A DNA stretch of 47,700 nt, from assembly GCA_949067325.1 (NCBI GenBank), contig CARTDZ010000003.1, positions 1 through 47,700 on the forward strand, written 5' to 3'. The notes beneath the pieces are model-generated. The model was not told where the DNA came from, did not search any database, and saw nothing but the letters and a program-made list of their open reading frames with translations. Source of the stretch: an uncultured Eubacteriales bacterium. GTDB lineage: Bacteria; Bacillota; Clostridia; Christensenellales; UBA1242. Below, piece by piece: positions 1 to 47,700 of this stretch. Each line of letters starts with the position of its first letter. Position 1 is the first letter of the stretch. The translations under genes and the position numbers were made by a program.

Positions 1-120
1 GCGTGACGCTATGCCGGCGTAAAGGCAATTAAATGAAGGTGCTAAGATAAGCACGAATTAGGGTGGAACAGCGGTTATTATAGTCGCCCCTATGCAAATC
101 TTTTGCATAGGGCTTTTTTG
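1..120 (+). promoter_or_regulatory. T-box leader, 3' portion (stem III, T-box sequence, terminator/antiterminator), glycine-type, controlling glyQS; 5' part cut by window edge
   Basis: AATTAGGGTGGAACAGCGG at 56-74 matches the conserved T-box AGGGUGGNACCGCG. The UGGA bulge (64-67) is complementary to the UCCA 3' end of tRNA-Gly. An 11-bp terminator stem (88-98 / 102-112) is followed by a T-run at 114-119, and the GlyRS gene lies directly downstream. Confidence 0.8.
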
Positions 121-194
121 TGCCGTTGGCCCTTGCTAAGAAAGCTCAAATTGCCTCACTAACAAAAAATATAAATTAAGGAGAAAAGAAAAAA

Positions 195-1574
195 ATGGAC
201 AAATCAAAAGTAACTATGGACAAAATTGTCAATCTTTGCAAAAATCGCGGCCTTATCTTTCCAGGCAGCGAAATCTATGGCGGAATGGGCAACACTTGGG
301 ATTATGGCCCTGCTGGCGTGGAGCTTAAAAACAATATTAAGCGTAGCTGGTGGAAGCGTTTTGTGCAGGAGGCCACAAACTCTTATGGAGTTGACGCTGC
401 AATACTGATGAATAGTCGCGTTTGGGACGCCAGCGGTCACACTTCCTCTTTTTCTGACCCAATGATGGATTGCAAGTCATGCAAAACGCGTCACCGCGCT
501 GACAATCTTATCGAAAATCACTCGAAAAGCTCTGTCAATCCTGACACAATGACAACTGAAGAAATGCAAGCTTACATCGAAAGCCACAAAGTAAACTGCC
601 CTAAGTGCGGCAATTTTGACTGGACACCAATCCGCCAGTTCAACCTTATGTTTCAAACTTCAAGAGGCGTAACTGAAGAAGGCGGCAACAAAATTTATCT
701 CCGTCCAGAAACTGCTCAAGGTGAATTTGTCAACTTTCTCAATGTTCAGCGCGCGTCTCGCGCAAAAGTGCCTTTCGGTATCGCGCAAATAGGCAAAGCA
801 TTCAGAAATGAAATCACACCAGGCAATTTTATCTTCAGAACTATCGAATTTGAGCAGATGGAACACCAATGGTTCTGTCACGAGAAAGACAGAGACGCTT
901 TTTATCTAGAATTTAAAGACAAGGCATTCAAATACCTTCTTGACCTTGGCATAAAGGAAGAGCATCTTCGCTTTCATGACCACGACAAGCTTGCACACTA
1001 CGCAAAGGCCGCTTGCGATATTCAATACCTCTTTCCAATCGGCTGGAGCGAGCTTAACGGCATTCACAACCGTTCTGACTATGACCTTTCTCGCCACCAA
1101 GAATTTTCTGGCAAAAGCATGCTTTATCAAGATCCGTTCACAAACGAAAAATTTGTGCCTAGCGTGATTGAATATTCAATCGGTGCTGACAGATTGACTT
1201 TGGCGATTTTAAGCGAAGCTTATGAGGAAGAAACTCTTGAAAACGGCGAAACTCGCGTTGTAATGCACTTCCACCCTGCAATTGCACCTTACAAAGTTGC
1301 AATCCTGCCACTTCAGAAAAACCTTTCTGAAAAAGCACGCGAAGTTTTTGCCGCACTTTCAAAAGAATTTATGTGCGACTATGACGAAGCTGGCTCAATA
1401 GGCAAACGCTACCGCCGCCAAGACGAAATCGGAACGCCTTTCTGTGTAACCATCGACTTTGACACACTTGAAGACAATTCTGTAACAATCCGCGACCGCG
1501 ACAGCATGAAACAAGAACGCATTGCAATTTCTCACCTCACATCATATATTGCCGAAAGAATTAAATTTAACTAA
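195..1574 (+). CDS. glyQS: Glycine--tRNA ligase, single-chain class II (GlyQS type)
   Basis: 459-aa ORF. The N-terminus DKIVNLCKNRGLIFPGSEIYGGMGNTWDYGPAGVELKNNIKRSWW is the typical GlyRS signature. AAGGAG SD lies upstream and a T-box leader precedes it. An alternative start is M8 at 216. Confidence 0.95.
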   Translation: MDKSKVTMDKIVNLCKNRGLIFPGSEIYGGMGNTWDYGPAGVELKNNIKRSWWKRFVQEATNSYGVDAAILMNSRVWDASGHTSSFSDPMMDCKSCKTRHRADNLIENHSKSSVNPDTMTTEEMQAYIESHKVNCPKCGNFDWTPIRQFNLMFQTSRGVTEEGGNKIYLRPETAQGEFVNFLNVQRASRAKVPFGIAQIGKAFRNEITPGNFIFRTIEFEQMEHQWFCHEKDRDAFYLEFKDKAFKYLLDLGIKEEHLRFHDHDKLAHYAKAACDIQYLFPIGWSELNGIHNRSDYDLSRHQEFSGKSMLYQDPFTNEKFVPSVIEYSIGADRLTLAILSEAYEEETLENGETRVVMHFHPAIAPYKVAILPLQKNLSEKAREVFAALSKEFMCDYDEAGSIGKRYRRQDEIGTPFCVTIDFDTLEDNSVTIRDRDSMKQERIAISHLTSYIAERIKFN

Positions 1575-1620
1575 GTGATGATAGAAAAATATTTGACTTA
1601 AAAAAATAACATCGACACAA

Positions 1621-1650
1621 AAAAAACATCAGCTTAACTGATGTTTTTTA
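1621..1650. terminator. Bidirectional intrinsic terminator between convergent glyQS and the Zn-peptidase gene
   Basis: Stem ACATCAG (1626-1632) / CTGATGT (1638-1644), with an A-run upstream and a T-run downstream. Confidence 0.6.
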
Positions 1651-1733
1651 AGTTTGCTTTGTTTATAAGAAGTTTACTTGATTTATTTTCCAATATCTTC
1701 ACGCATAAAATTCAACTGCATTGTAATATTTTT

Positions 1734-2456
1734 TTAGTTGTCTCTTGTGACTAAAAATGCATAAAGCAAAAATCTTAAGAAATATACAAAAGCCATGAGA
1801 AGTGATGCAACATAGGTCATTGCGGCAGCCTTTAGTACTTTTCGGGCTTTTTTTAGTTCTTCCTCATTTAAAATACCATAATCTTCAAGGCATCTCATTG
1901 CCCTTTTTGACGCGTCAATTTCGACAGGAAGGGTTGCAAGGTTGGCGATAAGAGTTGCCGCATAGAAGGCAATGGCGCAGCCAATAATGACCATACCAAC
2001 AATTCCGCCAATATAAGCAAAATTGAAAAGAAAACCCATCAAAACTATTGGAAAGAAAGCTTTTGAAACGAAGTTTGACACTTTGACAACAGTTTGTCTT
2101 ATTTTGAAAGGCTTGTAATTCTGCTCATCTTGAATTGCATGACCAAGTTCATGTGCGACAACGCCAAGAGCGGCAATTGATGAGCCTTCGTAATTTGCCT
2201 CACTTAAATTTACGGCCTTAGTACGAGGGTCATAGTGATCAGAAAGTGTACCTTTTATACTTCCTATTTTTACATCTAGATATGCCCTGTTTGCTATTAT
2301 CTTTGCAAGCTCTTTGCCAGTCATTCCATTTGCCGCGTTTTCTTTTGAATATTTGCTGTAAATTGTGTTTATTTTTGATTGTGTGACCAGCCCAAAAATG
2401 ACAGCTACAAGAATAAGCACACCTGAAACTAAATAGGCTATATATAATGCGTCCAT
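1734..2456 (-). CDS. Membrane Zn-metallopeptidase, YugP-like (putative neutral zinc metallopeptidase family)
   Basis: 240 aa with an N-terminal TM, the HExxH motif AHELGHAIQDE, and C-terminal TM helices. AAAGGAG SD at 2462-2468. Confidence 0.8.
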   Translation of the reverse strand: MDALYIAYLVSGVLILVAVIFGLVTQSKINTIYSKYSKENAANGMTGKELAKIIANRAYLDVKIGSIKGTLSDHYDPRTKAVNLSEANYEGSSIAALGVVAHELGHAIQDEQNYKPFKIRQTVVKVSNFVSKAFFPIVLMGFLFNFAYIGGIVGMVIIGCAIAFYAATLIANLATLPVEIDASKRAMRCLEDYGILNEEELKKARKVLKAAAMTYVASLLMAFVYFLRFLLYAFLVTRDN

Positions 2457-2468
2457 AATTTTCTCCTT

Positions 2469-3236
2469 TTAATGAAATAAGTCTCCCTTTTTTGTAAGCA
2501 TCGTCCAGCCAAACACAGCTCTAAAAAAGTCTGCCCAGTAAGTAAGTTTCGCGTCTGACAAAAGTTTTTTTGCTTGTTTAAGTTCTATTTCAGTCAGAAA
2601 TTCTTGCATAAGTTTGACCGCACGCTTTGATGCGTCTTTTTCAATAGAGATCGTCATTATTTTAAGCATGAGTGCCAGCACAATTGAGGTTGCGGCGACT
2701 GAAGAAAGTATGATGCCCCAAACACCCAAGTCGCCGCCTATAAGAAGAAGTATAACACCTGCCAAGAGCAGCGGCCAGAAAAATATTCCAAGCGCACGTA
2801 TAATCCTTCTAAAAACATAAAGTCGTTTGAGCTTTTTGCCTTCCTTATCTTGAAAAGCATGGCCAAGCTCGTGCGATATTATTGCAAAAGAAGCGATAGA
2901 GTTTGAAGCTATTGTGTTTTGTGAAAGATAAACTTTGCCTTTGCCATAAGCATCGCCAACTTTGCCAGTTATGGCTACAATTTGAAGCTTTGATGAGAAG
3001 TATCTATCATTTATCAGTGCCACATATTCTAGAGCTGTTAAATTGCACTGAACACTTTTTTTGCTTAACTCAACAAGTTTTTCATAAAACTTATCGTACC
3101 CAAATGAAGCAATAGCCAAGCATAGACAAAGCCCAAAAACAACGCAAACGGCAGCAATGATAATAATATATTCTATCCTCATATTCATATGATAGCCTTT
3201 TATTGCAAAAAAATCAAATAAAACGCTAAAAAACAT
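2469..3236 (-). CDS. Membrane Zn-metallopeptidase, YugP-like paralog (tandem duplicate)
   Basis: Motif SHELGHAFQDKE with the same TM layout as the neighbour. The true start may be M17/M19 (3188/3182, MNMRIEY...), because the paralog begins directly at its TM helix. Confidence 0.75.
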   Translation of the reverse strand: MFFSVLFDFFAIKGYHMNMRIEYIIIIAAVCVVFGLCLCLAIASFGYDKFYEKLVELSKKSVQCNLTALEYVALINDRYFSSKLQIVAITGKVGDAYGKGKVYLSQNTIASNSIASFAIISHELGHAFQDKEGKKLKRLYVFRRIIRALGIFFWPLLLAGVILLLIGGDLGVWGIILSSVAATSIVLALMLKIMTISIEKDASKRAVKLMQEFLTEIELKQAKKLLSDAKLTYWADFFRAVFGWTMLTKKGDLFH

Positions 3237-3239
3237 TTC

Positions 3240-5138
3240 TTATGTTATAAGGATTACCGTGCTTCCTTTTTGCAGCGAAGTGCCAACTGGTGGCAGTTGT
3301 TTTGTTATAAACTCACCATCACCGTCTATTTCAAATGCAAGACCCTCTTCTTTAAGTTTTTCTATTGCATCAAACAAACTTAAATTTACTAGATCTGGCA
3401 TGACTACATATTCAATTGTCACATTTTCATCTTGCTTCTTTTCGCCAAGATATTCAAACATACCTGTAAAAACTTCTTTGCCATATGGTGCTGCAACAAT
3501 ACTGCCATAATATGCACCCGCACTTGGCTCATCAACCATCAAAAGCAGCAAATATTCAGGATTATCAGCTGGATATGTTCCTACAAAAGACGAAATATAT
3601 TTGCCTTGAGCAATTCCGCCGCTTTCGCTATATTTTTGAGCTGTTCCTGTCTTGCCGCCTACATTATAGCCTTCAACAAAGGTATATTTGCCCGTTTTAT
3701 TTTCAGCATATTCAAGCAGCTGATTGACAAGTGAAGAAGTGTTTTCGCTGATAATTCTCTGACCTAAAGACGAAGAGGCTTGGCTGACAATATTTCCACT
3801 TGCATCACATTCTTTTTGAAGAAAGTATGGGCTTATTTTACAGCCGCCATTTATTATCGACGACACCGCTGTCATAAGCTGAATTGGCGTCACTGCAACC
3901 GCATGGCCAAAGCCAATTCTGGCAAGGTCAACATTTTTGACAAGGCTTTTGTCCATGAGTATTCCTTTGGCTTCGCCAGCAATGGTTATACCCGTTTTCT
4001 GGCCAAGTCCAAATTTTTCTAGATAAGAATAAAACTTATCTTTGCCAAGTCTTAGTGCCAAATCCATAAAGCAGCAGTTGCAAGAATTGCCAAAAGCTTC
4101 CATAAGCGTTTGTGAGCCATGGCCAATAGTACGCCAACACTTTATTCGCACGCCGTCAACTACTCTAAACCCTGGGCAGTAGAAATGATCATCAAATGAT
4201 GTCAACCCCTCTTCAAGCGCCGCTGCCACCGTCAATATTTTGAAAGTTGAGCCTGGCTCGTAAACGTCTGTCACACCCTTTATCTTTGACTGCTCAAACA
4301 AGGTTTCAAGGTCGTCACGCGGCACTTCATTTAGGTCAAAGCTTGGCTTGGTTGATAGTGCCACCATTTCGCCAGTTTTAGGCTTTATCATCATGCCAGT
4401 GACATTTTTGGCTTTTTGTTCAACCATAATTTTTTCAAGCGTCTGCTCTAGCACAAGTTGAATTTTTGAGTCAATTGTAAGTGTCAAATCGTTGCCTTTT
4501 GTTGCTGGAATATAATAGCGAAGAGTGCCACCAATTTCCTTGCCTTGAAGGTCGCTTTGGACATAACTGAAACCGTCTTGGCCTTTAAGTTTTTGATCAT
4601 AATAGGCCTCTATGCCGCTTTGACCGATGTTGTCAATTGAAGTAAAACCAAGCACCTGCGTGAGAAGGTTGCCATAAGGATAATATCTTGCCACGTTTTC
4701 TGCCAGATACACACCGCTGAACCTTTGTTGATAAATTTCTTCTGCTTTGTCTGCATCTATGCCCATTTTGATGAGCACTTCGCTCACGCCTTTTTTGGTC
4801 ACCTTTTTGTATATATCATCAAAATCAAGCCCAAGACTTCTGGCAAGAAAGGTTGAAAGTGTGGTTGGTGACGAAACCTCTCTTGCGCGCACATAAACGT
4901 TGTAAGTTGTATAACTCACAGCAAGAGCCGAACCCGTGCTATCCAAAATGTCGCCACGAGGGGCTACAATCGAAAGATCACGCGTCCACTGGTCAGTGGC
5001 TCTAAACTGAAGTTCTTTGCCGTTTAGGATTTGTATGACAAAAAGCCTAACAACAAGAGAGCAAAAAATAAAGGATATGGCAATTGTAACCGCCAATATC
5101 CTTTTTCTAAAAGAGAATAGTGAATAGGGTTTAAGCAA
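3240..5138 (-). CDS. Class B penicillin-binding protein (FtsI/PBP2B/SpoVD-type transpeptidase) with one C-terminal PASTA domain
   Basis: 632 aa with an N-terminal TM. Active-site motifs STFK (EPGSTFKIL), SxN (NSCN) and KTGT (GGKTGTAQ) are present, and the C-terminal ~65 aa are PASTA-like. TTG start is preceded by a GGAGG SD, and the gene sits in dcw-cluster context. Confidence 0.9.
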   Translation of the reverse strand: MLKPYSLFSFRKRILAVTIAISFIFCSLVVRLFVIQILNGKELQFRATDQWTRDLSIVAPRGDILDSTGSALAVSYTTYNVYVRAREVSSPTTLSTFLARSLGLDFDDIYKKVTKKGVSEVLIKMGIDADKAEEIYQQRFSGVYLAENVARYYPYGNLLTQVLGFTSIDNIGQSGIEAYYDQKLKGQDGFSYVQSDLQGKEIGGTLRYYIPATKGNDLTLTIDSKIQLVLEQTLEKIMVEQKAKNVTGMMIKPKTGEMVALSTKPSFDLNEVPRDDLETLFEQSKIKGVTDVYEPGSTFKILTVAAALEEGLTSFDDHFYCPGFRVVDGVRIKCWRTIGHGSQTLMEAFGNSCNCCFMDLALRLGKDKFYSYLEKFGLGQKTGITIAGEAKGILMDKSLVKNVDLARIGFGHAVAVTPIQLMTAVSSIINGGCKISPYFLQKECDASGNIVSQASSSLGQRIISENTSSLVNQLLEYAENKTGKYTFVEGYNVGGKTGTAQKYSESGGIAQGKYISSFVGTYPADNPEYLLLLMVDEPSAGAYYGSIVAAPYGKEVFTGMFEYLGEKKQDENVTIEYVVMPDLVNLSLFDAIEKLKEEGLAFEIDGDGEFITKQLPPVGTSLQKGSTVILIT

Positions 5139-5140
5139 GT

Positions 5141-5794
5141 TTAACCTCCAAATAACCCCACTAAAAATTCACAAATTCGATCAAACCAGTTTGTTTTTTT
5201 GTCTATAGAAGTTGGCGGAACGCTCTCTTCTGGAATAGTCTCAAACAAGTTGTCCATATTGTTTTGATTGACCGCGTCCAGTTGGCCTAAATTTTTGAGG
5301 TAGTTTGGAAGATTGATGTCATAATACTGTTGATAAAGAGCGTTGTAGCTTGCTTGCAATGTGTCAATCCTTGCGACATTGACAATGCCCCAAATTGTGA
5401 ACACTGCCATAAGAAGTGAAAAAAGTGTCAAGCGCAGCTTTTTGCTGTTGAATTTTGATTTTTTTGCTGACTTTTCTATTTTTTCAATCTTAAAGATTTT
5501 TTCTTCCTCTTCGGCGGACAGCGGCTTGATGAAGTCGTAGTTGGGTTTTTCAATTACTGAAGAAGGTTTGTTTTTGAATGCTTGAGAAGAAAAAGCGTTG
5601 GTTGACCTCTCATTTGAGCGGTCTTTTTGAGGATTTTTTTTGCTTTGTTGTGATGTTTCAAGCTCGTCGTCCTCTTTTATGACGGTTTCCGCCACTTGCT
5701 CAGTTGCCTTTTGTGACAATGCAATCTTTTCTTCTTTTTCAGCTAAAACAAGGGTTTCTTCTTTATACATATATTGTTTGCCCTCCTTTTTCAT
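5141..5794 (-). CDS. Bitopic membrane protein in the FtsL position of the dcw cluster (FtsL/DivIC-like by position and topology only)
   Basis: 217 aa with a single TM (LRLTLFSLLMAVFTIWGIVNV) at about residues 120-142, followed by a short coiled-coil-like ectodomain. It lies between rsmH and the PBP. The N-terminal ~115 aa are charged and low-complexity. An alternative start is at 5770. Confidence 0.6.
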   Translation of the reverse strand: MKKEGKQYMYKEETLVLAEKEEKIALSQKATEQVAETVIKEDDELETSQQSKKNPQKDRSNERSTNAFSSQAFKNKPSSVIEKPNYDFIKPLSAEEEEKIFKIEKIEKSAKKSKFNSKKLRLTLFSLLMAVFTIWGIVNVARIDTLQASYNALYQQYYDINLPNYLKNLGQLDAVNQNNMDNLFETIPEESVPPTSIDKKTNWFDRICEFLVGLFGG

Positions 5795-5796
5795 GA

Positions 5797-6729
5797 CTAA
5801 ATTTTTTCGATTATACGCAGTTTTGCTGACGAACTACGTGAATTTGCAGCAAGTTCTTCCACTGAGGCAGTGACAGGTTTGCGTGTGACAAGTTTGCCTT
5901 GTGCGTGGTGTCCACAAATGCAAATTGGCGTTTTTGGTGGACATACACAATCAGTTGCAAGATCTTTGAACAGGTTTTTCACTATACGATCTTCCAGCGA
6001 ATGGAAGGAAATTACAGCAAGTCTGCCTCCTTTTTTTAGCAGATTGAAAAGCTTTCGCATAGCCTCTTCAAGACCTTCAAGCTCACCGTTGACCTCAATC
6101 CTTATTGCTTGAAAAGTTTGTTTGCTTACGCCGCCTTTGCCAAATATAACCTTTTTTGGAAAAGCGCTTTCAATGATTTCTTTCAGCTCTAGCGTGCTTT
6201 CAATTGGCTTTTCTTCTCTTGCTTGACAGATTTTGTTGACAATGTTTTTGGCATTGTTTTCTTCACCATAAGTGTACAAAATTTTTGTCAGTTTTTCTTT
6301 TGAATAGGTATTTACAACCTCATAGGCTGACAAGGCTTGACTTTTGTCCATGCGCATATCAAGTTTGCCTTCGTGAAGAAAGCTGAAGCCTCGCTCAGCT
6401 GTGTCGAGTTGATGTGAAGAGACGCCAAGATCGATAAGTATGCCATCAAACTGGCTGAGGTTGTTTTCTTTTAAAATTTCAGGTGCGTCGTGAAAGTTTG
6501 CTTTGAAAAGAGTTACAGTTTCGCTTGAAGCAAAGCGTTTTTGACAGGCTTCGATTGCATTTTGGTCACGATCAAAGCCATAAATATGACCGCCGTCGCC
6601 CACCCTAGAAAGAATAGAAGAGGAATGCCCTCCGCCGCCAATTGTGCAGTCGACAAACCTCCCATTTTTCTTTATATTCAGCCCAGCAATTACTTCCTCT
6701 AAAAGCACTGGGGTATGCGAAAATTCCAT
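5797..6729 (-). CDS. rsmH: 16S rRNA (cytosine1402-N4)-methyltransferase RsmH (MraW)
   Basis: 310 aa. HTPVLLEEV, DCTIGGGGHS and SFHSLEDRIVK are the characteristic RsmH motifs. Confidence 0.95.
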   Translation of the reverse strand: MEFSHTPVLLEEVIAGLNIKKNGRFVDCTIGGGGHSSSILSRVGDGGHIYGFDRDQNAIEACQKRFASSETVTLFKANFHDAPEILKENNLSQFDGILIDLGVSSHQLDTAERGFSFLHEGKLDMRMDKSQALSAYEVVNTYSKEKLTKILYTYGEENNAKNIVNKICQAREEKPIESTLELKEIIESAFPKKVIFGKGGVSKQTFQAIRIEVNGELEGLEEAMRKLFNLLKKGGRLAVISFHSLEDRIVKNLFKDLATDCVCPPKTPICICGHHAQGKLVTRKPVTASVEELAANSRSSSAKLRIIEKI

Positions 6730-6730
6730 T

Positions 6731-9280
6731 TTATCCTCTGTTTAAAGCATCTTTTGCTTGATTGATAAGTTCTACAAATGACTTGTCTGTGTTTTGTATA
6801 TATTCATTGATATCTATGCCTTTTGTGTTAAGATCAAATTCGCTTTCAAGCTGCTTTGTAAGCATTTCAAATACTGGGTTTATTATTTCCTTAAATTCTT
6901 CACTTTCAAGCACGCTGTCACGGATTTCGTCAAGGAATGCTCCAAGAGCTTCACTGTTCATATCAATCATATTGGTTGTATTTTCTATAGTGTTATAGAA
7001 TTTGGCCATGCTGATAATAATATCGCAAACTTGTTGTGCTTGGTCATCTGGGTGGCCTTCAATGAGTATAAGTTTTGTTTCGTCTATTGTCTCATTGCCT
7101 TTGCCAAGCTGTCTTGAAGCGCTGTCGATCGCCGCGAAAAGCTGGCTTCTAAGGCTTATTGTTGAATTTGCGTAAAGAATTGGCTTTAAGATAGCTTCAA
7201 GATCAACATCTTCTTGAAGAAGTACTTTTGCTGCGCCATCATTGCCAGCGTTAAGAAGTTCATCAATAAGAGTTGAGTTTGCATGAGGCTGATTGAGAGC
7301 AATTATCAATTGGTTGATATAACGAAGGTCAGCTTTGCGAAGGTCATAGGTGTTTATGCTTGAAAAGTCTACGAGATTTGGGTCGCTTATATCATCAAGC
7401 AAACCAAAGACAAGATCTTCTGTGAAATCAATTTGAGACAGTGGCAACAAAAGTTTGCCTAGGTACAAATCTTGTTGACCTTGAGGTTGTTTCTGGCTTT
7501 CATTTGCAAGAAGTTTGAGTACATCAGCTGCAGTAAATTCTTGTCCACCTTGAACGAATTGATAAATATTGATTTTTTTGACCTCTTCAAGTGAGCTTGA
7601 AAGGAAGGCAAACATTTGAGCATAATTTGTCACTAGAACAACATTTCCTTGAGCGTCTTTGACTTCTTGAGTTGGAAGAGCGAAGTTGTTGTCTTCCAAA
7701 AGTTTGTCAATAACTGACTTGCCTTGGTTGTTTTTGAGAATTTCAATTGCTCTGACATCATCAATAGTTTTGCCAAGAAGAGTGAGAGTGTTTGTAAGAT
7801 CTGTTTGGTCTTCAGGATTGATAAGATTTGCTGGCGAAGAAAGCACTTCTTGAATATCTACACTATCAACCAATGCTGAAGCATCTTTCAAAAGGCTTGA
7901 AATTTGAGCTGAAAGATTTTTCCAGTCTTGTTCAGTAAAGTCAGACGTGTTTGCCTCAGCCTTGTCAAGGCCTGTTATCACCTTATCAAGCATAAAGTTG
8001 GTAACTGTTGCCGCACTATTTCTTATCATGTTCATTGAGAAAATATTTTCTACAGCTTTTGAAGTGCCTTCAAAGTTGTTATCAGTTGTGAGAAGTTTTA
8101 TAAGTTCAAGCGAAAGACCTGATGTCTCTTCTTCGCTTTCATTCATTTGATCTTTTACATTGTCAATAACGCCGCTTTCAGCCAAGTTTTTGAAAGCATT
8201 GAAAATTTGTTTGATATCGTTTGAAAAATAACTGCTTTTATCTTCTATTTGATTTAAGCCTTCGCCAATATCGTCGAGAATATCTGAATATTCTGCCAAA
8301 GATTGAGCAAATGAATAGTCGTTGTAATTTATTATCACATCAGCCGCCAAATCGCAAACTATTTTTGAGAAAAGCTTGCTGTCAAGCACATTTTCAACAA
8401 TACCTTCAAGTTTTTCAAAGTCAATTGACGCAAACTTTTTGTTTTTGTTTATTCCTTGTTGTAGGCTATTATATGCTGAATACGCTGAGATGTAAGCGCT
8501 GGCTTCTTGTCTGATATACAAATTTTCTCCGTCAATTTTGACCTTTGAAAGATAGTCAAACATAGCATTATCAAGCCCAAACACGCCGCCAATCGCACAA
8601 AAGGCTGTTTTGTCAAGAGCTTTGAAAGTGTCAAGCACCAAGTTTTCTTCAATAGCGACAATGGTTTGGTCTCCATCAGCGTTGTCGTCTATTTCACCAG
8701 AATAGTCTTCTGCCAGCTCTGCTGTGACAAAAACATCTTGAGGCTGAGCAATCTCATTGGCAAGACCTATAAGTGAAGCAAGAGGTGCAAACGCAAAGAT
8801 AGAAAGAAGAAAAGCCCGCACTGTGCCAACTGCACCACCAAGCAGTCTATGTCTCTTTTTGCCTGGTTTGTTTTTGAGAAAAATAACGGCTATAATCTTA
8901 TAGATAATATATATAAAGAGTTCTATAATCAAAGTGAGAACTATAAATACAAGTGTGCCAACGAGAGCTGCAGGCAATTTGTTTAAAAGCACTTCAATAT
9001 TTGGACTGGCATTGGCCATTTGTGACAAATCAGCGTTTGAAGCTAACAACTCATAAACAAACTGTGAAAGAGGTTGGCTCACGCCATTTATCGTGATTGT
9101 CACACTGAGCGTCATGTTTGTTATGAGCGGCGTCAAGAAAAACGCAATCAAAATGCCTACAATAGAAAAAGCAAGATTGACTGAAGCTTTTTTAAATCCT
9201 CGCCATAAACCAATTAAAAAGCCAATAACTAGCACCACTGCAAAAGCAATATTTAGTGATAAAGCCATTGTTGACCCCAT
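6731..9280 (-). CDS. Large membrane protein: CvpA-like 4-TM N-terminal module fused to a ~650-aa acidic soluble region of unknown function
   Basis: The ORF runs to 9289 (GTG), but AAGGAGGTG sits 8 nt before the ATG at 9280. The N-terminal helices resemble the CvpA (colicin V production) family. The rest matched nothing I recognise. The stop lies 1 nt before the rsmH ATG. Confidence 0.7.
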   Translation of the reverse strand: MGSTMALSLNIAFAVVLVIGFLIGLWRGFKKASVNLAFSIVGILIAFFLTPLITNMTLSVTITINGVSQPLSQFVYELLASNADLSQMANASPNIEVLLNKLPAALVGTLVFIVLTLIIELFIYIIYKIIAVIFLKNKPGKKRHRLLGGAVGTVRAFLLSIFAFAPLASLIGLANEIAQPQDVFVTAELAEDYSGEIDDNADGDQTIVAIEENLVLDTFKALDKTAFCAIGGVFGLDNAMFDYLSKVKIDGENLYIRQEASAYISAYSAYNSLQQGINKNKKFASIDFEKLEGIVENVLDSKLFSKIVCDLAADVIINYNDYSFAQSLAEYSDILDDIGEGLNQIEDKSSYFSNDIKQIFNAFKNLAESGVIDNVKDQMNESEEETSGLSLELIKLLTTDNNFEGTSKAVENIFSMNMIRNSAATVTNFMLDKVITGLDKAEANTSDFTEQDWKNLSAQISSLLKDASALVDSVDIQEVLSSPANLINPEDQTDLTNTLTLLGKTIDDVRAIEILKNNQGKSVIDKLLEDNNFALPTQEVKDAQGNVVLVTNYAQMFAFLSSSLEEVKKINIYQFVQGGQEFTAADVLKLLANESQKQPQGQQDLYLGKLLLPLSQIDFTEDLVFGLLDDISDPNLVDFSSINTYDLRKADLRYINQLIIALNQPHANSTLIDELLNAGNDGAAKVLLQEDVDLEAILKPILYANSTISLRSQLFAAIDSASRQLGKGNETIDETKLILIEGHPDDQAQQVCDIIISMAKFYNTIENTTNMIDMNSEALGAFLDEIRDSVLESEEFKEIINPVFEMLTKQLESEFDLNTKGIDINEYIQNTDKSFVELINQAKDALNRG

Positions 9281-9541
9281 AAATGTCACCTCCTTGACTA
9301 TGAATATATATTAAAACATTTGCATAATTTTTTCAAGTAAATTAAAGTTAAAAGCAGCAAAAGTTGTTTTAAGACAACAAATTTTTCAACTTTTTAACAT
9401 TTTTTTATGCTCTTTGTGTGGATTTTTTTGAAATTGTTTTTGTTGTTTTTTTGACTATTTAACATAAAAAAACAAGTTTACTTTGTTATTATACCCCTAT
9501 TTGTAGCTCACAAACCCAAAAAGTTTGGCTGAAGCAAATTG

Positions 9542-9563
9542 CGACTTGCGAAAGTCGTTTTTT
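9542..9563 (+). terminator. Orphan intrinsic terminator in the divergent intergenic region (GNRA-looped hairpin plus T6)
   Basis: CGACTT (9542-9547), GCGA loop, AAGTCG (9552-9557), then TTTTTT (9558-9563). No annotated plus-strand gene lies upstream. Confidence 0.5.
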
Positions 9564-9697
9564 CAACTTTTCTTGTTTTATAGAGGGTTAAGTTATATAT
9601 CAATAACCAAGGTCGATTTTTGCAAAAAATTGTTGCATTTTTTATTGAAAATCATTTGACTTTTTTTTAATAAAAAACTAACATTAAAATCGAACGC

Positions 9698-9743
9698 ATA
9701 CAATATGTAGTGCCTAAAAGAATAAAAACACTAGATATTGTAT
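9698..9743 (+). promoter_or_regulatory. Tandem NrdR boxes upstream of nrdD
   Basis: ATACAATATGTAGTGC (9698-9713) and ACACTAGATATTGTAT (9728-9743) both fit the NrdR box consensus acaCwAtATaTwGtgt. Centre-to-centre spacing is 30 bp. They sit immediately upstream of the nrdD SD. Confidence 0.75.
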
Positions 9744-9773
9744 AAGTATTCATTTGCCAAGGAGGAGGTAAAA

Positions 9774-12110
9774 ATGGTAAAGCAAATACTAAAAAGAGAT
9801 GGAAGAATTGTCAGTTATGACGTGTCAAAAATTGAAAACGCCATTGTAAAAGCGATGAACGCTGTTGGTGATCGTGAGATAAAACTTGCCAAAAAGCTGG
9901 CTGGTGAAGTTGAAAGTGAAATTGACAACAGATTTTCTGACAAATCACCTACTGTTGAAGAGATACAAGACATTGTTGAAAAAGTTTTGATGAAAAAAGG
10001 TCACTCTGAAGTAGCGAAAGCATATATTCTTTATCGCGAAAAAAGAAACAGGGTGAGAGTTATGAACACTGACCTTATGAAAACCCTTGACAAGATCAGC
10101 AATACAGACGCAAAAGATTCAGACCTTAAGCGTGAAAACGCCAACGTAGATGGTGACACTGCAATGGGCGTCATGCTCAAATATGGTGCTGAAAGTGCCA
10201 AGAACTATAACGTCAATGCTATAATCGACCCAAAGCAAGCAAAAGCGTATCTTAACGGCGATATTCACATTCACGACTTTGATTTTTATACGCTTACTGA
10301 AACCTGCTGCCAAATAGATATTGTAAAACTCTTTAAAGGCGGATTTCATACAGGACACGGCTCAGTGCGTGAACCAAATGATATCAGAACGTATGCATCT
10401 CTTGTTTGCATTGCAATTCAAGCCAACCAAAACGAGCAACATGGTGGCCAAAGCGTGCCAAACTTTGATTATGGTTGTGCCCCTGGCGTGGCAAAGACTT
10501 ACAAAAAGCTTTATAGACAAAACTTTGCAAAAGCTTACAGCATGATAGTTGGCAAAAAGAAAGAAGAGGAGATTATCAATCTTCTCAAAGACATTGAAAA
10601 GAAAGAAAATCTTGCCCCAACACTTGCAACTTCAAAAGCTTACAACAAAGCTGAGGAAGCGCTTATGGAAAAACTTAAGGTAAGCAAAGAGGACTACAAA
10701 AAAATCAAAAAGTTTGCTTTGGATCATGCCCTTGCTGAAACTGACGAGGCAACGCATCAAGCAATGGAAGCAATCATACACAACCTCAACACCATGCACT
10801 CTCGTGCTGGCGCTCAAGTGCCTTTCTCTTCAATCAACTTTGGTACAGACACATCTCCTGAAGGCCGCATGGTCATCAAAAACATTTTGAAAGCTACTGA
10901 AGAAGGTTTAGGAAACGGCGAAACAGCAATCTTCCCAATCTCAATCTTCAAAGTCAAGGAAGGCATCAACTACAACCCAGGCGAGCCTAACTATGACCTC
11001 TTCAAACAAGCAATCGAAGTGAGCAGCAAGAGAATGTTTCCAAACTTCTCTTTCATCGACGCACCATTCAACCTTCAATACTACAAAAAAGGCCGCCCAG
11101 AAACAGAAGTTTCGTATATGGGCTGCAGAACAAGAGTTATGGGCAATGTTTATGACCCAGACCGTCAAATCACTTTTGGAAGAGGCAACCTTTCTTTCAC
11201 ATCAATCAACCTTCCTCGTCTTGCAATTGAGGCAAAGGGCGATTTGAAAAAATTCTATTCTTCTCTTGATGAGATGATGGAACTTGTGACCCAACAACTT
11301 CTCGACCGTTTTGAAATACAAAAGTCAAAACACGTTTACAACTATCCCTTCCTCATGGGTCAAGGCATTTGGATTGACTCTGACAAGCTTGGCCCAACTG
11401 ACAGCGTAGCTGAAGTATTGAAGCATGGCTCACTCACCTATGGTTTTATTGGCCTTGCTGAAACTCTTATTGCCCTCACTGGCAAACACCACGGCCAATC
11501 ACAAAAATCTTGGAAGCTTGGCTATGAAATCATCAAACATATGCGCGACTTTGCTGACAAGAAGAGTGAAGAGATGAAGCTTAACTTCACAGTTATTGCA
11601 ACGCCAGCTGAAGGTCTTTCAGGACGTTTTGTAAGAATAGACAAAAAGAAATATGGCATTATCAAAGGCGTTACTGACAAAGAATACTATACAAACAGCT
11701 TCCATGTGCCAGTTTATTACAACATTTCTGCAGATAAAAAGATCGATCTTGAAGCGCCTTTCCACGATCTTTGCAATGGTGGACACATCTCTTATATAGA
11801 ACTTGACGGCGACACTTCAAACAATCTTGAAGCTTTTGAAAAGATTGTTCGTCACATGAAAGAAGCTGGAATTGGTTATGGTGCAATCAATCACCCTATC
11901 GACCGTGACCCTGTTTGTGGCTATAACGGTATCATTGGCGACACCTGTCCTCACTGCGGCAGAAAGGAAAATGAAGGCGAGTTTGGCTTTGAACGTATCA
12001 GAAGAATCACTGGCTATCTTGTAGGAACGCTTGACCGCTTCAACAACGCTAAACGTGCAGAAGAGCATGACCGCGTAAAACATGGCACAAACTGCAACTG
12101 CAAAGACTAA
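9774..12110 (+). CDS. nrdD: Anaerobic ribonucleoside-triphosphate reductase (class III RNR) with N-terminal ATP-cone
   Basis: ATP-cone (VKQILKRDGRIVSYDVSKIENAI), a C-terminal Zn-ribbon Cys cluster (CGYNG...CPHCG) and the glycyl-radical motif RIRRITGYLV. GGAGGAGG SD lies 5 nt before the ATG at 9774. The TTG-extended ORF start at 9738 overlaps the NrdR box and is unlikely. Confidence 0.95.
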   Translation: MVKQILKRDGRIVSYDVSKIENAIVKAMNAVGDREIKLAKKLAGEVESEIDNRFSDKSPTVEEIQDIVEKVLMKKGHSEVAKAYILYREKRNRVRVMNTDLMKTLDKISNTDAKDSDLKRENANVDGDTAMGVMLKYGAESAKNYNVNAIIDPKQAKAYLNGDIHIHDFDFYTLTETCCQIDIVKLFKGGFHTGHGSVREPNDIRTYASLVCIAIQANQNEQHGGQSVPNFDYGCAPGVAKTYKKLYRQNFAKAYSMIVGKKKEEEIINLLKDIEKKENLAPTLATSKAYNKAEEALMEKLKVSKEDYKKIKKFALDHALAETDEATHQAMEAIIHNLNTMHSRAGAQVPFSSINFGTDTSPEGRMVIKNILKATEEGLGNGETAIFPISIFKVKEGINYNPGEPNYDLFKQAIEVSSKRMFPNFSFIDAPFNLQYYKKGRPETEVSYMGCRTRVMGNVYDPDRQITFGRGNLSFTSINLPRLAIEAKGDLKKFYSSLDEMMELVTQQLLDRFEIQKSKHVYNYPFLMGQGIWIDSDKLGPTDSVAEVLKHGSLTYGFIGLAETLIALTGKHHGQSQKSWKLGYEIIKHMRDFADKKSEEMKLNFTVIATPAEGLSGRFVRIDKKKYGIIKGVTDKEYYTNSFHVPVYYNISADKKIDLEAPFHDLCNGGHISYIELDGDTSNNLEAFEKIVRHMKEAGIGYGAINHPIDRDPVCGYNGIIGDTCPHCGRKENEGEFGFERIRRITGYLVGTLDRFNNAKRAEEHDRVKHGTNCNCKD

Positions 12111-12222
12111 CATTTTTTAAAAAAATTGCATTGTTTTATACAAGTCGAATTTACAAAACATCTTATTGGAGGCACTCTTAAACATAAGGGTGCTTTCAAA
12201 AACCTTAAAAGGATAAAAATTT

Positions 12223-12738
12223 ATGGCTAAAATCAGAATTTCTGGCATTTGCAACGACTCCATCGTTGACGGGCCAGGTCTTAGGCTGACCTTGTTCACT
12301 CAAGGTTGCCCTCACCACTGCCTTGGCTGCCACAACCCTCAAACTCACGACTTCAAAGGCGGCACAAAAGTCTCAGTCAAAGAGGTTTTCAAACAAATAA
12401 AAGAAAACCCACTCCTAAGCGGTGTAACACTCTCTGGTGGTGAACCTTTTATGCAAGCAAAAACTCTTTTGCCTCTTGTGAAAAAAATCAAAAGCGATCT
12501 TGGCCTCGAAATAGCTGCTTATTCTGGTTTTACATTTGAACAGCTCATCTCAGGCAAAATAAAATACGCAAAAGAACTTTTAGAGCAAATCGACATTTTG
12601 ATTGATGGCAGATTTGTTTTGGCTCAAAAAAGCTTAAACCTCAAATTTAAAGGTTCAAAAAACCAACGCACGCTTGATGTGCCAGCCTCGCTAGCAAAAA
12701 ATCAAGCCGTCCTCTCAAAAGACAAAAGATGGATTTAA
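12223..12738 (+). CDS. nrdG: Anaerobic RNR activating protein (radical SAM)
   Basis: 171 aa with DGPGLRLTLFTQGCPHHCLGCHNPQTH (CxxxCxxC cluster). It lies directly downstream of nrdD. Confidence 0.93.
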   Translation: MAKIRISGICNDSIVDGPGLRLTLFTQGCPHHCLGCHNPQTHDFKGGTKVSVKEVFKQIKENPLLSGVTLSGGEPFMQAKTLLPLVKKIKSDLGLEIAAYSGFTFEQLISGKIKYAKELLEQIDILIDGRFVLAQKSLNLKFKGSKNQRTLDVPASLAKNQAVLSKDKRWI

Positions 12739-12740
12739 AA

Positions 12741-12770
12741 AATACCCCGTAAAAATGGGGTATTTTGTTT
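12741..12770. terminator. Intrinsic terminator after nrdG (bidirectional context)
   Basis: ATACCCC (12742-12748) / GGGGTAT (12757-12763), followed by a T-rich run. Confidence 0.6.
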
Positions 12771-12789
12771 GACTAAAAAATTTAAGGTG

Positions 12790-13044
12790 TTATAATATAT
12801 CTGAACTAAAATTATCGTTGTCGAAAAGTTCACTACTAAAAAATTCAGCCAAAGTAATATTGAAAGCTACACAAATCTTTTGAATAACAGCTAAAGTCAC
12901 AGATTTGTTTTTGCCGTTAATTATTGCATCAAGCGTTGAATGAGGCATATCGGCTTCTATAGCAAGCCAATACCTTGTCTGTTTTCTTTGCGCTAGCAAT
13001 TGTTGTATGCGTAAAGATGTTGCATTTAAGGTTGTATATTTCAT
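12790..13044 (-). CDS. Stand-alone XRE-family HTH regulator (tandem paralog 1)
   Basis: HTH_3-like region QTRYWLAIEADMPHSTLDAIINGK. Alignment to its paralog (MKYTTLNATSLRI vs MKGYTTTKAVALRI) favours the start at 13044 over the ORF maximum at 13059. Confidence 0.75.
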   Translation of the reverse strand: MKYTTLNATSLRIQQLLAQRKQTRYWLAIEADMPHSTLDAIINGKNKSVTLAVIQKICVAFNITLAEFFSSELFDNDNFSSDIL

Positions 13045-13140
13045 GAATTTATTATGCATTATTTTTTTTATTTCTTTATGCCATTTTTATGTGATACACA
13101 ACGATGTTCAAGGAGGTGAAATGTAAAAATTAATTACAGA

Positions 13141-13389
13141 TTATCGCGAGAATTTGTCATGAACAAAATAGTCACTGTCAAAAAATTGAGATAAGTTCAT
13201 ACCAAAACCAAATGCAATTTTTTCAATGACATTTAATTTGCATGTATTATTACGTTCTTTCAATATGTAACTAATAGTAGATTGATCAATATCAGCTCGT
13301 TTAGATAACTCATATTGTGATATATCTTGCTTATCCAACAATTCAACTATTCTTAGTGCTACCGCTTTTGTAGTCGTATAACCTTTCAT
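13141..13389 (-). CDS. Stand-alone XRE-family HTH regulator (tandem paralog 2)
   Basis: 82 aa with ISQYELSKRADIDQSTISYILKERN. It is clearly similar to the 12790-13044 product. Confidence 0.8.
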   Translation of the reverse strand: MKGYTTTKAVALRIVELLDKQDISQYELSKRADIDQSTISYILKERNNTCKLNVIEKIAFGFGMNLSQFFDSDYFVHDKFSR

Positions 13390-13424
13390 ACAAATATCTT
13401 AGCACTTTTTTAAACAAACTATAC

Positions 13425-13438
13425 TTGACGCACGTCAA
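13425..13438. promoter_or_regulatory. Perfect palindrome TTGACGcaCGTCAA between the divergent XRE gene and the Cys-rich gene (candidate operator overlapping -35-like hexamers)
   Basis: 6-bp arms with a 2-bp spacer, read directly from the sequence. Each arm reads TTGACG toward one of the divergent genes. Confidence 0.4.
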
Positions 13439-13467
13439 ATATAACATGATTAAATTTGGAGAAAGAA

Positions 13468-13731
13468 ATGAAAAAAAATCATAATGATTGCATATTTTTC
13501 AAACAATATTACACTTTTTCAATCGGTTTTAAAAGATTTGAGCCTGTGGAAGATGGTTGCTGTTCACTCAACAAGCATAATTGCTGTGAAAGCTGCCAAT
13601 TTTATCGCAAAAACATTGAAACTGAAAAAGAGAAAGCGATTTGTATTGAACTTGAGCAGCAAATTTCAAACTTACAAAAAGAAGCCGAAAGACTTTATCT
13701 TTGTTTAGTTCAAATCTACAAAAAAGACTAA
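13468..13731 (+). CDS. Small Cys-rich protein with C-terminal coiled-coil, unknown function
   Basis: GGAGA SD precedes the ATG at 13468 (the ORF track starts at a TTG at 13456). Cys pattern is C-x23-CC-x6-CC-x2-C, followed by a heptad-like tail ELEQQISNLQKEAERLYL. Confidence 0.55.
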   Translation: MKKNHNDCIFFKQYYTFSIGFKRFEPVEDGCCSLNKHNCCESCQFYRKNIETEKEKAICIELEQQISNLQKEAERLYLCLVQIYKKD

Positions 13732-13818
13732 AAAAAAGCAAAAACAAAGCTTTAAGCTTTTTTCATACACTCCTTTTTGTCGAAATGTGTCAGTTTGTGT
13801 TATATTTTGTGAATTTTA

Positions 13819-13833
13819 ACTCAAATTTTGAGT
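13819..13833. promoter_or_regulatory. 15-bp palindrome ACTCAAA-T-TTTGAGT upstream of the XRE gene at 13892 (candidate operator)
   Basis: Perfect 7-bp arms, located in the presumed 5' leader/promoter of the XRE gene. Confidence 0.4.
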
Positions 13834-13891
13834 AACGATAAAAATTTCTTGAAAATTGTTCTACAATCTAGGTATCAAGAGGAAAAGGACT

Positions 13892-14092
13892 ATGGTAGGA
13901 GATAGAATAAGGCTGCTCAGAAATGAGAGGAACATTTCTCAAGATGCACTAGCGAAAAGCATTACTTCAAATCAAAAGCAAGTCAGCAAGTGGGAACGTG
14001 GACAGATTGAGCCAAACATTGATATGCTCAAAAAACTTGCTGATTATTTTGGCGTAAGTGTTGACTATCTTATTGAGCGAGTTGACTATTAG
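13892..14092 (+). CDS. Stand-alone XRE-family HTH regulator
   Basis: MVGDRIRLLRNERNISQDALAKS...LKKLADYFGVSVDYLIERVDY is a typical short Firmicute XRE protein. AGAGGAAAAGGA SD precedes the ATG at 13892. The ORF-track TTG at 13856 is unlikely. Confidence 0.85.
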   Translation: MVGDRIRLLRNERNISQDALAKSITSNQKQVSKWERGQIEPNIDMLKKLADYFGVSVDYLIERVDY

Positions 14093-14145
14093 TGACGTTG
14101 TCACGTTTTTAAAAAAAGTTTGTTTAAAAAATCTGGTTGAAATTG

Positions 14146-14172
14146 AAGGTGCTTTCTCAAGCACCTTTTTAA
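14146..14172 (+). terminator. Intrinsic terminator after the XRE gene
   Basis: AAGGTGCTT (14146-14154) / AAGCACCTT (14159-14167), a 9-bp stem with a TCTC loop and a T-run. Confidence 0.7.
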
Positions 14173-14178
14173 TTTGAG

Positions 14179-14206
14179 TTGACTTTTTTGATTTGATTGT
14201 GATAAT
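14179..14206 (+). promoter_or_regulatory. Sigma-70-type promoter for metG (TTGACT, 16-bp spacer, TGtGATAAT)
   Basis: -35 at 14179-14184 and extended -10 at 14198-14206. The first ATG (14216) is only 9 nt downstream. Confidence 0.55.
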
Positions 14207-14215
14207 ATTCTATTT

Positions 14216-15814
14216 ATGGAGAAAAACATGAAAGAAAAATTTTATATCACCACACCTATTTATTATCCTAGCAATAAGTTTACGCTTGGAAACTGTTATA
14301 CAACCGTGATTTGTGACGCCATTGCAAGGTTCAACAAGAGGCAAGGCAAAGACGTGTTTTTTTTGACTGGCACTGACGAGCATGGACAGAAGATTTCGCA
14401 AGCGGCAGCTGCCAAAGGCATGGCGGAAAAGGATTATCTTGACGAGATTGTTGCTGACGCCAAGGCGCTTTGGGCTATGCTTGGCATTGAGTATGACAAA
14501 TTTATCAGAACTACTGATGACTATCACGAAAAGAGCGTGCAGACGATTTTTAGGACGCTTTATGAGAAAGGTTATATTTACAAAGGCGAATATGAAGGCC
14601 TTTATTGCACTCCATGTGAGGCGTTTTGGACTGAAAGCCAGCTTGTGGACGGCAAATGCCCTGACTGTGGACGTGCTGTATCGCCTCAAAAAGAAGAAGC
14701 GTACTTTTTTAAGCTTTCAGAGTTTGGCGACAAATTGATGAAGTTGTATAAAGACAATCCAAAGTTTTTGCAGCCGCAATCTAGGATCAACGAAATGGTC
14801 AACAACTTTTTGAAGCCTGGTCTTGCTGACCTTTGCGTTTCAAGGACGTCTGTCAAATGGGGCATACCTGTTGACTTTGACCCAAAACATACCATTTACG
14901 TTTGGCTTGACGCGCTCACAAACTATACCAATGCGCTTGGCTATAACAGCGAAGATGAAAGTCTGTTTAAAAAATATTGGCCTGCAAACGTGCATATGGT
15001 AGGCAAAGAGATTGTCAGATTTCACGCTATCATTTGGCCTGCATTTTTGATGGCGCTTGACTTGCCACTGCCTGAGCGAATTTTTGCTCATGGCTGGATG
15101 CTTTTTGGTGGCGACAAGCTTTCAAAGAGTAAGACAACTGGCTCAGTTGAATGTATTGACCCTCGCATTTTGGTGCCAGAGTATTCAGCTGATGCTGTGA
15201 GATATATTTTGCTGCGTGAGATACCATTTGGCTCTGACGGAAACTACACAACTGAAATATTTTTCAATCGTTTCAACAGTGACCTTGTAAACAATTTTGG
15301 CAATCTTGTGTCAAGAACACTTAGTATGCTCAAAAAATATTTTGGCTCAGTTGTGCCAAAGCATGAAAAGAGCGAAAATGAAGATGATATCGCCCTTCAA
15401 AATGATGTGAAGAAGGAAGTTGAAAATGTATTTAAAGTTATGGAAGACTTTGACGTGTCAAAAGCACTTATTTCAATCTTCAACATCTTCACCCTTGCAA
15501 ACACCTATATTCAAAAGGTAGAGCCTTGGGCTGTAGCTAAAGATGAAAATCAAAAAGCAAGGCTGGCGACTATTATGACCAATCTTTTGGAAGCTATCAG
15601 AATTGGAACAAGCCTTCTTTCATCGTTCTTGCCAGAATGTTCTAAAAAAGTGCTTGACGCTTTTGGAATTGACGCTGAAGCAGACTTCGCAGACCTTGAC
15701 AACTTCAATGGCGTAGAAGAAGGAAGAGAAATTTTGCCAATTGCTATCCTCTTTCCTCGCCTCGACATTGCTGCTGAATTTGAAAAGCTGGCAAAAATCA
15801 TGGCAAACAAATAA
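14216..15814 (+). CDS. metG: Methionine--tRNA ligase, short form without C-terminal tRNA-binding domain, with atypical TLGN in place of HIGH
   Basis: 532 aa. It has TTPIYYPSNKFTLGNCYTT, a Zn knuckle CTPCE...CPDCG and KLSKS (the KMSKS motif), and is collinear by eye with bacterial MetRS. An alternative start is M5 at 14228, which has a GGAG SD. Confidence 0.9.
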   Translation: MEKNMKEKFYITTPIYYPSNKFTLGNCYTTVICDAIARFNKRQGKDVFFLTGTDEHGQKISQAAAAKGMAEKDYLDEIVADAKALWAMLGIEYDKFIRTTDDYHEKSVQTIFRTLYEKGYIYKGEYEGLYCTPCEAFWTESQLVDGKCPDCGRAVSPQKEEAYFFKLSEFGDKLMKLYKDNPKFLQPQSRINEMVNNFLKPGLADLCVSRTSVKWGIPVDFDPKHTIYVWLDALTNYTNALGYNSEDESLFKKYWPANVHMVGKEIVRFHAIIWPAFLMALDLPLPERIFAHGWMLFGGDKLSKSKTTGSVECIDPRILVPEYSADAVRYILLREIPFGSDGNYTTEIFFNRFNSDLVNNFGNLVSRTLSMLKKYFGSVVPKHEKSENEDDIALQNDVKKEVENVFKVMEDFDVSKALISIFNIFTLANTYIQKVEPWAVAKDENQKARLATIMTNLLEAIRIGTSLLSSFLPECSKKVLDAFGIDAEADFADLDNFNGVEEGREILPIAILFPRLDIAAEFEKLAKIMANK

Positions 15815-15854
15815 CTTTTTTAAATCAAATATTTTCGCAATTTGATTGTTGACA

Positions 15855-15885
15855 AAGCCTTCAAAACTTTTGAGGGCTTTTTTTG
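15855..15885 (+). terminator. Intrinsic terminator after metG
   Basis: GCCTTCAAAA (15857-15866) / TTTTGAGGGC (15868-15877), followed by T7. Confidence 0.65.
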
Positions 15886-15928
15886 TGCAAAAATTTGATA
15901 AAAACCACTTTAAATTGCAGTGATTTTG

Positions 15929-15937
15929 TGATATAAT
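15929..15937 (+). promoter_or_regulatory. Extended -10 promoter TGaTATAAT placed 6 nt before the ATG (leaderless architecture)
   Basis: TG at 15929-15930, TATAAT at 15932-15937 and ATG at 15944. There is no SD. Confidence 0.55.
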
Positions 15938-15943
15938 GGATTT

Positions 15944-16726
15944 ATGCGAGTGATAAATTTGGCCTCTGGAAGCAAAGGCAATCTTACATACATAGAAGAC
16001 GACAACACCAAAATTTTGGTGGACATGGGTTTGTCGTGTCAAGAAACCATAAGGCGACTTTCACTTTTGGGCGTAACCCCTGACGAAATTGATGGGATTT
16101 TGGTCACACATGAGCATAGTGACCACATAAAAGGTATTGATGTTTTTTCAAAAAAATATAACAAACCCATTTTTGCACACAATGAGGTTTGGGTAGGCTT
16201 AAACGATCAGCTTAAAAACGTCAAAGATGAAAACAAAAAAATATTTACTGGTGATTTTGAATTTAAAGAGCTTATCGTGCGACCAGTTGAAGTGCCTCAC
16301 GACGTCAAATGTTTTGGCTTCAGTTTTGAAAAAGGTGGCAAAAAAGTTTCGCTCCTCACCGACCTCGGTCATACAAATGACAGGATTTTGCAGAGCATAA
16401 AAGGCAGTCAGTTGGTTTATCTCGAAGCAAATTATGATAGACAAAAGCTTTATCAAAATGACAGGTATCCACTTTCGTTAAAAAGACGCATTGATGGTGC
16501 AAATGGACATCTTTCAAATGAGGCTTCAGCAAGTGCCATTGAAATGCTTGTGCAAAGCGGAACAAGACAGATAGTTTTGTCACACCTAAGCGAAGAAAAC
16601 AACTCGCCAGACCTAGCTTATGAAGAAATTTGCCAAATTCTTTCAAAACACGGCCTTTTTGAAGGCATGGACTTCAAAATTGACGTTGCAACGCAAAAAC
16701 CAGGGGTTATTTTTAGGTTAAAATAG
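15944..16726 (+). CDS. MBL-fold metallo-hydrolase (YycJ/WalJ-like)
   Basis: 260 aa. MRVINLASGSKGN, HEHSDH (HxHxDH) and the conserved C-terminal LSHLS are present. Confidence 0.85.
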   Translation: MRVINLASGSKGNLTYIEDDNTKILVDMGLSCQETIRRLSLLGVTPDEIDGILVTHEHSDHIKGIDVFSKKYNKPIFAHNEVWVGLNDQLKNVKDENKKIFTGDFEFKELIVRPVEVPHDVKCFGFSFEKGGKKVSLLTDLGHTNDRILQSIKGSQLVYLEANYDRQKLYQNDRYPLSLKRRIDGANGHLSNEASASAIEMLVQSGTRQIVLSHLSEENNSPDLAYEEICQILSKHGLFEGMDFKIDVATQKPGVIFRLK

Positions 16727-16763
16727 GCATAAAAATAGTTGTAAATGTCAAATTTAGGCAATT

Positions 16764-16820
16764 TTTGAGTTAAAGATGTCCTTTTAAGCCAATTTTAGCA
16801 CTAAAAACTCAAATTTTTTT
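16764..16820 (+). terminator. Possible long-loop terminator after the MBL gene
   Basis: TTTGAGTT (16764-16771) / AACTCAAA (16806-16813) with a 34-nt loop, then T7 (16814-16820). Confidence 0.35.
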
Positions 16821-16831
16821 AAATTTACCTC

Positions 16832-16860
16832 TTGAAATGTGTATGAATTTGTGCTACAAT
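16832..16860 (+). promoter_or_regulatory. Sigma-70-type promoter TTGAAA, 17-bp spacer, TGcTACAAT for the 792-aa gene
   Basis: -35 at 16832-16837 and -10 at 16855-16860, with a TG extension. The SD AAGGAGGG follows at about 16890. Confidence 0.65.
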
Positions 16861-16901
16861 ATATCAAGATTTAAAACATTGATGAATAAGGAGGGAATAC
16901 T

Positions 16902-19280
16902 ATGTCATCAAATGAAGTCAAAAAAAATTCACTTATAAGAAAGGCGTTAGTTCATTGTTCTTCACCAAACTTTGAAATTAAAAACCTTTTTATTTCAGGC
17001 CCAGTTTTTGCAGAACGTTTTAAGCTTGGTTCAAAGTCTGTATTTGTCAATGCTCATTCTTTTAGTGCTGCCTCAAGTATTCTTGCAGCAGATCTTAATT
17101 TCTTTAACGAAGCATTTTTGCCAGAGAAAAGCACAGCACACATATCAAGTTTTGAAGCTTATTCAGATAAAAAATGTGCATATGCTGAAAAAAACAACAA
17201 GAAAATAGAAAAAGCTCATCAAAAAAACAAGAAGGCAAAAGACGAGAGCAATTATGTGCAAGAAGCACTTAAAAATCTTATTGCTTCTGAAGTTGAGTTG
17301 CTATCTACCTCTGCAAAAAGAAATGCTCAATCTTTTATTTTATACAAATTATACAAAGACAACGAGCTTAAACTTGAAAAAATTAAAATTACAAAAAACG
17401 CTGATGTTATTCCCGCTTTGATCGCTTTGGCAATTGAAATGAAACTTCAAATAAACACCTACCCTGCACTTAAAAACGAAATAAATGAAATTGAACTTAT
17501 GCTTGCTTCAGTTGCGAAAAATCTTATCGAACTTTGCCCTAACACTATTGCAAAAGATTTCAAAGAAAATTATCTTGGTAAAAGAAACGGCAAAGCTTTG
17601 CAAAACAAAGTTGGTGAACTTGTTTCAGCAATCAATGAAGAAGCTGGCAAAGACTACAAAAACTTTGTAAGCGCAACTTCAGTTCAAAACCAATTTCAAA
17701 TAATTACCAACGATGCCGTTCAAAAATATTTTTCTGCTTTTTCTTATATTAATGGAAGCGGCTACAAACTTTTCAACACAGCTGAAGGCAAGACAAAATT
17801 GCTTGAAAAAACTCTTGTAGAAGCTTTGAATGATTTGAAAACGCCAGCAAGAGTTGAAAAAGACGGCAAACTTGTTGAAACTGACAACCTTTACAACAGC
17901 AATCTTTACACAATTGCTTGCATTATTGAAAAGAGGTTCCCTTCTCTACCAAATGATTTGGAAAGTAGCCTAAGAAACACTTATACACTTCTCGCTTTAG
18001 TTTCAGACAGATTTGGCTCAGATTTAAAAGAACAAAGCATTGCTTATGCTTTGTTTGATAGAGTTCAAGACTATAGAACTTTGGGTTGTACAGACAAACT
18101 AATCCTCGAACGAGCTTATGACAATGCCAACACCTTGCTTAGAGAAGCAATTTTAAAAGACAACAACAATACGCCAGCAAATTTTGAAAAAATAGGTGTA
18201 AAAATTCAACCATTTACGGATGAATTGTTGGCAGGTGAAGCCCCACTTTTTATCGACCTTGAAGCTATTGAAAAAGTGCTTAATCCGGAAACAGAAATCG
18301 TTGAAGAAGAGGTAGAAGAACAAAAAGAAGTCGCTGCAGCTTTAGAAGTTCAAGAAGAGCCTAAAGAAGACGCGGCAATTGAAACTATAGAAGAGCTTAA
18401 CGAAGAAGAAAGAGCTGCAGAAGCTGAACTTGTAAAGCATGAAACACTTTCTGCTGAAGAAAAGAAAGACAAACTTATAAAAAAGAAACTAAAATTTCTT
18501 AGTGCTTTAAACTCGAAAATAAGCGATAAAGTCACTGATGCAAACAATAAAAAAGAAGAGCTTAATAGTAAAAATTCTGACCCTGCAATTTCAAACGAAG
18601 AAAAACGCAAAAATGAAAAAGCAATCACGCAAGCAAATTCTGAAATGGATATTCTTGGCAAGCTTATTACCAAAATTATTCGAAAAAAAGACAACCTTAT
18701 CAAACGCTCTGCGGAAGATGATGCCACATCTGCGAGAAGAATTCGCGTGTTTGAAGACCCTGCTGACGAACAAGTAGATACTCCGATGCCAAAAACGTTG
18801 ATACGTCTTGTACAAGAACTCAAAAACATTTCTTTGGATACAAAAAGTTACAAATATAAAGAAGTGATAAGAGATCTTATCAAATTGGCCAAAGATGAAA
18901 ACAAAGTTTTTGCAACTTTTCAAAATTATGCAAAAAAGAACTCACTAGAAACAAATTCAAAGGAATATTATAACTTTTTAAAACAACAGCAAGAAGAAGC
19001 TGCAGCAAAGGCTGCGAAAACAGCTGGCAAGAAAAAGGTTGGCAAGAAAAAGGTTGAAGAAAAAACAGCCGAAGAAGCTGTCTTTAATGAAGCTGCTGCA
19101 ACTGTAGTTGAAACTGAACAAAAAATTGTAGAAGTTGCCGAAACTGAAAATCTCGAAGTTGAAAATGCCGAAGCTGCTATTGAATTTCAAAATGTTGAAG
19201 AAAACAAAAATGCTGAAGAAATTACGGCTACTGAAACTTCGGAAAGCGAAGAACAAAACGAAGAAGAGCATCTTCAATAA
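16902..19280 (+). CDS. Orphan 792-aa cytoplasmic protein: ~460-aa N-terminal region of unknown fold plus ~330-aa Glu/Lys-rich coiled-coil or disordered tail
   Basis: Strong SD and a long uninterrupted ORF. There is no signal peptide or TM, and I recognise no motif. Confidence 0.7.
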   Translation: MSSNEVKKNSLIRKALVHCSSPNFEIKNLFISGPVFAERFKLGSKSVFVNAHSFSAASSILAADLNFFNEAFLPEKSTAHISSFEAYSDKKCAYAEKNNKKIEKAHQKNKKAKDESNYVQEALKNLIASEVELLSTSAKRNAQSFILYKLYKDNELKLEKIKITKNADVIPALIALAIEMKLQINTYPALKNEINEIELMLASVAKNLIELCPNTIAKDFKENYLGKRNGKALQNKVGELVSAINEEAGKDYKNFVSATSVQNQFQIITNDAVQKYFSAFSYINGSGYKLFNTAEGKTKLLEKTLVEALNDLKTPARVEKDGKLVETDNLYNSNLYTIACIIEKRFPSLPNDLESSLRNTYTLLALVSDRFGSDLKEQSIAYALFDRVQDYRTLGCTDKLILERAYDNANTLLREAILKDNNNTPANFEKIGVKIQPFTDELLAGEAPLFIDLEAIEKVLNPETEIVEEEVEEQKEVAAALEVQEEPKEDAAIETIEELNEEERAAEAELVKHETLSAEEKKDKLIKKKLKFLSALNSKISDKVTDANNKKEELNSKNSDPAISNEEKRKNEKAITQANSEMDILGKLITKIIRKKDNLIKRSAEDDATSARRIRVFEDPADEQVDTPMPKTLIRLVQELKNISLDTKSYKYKEVIRDLIKLAKDENKVFATFQNYAKKNSLETNSKEYYNFLKQQQEEAAAKAAKTAGKKKVGKKKVEEKTAEEAVFNEAAATVVETEQKIVEVAETENLEVENAEAAIEFQNVEENKNAEEITATETSESEEQNEEEHLQ

Positions 19281-19289
19281 CACAAAAAA

Positions 19290-19313
19290 CTGGCAAGGTT
19301 TGCCAGTTTTTTT
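19290..19313. terminator. Bidirectional intrinsic terminator between the convergent 792-aa gene and uvrA
   Basis: CTGGCAA (19290-19296) / TTGCCAG (19300-19306) with an A-run upstream and T7 downstream. Confidence 0.7.
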
Positions 19314-19355
19314 ATATATTTTTTTAAAATGAATTTAAAAAAATTTAAGATAATA

Positions 19356-22181
19356 TTACAAAAGCGGCTTTAAAAATTTGCCAGTGTAGCTCTCTTTTAT
19401 TTCTGCCACTTCTTCAGGAGTGCCAGCGGCCACTATTGTTCCGCCGCCGCTGCCACCTTCTGGCCCTAAGTCAATGAGATAATCTGCCGATTTTACCACA
19501 TCAAGGTTGTGTTCTATCACCACCACGCTGTTGCCGCCTTGAACAAGTCTATCCAGAATTGACACAAGCTTTTTCACGTCATACATATGCAGGCCTGTAG
19601 TTGGCTCGTCAAGCAGATAAATTGTTTTGCCAGTTGAGCGACGAGAAAGTTCTGTCGCCAATTTTACACGTTGTGCCTCACCGCCTGAAAGAGTTGTTGC
19701 TGGCTGACCTAGCTTGATATAATCTAGCCCAACGTCATGAAGCGCTTGCACTTTGTTTTTGATTGAAGGAATGTTCTCAAAAAACTTCAAAGCCTCTTCA
19801 ACAGTCATGTCAAGCACTTCTGAAATTGTCTTGCCTTTATATTTTACTTCAAGAGTTTCGCGGTTATAACGTTTGCCTTTGCATACCTCGCAAGGCACTA
19901 AAATGTCAGGCAGAAAATACATTTCAATTTCTTTCAAACCTGCGCCTTCGCAGATGTCGCAGCGTCCACCTTTTACATTAAAGCTAAAACGGCTCATGCT
20001 GTAACCACGAGCTTTTGCTTCTGGAGTGCTGGCAAAGAGTTCTCGAATAGGCGTGAAAATACCAACATAAGTGGCTGGGTTTGAACGAGGTGTTCTGCCA
20101 ATTGGCGACTGATCGATGGCGATAACCTTGTCGAGTTCCTTCACATTTTCAATCTTTGAAAACTTGCCATTTTCAAGGCGGCTACCATTTAAAGCATTTG
20201 ATAGATAAGGATAAAGAATTTCATTGACAAGGCTTGACTTGCCGCTGCCAGACACGCCAGTAACGCAGGTGAAAACGCCAAGCGGAATGTCGACATCTAT
20301 ATCTTTGAGGTTGTTTTCGCAAGCACCTTTGACACGAAGGAATTTTTCTGGCTTGCGACGTACTGAAGGCACTTCTATCTTTTCATCGCCACGCAGGAAT
20401 TTTGCGGTTATTGAATTTGGTGATTTGATAACCTCTTCAAGCGGCCCATTTGCTACAATTTCGCCGCCATGAACACCTGCATAAGGGCCGACATCGACAA
20501 CCCAGTCGGCTGTTCTTATCGTGTCCTCATCATGCTCAACGACTATCAAAGTGTTGCCTAGATCACGAAGATGTTTCATTGTTCCAATAAGCCTTTCGTT
20601 GTCGCGTTGGTGGAGGCCAATGCTTGGCTCGTCCAAAATGTATAAAACTCCTGACAGACCGCTTCCTATTTGTGTGGCAAGTCTTATTCGTTGAGCCTCA
20701 CCGCCCGATAGCGTTTCTGCTGAGCGAGAAAGAGTGAGATAGTCAAGCCCTACGTCAGAAAGAAATTTCACCCTTGCGTTGATTTCTTTCATAATGCTTT
20801 GAGCAATTTCTGCTTTTGCTTTGGTTAGTTTGAGATTTTGAAAGTATGGCACTAGCTGGCCAACTGACATATCACATGTTTCGACTATATCCTGAGTGCC
20901 AACCTTGACCGACAAAGCACTTTCGTTGAGGCGTTTGCCATGGCATACTGGACAGGTTTGCTCGCGAACAAACTTTGAAATTTCAAGTTTTATAAAGTCA
21001 CTTTTGCTTTCAACAAGTCGTCGTTTGAGGTTTGTAATTATACCTTCAAATGAAAGTGCTTTTTTGCCGTTGTAATGTTCAAATGTATTGTTCTTCTTTT
21101 CGTCACCAAAAAGATCAAGCTCTTCGCCATTGTTGCCATAAAACAGAATATCAAGTTGGTCACGCTTGAGCTTTGCGACCGGCACATCTAGCGGTATTTT
21201 GTATTGTTTTGACAAAGCCAGAAAGTAACGCCCTGCCATTGCACCGTCAAAACGCCAGCCAGTCAGGTCAAAAGCACCTTCTCTTATTGATTTGTCACCA
21301 TTTTTGAGAATAAGATTTTCGTCAATATCAGTAGTTACGCCAAGCCCAAGACAGTTTGGACAAGCCCCGTATGGAGCGTTGAACGAAAACAATCTTGGAG
21401 TAACTTCTTCAAGCGTCCAGCCGCAAGTTGGGCAAGCATAATTTGTGCTGAAAAGCACTTCTTCGCCCTCATGCTCAACGATCACAAGCCCTTCTGCAAG
21501 TTTTATCGCAGTTTCGAGACTGTCTGCAAGACGAGAATTGACACCATCTTTCAATACTATGCGGTCGACAATGACACGAATATTGTGTTTAAGGTTTTTA
21601 TCAAGCACAATGTCTTCGTCAAGGTTCCATACACTGCCGTCAACCTGCACGCGAACATATCCGCTTTTTTTAAGGTTTTCAAACACTTTGGCAAAAGCGC
21701 CTTTTTGGCCTCTAACAATTGGCGCGAGAATTTGCAGCTTGCTGCCGCTTGGCATACTTAAAACCGCGTCGACAATCTGATCAATGCTTTGCTGCTCAAT
21801 AGGCTTATGGCAGTGCGGACAATAAGGAGTGCCAACACGAGCATACAAAAGACGCAGATAGTCATAAATTTCAGTGACCGTGCCTACGGTTGAACGTGGG
21901 TTGTGGTTTGTGGTTTTTTGGTCAATTGAAATGGCAGGAGAAAGCCCATCAATAGACTCAACGTCTGGCTTTTGAGCTTGTCCCAAAAATTGACGTGCGT
22001 AAGAGGAAAGACTTTCGATATATCGTCTTTGTCCTTCTGCGAATATAGTGCCAAAAGCAAGCGTACTCTTACCCGAGCCGCTCACACCAGTAAAAACCAC
22101 TAGCTGATTTTTAGGAATTTCCAAGTCTACATTTTTAAGGTTGTTTTCTTTTGCTCCACGAATAACTATTGAATTTTTCAT
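19356..22181 (-). CDS. uvrA: Excinuclease ABC subunit A
   Basis: 941 aa with two ABC ATPase modules (GVSGSGKS twice, LSGGEAQR twice) and Zn-finger Cys clusters. It is collinear with UvrA. Confidence 0.97.
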   Translation of the reverse strand: MKNSIVIRGAKENNLKNVDLEIPKNQLVVFTGVSGSGKSTLAFGTIFAEGQRRYIESLSSYARQFLGQAQKPDVESIDGLSPAISIDQKTTNHNPRSTVGTVTEIYDYLRLLYARVGTPYCPHCHKPIEQQSIDQIVDAVLSMPSGSKLQILAPIVRGQKGAFAKVFENLKKSGYVRVQVDGSVWNLDEDIVLDKNLKHNIRVIVDRIVLKDGVNSRLADSLETAIKLAEGLVIVEHEGEEVLFSTNYACPTCGWTLEEVTPRLFSFNAPYGACPNCLGLGVTTDIDENLILKNGDKSIREGAFDLTGWRFDGAMAGRYFLALSKQYKIPLDVPVAKLKRDQLDILFYGNNGEELDLFGDEKKNNTFEHYNGKKALSFEGIITNLKRRLVESKSDFIKLEISKFVREQTCPVCHGKRLNESALSVKVGTQDIVETCDMSVGQLVPYFQNLKLTKAKAEIAQSIMKEINARVKFLSDVGLDYLTLSRSAETLSGGEAQRIRLATQIGSGLSGVLYILDEPSIGLHQRDNERLIGTMKHLRDLGNTLIVVEHDEDTIRTADWVVDVGPYAGVHGGEIVANGPLEEVIKSPNSITAKFLRGDEKIEVPSVRRKPEKFLRVKGACENNLKDIDVDIPLGVFTCVTGVSGSGKSSLVNEILYPYLSNALNGSRLENGKFSKIENVKELDKVIAIDQSPIGRTPRSNPATYVGIFTPIRELFASTPEAKARGYSMSRFSFNVKGGRCDICEGAGLKEIEMYFLPDILVPCEVCKGKRYNRETLEVKYKGKTISEVLDMTVEEALKFFENIPSIKNKVQALHDVGLDYIKLGQPATTLSGGEAQRVKLATELSRRSTGKTIYLLDEPTTGLHMYDVKKLVSILDRLVQGGNSVVVIEHNLDVVKSADYLIDLGPEGGSGGGTIVAAGTPEEVAEIKESYTGKFLKPLL

Positions 22182-22187
22182 ACCATA

Positions 22188-22216
22188 ATTATACCACTTT
22201 TTAGCCTTCCTAACAA
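22188..22216 (-). promoter_or_regulatory. uvrA promoter TTGTTA, 17-bp spacer, TGgTATAAT ending 6 nt before the ATG (leaderless architecture)
   Basis: -10 at 22188-22193, TG at 22195-22196, -35 at 22211-22216 and ATG at 22181. No SD. Confidence 0.55.
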
Positions 22217-22285
22217 TTAATTTCGCAAACCTTGTTGAAAAAAAGTGAATTGTTGTATTTTTTCGAAAAAATGTAAAATTTGGCT

Positions 22286-24244
22286 TTATTTTTTATTTAG
22301 TTGCTTGCGAAGTTCTTGGATTTGAGTACGAAGTTCGATCGCACGCTCAAAGTCAAGCGAAGATGAGGCAATTTTCATCATTGCAGTAAGTTTTTCTATC
22401 TCTTTTGGTATATCTTCCTTTCTCATCTTGCCTTCGCTGACCTTCTTTGTTATCTCAAGTGTATTTGAAACAGGTTTGACAATGGTTTTTGGCGTTATAT
22501 TATGCTTTTGGTTGTATTCATCTTGAATTCTGCGACGATTTTCGGTTATATTTATCGCCCTCTTCATGCTGTCCGTCATGACATCTGCAAACATTATAAC
22601 TCTTCCGTTTGCATTTCTTGCCGCACGGCCAATTGTTTGTATCAATGCGCCTTCGCTACGCAAAAAGCCTTCCTTATCCGCGTCAAGAATTGCCACAAGC
22701 TCAACCTCTGGCATATCAAGACCTTCACGCAAAAGATTGATGCCGACAAGTATGTCAAACTCGCCACTTCTTAGGCCGTTGATGATTTCGACACGCTCCA
22801 TCGTGTCAATTTCTGAGTGCATATACTTGGTTTTAAAATCATGCTCTTGCAAATATATCGTCAAGCTTTCTGCCATTTTCTTTGTGAGCGTTGTGACCAA
22901 AACGCGGCTGCCTTTTTCGATAACCTTTTTGGCTTCAACCATCAGTTGTTCTATTTGGTTTGTTATTGGTTTGACCTCTATCTTTGGATCAAGCAGCCCT
23001 GTCGGCCGAATAACCTGCTCAACCACCTGTCCTGCCCTGCCCAATTCATATTTTGAAGGTGTGGCCGAAACATAGACCACCTGCCCAAGCTTTTGGTTGA
23101 ACTCCTCAAAAGTGAGTGGCCTATTATCTCTTGCCGCCTCAAGCCTGAAGCCAAAATCAACAAGTGATGTCTTGCGCGCCTTGTCGCCATTGTACATTGC
23201 TCTTATTTGTGGCAGCGTCATGTGACTTTCATCAATTATCGTCAAAAAGCCTTTTGGAAAATAGTCAATAAGCGTGTAAGGTGCTTCGCCGGGTCTGCGT
23301 CCGTCAAAATACCTCGAATAGTTTTCAATGCCGCTGCAATAGCCCACCTCTTTCATCATCTCCATGTCATAGGCTACTCGTTGACCAATTCGCTCGGCTT
23401 CAATATGTTTTTCTTGCGACTTGAAATCATCAATCGCTATTTGCCTGTCAAGTTCTATCTGCTTGAGTGCAGCCTCCATTCTCTCACGCCCAACCGCATA
23501 GTGAGTGGCCGGATAGATCGCCGCATATTTCAAACTGTTGACCGCTTTGCCCGATACCGGATCAAATTCGTAAATCTTGTCAATCTCATCACCAAAAAAT
23601 TCAACCCTTATTGCAAGCTCTGACTGATTGGCAGGAAATATGTCAAGCGTGTCACCCTTCACCCTGAATGTTGAACGCTTGAAATCAACATCATTTCGCA
23701 TGTATTGTATGCCGATAAGTCTTGCAATAGCCTCATCACGATCCAAAATGTCACCCTCTCGCAAAGATAGGTGAAGATTGTAATATTCATCAGGATTGCC
23801 AAGACCATAGATGCATGAAACTGACGCCACTATGATCACGTCGTCACGCTCAAGTATAGAAGATGTGGCCGAAGATCTCAACTTGTCAATCTCGTCATTG
23901 ACAGCCATATCCTTTTCAATATAGGTGTCAGACGAAACAATGTAGGCCTCCGGTTGATAATAATCATAGTACGAAACAAAATATTCCACACGATTGTTTG
24001 GAAAAAACTCGCGAAACTCATTGCAAAGCTGCGCCGCAAGTGTTTTGTTGTGTGCAATTACAAGCGTCGGCTTCTTCACCCTTGCAATTATGTTTGCCAT
24101 GGTAAATGTTTTGCCCGAGCCAGTAACACCCAACAGCACCTGCTCTTTGAGCCCATCTTCAATCCCCTCAACAAGCTTGTCAATCGCCTCTGGCTGATCC
24201 CCCGCCGGCTTGTATTTTGATACCAACTTAAATTCTTCTTTCAT
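22286..24244 (-). CDS. uvrB: Excinuclease ABC subunit B
   Basis: [21 protein letters not shown] is a canonical UvrB N-terminus. Walker A is GVTGSGKT, helicase motifs are present, and the C-terminal UVR domain is [13 protein letters not shown]. The 13-codon upstream extension in the ORF track is unlikely. Confidence 0.96.
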
Positions 24245-24251
24245 ACTTACA

Positions 24252-24260
24252 ATTTTACCA
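24252..24260 (-). promoter_or_regulatory. Extended -10 promoter TGgTAAAAT ending 7 nt before the uvrB ATG (leaderless architecture)
   Basis: -10 at 24252-24257, TG at 24259-24260 and ATG at 24244. No SD. Confidence 0.5.
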
Positions 24261-24303
24261 CAAAAAACCCGAAAATCATACAATTATTTTGATAAAAAGA
24301 AAA

Positions 24304-24320
24304 ACAGGCCTCAAACCTGT
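24304..24320 (-). terminator. Hairpin terminator after the XRE gene at 24321-24527
   Basis: ACAGG / CCTGT arms with a 7-nt loop. On the minus strand it is followed by TTTTTCTTTTT. Confidence 0.5.
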
Positions 24321-24527
24321 TTAATATTCACTTCTTCCAACTAAATAGTCAATTGTAACGTTATAATAATCTGCTAGCTTCCACAACATTTCAAGTGGTA
24401 TAGCCCTCTCTCCTAATTCATAGCGATTATAAACTTGTTTACTTAAACCTAAAATCTCAGCAATTTCTTTCTGTTGCTTTCCTTTTTCCAATCTTATATC
24501 TTTCAATCGCAATAAAATGTCAGCCAT
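24321..24527 (-). CDS. Stand-alone XRE-family HTH regulator
   Basis: 68 aa with KQQKEIAEILGLSKQVYNRYELGER...LADYYNVTIDYLVGRSEY. AGGTGA SD upstream. Confidence 0.85.
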   Translation of the reverse strand: MADILLRLKDIRLEKGKQQKEIAEILGLSKQVYNRYELGERAIPLEMLWKLADYYNVTIDYLVGRSEY

Positions 24528-24727
24528 ATATCACCTATATTTTTATATTATCATAATTGTTATAGGTAAAGGTCGCGGTCACCAAATTGATTACTTACAG
24601 GAGTGAAATTTAGTTAAATTATTGATTGGCAGCCAATAAAGTCGCCAATTTGGTGACAATTTGTAAAATTTAATTGACAAAATGGCAAAACAATAATAAA
24701 ATATGGTTATACCAATTCGGTGTAATC

Positions 24728-24946
24728 TTAATCCGTTCTACAAGCAATATAGTCAAGCGATACCTTATAAAAATCCGCGAGAGTTGAAACAGTCTCAAAA
24801 GAAATTTGCCTTTTACCAGTTTCATATCTACTATAAGCCACTTGAGAAACATGAAGAATATTCGCAACATATTCTTGCGAAAAACCATTTTCATCTCTAA
24901 GTTCTTTTAACTTTTTTCCTACTGCCCTATAAAAATTCTCTTGCAT
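24728..24946 (-). CDS. Stand-alone XRE-family HTH regulator (leaderless architecture)
   Basis: 72 aa with FSQEYVANILHVSQVAYSRYETGKR...LADFYKVSLDYIACRTD. TGgTATTAT ends 7 nt before the ATG and there is no SD. Confidence 0.85.
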   Translation of the reverse strand: MQENFYRAVGKKLKELRDENGFSQEYVANILHVSQVAYSRYETGKRQISFETVSTLADFYKVSLDYIACRTD

Positions 24947-25028
24947 ATACTATATAATACCATTTTGGTAGTTTTATAAACTCGCCTATACCAAGCGGGT
25001 ATAACAAAAACTCTCAAAGGAGACTTCA
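24947..25028. promoter_or_regulatory. Divergent promoter/operator region with two palindromes (TACCAtttTGGTA at 24958-24970; TATACCaagcgGGTATA at 24987-25003)
   Basis: The minus-strand -10 TATTAT (24954-24959) and the plus-strand TATAAT (24953-24958) occupy the same bases. The palindromes overlap or follow them. Confidence 0.5.
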
Positions 25029-25295
25029 ATGCAAATTAATACAAATTTTAATTTAGAAAAAATAGTCTGTGACAGATTGCGAAGCAATCGTTTTGCAAAC
25101 ACGGCAGATTTTAGGACCAGCGAATATGAGAAGGAGTTTTTAAATTCTCTCAACGAAAAACAAAAAACCCAGTATCATTGTATAATCACTGGGAAGTTTT
25201 ACGACCAAGATTTTCGGGATCAAGAGATAGTGAGGGCTACATTAAAATGCATAGCCGAATTTTGCAATCCAACGAAAGAGATCCGCTTTGACTAA
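25029..25295 (+). CDS. Orphan 88-aa protein, unknown function
   Basis: AAAGGAGA SD 7 nt upstream. It is divergent from the XRE gene and convergent with fic. Confidence 0.55.
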   Translation: MQINTNFNLEKIVCDRLRSNRFANTADFRTSEYEKEFLNSLNEKQKTQYHCIITGKFYDQDFRDQEIVRATLKCIAEFCNPTKEIRFD

Positions 25296-25299
25296 AAAA

Positions 25300-25317
25300 A
25301 GCCAAAACAGCTTGGCT
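25300..25317. terminator. Bidirectional hairpin between the 88-aa gene and fic
   Basis: AGCCAA (25300-25305) / TTGGCT (25312-25317) with an A-run upstream and a T-rich stretch downstream. Confidence 0.5.
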
Positions 25318-26304
25318 TTAAATTTTATAATATTTTTGATTTTTGCTTGTAGGCTTTTCTGGAATTGACAGTTCTATCAAACCGGCTTCAATTGCTGGAG
25401 TGAGATAATTTCTTCTGAAGCCTTCACGAGATTTCAGATTTAGTTTTTTCATAAGTTCGGCTGCTGATTGCGGATAGCTTTCGATAACACTCATCAGCAT
25501 TGTAATTTGATCGCTCAAATGATTGAGGTGATTTCGCGTGTCGCGAACAATATCCTTGATTGCTTTGTTTATGACGTTGAGCATAAACATAATAAAAATA
25601 TTTGATTTTGCTTGGCTTGTTGACAATGTGATCGCGCGATAATATTCTTCTTGATTGTCTTTTATCATACTTTCGATAGGTATCCACGCAAAAATTGGTT
25701 TCCAACTGGCAAGCAGCGCTGTTTGCCACAAACGGCCCATTCTGCCATTGCCATCTCTGAAGGGGTGAATAAACTCAAACTCATAATGAAAAACGCTAGA
25801 TTTGATAAGCATATTGACGCGGCTGTTTCTGAGCCAGTCAAAGAGTTGTGCAAGCTGTTCTGACACAAATTCAACAGGTGGAGCTATGTGAACGACCTCT
25901 CCTTTTTCATTGTAGACACCAACCTGTCCTGTTCTGATCTTTCCTGCTTCTGTGACCAATCCGTTCATCATTACACCATGAACTTTTAGCAGGTCTTCTA
26001 TTTTGTAAGGATCAACTTGCTCTAGTTGCTTGTAAGCATCATTGGCATTTTGGACAGCGACTATATCTTCTTGTGGGCCAAGAACTCTTTTGCCATCAAT
26101 CACGTCTGTGACTTGTTCAATTGACAATGTATTGTTTTCAATGGCAAGAGAAGAATGAATAGATTTAATTCTGCTCACTCTGCGAAGTTTGGGAAGTTTT
26201 CTCATATCATTTACAATATTTAGTTGACCCAAATTTTCCATAATTTCGGAAGCCAATTCGAGCATCTCTTCAGTTATTTCATACGGCGGCATGTATTTAT
26301 CCAT
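25318..26304 (-). CDS. Fic-family AMPylase, class II (N-terminal inhibitory helix) with C-terminal winged-helix-like tail
   Basis: Canonical Fic motif HPFRDGNGRMGR (HxFx[DE]GNGRxxR). The inhibitory motif [ST]xxxE[GN] is present as SLAIEN. GAGG SD upstream. Confidence 0.9.
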   Translation of the reverse strand: MDKYMPPYEITEEMLELASEIMENLGQLNIVNDMRKLPKLRRVSRIKSIHSSLAIENNTLSIEQVTDVIDGKRVLGPQEDIVAVQNANDAYKQLEQVDPYKIEDLLKVHGVMMNGLVTEAGKIRTGQVGVYNEKGEVVHIAPPVEFVSEQLAQLFDWLRNSRVNMLIKSSVFHYEFEFIHPFRDGNGRMGRLWQTALLASWKPIFAWIPIESMIKDNQEEYYRAITLSTSQAKSNIFIMFMLNVINKAIKDIVRDTRNHLNHLSDQITMLMSVIESYPQSAAELMKKLNLKSREGFRRNYLTPAIEAGLIELSIPEKPTSKNQKYYKI

Positions 26305-26320
26305 TTTTTACCTCAATGGT

Positions 26321-26349
26321 ATTATATACTAAATTTTCTTAATTGTCAA
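26321..26349 (-). promoter_or_regulatory. Consensus sigma-70 promoter TTGACA, 17-bp spacer, TATAAT for fic
   Basis: -10 at 26321-26326 and -35 at 26344-26349 on the minus strand, followed by a 16-nt leader carrying a GAGG SD. Confidence 0.75.
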
Positions 26350-26351
26350 TC

Positions 26352-26423
26352 ATCTTGCGTACTATCTTACGTATTATCTTGCGTATTATCTTACGTACTA
26401 TCTTGCGTACTATCTTACATACT
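26352..26423. repeat. Six tandem 12-bp direct repeats (ATCTTGCGTACT / ATCTTACGTATT variants; 24-bp super-period) abutting the fic -35
   Basis: Units at 26352, 26364, 26376, 26388, 26400 and 26412. Position 6 strictly alternates G/A. The array starts 2 bp upstream of the -35 hexamer. Confidence 0.9.
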
Positions 26424-26451
26424 TACGCGGTTTTGACTTGTTTGAACTTTA

Positions 26452-26814
26452 TTAACCTTTAAAAATTGCTTTGAGAATTACGCCAAAGACAAAGCTGACG
26501 GTTGCAAGAAAAATGCTTCGCAACACAAGCAAGCCCAGAGCCTTGCGTGACTTTTTGCTGTCTGCGATGAATGTTATGCCTTTCTTTTTAAGATTTATGC
26601 AATAATAATAGCCATTTTTGCTGTCTGAGGCTACGTAATCCAGATAGTTGTCCATTGAAAGAGCGGCGAGGATTTCGTCTATTTCGGCAACTGACAAAAC
26701 AGTTTTGTTTGACAGGGCTTCTGCGATTTCATTGGGTGAGACAAGCTGGGTCTTTTTGCCTGAACAGACCTTGCATAGATAATTCATCACAAGTTTTTCT
26801 TTTCGACTTGTCAT
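26452..26814 (-). CDS. wHTH-like N-terminal domain plus C-terminal TM anchor protein (paralog A), unknown function
   Basis: The ORF maximum extends to 26856. The start at 26814 (MTSRKEKLVMNYL...) is chosen by alignment with the divergent paralog. C-terminal TM: ALGLLVLRSIFLATVSFVFGVILKAIF. Confidence 0.6.
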   Translation of the reverse strand: MTSRKEKLVMNYLCKVCSGKKTQLVSPNEIAEALSNKTVLSVAEIDEILAALSMDNYLDYVASDSKNGYYYCINLKKKGITFIADSKKSRKALGLLVLRSIFLATVSFVFGVILKAIFKG

Positions 26815-26966
26815 ACAGGTAAAAACGCCTCCTGAAAATAAAAATATTCTTGCCAAAAGTCATACATTTTAGACATCAAATAGCTATAAACAAAATGCAG
26901 TGTCAGATCATGTCGAAGTGTGTCAAAAATGAATAAGGAGATTTAAAAAAGCAAAAATAGAGGCAA

Positions 26967-27329
26967 ATGCTTGATGCAAAATCGCAATGCGTGCTGAAAA
27001 TCCTCATAAAGGAGTGCAAAGAAGGTGGCTATAAAATTGTCGAGACAAGCGACATAATTTCTGCCATGCCTGAAAGATTTAAGGTTGATGAAAAGGGTCT
27101 GAAAAATATACTGACTTTTTTGGAGCATTCTGACTGCATTTCAATCAAGTATGATGACGAAGGAATATATTGCCTATGCGTCATGCCATACGGCTTTAAG
27201 ATGATAGAAAGCAGCAGTCAAAAAAGGAAGGCTATAAGCCTCCCCTTTTGGATTTTTGCTGCAATTTTTGCACTTGCACTTGTGGCAAGTTTTGTGGGTT
27301 CATTGCTAGCAAACTTGATACATTTTTGA
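26967..27329 (+). CDS. wHTH-like N-terminal domain plus C-terminal TM anchor protein (paralog B), unknown function
   Basis: 120 aa with the same architecture and recognisable similarity to paralog A (CVLKILIKECKEGGYKIVETSDIISAM vs LVMNYLCKVCSGKKTQLVSPNEIAEAL). TM: LPFWIFAAIFALALVASFVGSLLANL. Confidence 0.6.
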   Translation: MLDAKSQCVLKILIKECKEGGYKIVETSDIISAMPERFKVDEKGLKNILTFLEHSDCISIKYDDEGIYCLCVMPYGFKMIESSSQKRKAISLPFWIFAAIFALALVASFVGSLLANLIHF

Positions 27330-27447
27330 AAATCAAATTCGAAAATACAAACCAAATCAATCAAAGTTGAAAAATGCCATTTTTTGTCGATTGCTCCCCG
27401 ACGAGAAATTTGAAAAGCAATCAAGCAATTTTTTAAAGCTGAGGATT

Positions 27448-28152
27448 TTAAAAGAATTCTCGAACTTTGCTTTTGTAACTGAAAGAGTAAACTCCATCAT
27501 CGCCGACCAGAACATGATCAATAAACTGAACGCCCAAAGTTTGGCAAAGATTGCTCAGATACTCCGTTGCAGTTTTGTCTTGATCAGAAGGCACGGCGGC
27601 TCCGCCTGGGTGATTATGTGTTACAAACACCATTGCTGCATGAGTACTTGCCAAAAAGTTTGATATTTGAAGTGGAGTGATACCTACCATGTTTATACTT
27701 CCTGAGGCAAGCTTTCGTTTTGCAATTATGTTTTTTGAACAATCAAGCCCAACTATAAACAGTTCTTCATTGTTTTTAAAACGCAGCAGCTGTTCACTAT
27801 AATCAAATATTGCGTCATATCCTGATAGGTTTTCTCGCTTCGTTCTTTTGCAAGTTTGATATAAAAAGAATATTTCAGTCAATTGTCTTATGAGCTTTGC
27901 TGCTCGCTCGCCAATCCCTCGAACTGTCATAAGCTCACTTTCTTCAGCATCAAGCACTGATGCTATGTTGCCGAACTTGTCTAGCAATCTGTGAGCGAGT
28001 GGATTGACATCGCCTCGCGGAAATATATATGTAAGTATAAATTCCATGGCCTGAACACTGCTTAAAGTTTCAATGCCAGCATTGCAGACTGTGTCAAGCA
28101 GTCTGCCTCTATGCCCAGCATGAATATTTTTCTCGTCGTCGTTGTATTTCAT
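27448..28152 (-). CDS. radC: RadC-family JAB/MPN domain protein (UPF0758) with N-terminal HhH region
   Basis: 234 aa with JAMM-like HNHPGGAAVPSDQD and the HhH-like VRGIGERAAKLI. AAAGGAGA SD upstream. It lies 44 bp downstream of the giant ORF on the same strand. Confidence 0.88.
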   Translation of the reverse strand: MKYNDDEKNIHAGHRGRLLDTVCNAGIETLSSVQAMEFILTYIFPRGDVNPLAHRLLDKFGNIASVLDAEESELMTVRGIGERAAKLIRQLTEIFFLYQTCKRTKRENLSGYDAIFDYSEQLLRFKNNEELFIVGLDCSKNIIAKRKLASGSINMVGITPLQISNFLASTHAAMVFVTHNHPGGAAVPSDQDKTATEYLSNLCQTLGVQFIDHVLVGDDGVYSFSYKSKVREFF

Positions 28153-28196
28153 AAAAATTTTTCTCCTTTGATTTTTGTTTTTGATTTGTGTTTTTC

Positions 28197-31100
28197 TTAT
28201 CGTAACTTTATTGGATCAAACGTTTTGTTTGAGAAGACACCTTTTAATTGATCTTGTTTAGTAAATGATTTATAATAAACTGTTCCATGCCATGAACCAA
28301 TTCCTCCTATGACTGGACCATGTATAGATTCTTTGAAGTAATTTACTTTGTCGCAATAAACTTTTTCCATATAATTTTCATCTTTACTTGCGGATGTCGT
28401 CTCTATAAATGAGTAAAATTCTTGATACAAGCCTCCTCCAGCTAAAGCAAGTCTAGTTTTCTTGAGTCCATTAACATTACCGTACGTTACTAAACCAATA
28501 GCTCCACTTGCACCGCTTTTTTGCACTGACAATTCCCCATCATTGTTCCCAAAAATACCTTTATTTTCAGTGCATTGTCCACTCTTAGCTTTATCTTCGC
28601 TTGGTTTTTTAACTGATTCTACGTGAATAGTTAAGTTCTCAAATTTAGATTTTGTCAAAACGCAATAATCAACATCATTTTTACTTCGCGATGTGCTACC
28701 ATTATTGCCTCCAGCACCTACACGCAGCAAACCGTTGTTTGTGCCATTAAAATCTATACTTCCTCCGTCATGCCCTTGGCCATCTCCTTGTAGTCCATTC
28801 TTCTCACTATATGACTCACCGTGCGTCCCATTTCCAGCAAACCAAGCACCATAGTTGATGCAATTGCTTTGATTTGCATCTTCTGACTGAGTTGCACTTT
28901 CTGGTTTTGCGATAAAGTTGATGGAATTTCCATTGCCATAAGCACTTACTGAAACGAAGTTGTCGACGCCATTAAATTCTGTATCTTTTGTTAAGATATT
29001 TAATGTTTCGTCACCTGAAAGAGATCCATAAAGTGATACATTGACAAATTTTGAAGAGTTTGTCAAGAATGTAGTGCTTTTGCTTGCTGAGGCTTCGCTT
29101 GCTGAGTCTCTGCTTACTGAGCCTCCCTTTGCTGAGCCTCCGCTTACTGAATTTAAAATTTTTACATCTTTGGTAAATTTTTCTTGGTCTGTTCCTTGGC
29201 CTGTTCCTTGGTCTGTTCCTTGGTCTGTTCCTTGGCCTGTTCCTTGGCCTGTTCCTTGGTCTGTTCCTTGGTCACTATACATATAACTATTTTTATTTAC
29301 AATGTTTAAGAAATGTCCATTTCCTGAAATGTTGACATTTTGAGGGCCTATATTTGAAGAAATTTTTACATTTATATCTTGAGTCATTATTATATTATAA
29401 ATTATAGCTCCGTTATCTGATACAGAAATATTACCTGGTGTTTGATCACCACCACCTATATCATAGTTTTCATATGTATCTACAACTTTAAGGCTACCGT
29501 TTTCTCGATCGCTAAAATTTATGTATTTCAAAATCACTTTTTGATCCTTTATGCCTAGATATTCTGATGACGTAGCTATTCCACCGAAGAAGAAATCTTT
29601 TTGTGCTTCTTTTATCTCAACTGAATAATTTGCGTCTAAAATGTTTGTGATAGTGTCAGAATCAGTATATTGAGAAACTATTTCTTTGTCACCCAAAGTA
29701 ACACTTTTTACTGGTCTCAATACTGAAGTGTCTATATAACTTGCATCAAATATACTTGCAAGTGTTTCAAACATCAACACCTTTGTTAAGTTGAATTCAT
29801 ATGTAATTGTTCTAGTTGTGCCAATATCATTTCCGTCTTCATTAAAGTCTTTATATTTAACATCTAATGTCACATCATTTCCACTAGTGGTAAGCTGTGC
29901 TTCATAGGTGGCAGATTCACCTTCTTCAAGCTCTTCTGAAACAAGGGTCAAAAGTTTTTTATTTTTATTATAGGTAAGCTCTATACCGTTAATTTTTAAG
30001 CTGTAATACTCATCCTCTTCAGGTTCCTCTTTTTCAACTTCCTGAACAGATATCTCTGTATAAGAGTCGTCTTCATTTTTCAAATAATATTTCAACAAGT
30101 ACAAAACTAAGGATTCGCCATTTTCATATGAAGCATAATAGTATTCACGGTCTTTATCTTGGAAGACTATGTTAACAGTCGTTGCGCTTTCTGGCAAGTT
30201 GGATTTGATTTTCGCAGACGTATTTGCTTCTATAGTTATGTTGCCTGTCATCAAACCACTATACTGTACAGTCAATCCATCTGCATCAAAAATTGTATCA
30301 TTGGTACTTGCCAAAGTGTCAGTATTTTGAGTGATTTTTATATTGCCTTTGCCTTCCTCACCATTCTTACCAATCAGTTTTGCATCTATCTTTACACCAT
30401 ATTTGAATTTGAAGGCGCTATAGTTTTCGTAGACTTGGACGCCTGCGAAATTGTAAAGCGTATTGCCTGTCGTATTTGAAAGTACAACATTGCCATCAGT
30501 ATCAGTTTGATAATCACTATTATCAAATTGTCCTGATTGAACATTGGTATAAACCGATGTTGTCAATTGATAATCATCTCCAATGTTTTGCATTTTGGTT
30601 GCTCCTATTTGCTCATTATCGGCAAGCTTTATTACAGGAGCAACTTTGCTGTTGCTATTAATAACAGATACAAATTCATCTATATCAACTGTTTTACTTA
30701 TAATCAAAGTAATAGCGTTGTTTGTCGAACGAACAATCTCAAAGCTTTCGAAAGTCGATCCAGTTGCTGCTACATATTTATACGAAGTATTGAAATTGTA
30801 ATTTCCATTTCCATCATAGCTAAACAATGGATCTGATGCAGGGTCATAATAGCCAATGTATTTAGTGTTAAAATTGCCTGCAAGTGCTTTTTCATTTAAT
30901 GTCAATGTAACTTCTTGATTGTCAGCATCTATTGGATTTACTGAATAACTATTTACTATTTGTTTAACAGTTGACGAGTTGTCTATTCCGTCAAAAACAA
31001 ATTCTTTTTTATATTCAGTCTGCGACAGATTGATATTTCCACTTGCCGCATCAACAAACTCAAGGTTTTCTGCCTTTCCTCCCACAACTTGTTGAGTATA

Positions 31101-34100
31101 TGCTTCAAATGTTTTATTATTGAATAATTTTTTAAATTCAGTAATGCCAAAATCACCTGAGCAAGTATTGACATTTTCGCTTTCGTTTGAAGTGTTTGAT
31201 GTTGATGTCAACTTTGCATTTGGTGCATAATACATTATCTTATTTGTATTGTCATAAATCATGTAGTAAATTTTGTTTTCATGATCTTTTAAGCATATAA
31301 TATTATTTGATGTCTTTGTATTACCAGTCTCACCCCACGTCAAAGTCATTCCAGAACTGCTAGTAAAATTCAAGTCCGTTGCAATTCCAAACAAGCCACG
31401 AGTAGTTGATTTTTCTTTATCATCAAATACAGCCAGTCCATTGAAATCATCAAATATAATTGTTTTTGCATCTTTATAAGAAAATTGCACATTAGATAAA
31501 GAATATGAGCCTTCCGCTTTCGTCATAACAGCCTCTAAACTTACAAATATATCCTTGTTTTCATCAATCCTGTAACCTTTTATCTTGAAATAATTTTTGG
31601 CATTTTGAACTTCTGTGCTATTGTTATTTAATGTCAAATTTAATGTCAAATTATTTAAAGTTAAATTATTGATTGAAAAATCTTGAGGCTTACTCTTCGA
31701 TTCGAAATTGAGTTTAACCTCGAAGTTAAGCGTCATATTGCCTGCCGTGAAATATTTTTCAGCATCTGCATTGTTTCCAACAAGCACAAAAGGCTCTCCA
31801 TTGATTGTGGTGGTTTTGTTTTCAGAATTTGTATAATAAGAGGTGGTTTCTTTTGAAATACTTTCTTCTTTACTTGGCTGTTTCTCTTTTCCTTCGATAT
31901 ATGCAAAGTTAAATTGATCGTTTATCTTTTCATATCCTTCATATTTTTCACCATCCAATTTTTCATCATCCAAGAAATTGGCTTGAACTAGCTGATCGTT
32001 TGCATACATCTGCCTGTGATGCCAGATTTGACGATGTCCTGCGTTATCATTTTTATGTGAATATACATAAAGCAACAGTTGATAAGGCACTCTATACAAA
32101 ACAGAAATAGGTGACTTGCAATTGCCATATGAAATCACAAGGCTGTCTTGTCTATATTCATATTCACTTGATCGACCATATTGTTCAACTATTCTATAAT
32201 CTTCATCTTTATCCTGATTTCCTGCTGGGTCTGTTTCCAAATCACTTGAAGAGAAGGCCTTTTTGTTTTCAGCATTAAAACCTGTCAGTCGATATCTAAA
32301 AGCATTATATTCACTGGATACAACAGAACCATCACCTGAAGTCTCTCCCTTTTCCCCAACTCGGCCAAGATCGAGCAATTGATCCTCGACATTTACTGTT
32401 GAAAGTAAATAACCAGTCCTGTAGTAGTTGTCCCATGCGTCTTTAATAGTTTTTTGTTCAGTCCATCCCATATGTTTAAGGTTCAAAGTTCCGTTCGCAT
32501 TAATTGATTGAGCTGAACTGTTTGTCTTAGAGATATCGCTGGCTCTATTTTTGAAATATCCTATTGAATATGCATTGACATTAGCATTGTCAGATGCAGC
32601 TTGATAAAGTTCTATATTGTTGACAGTGTAATTCGTATAGCCTTGCATAATTTCTTTCTCAGAATCGTCTATGGAATCTTCACCTAGATTTTCAGTTTGT
32701 GCCTTTGTTATAAAGGTCGGATCTTTTCCAAGGGCTTCGATTGAGCCTTCGTTGTAGCAATTTGATATTGTTACTGTAGCGTCTTCGCTGCCAAGGCCAA
32801 CAATTCCGCCCGCTGAAGATACATGGTCGCCTGCGACAGACTTGTTGCCAGCTTTGACTATGCCTGAGTTGTATGAGTTGTAGATGTTGAGGGCGGCGTT
32901 AGCGTGACCAACAAGGCCGCCAGCTTGATAGTTTGCAGATGTTTCGCTTAAAGCACTTTGCGCCTTTCTATAGCCATTGATAACTGAGTTTGCGTTGTAT
33001 GAATTATAAATAGTCAATTGAGCTTGTGTATAACCAACCAAACCACCAACACTCATATCTGTGCCTTGTGCATTCATAACTTCTATAGTGCCGTAGTTTG
33101 AAGAATAGTTGATTGTGAGTGGTCCACCTGTTTGAACATGTCCGACAAGACCGCCTACATCTATACCACCGCTTGATTGTTGTAAAATACCCACCATGTT
33201 TGTGACAGCGGTTAATGTGCTGCCTTTCTCGTTTGTTTGTCTTGCGACTGCGCCCCAGTTGCCATTATTTGCGTCTGTGTTTACAATTCTGCCAGAAAGA
33301 GTCAGGTTTGCAACTTCAGTATTGTTAAGTGTGCCAACAAGAAGTGGCGATGTCATTACAGTAGCATTGTCATTTGTTATTCTAAGGTTGAATACTTTTT
33401 TGCCCGTCAAATTGTTGAATAACGCTCGAGTGCCGTTATTAAACTTTATACTGCTAAGTTCTTCAATTGTATGACCATTGCCGTCGAAAATAGTGGCACT
33501 GCTTGGCAATTCGATCATTCCTGTCGCTTCAGTGTCCATATTATAATCATCTTCACTTTTGCTTGTATTGGCAAAGTTTATATCATTGAGCAGGAAGACA
33601 ATTGAAATGTTTGGTATGCCCTCAAGATGTCTTTTTGAAAGATTATACAAGCCCATTGCATTTGGTATGCCGTAAGCGTATTTATCCGCTGAGGTAGTGG
33701 TTTCTCCATCTCTAGTTGTTGGAGTTGTTGGAGTTTGTGCAGGTTGACTGTTCTTATTTGTTTCATATACTGAAAGTCTTTGATATTTGAAAGTATAAAT
33801 GTTTGCGTTTGAGCTTTTGTTGGTTGTTTGATTTTCAGCCAAATATGTTTTAGTATTATATGGAATATTGCCTGTTGTTGCATTCGCATCTTTTTCTATT
33901 TTATACAGAGATGATGGTTTAAGATAATAAAATTCTTTTCTTGTTGGATAGCCAAAGTTGAAGCTATAATCCATTGATGCATAATCTTCACCCGTCACCT
34001 GCGACCAACCGCTTGACAAGCAAGAATTGTCATTTAAAAGTTCATTAAATCCTTTTGCACTTTTGTCTTTGTCCCAATCTCTCTTCACATTAATTCCGCT

Positions 34101-37100
34101 CTTGTCATAATACGCTTTGTTTTTATTATCACCCCAAACGTCGTTTTTATTATTATCACCCCAAACGTCAAGTCGGTCAGAATCAGGCGTTGTTTTTCCT
34201 GAAGTGTGATCATTCCAATTGATGTAAGAGAAGGTGTACGAATTTTTGATCGAGATGTTTGACCCGCCTGCGAACGCGTGGATATTTGTGTCGATATAGC
34301 TTTCAAGGCTGCCACCGCTGAATGTGCCATATATGAAAGCAGTGTTTTGAGGGTCTGCAATTCCTTTGCCTACAATGCCGCCCATATGGCCATTTTTTTG
34401 TGCACGATAGATGATATCAGCAACGCTATAGCTGTCACTGATTGTTCCGCTTGTCATTTCACCTACAAGACCACCGACATTGACAAGTCTTTGACCTGCA
34501 ACCTCAATGTTTCCACTTAGGCCAACGGCGAAAATATTTCCGCCTTCCATTTTGCCTACAAGGCCACCAACTGACAAGTCTGAAGCTGCTGTTGTGCCTG
34601 TTGATGTTGTTGTAGTGTTGTTTACTTCACCAACAACCATATTTTCGAGTTCTACTACAAGTGAAGAAATGTATGAGTAGCCTTGCATAATATCGATAAA
34701 GTTGTTTGTCAAATCTTTAAGTTTGATTGAATTGCCATCACCGATAATAGCAATGTTTTTCATGGTTTGAGTTTTGTTTTCTTTATTACTTGGTTGTGTA
34801 TATTCCGTCGGCATTCCTTTTGAAGTTGATGTAGCCACATAGTAATACACGCCATTATCTGGATAATCATCATTTTCTACTTTTAGGTTTAGCTTTAAGT
34901 CGGCTGGCTTCAATTTATGCCCAGTGGTCAGCGTGTTGGCGGAATTTCCAAAAACGCCTCCCTTAATCTGCTGGCAAAGGGCTTGTGTTTCGTCATATTC
35001 ACCATAACCATATTTGCCATTAGCTTCGTCGTATTCACGATTATACCCCATATCTGTGCCGTAAGCATCAGTCGCAAGGACTACGCCATGGTTGTAGAAG
35101 TTGTCTACTATACGGCCAATTTGACCTTTTATAGGTGCAGAACCGAACAAAGCGTTTATATGAACTTTTTCAGTATCTTTTTCAGTATCTTTTTCAGTAT
35201 CTTTTTCAGTATCTTTTGTCGTTTTGTAACTATTGTGAGTAACCAAGCTGTAGTTGTTTGTCACTATTGAGCTTACCAAGGCTTGTATGTCAGTTTTGCC
35301 TAAAATTCCGCCGAAATAGTAACCCTCGACTAAAATGCCCTTTTCTTGTGCGATATACAAATCACCGTAGTTGTAGTTTTCTTGAACTGATATGTTTGCA
35401 ACTTTTAGATAGCCCGCTGTGCCGCCGACATTGATTTTATTGCCGCAGTTTTGGCCAATTCTGATTGTTCCGCCAAAAGATATGTTGTTAAGAGTTGCGT
35501 TTGTAAGAGTTGTGTCTGTATTTGCTGCGTCAGTTTTCTTTTCCACACTGCCCACAAATCCGCCGACGTTTATAGCTGAAGAATAGTTGAGAAGAATATG
35601 TCCGTCATAGCGAGAAACATTATTGTCTCCATTTTGAATATTTACGCTGCCTGCACGGCCAACAAATCCGCCGACATTTGCTGTGGCTGTGGCATCTCTT
35701 GTTGAAGATGGGGCAGGTGAAGAAATGTAGAAGTTGTCTGCGACTATGTATGCTTTGTCAATATCTACTGAGTTTGCGTTGCCTACAAGTCCACCAGCAT
35801 TGATGTTTGTTGCTTGAAGAGCGACAAAGTTCAATGAGTCTTCTCCTGCAGCAGAGAATGATACTTGGTTTGTTTGGCTTGAAGAAATTTTGACGTTGTT
35901 GCCAGCCTTGCCTACTAGGCCACCATAGTTTATCGTCTGTGCTTTCAATGGTTGTGAATTTGAATAGCTGAAATTGATTGATCTTTCGCTACCAGATTTG
36001 AAGAAGTCGTCTTTCGATACTTTATTCGATACTTCATTCGATACTTCATTTATCATATTGTAAGTTTTGAGGTCAGAAATTGATAATGCATTGATTGAGT
36101 AGCCAACAATTCCGCCATACGTAATGGAATTTGCTGTGCCATCGAAAGTAAGTTTGGTTTTGATTTCAGGTATTGTCTCATCTTCGCTGCCTGAAGCGAA
36201 TGACATTGTTGATCCAGCAGAAGAAGTATCTTCATTGTCACCTATTTTGCCAACAATTCCGCCATAAGTCATGTCGCCTTCGCATGATTTTACAGTCAAA
36301 GCGCTGTTCATACCTTGAACGTTGTCATTAAAGCTGAGGTCTACGCTTGCGTCTATGTGACCGATAAGGCCACCAACAACCAGCGAAGAATCCTTTTCAC
36401 TTAAAGGCGCAGCTACATTAAAGCCAAGAGACTTGTTTGTTTTTGCACCCAAAAGTGCAACAGTCATATTTCCGTCAGACAAAACGGCAGAGCCAAAGAT
36501 TGCACCTAAGGCTATTTTTTTGTATCCGTTTGTTGAATTGTTTGCGTTTATTGAAATGATATTTATATCATTCTTTATTGTGCTTTCAATAGTGTTGCCA
36601 TTGAATGTCATTTGACGAATGTTTGAGTTTTGTTTAGCTTCGCCAGCAAAGAGGCCTGCTTTTATCTCTTCATTTTCTATTTCACTATTGTACGAAACAG
36701 TCAAAACACTCGTGCCAGAAGCAAATTGTGACCCGTTGCCATCTTCTGTAATGACAATTTTTGTGCCAGTAATGTTTGTGCCTGTGATTGAAGGAGCGAT
36801 AAGGCCGACTGCATTGTTTTCATTTGGTCTTAAATTGATGCCTGGACGAACTACTTTGAAAGTCACATTTGTAAGTGTAGCGTTTGTCAAATCACTATCT
36901 ACCAAACCGCCTGAATACCTAGCAGCGCCAGTAGTGAAAATTGATGCGTTGTCGCCTTGAATTGTTTCATCAAAGTCAAACTTGAAAATAGCGTCTCTTA
37001 TTGTGAAGCCTGACAAAGTAGAGCTAAACAAAGGTCTATCCAAGATGATGTTTGGATATTCACCTTCTCCGCCATCTTTTCTGTATTGTTCCATACCATG

Positions 37101-40100
37101 AAGAGTGCCAGCAAATGAAGTCAAACCATTTTGGAATTCTCTCTTTGCCAAAACTTCGCGCAAGTCGATATCTGTATAGTTTGTATCATCGTCTGCGTCA
37201 GAATTTTTACCTCTGATAATAACCTCAGCTGTAGTGTTTGCCATCATTCTACGCAAAGTTTGCTCTATTCTATAGTTGTCAAGATAGATGATATATCCGA
37301 TTGCGTCAGTATATTTGAGCGTTGGAAAAAGTTCACTTGTTGGGTGCGTCCAATTTTCATTTATCCAATAGTCGTTGTTCAGGAATGCAGCTTGGGTTTT
37401 GTTTCGACCAACTGAAATTTGTTCAGTGTACAAAGCTGGCTCTTCAATTTTGGCTATTGATGCGTCTGGAATATATGCACTAGTGTTGCCTGCAACAGTT
37501 CCCATTTTTATACCAGGTGCAAAATCTGGAGCTATATCTTGTTTGCTTGCTTGTTCACCTGCAGTTGCATATCTATATATTCTTGCAACGGTGCTTGAAG
37601 TTTGTGTTGTAGGTTTGCCTTCACTTTCAGTCAAAGCAGTTGTTTGAATCAACAAAGAAACATAAGGTTTAAGCTGAGCCAAAACATCGCCTGCTGCAAA
37701 AGTTGGATTGCCTTTAAGCTCGCCCACAAAAGCTGAAATATTGTTGCTTGAATAGAAGCTTGAAATGTCTTGAGCGTTTGCATTTTGTGTGTAGTCATAG
37801 AAAGAGATGAAGTTGACGCTGTTTACAGCATAAAGTGAAATCTGGCTGCCATTTGTGATTTGTCCAAAAATTCCGCCTGCTGCAGGATTATGTTCAATGC
37901 CGCCAATTGTCAGTTTTTGATAAGCGCGAACATCACCAGCTGCGTACACTTGGTTGACAAGATATTTGGTGTCAAAGCCTTTAAGGTCGCCAGTGTTGAC
38001 ACTGTAAGATTCTACTTTTTGTGGAATATTTGCAATACCTACTATGCCACCACTTAAATAAGAGGTAAGACCGATTGCATTTATATTTGAATATGAAAGC
38101 TTCATCAAGCCACTGCCAACATAACCGACAAGTCCACCTATTGCCATTTGAGTGTAGTTGCCGCTTGTTGCTGAGAAGATATCAATCGCGCCGCGTTCAC
38201 GACCAACGTCGAAAGCGTTGCTTTGATAATAGCCACCCATATTTGACTGGATTTTGTGTTGCAATTCTTCATTGTGAGTTGCTACAATTTGTGAAAGCGT
38301 GCCAAAAGCTTGGCCGATTACACCGCCAGCGTAATATTTGGTTGAAATAATATGAGTAGAGTTGTTGCTCATTGTGCCGTTTATGACAAGCTTAGCATCA
38401 CGTACTGCACTGTTGCTGCCGCTCAAACCAATCACACCGCCTGCAACCGAACCTTGAATATGAGTGTCGCCAAAAGCGTGTAAGTTTGTCAAGCTAAATT
38501 TGCTGTCATCTTCAGCCGCTGTAAAATCATTGTTTGAGTAGTATTTTTGAGTTGATTGCTCTTTGGTGAAAATGTCAGCAAAGCCGACAATTCCGCCAGC
38601 GTAAGAATATCTGCCTACGATATCAATATATGAGCCAATTGTTGCACCCATATTTGAAGTGAGGCTTGTAGAAAGTGGAAGTAAATTTGCCCTCAGAACG
38701 GCCAAAGCGTCAGTGTTTAAAACATCTGTTGGGCTGTCTACATATCCTGCTGCGAGCTGTTTGGTTGAAATAACTGTTGCGTTTGTTATGGTCAAGTTTT
38801 TAAGTTTGCTGTCACCAAGAGCAAATCCAACAATTCCGCCTACAAAGTTGAGACCTTCAACTTTTGCATTTTGAGCAAATTCGACGTTTACATTTACTAC
38901 ACTTGCGTCGCGCATATAACCTGCAAGCGATCCAACAGCCGCCGCCTGATTGTTGACAAGGTTTGCAACTGTAAGATTGAGATTTAGCACCATTGGTCTG
39001 ATATCTTTACGAGATTGTTCAATTGAAGCGAAAAGACCAAATGCCATACGTTTTTGAGTTTTTGTATTATTGAGGTTTGAAATTGTAAAGCCATTGCCGT
39101 AGAATTGACCAGTGAAAACTTTTACAGACGAAGGTATGTCAACTCCACCAGTCTGTTCGTCACCCGAAGCGTTAAGGTCATTGAAGTCAATGTTCGCTAT
39201 AAGTCTATAGCTGCCATTTACGCTTTGTTCATCAAAATATTCGGTTATATTTGACGACTTGCTCTTGCCTGTCACATCTACAAATTCTTGTGCTGACCTT
39301 ATCAAAATTGGATTGTATTTTGAGCCGTATTGAACATCAATCAAGTTTCCACCAAGACTTACTGTCGCATAAGGCAAAGTGTATGTTTGTGTGCCTGTTG
39401 CATTTGACAAAGGCTTGTAATAACGATGTGAGAAAGTGAGAAGGTCTGGCTCATTGAGTTTGAGGCCTTCCTTTTGTGTCATCTTCCAGATTGTATCTTC
39501 GTCATATTCAGTGCCAACTGCAAAGCCATAGAATGAGCTTGCGTTTGTCACATCTTTGAGCTGGCCTGCGCCTGTAACAAAGCTTGACTCAGTAGGCTCG
39601 CTATTGTCTGTGAAGTCTGTATATTCTGGGTTGTAGTAATAGCAGTTTTCATAACTACCTTCAAGAGTTTTTAGATTGCCGCCCGCATCAACACCTGAGA
39701 AGTTCATTTGGCTGTATTTCAAGTTTTGAATCTGTGAAGTTGAATAGCAGTTTACAAGACTTCCTCTATTTATATACACAAATCCTGAAGCAAGATAAAC
39801 TTGTTCGTCGAGGTTGCTGTTTGCAATTGAAATGTTTGAATAGTTGTCTTTGATTGTTCCGCCATCTAAGTTTTCATAAACAAAGCCGCTGACAACACCC
39901 ACTTTTGATTTGATTGAAGAGCCGCGTCTGCAGTAAGCATACTGCTTAACTTCCTCGCTCTTTACACCTTCAACATAAGAGGTGATGATTGTTCTTGAGT
40001 TTGTTCCTACAAAGCCTGATGTCCAACAAGTTGGGTCTTCGCTTTGGTTTGCCATGTCAATGTTTTTGGCATAAGATGAAGCTATGCTGCCTGAGTTTTC

Positions 40101-43100
40101 AAGCACAAAGCCCGCCATATTGCCTTGACCTTTGATGTTGAAAGTGAGAAGTGAAATAGAATTCATTTGATAATATGCATCGCTATTATCATCTATTTTT
40201 CCACCTATAACATAAACGTTGTCGCCACCCACTCTTGAGTTTGTTATGCTTCCGCTGTTGCGAAGAGCAAATCCAGCAACGTTTGAGTTCCAACTTGAAC
40301 TTGCATTAAGGTATATTGGCATTGTTGTTCCACTGCCATTTATATAGGTTATATTCAAACCATAGCTTGTCGAAGCATTTGTATTGCTGCCAAACGCAAC
40401 AACGCTTGAATTTGTGATATTTCCGCTGTTTGAGATTGCAAAGCCAGCAATTTCAAACATAGAATAATCGCTTATGTCGGCCAAAATTTGACGTCCGCCG
40501 CCAAAGAGGTTTACTGTAACATTTTTGATAGTTGTTGTACTTGCGACGTTTTTGAATAGTGCAAGCGAAAGAGTATTTTGACCTTGCTCTTTTTCTGTGT
40601 TGAATGATTCAATGTGTATTGTATGGCCGTTTCCGTCAAGGCTCAAAATTTTGTCTGTGTCGATTGGACGATAGTTTTTGAGATAAATATCTTTCATCAA
40701 AATATAGTCGCGAGCGTCGCCTTCAGCCATAGCCAAGAAGTCGGTTTCATCTTCCACGCAAATTGGCAGGTCTTCATCAGAATATTGTTTTACTGAAACG
40801 CCAAACTCTTTTATCACTGGCAAGGTAAGACCGCCATAGTTGATATAGGTAGTCATTCTCATGCGTACAGTGGTTGTTTCTGGTGTTTCTTTTAAGCCTG
40901 TTACAACAAGATTGTTGCCGCTTTCTTTGATTGAGAATATGCCGTTTATTGAAGAGACAAATTCACCTGTTTCTTTGATGTAAATATTGCTCCAGCCGCC
41001 AGTTTCTTCGTTGAAATAGTCAACACGCTCTTTAAGTGGAATTTGTTCAACGTGAGTTCTGTCATAGTTGATGCTGTAGTAAGCTGTTTTGTCAGCAAGC
41101 AATTCTTTATGATAGCCGTTTGAAGCAAAGCTTGTTCTGGCCGCGTTTAGTTGTGCAACCGCATTGTTCAACTCTTCACTACTCATGTCGTAGTTATATT
41201 CTTCAGGCATAAAGGCATATTCAAAAGCAAGAGGTGTATCAAGACCTATATATGATTTGACAATATTGTCATAGCTTGAGAAAATTTTGATTGAACTTGG
41301 ATCTGTATCGATCGCGAGATCTACAACTGTAACCGTGTTTGTTGCTGTTTTTATTTGACCTTCGCCAAGCACTTCAGCATTTATCTTGAAAGCGTTGTTG
41401 CCGCCAGAAACTTGGGCGTTTACGTCAATTGAAAGAGTGAATGTCACAAGTCGTCTGCCTGCGATGTCAGAAGGCACTTCTTGTTGGTTTGTGATTTTTA
41501 TGCCTTTGACTGCATCAGAAAGTTTGATTGGAGATGCGGTCACTGTCTGATCACTATCAAAGTAAAGCTTGCCAGTGACTTGCTCGCCTTTGGCCGTGAA
41601 AGAGAGCTGGCTTTGGCCATTGATGACGATTTCTGGGTCTTGGAGATAAGCCACTTTGAGGAAATGCTTCACACTAGCCCCTTCTATCAAATTGCCATTC
41701 GCGTCATAGAAGGTGATATCAAAAGTGAGGTTTGTGTCAACATTGACAGATTGATTTATCCAAAGATAGAAATAAATTGCACCTTTTGATTTGTCTTGCA
41801 CACTTGGAATAATTGTCACATTGTTTTGTGATGTTTCTATATTTGCGTTGCCGTCATCATAGAACTTTGTCTCTGTACTTGCAAGCACCTTGCGCAAAAC
41901 AACCGCATTTGCCGTTGTAGCACCTTGATAAGATAGCTTCATGCTGTGATAGTTTGCAAATTCTGGGTTTATATTGATTTTTAGCACTGAGCCATAACCA
42001 GGAGCAAGCACGCTTGAAGGAGTGCCTTCAACAGTATAAACTGTTTTGTAACTGTCAAAGCCCTCTACTTTTTCATAGGTCATGCTTGAAAGTTTGTAGC
42101 TGTTTACGTCAACGTGATTGAAGCGTTGTGGCGTCAAAGCCGCTTCAAAATCTGTGCTGACAATTTCACTGTCTGAGTGAAGTGAAACTTTGTAAGTTGC
42201 AGCTCTTGTAACACTCCATTTATAGCTTTCATGCACTGAAATTTCTACAATAAATTCTATTTCAACAATTCCGTTTGGAAGAGATGTGACATTGTCCTTT
42301 TTTGTGAGAGTGATATTAAATCGTTGTTCGTCGCCAAATGCAGCAGTATAAACGCCCTCGCTAACCTTTGTTATTTCAAGGTCAATTCCATCAAGTGACA
42401 TTTTTGGAAAGAGAATGTCGTTTTGATTTGATGTGCGAAGAAGTGCTGTGAGCTTGCCTGTGGTCGAAGGTGTGATTGCAATCTTATCTTCTGTTTTGAC
42501 AAGGTCAATACCGCCTTCAAAGGTTGTGAGAAGGAAGCTGTGTCCAAACTCTGAGTTTGCTGCCATTTGGAAGCTTTCATATTTTGCGTCTGTCAAAATT
42601 GTTGGTGTCACACTTACATTTTTGCCCTGAACAATATTGTTTTCGTTCACGTTAAGCACAAGCGGACTTGTGAAATTATACGCTGAAGAAGCAAGCTTGA
42701 AATTGTTTTGTGTGAGATTGTAAGTTTGTGCAGAGCTTCCTAAACGAAGTGAAGTTTTGTCAAAATTGTAAGTTATTGAACGAGTTTTGCCTTTTAAAAG
42801 ACTTACTACGCCGCCATCTTCAATTTCAATTGTGTTTGAAGAGGCCACAAGTTTTGACAATGCATAGACAACCTTGACTTTGATTGTCTTTTTTGCTGTA
42901 TAATCTTGCTTTGAATAGATTGTTATTTCAGCGTCGCCAACACCAGTGAAGATAAGTTCGTTTGCCAAAATTTGAGCAACATAAGCATTGCTTGTAGTTG
43001 CAACAAGTCCTGAAAAGTCATCTATTCCAAAAAGTTGAGATAGTGTGATTGTGTTGTAAGCTTTAAGCTCACGGCTTTCACGGTCTTTGTCAGAAACGTC

Positions 43101-46100
43101 TTCTTGAACTTCATAGAAATTGCCAAGCACTTCATCTTGAGAAGCTGCCAAAGTTTTGTAGAAACCAGCATTTTCAACAGTTTTTACTTGAAGCCCTGTC
43201 AAAGTTGCTTCTTGAGGTTGATAAACTTCTTTAAGGTGAGCATCGCCGCCGTTTACATAAGAAAGGAAGCCTTCTTCGCCAGATGAAACAAAATTGTCAT
43301 TTCCTGTTATGTCAGCTGGATAATATGCAATTGTTTCATTTCCGCCAGCGTCTCTTGTCACAACATAACCATTTGTAAGAGTTACACTGCCAAGATCTGC
43401 ACCTACTGAAGCGAAAGACAAGTTGATAGTTCCAGCATTTGTATAAACAAGAGCTTTTGCGTCACCAACAAGAACTTCAGATTTTGTATAGTCGTATGCA
43501 TAAGACTTTTCTATAGCGCCACTGTTTACCCCTACAAGGCCAGCAACTTTTGAAGCTGTAAACTTGTTTGTTTTGGATTTTGGTTGACTGGCTGTGTCTT
43601 GTCCATCGCTGAAGTTGTAGAATTCTACTCGACAGCCTGAAATTGTGCCAGCATTTTGTGCAGCGACACCCGCGGCCATTGAGCTGCCTTTGATGTTGAG
43701 GCCTAAAACTGAAGAATTTTCAATCAATGCATCATTTTGGTTTATTCCTACAATTCCGCCAACTTCACTGCCAGTAATGCTGCTGTAAGTGTAGTCTGTG
43801 CCAATTGCATAAACATCAACTGTCACATTTGAAATTGTACCTGCGTTTATGTCAGCCACAAAACCATTGCCAACAACTTCACCTGCAAAGGTTATATTTT
43901 TGATTGTGCCAAGGTTTGTGTTTGCAAAATTGCGACCTTTTAAAACAATTGTAACATCTTCTCTTATACCTTGAAGTCCGCCAACAAAAGATTGATGTCC
44001 AGCAAAGTCTGTCACTTCAATGTTGTTCATAATCGTATAAAACTTGGTAGGGTCTAAAGCTTTAAATTGGCTGGCTGAATATACTCTATACGCCGTCTCA
44101 AAGCCTTGTCCGTCAGCTACAGTTACAGGAATTTTGATGAGAATGTCACTAAATGGCACTTCTTTATTTGAATTGTTTTTGAAATATGCGTTTTCGTTTT
44201 CAATTAAGCGCTCATATTGCTTGCCAAGCTCTGAAAGCAATATGCTTTGAATTTGAGGATTGTTTTTTTCATAGAATGAAATTCTGCCATTGTTGATAGC
44301 GTCAGTTGGCAAGATGTAGATAAAACCACTTTTGCCTTTGGTTGCTCTAAAGGTTGCGACATCGCTGCCTTCTGAAACTGGAGAGATTGAAATAAAATCA
44401 TCTTGAACATCTAAGTTGTTTGTGACAAAGAAGGTCAGGTTTTTATTTTTTGCATTGGTTGGTGATGTAGATGTCACAATAATTTCTTGAGACGCGTCTC
44501 CTATTTCAAAATAGATGCCGTCAGTTGTATTGTGGCTTTCAAGATAAACCTTTTCGATACGGTCAGCGTTTAAGATAGAAACATTGATAGTCGTTTCAAG
44601 CGCCAAGACTGCATTCTTGTCATTATCGCTATAATTATATCCGATTTTTAAGGTGTCATTAAACAACGCCTGTCCATCAAGTTTGAGACCTTTTATGGTA
44701 AATGACAAATATGATTTGCTGCTGCTTAAGTTTATGTTTTCAAGTTTGTAAATACCACCCGCAAGCGTGATTTCATGACTGTCAGCAGCCAGATGTTCAC
44801 CATTAAAAGTAAAGTATTTAAGGTCGCTATAAGTTATGTTGTTTTGTGCGAAATTTATAACGATATCAGCAGTTGTGTCCGCGTCATCATTTACAGAAAC
44901 TTGAGTGTAAACTTTTACGCTTGAAATATTGGCTGCGAGAGTTGCAGGAGCGAAAAAGCTTTCAATTTTTATCACACGATAGAAAACAACTTCTGCCTCG
45001 CTTGAACCAGTAAGACTTTTGCCAACAAAGCGCACAATCATATATGCCGTACCAACACTGTTGACAGAAAGTGTTTTTGTGTTTAAGTTTACTGAAACTA
45101 TGTCATTTGTTTTTAGGCTTTCATTGTTAAAATATTTTTGTAAGTTGGCAAAGTCAAATTCTATAGGGTCACCATTCTGGTCTTTTTCGCCAACAAAGCG
45201 GAAGTCAAGGCTGGCCTCACTGCTTACACCTGCGACTGAATTTGTCACAACGTTGAATGGAAGCGAATTGCCAGATTTGATCATCAAAAAGTTCAATGCC
45301 TTTGCTGAGCCAACGATCTCATTGCCATTTCCGTCATAAAGCGAGCCATTTGTTTTGTAACCTACAACTGAGTTGTAAGCTGCCAAACTATCAATTGAAA
45401 TTGCAGCATTTGTGAGAGGCAGAAGGACGTTAAGCTCAAACTCTTGGCTTGAAATTCCGTTTTTGTGAACTATTGTGTAAGAGCCTTGTTGTGTCTGGCC
45501 TTTTCCTTCAGGCGCGAGTGTGAAATCAACCTCAAATTCCACCCAAGGGTTTTCGTCATTAAAGCTGTTGAGGTTTGAATTTGTTTGTCTTATGTTTGAA
45601 GCAGTCACAAATTTGTTGTCTACCAAAACACTAAGCCCTTCAATAGTGCTTTGACCATTAAGTTTAAATCGTCTGTTCTCAGTTGAAATTGCCACTGCGT
45701 CAGTTGAGAGATAAACATTGTTTTTCTCTTGATTTTCAAAAACAAGATTTTTAGCTGCTTGTTGAAGATCAAATGTAAGATCTGTCACAACATTGCTGTT
45801 TGCAACTGAAATGAAAGAAAGTCTGACATTTCGAATAGCCGATACGCTTTGTTTTTCGTTGGCTTTTATGTAAAGTCTTGTAGCGTTGATTGCTTTTTCA
45901 TCTTTCAAAACAAAACTGTCGCCATCAACTTCATAGTCGCCTTTGCCTAGAGTGATGATATTATTGCTAGGGTCAAGATAAGAGATGACAAGAGTGTTTT
46001 CGTCAAAGTCCTTGTTTAGCGAGCCAACAAATTCCGCTTGAGAGAAATCAATTGCCAGTTTGTATTTGTATTGAGTCTTATCTTCATTTTCAATAACTGT

Positions 46101-47321
46101 GTTTGGCAAAAGTGCGATATTATAAACTTGGCCAAGATTGTTTTCTTTTGAATAGAAGTTGTAAATGGTTTGCTTGTTTACCACCTCAATATCTTGTCCG
46201 TCAGAAACACGAATAGTGTCGATCTTTTCATAAGACGACACTTTAAATGACATTGTTTTTTCGATATAGTTGAAATCTTCATATCCAATGTTAAAGCAAG
46301 CACTCACTGTGACATTGGCTTTGTCTTTGCCTTCCACCTTGAAAAGAAGAGATCCGTCGGCAAGAATGCTGTTTTGCAGAATGGATATCTGACCATTATC
46401 TGTGTTGCTGCCCTGATATGAAATTACAGGACTGATTTGATAATTTGAAGCATCAAAATTTCCGCTTGGTGTAAATTTTATATAACCCGATTTGCGTCCA
46501 TCTTTTGCAGAGGCGTTTGAAGTAAGATCAATGGTTTGTGAAACAAGCTCGCCATTTTGGGTTGTAAAGATAGGATTGAAATTTTGAGTTGGATTGTAAG
46601 AAAAAGCAAGGTTGACCAAGTTTGAAGAAATTTTGTCAAGTAATGTAAGTTCAACCTTTGCAGTTATGCTAGGGTTGTAAACCGAAGTTGCAATAAGAGC
46701 GACCTTGGCTGATGGAATGTCTTTTTTGTAAGCACTGCCTATTGACAAGACATTTCCTTCAAGGCTGATATTTTCATTTTTGTCTTCTTCTGCAATTTGC
46801 CAAGTAACATCAGTGCGTTTTGAATTTAAAGTTGTTGTAAAGTCAAGAAGCTTTTGTGCGTCAAGTGTGTTTGAATAAACTTCATCATCGCCACCTCTTA
46901 CCGCAAAAAGATTGCTTTTGCCACCAAGCTCCTTTTTCTCTTCCATAGCAGTCACTTCACCATGCACGTAAACTGAAATAGCTTTGCTAACACCGCCATC
47001 ATATGTAGTGACATTTACTGTCGCCCTGCCTTCTGTGTCACCAGCAGTCAATGTTATGACATTTTCATTTCTTGCTTGGCTATATTCAACGCTTGCCATG
47101 ACTATGTTTGGTTGACTTGACGAAACAAGCACGCGGCCGTTGTCCACGCCCTCGACTTTGCAAGTCACTATTGCAGGTTCAACAACCTCTTCGTCAAGCA
47201 CGACAATTTCTTTGTACGTGTCACTTAAAGTGAGGTTGACATTTCGTTCGCCACAAGAGGCGAGCAAAAATCCGCCGCAAATCATAAACAAACTTAAAAG
47301 CCCAACAAAAAACTTTTTCAT
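28197..47321 (-). CDS. Giant 6374-aa surface lipoprotein: Ig-like (Big_2-like) domain arrays plus seven GLUG-motif / parallel beta-helix-like modules
   Basis: Uninterrupted 19,125-nt ORF with an AAGGAGG SD and a lipoprotein signal peptide (lipobox LASC). The first domain resembles Big_2. Dozens of [VAY]GG[ILF]VG-x6-9-[NS]xY repeats are typical of the GLUG motif. There is no LPxTG, C-terminal TM or HExxH. Confidence 0.9.
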   Translation of the reverse strand: MKKFFVGLLSLFMICGGFLLASCGERNVNLTLSDTYKEIVVLDEEVVEPAIVTCKVEGVDNGRVLVSSSQPNIVMASVEYSQARNENVITLTAGDTEGRATVNVTTYDGGVSKAISVYVHGEVTAMEEKKELGGKSNLFAVRGGDDEVYSNTLDAQKLLDFTTTLNSKRTDVTWQIAEEDKNENISLEGNVLSIGSAYKKDIPSAKVALIATSVYNPSITAKVELTLLDKISSNLVNLAFSYNPTQNFNPIFTTQNGELVSQTIDLTSNASAKDGRKSGYIKFTPSGNFDASNYQISPVISYQGSNTDNGQISILQNSILADGSLLFKVEGKDKANVTVSACFNIGYEDFNYIEKTMSFKVSSYEKIDTIRVSDGQDIEVVNKQTIYNFYSKENNLGQVYNIALLPNTVIENEDKTQYKYKLAIDFSQAEFVGSLNKDFDENTLVISYLDPSNNIITLGKGDYEVDGDSFVLKDEKAINATRLYIKANEKQSVSAIRNVRLSFISVANSNVVTDLTFDLQQAAKNLVFENQEKNNVYLSTDAVAISTENRRFKLNGQSTIEGLSVLVDNKFVTASNIRQTNSNLNSFNDENPWVEFEVDFTLAPEGKGQTQQGSYTIVHKNGISSQEFELNVLLPLTNAAISIDSLAAYNSVVGYKTNGSLYDGNGNEIVGSAKALNFLMIKSGNSLPFNVVTNSVAGVSSEASLDFRFVGEKDQNGDPIEFDFANLQKYFNNESLKTNDIVSVNLNTKTLSVNSVGTAYMIVRFVGKSLTGSSEAEVVFYRVIKIESFFAPATLAANISSVKVYTQVSVNDDADTTADIVINFAQNNITYSDLKYFTFNGEHLAADSHEITLAGGIYKLENINLSSSKSYLSFTIKGLKLDGQALFNDTLKIGYNYSDNDKNAVLALETTINVSILNADRIEKVYLESHNTTDGIYFEIGDASQEIIVTSTSPTNAKNKNLTFFVTNNLDVQDDFISISPVSEGSDVATFRATKGKSGFIYILPTDAINNGRISFYEKNNPQIQSILLSELGKQYERLIENENAYFKNNSNKEVPFSDILIKIPVTVADGQGFETAYRVYSASQFKALDPTKFYTIMNNIEVTDFAGHQSFVGGLQGIREDVTIVLKGRNFANTNLGTIKNITFAGEVVGNGFVADINAGTISNVTVDVYAIGTDYTYSSITGSEVGGIVGINQNDALIENSSVLGLNIKGSSMAAGVAAQNAGTISGCRVEFYNFSDGQDTASQPKSKTNKFTASKVAGLVGVNSGAIEKSYAYDYTKSEVLVGDAKALVYTNAGTINLSFASVGADLGSVTLTNGYVVTRDAGGNETIAYYPADITGNDNFVSSGEEGFLSYVNGGDAHLKEVYQPQEATLTGLQVKTVENAGFYKTLAASQDEVLGNFYEVQEDVSDKDRESRELKAYNTITLSQLFGIDDFSGLVATTSNAYVAQILANELIFTGVGDAEITIYSKQDYTAKKTIKVKVVYALSKLVASSNTIEIEDGGVVSLLKGKTRSITYNFDKTSLRLGSSAQTYNLTQNNFKLASSAYNFTSPLVLNVNENNIVQGKNVSVTPTILTDAKYESFQMAANSEFGHSFLLTTFEGGIDLVKTEDKIAITPSTTGKLTALLRTSNQNDILFPKMSLDGIDLEITKVSEGVYTAAFGDEQRFNITLTKKDNVTSLPNGIVEIEFIVEISVHESYKWSVTRAATYKVSLHSDSEIVSTDFEAALTPQRFNHVDVNSYKLSSMTYEKVEGFDSYKTVYTVEGTPSSVLAPGYGSVLKININPEFANYHSMKLSYQGATTANAVVLRKVLASTETKFYDDGNANIETSQNNVTIIPSVQDKSKGAIYFYLWINQSVNVDTNLTFDITFYDANGNLIEGASVKHFLKVAYLQDPEIVINGQSQLSFTAKGEQVTGKLYFDSDQTVTASPIKLSDAVKGIKITNQQEVPSDIAGRRLVTFTLSIDVNAQVSGGNNAFKINAEVLGEGQIKTATNTVTVVDLAIDTDPSSIKIFSSYDNIVKSYIGLDTPLAFEYAFMPEEYNYDMSSEELNNAVAQLNAARTSFASNGYHKELLADKTAYYSINYDRTHVEQIPLKERVDYFNEETGGWSNIYIKETGEFVSSINGIFSIKESGNNLVVTGLKETPETTTVRMRMTTYINYGGLTLPVIKEFGVSVKQYSDEDLPICVEDETDFLAMAEGDARDYILMKDIYLKNYRPIDTDKILSLDGNGHTIHIESFNTEKEQGQNTLSLALFKNVASTTTIKNVTVNLFGGGRQILADISDYSMFEIAGFAISNSGNITNSSVVAFGSNTNASTSYGLNITYINGSGTTMPIYLNASSSWNSNVAGFALRNSGSITNSRVGGDNVYVIGGKIDDNSDAYYQMNSISLLTFNIKGQGNMAGFVLENSGSIASSYAKNIDMANQSEDPTCWTSGFVGTNSRTIITSYVEGVKSEEVKQYAYCRRGSSIKSKVGVVSGFVYENLDGGTIKDNYSNISIANSNLDEQVYLASGFVYINRGSLVNCYSTSQIQNLKYSQMNFSGVDAGGNLKTLEGSYENCYYYNPEYTDFTDNSEPTESSFVTGAGQLKDVTNASSFYGFAVGTEYDEDTIWKMTQKEGLKLNEPDLLTFSHRYYKPLSNATGTQTYTLPYATVSLGGNLIDVQYGSKYNPILIRSAQEFVDVTGKSKSSNITEYFDEQSVNGSYRLIANIDFNDLNASGDEQTGGVDIPSSVKVFTGQFYGNGFTISNLNNTKTQKRMAFGLFASIEQSRKDIRPMVLNLNLTVANLVNNQAAAVGSLAGYMRDASVVNVNVEFAQNAKVEGLNFVGGIVGFALGDSKLKNLTITNATVISTKQLAAGYVDSPTDVLNTDALAVLRANLLPLSTSLTSNMGATIGSYIDIVGRYSYAGGIVGFADIFTKEQSTQKYYSNNDFTAAEDDSKFSLTNLHAFGDTHIQGSVAGGVIGLSGSNSAVRDAKLVINGTMSNNSTHIISTKYYAGGVIGQAFGTLSQIVATHNEELQHKIQSNMGGYYQSNAFDVGRERGAIDIFSATSGNYTQMAIGGLVGYVGSGLMKLSYSNINAIGLTSYLSGGIVGIANIPQKVESYSVNTGDLKGFDTKYLVNQVYAAGDVRAYQKLTIGGIEHNPAAGGIFGQITNGSQISLYAVNSVNFISFYDYTQNANAQDISSFYSSNNISAFVGELKGNPTFAAGDVLAQLKPYVSLLIQTTALTESEGKPTTQTSSTVARIYRYATAGEQASKQDIAPDFAPGIKMGTVAGNTSAYIPDASIAKIEEPALYTEQISVGRNKTQAAFLNNDYWINENWTHPTSELFPTLKYTDAIGYIIYLDNYRIEQTLRRMMANTTAEVIIRGKNSDADDDTNYTDIDLREVLAKREFQNGLTSFAGTLHGMEQYRKDGGEGEYPNIILDRPLFSSTLSGFTIRDAIFKFDFDETIQGDNASIFTTGAARYSGGLVDSDLTNATLTNVTFKVVRPGINLRPNENNAVGLIAPSITGTNITGTKIVITEDGNGSQFASGTSVLTVSYNSEIENEEIKAGLFAGEAKQNSNIRQMTFNGNTIESTIKNDINIISINANNSTNGYKKIALGAIFGSAVLSDGNMTVALLGAKTNKSLGFNVAAPLSEKDSSLVVGGLIGHIDASVDLSFNDNVQGMNSALTVKSCEGDMTYGGIVGKIGDNEDTSSAGSTMSFASGSEDETIPEIKTKLTFDGTANSITYGGIVGYSINALSISDLKTYNMINEVSNEVSNKVSKDDFFKSGSERSINFSYSNSQPLKAQTINYGGLVGKAGNNVKISSSQTNQVSFSAAGEDSLNFVALQATNINAGGLVGNANSVDIDKAYIVADNFYISSPAPSSTRDATATANVGGFVGRAGSVNIQNGDNNVSRYDGHILLNYSSAINVGGFVGSVEKKTDAANTDTTLTNATLNNISFGGTIRIGQNCGNKINVGGTAGYLKVANISVQENYNYGDLYIAQEKGILVEGYYFGGILGKTDIQALVSSIVTNNYSLVTHNSYKTTKDTEKDTEKDTEKDTEKVHINALFGSAPIKGQIGRIVDNFYNHGVVLATDAYGTDMGYNREYDEANGKYGYGEYDETQALCQQIKGGVFGNSANTLTTGHKLKPADLKLNLKVENDDYPDNGVYYYVATSTSKGMPTEYTQPSNKENKTQTMKNIAIIGDGNSIKLKDLTNNFIDIMQGYSYISSLVVELENMVVGEVNNTTTTSTGTTAASDLSVGGLVGKMEGGNIFAVGLSGNIEVAGQRLVNVGGLVGEMTSGTISDSYSVADIIYRAQKNGHMGGIVGKGIADPQNTAFIYGTFSGGSLESYIDTNIHAFAGGSNISIKNSYTFSYINWNDHTSGKTTPDSDRLDVWGDNNKNDVWGDNKNKAYYDKSGINVKRDWDKDKSAKGFNELLNDNSCLSSGWSQVTGEDYASMDYSFNFGYPTRKEFYYLKPSSLYKIEKDANATTGNIPYNTKTYLAENQTTNKSSNANIYTFKYQRLSVYETNKNSQPAQTPTTPTTRDGETTTSADKYAYGIPNAMGLYNLSKRHLEGIPNISIVFLLNDINFANTSKSEDDYNMDTEATGMIELPSSATIFDGNGHTIEELSSIKFNNGTRALFNNLTGKKVFNLRITNDNATVMTSPLLVGTLNNTEVANLTLSGRIVNTDANNGNWGAVARQTNEKGSTLTAVTNMVGILQQSSGGIDVGGLVGHVQTGGPLTINYSSNYGTIEVMNAQGTDMSVGGLVGYTQAQLTIYNSYNANSVINGYRKAQSALSETSANYQAGGLVGHANAALNIYNSYNSGIVKAGNKSVAGDHVSSAGGIVGLGSEDATVTISNCYNEGSIEALGKDPTFITKAQTENLGEDSIDDSEKEIMQGYTNYTVNNIELYQAASDNANVNAYSIGYFKNRASDISKTNSSAQSINANGTLNLKHMGWTEQKTIKDAWDNYYRTGYLLSTVNVEDQLLDLGRVGEKGETSGDGSVVSSEYNAFRYRLTGFNAENKKAFSSSDLETDPAGNQDKDEDYRIVEQYGRSSEYEYRQDSLVISYGNCKSPISVLYRVPYQLLLYVYSHKNDNAGHRQIWHHRQMYANDQLVQANFLDDEKLDGEKYEGYEKINDQFNFAYIEGKEKQPSKEESISKETTSYYTNSENKTTTINGEPFVLVGNNADAEKYFTAGNMTLNFEVKLNFESKSKPQDFSINNLTLNNLTLNLTLNNNSTEVQNAKNYFKIKGYRIDENKDIFVSLEAVMTKAEGSYSLSNVQFSYKDAKTIIFDDFNGLAVFDDKEKSTTRGLFGIATDLNFTSSSGMTLTWGETGNTKTSNNIICLKDHENKIYYMIYDNTNKIMYYAPNAKLTSTSNTSNESENVNTCSGDFGITEFKKLFNNKTFEAYTQQVVGGKAENLEFVDAASGNINLSQTEYKKEFVFDGIDNSSTVKQIVNSYSVNPIDADNQEVTLTLNEKALAGNFNTKYIGYYDPASDPLFSYDGNGNYNFNTSYKYVAATGSTFESFEIVRSTNNAITLIISKTVDIDEFVSVINSNSKVAPVIKLADNEQIGATKMQNIGDDYQLTTSVYTNVQSGQFDNSDYQTDTDGNVVLSNTTGNTLYNFAGVQVYENYSAFKFKYGVKIDAKLIGKNGEEGKGNIKITQNTDTLASTNDTIFDADGLTVQYSGLMTGNITIEANTSAKIKSNLPESATTVNIVFQDKDREYYYASYENGESLVLYLLKYYLKNEDDSYTEISVQEVEKEEPEEDEYYSLKINGIELTYNKNKKLLTLVSEELEEGESATYEAQLTTSGNDVTLDVKYKDFNEDGNDIGTTRTITYEFNLTKVLMFETLASIFDASYIDTSVLRPVKSVTLGDKEIVSQYTDSDTITNILDANYSVEIKEAQKDFFFGGIATSSEYLGIKDQKVILKYINFSDRENGSLKVVDTYENYDIGGGDQTPGNISVSDNGAIIYNIIMTQDINVKISSNIGPQNVNISGNGHFLNIVNKNSYMYSDQGTDQGTGQGTGQGTDQGTDQGTGQGTDQEKFTKDVKILNSVSGGSAKGGSVSRDSASEASASKSTTFLTNSSKFVNVSLYGSLSGDETLNILTKDTEFNGVDNFVSVSAYGNGNSINFIAKPESATQSEDANQSNCINYGAWFAGNGTHGESYSEKNGLQGDGQGHDGGSIDFNGTNNGLLRVGAGGNNGSTSRSKNDVDYCVLTKSKFENLTIHVESVKKPSEDKAKSGQCTENKGIFGNNDGELSVQKSGASGAIGLVTYGNVNGLKKTRLALAGGGLYQEFYSFIETTSASKDENYMEKVYCDKVNYFKESIHGPVIGGIGSWHGTVYYKSFTKQDQLKGVFSNKTFDPIKLR
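29082..29151 (-). repeat. In-frame imperfect 15-bp tandem repeat (~4.6 copies) inside the giant ORF, encoding a Ser/Ala/Gly-rich linker
   Basis: GCTTGCTGAGGCTTC / GCTTGCTGAGTCTCT / GCTTACTGAGCCTCC / CTTTGCTGAGCCTCC / GCTTACTGAA. Confidence 0.8.
29183..29273 (-). repeat. In-frame 12-bp tandem repeat, 7.5 copies, encoding (D/G)QGT repeats
   Basis: CTTGGTCTGTTC and CTTGGCCTGTTC units. The protein reads DQGTDQGTGQGTGQGTDQGTDQGTGQGTDQ. Confidence 0.95.
31629..31670 (-). repeat. In-frame 12/15-bp repeat encoding NNLTL-NNLTL-NLTL
   Basis: TAATGTCAAATT twice, then TAAAGTTAAATTATT. Confidence 0.7.
34119..34169 (-). repeat. In-frame 24+27-bp tandem duplication encoding DVWGDNNKN / DVWGDNKN
   Basis: GTTTTTATTATCACCCCAAACGTC followed by GTTTTTATTATTATCACCCCAAACGTC. 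Confidence 0.9.
35166..35213 (-). repeat. In-frame perfect 12-bp tandem repeat, 4 copies, encoding (KDTE)4
   Basis: TTTTTCAGTATC four times. Confidence 0.95.
36015..36050 (-). repeat. In-frame 12-bp tandem repeat, 3 copies, encoding NEVS-NEVS-NKVS
   Basis: CGATACTTTATT, CGATACTTCATT, CGATACTTCATT. Confidence 0.85.
47253..47321 (-). other. Lipoprotein (SPase II) signal peptide of the giant protein
   Basis: MKKFFVGLLSLFMICGGFLLAS|C has a KK n-region, a hydrophobic core and the lipobox L-A-S-C, with Cys23 as the lipidated residue. Confidence 0.85.
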
Positions 47322-47408
47322 TTTTCCTCCTTGTTTAATATCTCACATTTTGCACGATAATAAACATATTTTGTCGAATTTATTATATAAATTACGAACC
47401 CTATAAAA

Positions 47409-47437
47409 AGTATATAAATTTTGGCAAAAATTGTCAA
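47409..47437 (-). promoter_or_regulatory. Near-consensus sigma-70 promoter TTGACA, 17-bp spacer, TATACT for the giant gene
   Basis: -10 at 47409-47414 and -35 at 47432-47437 on the minus strand. The leader to the ATG at 47321 is about 80 nt. Confidence 0.7.
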
Positions 47438-47627
47438 ATTAATTGCAATTAAAATATTTATATTTTATCAATAATTTAACAAAATATTTTTAATTTTATT
47501 TTGGCAAAAATCAATTAAAAAAATAATTTAAAAATAAATAAAAAAATATTTTTTTTGCTTTTTATTATTTTCTTTAATTTTTGAATTATTTTTCAGTCTT
47601 ATTTTTATATTTTTGTTTTTATTTTCA

Positions 47628-47660
47628 TTTGGTTTTTGTTTGGTTTTTGTTTAGCTTTTG
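47628..47660. repeat. Three helically phased 11-bp T-tract units (TTTGGTTTTTG, TTTGGTTTTTG, TTTAGCTTTTG) in the AT-rich region upstream of the giant gene
   Basis: Direct reading. The 11-bp period with T5 tracts suggests intrinsically bent DNA. Confidence 0.6.
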
Positions 47661-47700
47661 TTTTTTTTGCCATTTTATTTTTCAACTTTTCTTGTAGACT

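Follow-up and report, generated by a model that had tools for sequence, protein, structure and literature searches.

The window, by which we mean the whole 47,700-nucleotide stretch of DNA that was analysed, comes from an uncultured gut Clostridia bacterium and carries one giant ORF on its minus strand, with the following features in and around it.

28197..47321, minus strand: giant ORF, ATG start, 6374 aa, one stop.
28197..28199, minus strand: TAA stop codon of the giant ORF, read directly.
47409..47437, minus strand: promoter-like site of the sigma-70 type (TTGACA-17 nt-TATACT), 11 of 12 consensus positions, a consensus match only.
47326..47332, minus strand: Shine-Dalgarno sequence AAGGAGG, 4-10 nt 5' of the ATG.
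27448..28152, minus strand: radC (RadC-like JAB plus HhH), 44 nt 3' of the giant ORF with no terminator-like site between the two.

The single uninterrupted 19.1-kb frame described in the original prediction is indeed present, and its predicted product has a mass of 692 kDa and a pI of 4.8. The longest other ORF in the window encodes 941 aa, the other unannotated ORFs (792, 852, 217, 134 and 120 aa) bear no relation to the giant protein, and an Rfam search of the whole window gave no match. At the base composition of the window, stop codons are expected at approximately 6.6%, and simple arithmetic gives a chance probability of approximately e^-437 for 6374 stop-free codons.

Giant repetitive genes are easily mis-assembled, and the window derives from an uncultured organism through a metagenome-type assembly, so that the ORF could in principle be an assembly artefact or a pseudogene, i.e. 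chimeric or collapsed and not expressed as one protein, and mis-assembly or frameshifts had been named as a concern. However, a MAG contig matches window positions 17448-38152 with 99.99% identity and zero gaps, and two further assemblies match at 99.96-100%, also without gaps. In addition, there is a separate full-length allele of 6321 aa, and some 18 further colinear orthologues of similar length likewise keep open frames. The DNA repeats inside the ORF are confined to short 9-30-nt arrays, the internal repeats at the protein level are highly diverged, and the GC content is about that of the adjacent genes. These data clearly show that the giant gene is real and intact, and leave the artefact explanation with a negligible probability. 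The claim that giant genes of this size are rare was overstated, as proteins of >10,000 and >30,000 aa have been recorded in several phyla, Firmicutes among them (10.1101/2023.11.21.568195), and giant Ig-repeat adhesins of 5,000-7,600 aa are well known.

From the N-terminus to the C-terminus, the ORF divides into the following regions.

47253..47321, minus strand: predicted type II signal peptide and lipobox (aa 1-23), with an MKK n-region, a 16-residue hydrophobic core, LASC and Cys23.
44067..47252, minus strand: approximately ten predicted Ig-like beta-sandwich domains (aa 24 to ~1085), from AlphaFold2 and Foldseek.
43362..44054, minus strand: GLUG module M1 (aa ~1090-1320), with a GLUG match of 20.1 bits at aa 1184-1210, below the gathering score of 20.5.
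40770..43361, minus strand: conserved region (aa 1321-2184) with one Big_2-like stretch (aa 1427-1491), approximately 30% identity across orthologues.
39252..40769, minus strand: GLUG-type module M2 (aa 2185-2690), better conserved than any other part of the chain, 41-54% identity to orthologues.
32622..39251, minus strand: GLUG modules M3-M6, PF07581 at 21.6, 22.6 and 32.1 bits.
29451..32621, minus strand: hypervariable distal region (aa 4901-5957), 9-17% identity to orthologues.
28200..29450, minus strand: conserved Gly-rich terminal module (aa 5958-6374), with invariant glycines.

The near-consensus promoter, the strong Shine-Dalgarno sequence and the LASC lipobox ending in Cys23 were all as originally predicted. 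The N-terminus reads MKKFFVGLLSLFMICGGFLLASC, followed by G, and the signal peptide, composed of MKK, FFVGLLSLFMICGGFL and LASC, has the make-up of a lipoprotein signal. Nearly all of the approximately 25 relatives with an intact N-terminus have [LF][STAV][AS]C with the Cys approximately 23 residues past an MKK start, within the family pattern MKKF..LL.GG..L(S/T)AC. The signal peptide is also the only window of the giant protein in which Kyte-Doolittle hydropathy exceeds 1.6, and no second hydrophobic segment was found beyond aa 30. Motif, hydropathy and Pfam scans agreed with the claim that other anchors and catalytic signatures are missing. There is no C-terminal LPxTG, the sole LPxT-like string being internal (LPLTN at aa 634) and the chain ending ...FDPIKLR, and no C-terminal transmembrane segment; choline-binding, SLH or CWB2 modules gave no Pfam match; neither HExxH/HxxEH nor a Pfam M26 match is present; and neither a DxDxDG motif nor an RTX Pfam match was found. 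The lipobox, conserved as it is among the relatives, is thus the only recognizable anchoring signal, as had been proposed.

On the strength of this lipobox the giant protein is a predicted lipoprotein, which would be exported by Sec. Its Cys23 would be diacylglyceryl-modified and signal peptidase II would cut the signal peptide, and we therefore propose that the N-terminus is held in the cytoplasmic membrane; lgt and lspA are absent from the window. The host cell is of the Clostridia type and presumably monoderm, the two pointers to such an envelope being the Clostridia affiliation and a PASTA-domain PBP encoded in the window. As Christensenella minuta has been called Gram-negative (PMC12692188), a monoderm envelope is an assumption for the lineage of the giant protein. 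A lone acyl anchor would be a mechanically modest hold for a fibre of 690 kDa, and shedding or extra non-covalent wall contacts may occur.

The AlphaFold2 model of aa 24-1100, calculated from a 16-sequence family alignment, is all-beta with a mean pLDDT of 85, and Foldseek returned 207 PDB matches for it at E<=1e-3. Among the matches listed, the best are mostly tandem Ig-like chains and include Nup210, contactin Ig1-6, cadherin ectodomains, Sap, SbsC and PrgB, with E values of 1e-22 to 1e-8. The model thus supports the earlier reading of the first ~1100 residues as an Ig-like array, and we take aa 24 to ~1085 as tandem Ig-like beta-sandwiches by predicted fold. The further claim that the first domain resembles Big_2 found no support, since Pfam Big_2 (PF02368) did not match the giant protein even at E<=5 and matched only three of 16 orthologues, with a best E value of 0.009. 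A second Ig-like array had been placed at aa ~1300-2220, and of this claim only the Big_2-like stretch of approximately 65 aa stood, as a weak hhalign match to Ig-like domain 1 (P 0.004), whereas aa 1321-2184 have no PDB or Pfam relative even when the family profile is used. We also considered aa 1321-2184 or aa 4901-5957 as diverged copies of the N-terminal Ig-like domains and rejected the idea, the best hhalign result being that P of 0.004 for this one stretch.

For membership of the GLUG family we took a PF07581 match at or above the Pfam gathering score of 20.5 bits, and three segments exceeded it: aa 2801-3700 (21.6 bits), aa 3501-4400 (22.6 bits) and aa 4201-5100 (32.1 bits). Within M3-M6, the approximate boundaries of which are aa 2691-3340, 3341-4150, 4151-4540 and 4541-4900 respectively, (A/V/Y)GG(I/L/V)(V/I)G repeats lie 29-84 residues apart, and M2 has the motif variant AGF(A/V)xxNxGxIxN, an opening cap LDGNGHTI and many invariant columns. 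The six modules are mutually homologous with hhalign probabilities of 88-98% (96% for M1 with M2 and with M6, 98% for M3-M4, 97% for M3-M6, 95% for M4-M6 and 96.5% for M5-M6). The M2 family profile found no relative among PDB sequences, and a sequence search with it gave five fragments only, one of them named 'hypothetical protein'; a scan of genome contigs with aa 2800-3600 gave no match. GLUG repeats have been tied to the solved solenoid 3N6Z (PMC4021314), and by this analogy the modules are presumably right-handed beta-helices. The statement that GLUG repeats dominate the remainder of the chain held for aa 1090-1320 and 2185-4900, but not for the last ~1470 aa, which are without a GLUG motif. 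Six GLUG modules behind an Ig-like stalk in one chain form an architecture that has not been described before.

The hypervariable region includes approximately 900 aa that are inserted when compared with the nearest related species, and could be aligned to one relative only (L004), at aa 5044-5170; Pfam gave no match in this region or in its counterparts in seven relatives. The terminal module that follows is conserved, Gly-rich and previously undescribed. It carries the motifs IIMTQDI..ISGNGHFL, VNVSLYGS, NYGAWFAGNGTHG and VGAGGNNG, its invariant glycines are Gly 6000, 6099, 6165, 6186, 6202 and 6205, and its final ~100-170 residues vary between family subgroups. It has no relative in the PDB or Pfam, and hhalign against M6 gave a probability of 63%. 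AlphaFold2, run on a 19-row alignment, reached a mean pLDDT of 51.5 and was confident only at aa ~5972-6209, where it predicts short strands. The leading Foldseek matches of this model are predominantly right-handed beta-helices, among them 3N6Z, IgA1 protease (6XJA and 7JGJ), Ag43, Pet and tailspikes, all non-significant at E>=0.4. We also considered a polyglycine-II sandwich like that of the phage S16 gp38 tip or the ALK GlyR domain, and rejected it on the short strands of the model and on these non-significant, mostly beta-helical matches.

Right-handed beta-helices are typical of pectate lyases, pectin methylesterases, polygalacturonases and tailspikes. In this context, the giant protein might be a surface-tethered glycan-processing machine in which some of the beta-helix modules or the unassigned regions are polysaccharide lyases or hydrolases, comparable with pectate-lyase-fold enzymes and phage tailspike depolymerases, with mucin, dietary fibre or other microbes' capsules as substrates; the Ig-like stalk would then merely position the enzymes. 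Such a function would fit the predominance of beta-helix enzymes and tailspikes in the terminal-module Foldseek list, none of them significant, and a weak Pfam Pectate_lyase_5 match (E 0.013) in the terminal module of one relative. In addition, approximately 1900 aa (1321-2184 and 4901-5957) are without a fold assignment, so that an unrecognized enzyme or toxin domain could hide there. However, Pfam and NCBIfam detected no CAZyme, lyase or hydrolase family at any permissive threshold, every structural match of the terminal module lies at E>=0.4, and enzymes normally keep their active sites, but conservation of this chain is lowest in its distal region. We consider a glycan-processing role unlikely.

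When 1.84 billion representatives were searched exhaustively by HMMER with aa 24-1100, only 34 matches resulted, approximately 19 of which are colinear full-length proteins of 5444-6941 aa. No family member has an informative name in the databases, one relative being a 'hypothetical protein', and neither single sequences nor four family profiles (N-terminal array, aa 1321-2184, M2 and terminal module) found a significant relative in the PDB, in agreement with the claim that the family and its architecture are uncharacterized. Using UvrB as bait to recover syntenic loci in genome contigs, we found the giant ORF 5' of radC-uvrB in 30 of the 32 species genomes with UvrB identity of at least 76% and enough flank, and at that locus in none of 13 more distant genomes. 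By this sampling, the family does not extend beyond a single clade of Christensenellales-like Clostridia, uncultured bacteria of the gut. In most related species radC directly follows the giant ORF at a gap of 15-150 nt, with uvrBA nearby, and may be co-transcribed with it.

Conservation declines from the anchored N-terminus towards the free C-terminus, identity to orthologues being 0.42 over aa 1-100, still 0.41-0.54 over aa 2200-2800, and down to 0.09-0.19 over aa 4900-6374. Over aa 1-3600 the conspecific allele differs by approximately 1%, whereas aa 3600-5400 and 6000-6374 show heavy divergence and 26 indel blocks, so that its distal half is mosaic. The N-to-C conservation gradient, the clade restriction and the radC synteny are the most informative features beyond the single sequence.

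Conserved proximal parts followed by hypervariable C-terminal ones, with the last ~100-170 residues differing by subgroup, are also what a polymorphic toxin or contact-dependent effector would present, i.e. a conserved filament delivering a variable C-terminal toxin into neighbouring cells as in CdiA, Rhs or LXG systems, and a beta-helical shaft recalls the filamentous haemagglutinin-like CdiA. However, Pfam and NCBIfam found no catalytic or toxin domain in the giant protein or in the terminal modules of 38 family members, Rhs/YD, LXG, VENN and TPS features are absent, and what lies 3' is the conserved radC rather than a small variable immunity gene. The variable ~1000 aa, moreover, precede a conserved terminal module instead of following a demarcation motif at the very C-terminus, and toxin delivery is a very improbable function for this protein.

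The same mosaicism could be read as escape from phages or antibodies that target a coat, in which case the protein would be an envelope coat or spacer like an S-layer or glycocalyx, forming a dense brush of fibres without a specific ligand that protects the cell against phages, immune factors or predators, or sets the spacing between cells. Consistent with a coat, the promoter and Shine-Dalgarno sequence are strong, the S-layer proteins Sap of B. anthracis and SbsC of Geobacillus are among the structures that Foldseek matched to the Ig-like array, and the gene keeps one conserved chromosomal locus across the clade, which suggests a housekeeping envelope role. Against this, SLH, CWB2 and other wall-binding modules were not found by Pfam, there is no sign of self-assembly or of high copy number, and the module conserved at the very tip in all orthologues points more to a specific function than to a passive brush. 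A coat or spacer is, in our view, decidedly unlikely.

The reading we favour, and think probable, is that the giant protein is a long, mostly beta-structured surface fibre, anchored by lipid at its N-terminus and ending in a binding tip that varies. The tandem Ig-like domains would form a flexible stalk taking the chain through and past the wall, and the six GLUG modules a stiffer shaft, broken by the conserved aa 1321-2184. The free C-terminal end, comprising the hypervariable ~1050 aa and the Gly-rich terminal module, would be the business end, and its ligand would vary, being a host or dietary glycan, mucus or another cell. Such a tip would diversify fast, both between species and, by allele mosaicism, within the species. 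More specifically, aa 4901-6374 might form an undescribed receptor-recognition tip for partner-specific cell-cell attachment or host-specific colonization, renewed by recombination between alleles, a suggestion that we consider rather unlikely. It would act much as the tip of a phage tail fibre does, with the difference that its fibre is chromosomally encoded and lipid-anchored, and an example of a possible partner is given by the flocs in which Christensenella co-aggregates with hydrogen-consuming methanogens (PMC7002349).

Christensenellales-like Clostridia are widespread and largely uncultured gut commensals. The giant gene dwarfs its neighbours in size and is fixed at a single chromosomal locus across the clade. 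If it encodes the main surface fibre, it is the obvious candidate for what determines adhesion, co-aggregation, phage susceptibility and host specificity, and the variable distal half would lend itself naturally to use as a strain marker. Of structural interest are the shaft of six GLUG modules and the conserved Gly-rich terminal domain without a known relative. The protein extends the catalogue of giant bacterial surface proteins and changes no paradigm, although a predicted N-terminal lipid anchor on a fibre of approximately 690 kDa is unusual beside the LPXTG, SLH and T1SS solutions.

With the S-layer proteins of Firmicutes (Sap and SbsC) the giant protein shares only a general Ig-like structural resemblance, and it is without their SLH or CWB2 modules. 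With beta-helical fibres (TpsA/FHA, CdiA, Ag43, Pet and phage tailspikes) it has in common a right-handed beta-helix as the probable rigid shaft; these need two-partner or type V secretion across an outer membrane, or virion assembly, and Pfam found no TPS or beta-barrel domain in the giant protein. It shares the repeated GG(I/L)VG...N with other GLUG-motif proteins (PF07581), such as the streptococcal IgA1-protease/Zmp type and 3N6Z, but unlike the IgA1-protease/Zmp type has no M26 peptidase, HExxH, G5 or LPXTG.

RTX adhesins occur in diderm hosts, where a C-terminal T1SS signal and Ca-binding RTX repeats accompany retention in the outer membrane. Such T1SS giants, e.g. SiiE (PMC6272769), the Marinomonas MpAFP/MpIBP (PMC3492233) and LapA-like proteins, range from 600 kDa to 1.5 MDa. 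The giant protein resembles them in size, in its long Ig-type extender (BIg in the RTX adhesins) and in the distal position of the proposed ligand-binding modules, and differs in having a Sec/lipoprotein signal in place of the T1SS signal and a Clostridia host. Giant adhesins of Gram-positive bacteria are typically sortase-anchored via a C-terminal LPXTG, and their tip would therefore be N-terminal, whereas the giant protein would have an N-terminal, lipidic anchor and a C-terminal tip. It is nevertheless similar to adhesins of the Mobiluncus mulieris type, the example being a giant Ig-repeat protein of 7651 residues (PMC10619420), in size class, long Ig-like arrays, rank as by far the largest protein of the genome and presumed adhesive role. 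In contrast with the near-identical, cross-linked repeats of the Gram-positive giant Ig adhesins, its domains are highly diverged, and over half of its chain is not Ig-like.

LigA and LigB of Leptospira have an N-terminal lipobox, tandem bacterial Ig-like domains and binding at the free C-terminal end, and the giant protein is like them in its lipobox, its tandem Ig-like domains and the free C-terminal end that we propose as the binding part. The Lig proteins are 1200-1900 aa long, reside in a diderm outer membrane and have domains that are readily detected as Big_2; to our knowledge they are without GLUG or beta-helix modules, a hypervariable region of ~1000 aa or a Gly-rich terminal module. 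Set beside these systems, the giant protein most likely serves as a long fibre for attachment; the family to which it belongs is unnamed, its kind a familiar one.

The giant gene is a single uninterrupted reading frame preceded by putative expression signals, as follows.

28197..47321, minus strand: giant ORF, ATG start, 6374 codons, single stop
47437..47409, minus strand: promoter-like site TTGACA-17-TATACT, 11/12 consensus positions matched
4-10 nt upstream of the giant-gene ATG, minus strand: AAGGAGG, read from sequence

The product has a computed mass of 692 kDa and pI of 4.8; the second-longest ORF of the window has 941 aa. With stops making up ~6.6% of random codons at the window base composition, the arithmetic chance of 6374 open codons is ~e^-437, so this frame is not a random occurrence. 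The N-terminus, MKKFFVGLLSLFMICGGFLLASC followed by G, is a classic type II signal peptide whose lipobox is LASC, and a regex and hydropathy scan of the giant protein found no HExxH, C-terminal LPxTG, RTX-like motif or second hydrophobic segment. The original prediction thus stands as regards the ORF, near-consensus promoter, SD and lipobox, and also the lack of LPxTG, C-terminal TM and HExxH. The intergenic stretch 5' of the gene (47340-47700) is extremely AT-rich with T-rich short repeats (TTTTTG, TTTGGTTTTTG), and the window stops short of the next gene upstream.

The giant gene and its family are real, and we regard the probability of an artefact as negligible. Window positions 17448-38152 matched a MAG contig of GCA_948709845.1 gap-free at 99.99% identity, and a Logan assembly and a second MAG were 100% and 99.96% identical to the window sequence respectively. 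Internal similarity in a self-comparison of the protein was weak and diverged, DNA tandem repeats in the gene were limited to short 9-30-nt arrays, and its GC content resembles that of the flanking housekeeping genes. An exhaustive HMMER search recovered a 6321-aa conspecific allele (P0001) and ~18 more full-length orthologues, all open frames. Out of 1.84 billion representative proteins, no more than 34 were related to the N-terminal 1077 residues at E<=1e-3, 23 of them below 1e-30. Where the N-terminus is intact, nearly all of these relatives show MKKF..LL.GG..L(S/T)AC, the Cys lying ~23 residues past the MKK start. No cluster member has a name, the sole label anywhere being 'hypothetical protein'; the family is unnamed and confined to one clade.

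Along the protein we distinguish the following segments, the GLUG modules M1-M6 being assigned by profile-profile comparison.

aa 24 to ~1085, minus strand: Ig-like array (AlphaFold2 model and Foldseek)
aa 1090-1320: GLUG module M1
aa 2185-2690: GLUG module M2
aa 2691-3340: GLUG module M3
aa 3341-4150: GLUG module M4
aa 4151-4540: GLUG module M5
aa 4541-4900: GLUG module M6
aa 4901-5957: hypervariable region, 9-17% identity to orthologues
aa 5958-6374: terminal module, C-terminal in all orthologues where visible

The proposal that the first ~1100 residues form an Ig-like array was borne out by AlphaFold2 (16-sequence alignment), which gave an all-beta chain of ~ten sandwich domains at a mean pLDDT of 85, and by 207 PDB matches in Foldseek at E<=1e-3, the top ones being multi-Ig chains (Nup210, contactin Ig1-6, cadherin ectodomains, Sap, SbsC and PrgB). 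Sap and SbsC are S-layer proteins; a passive protective coat is a reading that we consider rather improbable. The first domain had been likened to Big_2, which found no Pfam match in the giant protein and matched weakly in only 3 of 16 orthologues. The segment aa 1321-2184, which falls within the second stretch originally read as Ig-like (~1300-2220), is ~30% identical across orthologues; its family profile found no Pfam or PDB relative, and its profile similarity to the array is limited to one Big_2-like stretch (aa 1427-1491).

The predicted GLUG repeats are present: PF07581, the only Pfam family detected in the protein, scored above gathering in three segments, and the six modules are mutually homologous at 88-98% probability for many pairs, with a (D/Y/G)GNG(H/F/N)(T/S)I-type cap at the start of M2, M3, M5 and M6. 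GLUG repeats have been linked to 3N6Z (PMC4021314), a solenoid of solved structure; a beta-helix fold is presumed for these modules. A tethered array of glycan-active enzymes seems unlikely.

The hypervariable region aligns to the closest species only, relative to which the giant protein has a ~900-aa insertion, and Pfam detected no family there, nor in the corresponding parts of seven relatives. The terminal module has six invariant glycines and the motifs IIL..DI...I.GNGY.I, NV..YG, NYG.IIAGNG..G and G.GGNGG.GG, and found no Pfam or PDB relative. AlphaFold2 was confident for aa ~5972-6209 only, with short strands there; the leading Foldseek matches were mostly right-handed beta-helix proteins, including 3N6Z and IgA1 protease, all at E>=0.4, and hhalign gave 63% against M6. 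One possibility is that this module is a GLUG-type cap that has diverged very far.

Identity to orthologues peaks at the N-terminus, aa 1000-1300 and aa 2200-2800 and is lowest across the last 1500 aa. Within the species, P0001 differs from the window protein by ~1% over aa 1-3600 and is identical or nearly so over aa 5400-6000. In the other stretches, aa 3600-5400 and 6000-6374, up to 45% of columns differ and 26 indel blocks occur. Such alternating blocks point to, and are compatible with, a distal-half mosaic arising by recombination between alleles. Two in-frame arrays each differ by three units in P0001; both are plain length variants within stretches predicted to be linker-like.

29183-29273: 12-nt tandem repeat, 7.6 copies encoding GT[DG]Q
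35165-35217: 12-nt tandem repeat, 4.4 copies encoding KDTE

The window neighbours are chromosomal housekeeping genes (class II aminoacyl-tRNA synthetase, mraW, PASTA-domain PBP, nrdD, metG, uvrA, uvrB and radC), together with a Fic gene; the 4Fe-4S radical-SAM gene adjoining nrdD is probably nrdG. With UvrB as bait we took the 80 best species genomes (top identity 87%), nearly all titled gut MAG or uncultured bacterium, from mouse, deer, rabbit, goat and human, with the labels Clostridia, Christensenella, Catabacter, Ca. Onthoplasma and Ca. Scatosoma. Of the 32 genomes with UvrB >=76% and >=7 kb of upstream sequence, 30 had a giant ORF that ends just before radC and runs off the locus edge; none of the 13 genomes below 76% had one upstream of radC. 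The gene is accordingly fixed and syntenic within one clade. Exceptions within the clade are L013, with only a 1098-aa ORF before radC, and L026, where the giant-gene end lies farther from uvrB and a further ORF, of 1617 aa, intervenes.

27448-28152, minus strand: radC, 44 nt downstream of the giant-gene stop
25318-26304, minus strand: fic (Fic/DOC), between radC and uvrB
26452-26856, minus strand: small unannotated ORF near fic
26967-27329, plus strand: small unannotated ORF near fic

The 44-nt gap, in which no terminator-like site was found, and the same adjacency (15-150 nt) in most related species suggest that the giant gene and radC are co-transcribed, and no functional link between them is evident. 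A polymorphic toxin is quite improbable, because no toxin family was detected in 38 terminal modules and the gene directly following is the conserved radC, not an immunity gene. Matches to fic by tblastn were confined, among the fetched loci, to the conspecific L001 and L002, suggesting an insertion specific to this species; two HTH genes (HTH_3-type) adjoin it (24300-26900).

Elsewhere in the window, Zn_peptidase_2 (PF04298), a family of putative neutral zinc metallopeptidases, is represented by two adjacent paralogues in tandem, 1734-2456 and 2469-3236 (minus strand), the second much more diverged (E 1.8e-25 versus 3e-74). Some 1.4 kb upstream of metG (12739-14215) holds no ORF >=100 aa, and since no Rfam family reached gathering score in the whole window, neither a T-box nor another known RNA can be recognised that would account for this gap. 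A 792-aa Lys/Glu-rich protein adjoining uvrA (16902-19280, plus strand), also found in the conspecific MAG, has no Pfam match and shows no relationship to the giant protein.

As the only anchoring signal is N-terminal, the conserved part would lie at the membrane and the variable C-terminal part would be free. The Ig-like array would then act as an extender, the repeat modules as a stiff section and the distal end as a diversifying binding tip; this polarity and architecture make a surface fibre with such a tip the reading we favour, with reasonable though limited confidence. The greatest novelty lies in the conserved Gly-rich module at the C-terminus, the predicted N-terminal lipid anchor on a fibre of such size, and the distal-half mosaicism within a species. 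Size alone is unremarkable and not the rarity first supposed, since much larger proteins are documented (10.1101/2023.11.21.568195).

Judged by the defining features of known systems, the giant protein carries the lipoprotein signal and GLUG motif, and none of LPXTG, M26, RTX/T1SS, SLH or polymorphic-toxin families. Leptospira Lig proteins are lipobox-anchored Ig-array adhesins and rank among its nearest functional analogues. So too do the GLUG/IgA1-protease-type solenoids and the giant Ig-repeat adhesins (PMC10619420, PMC6272769, PMC3492233).
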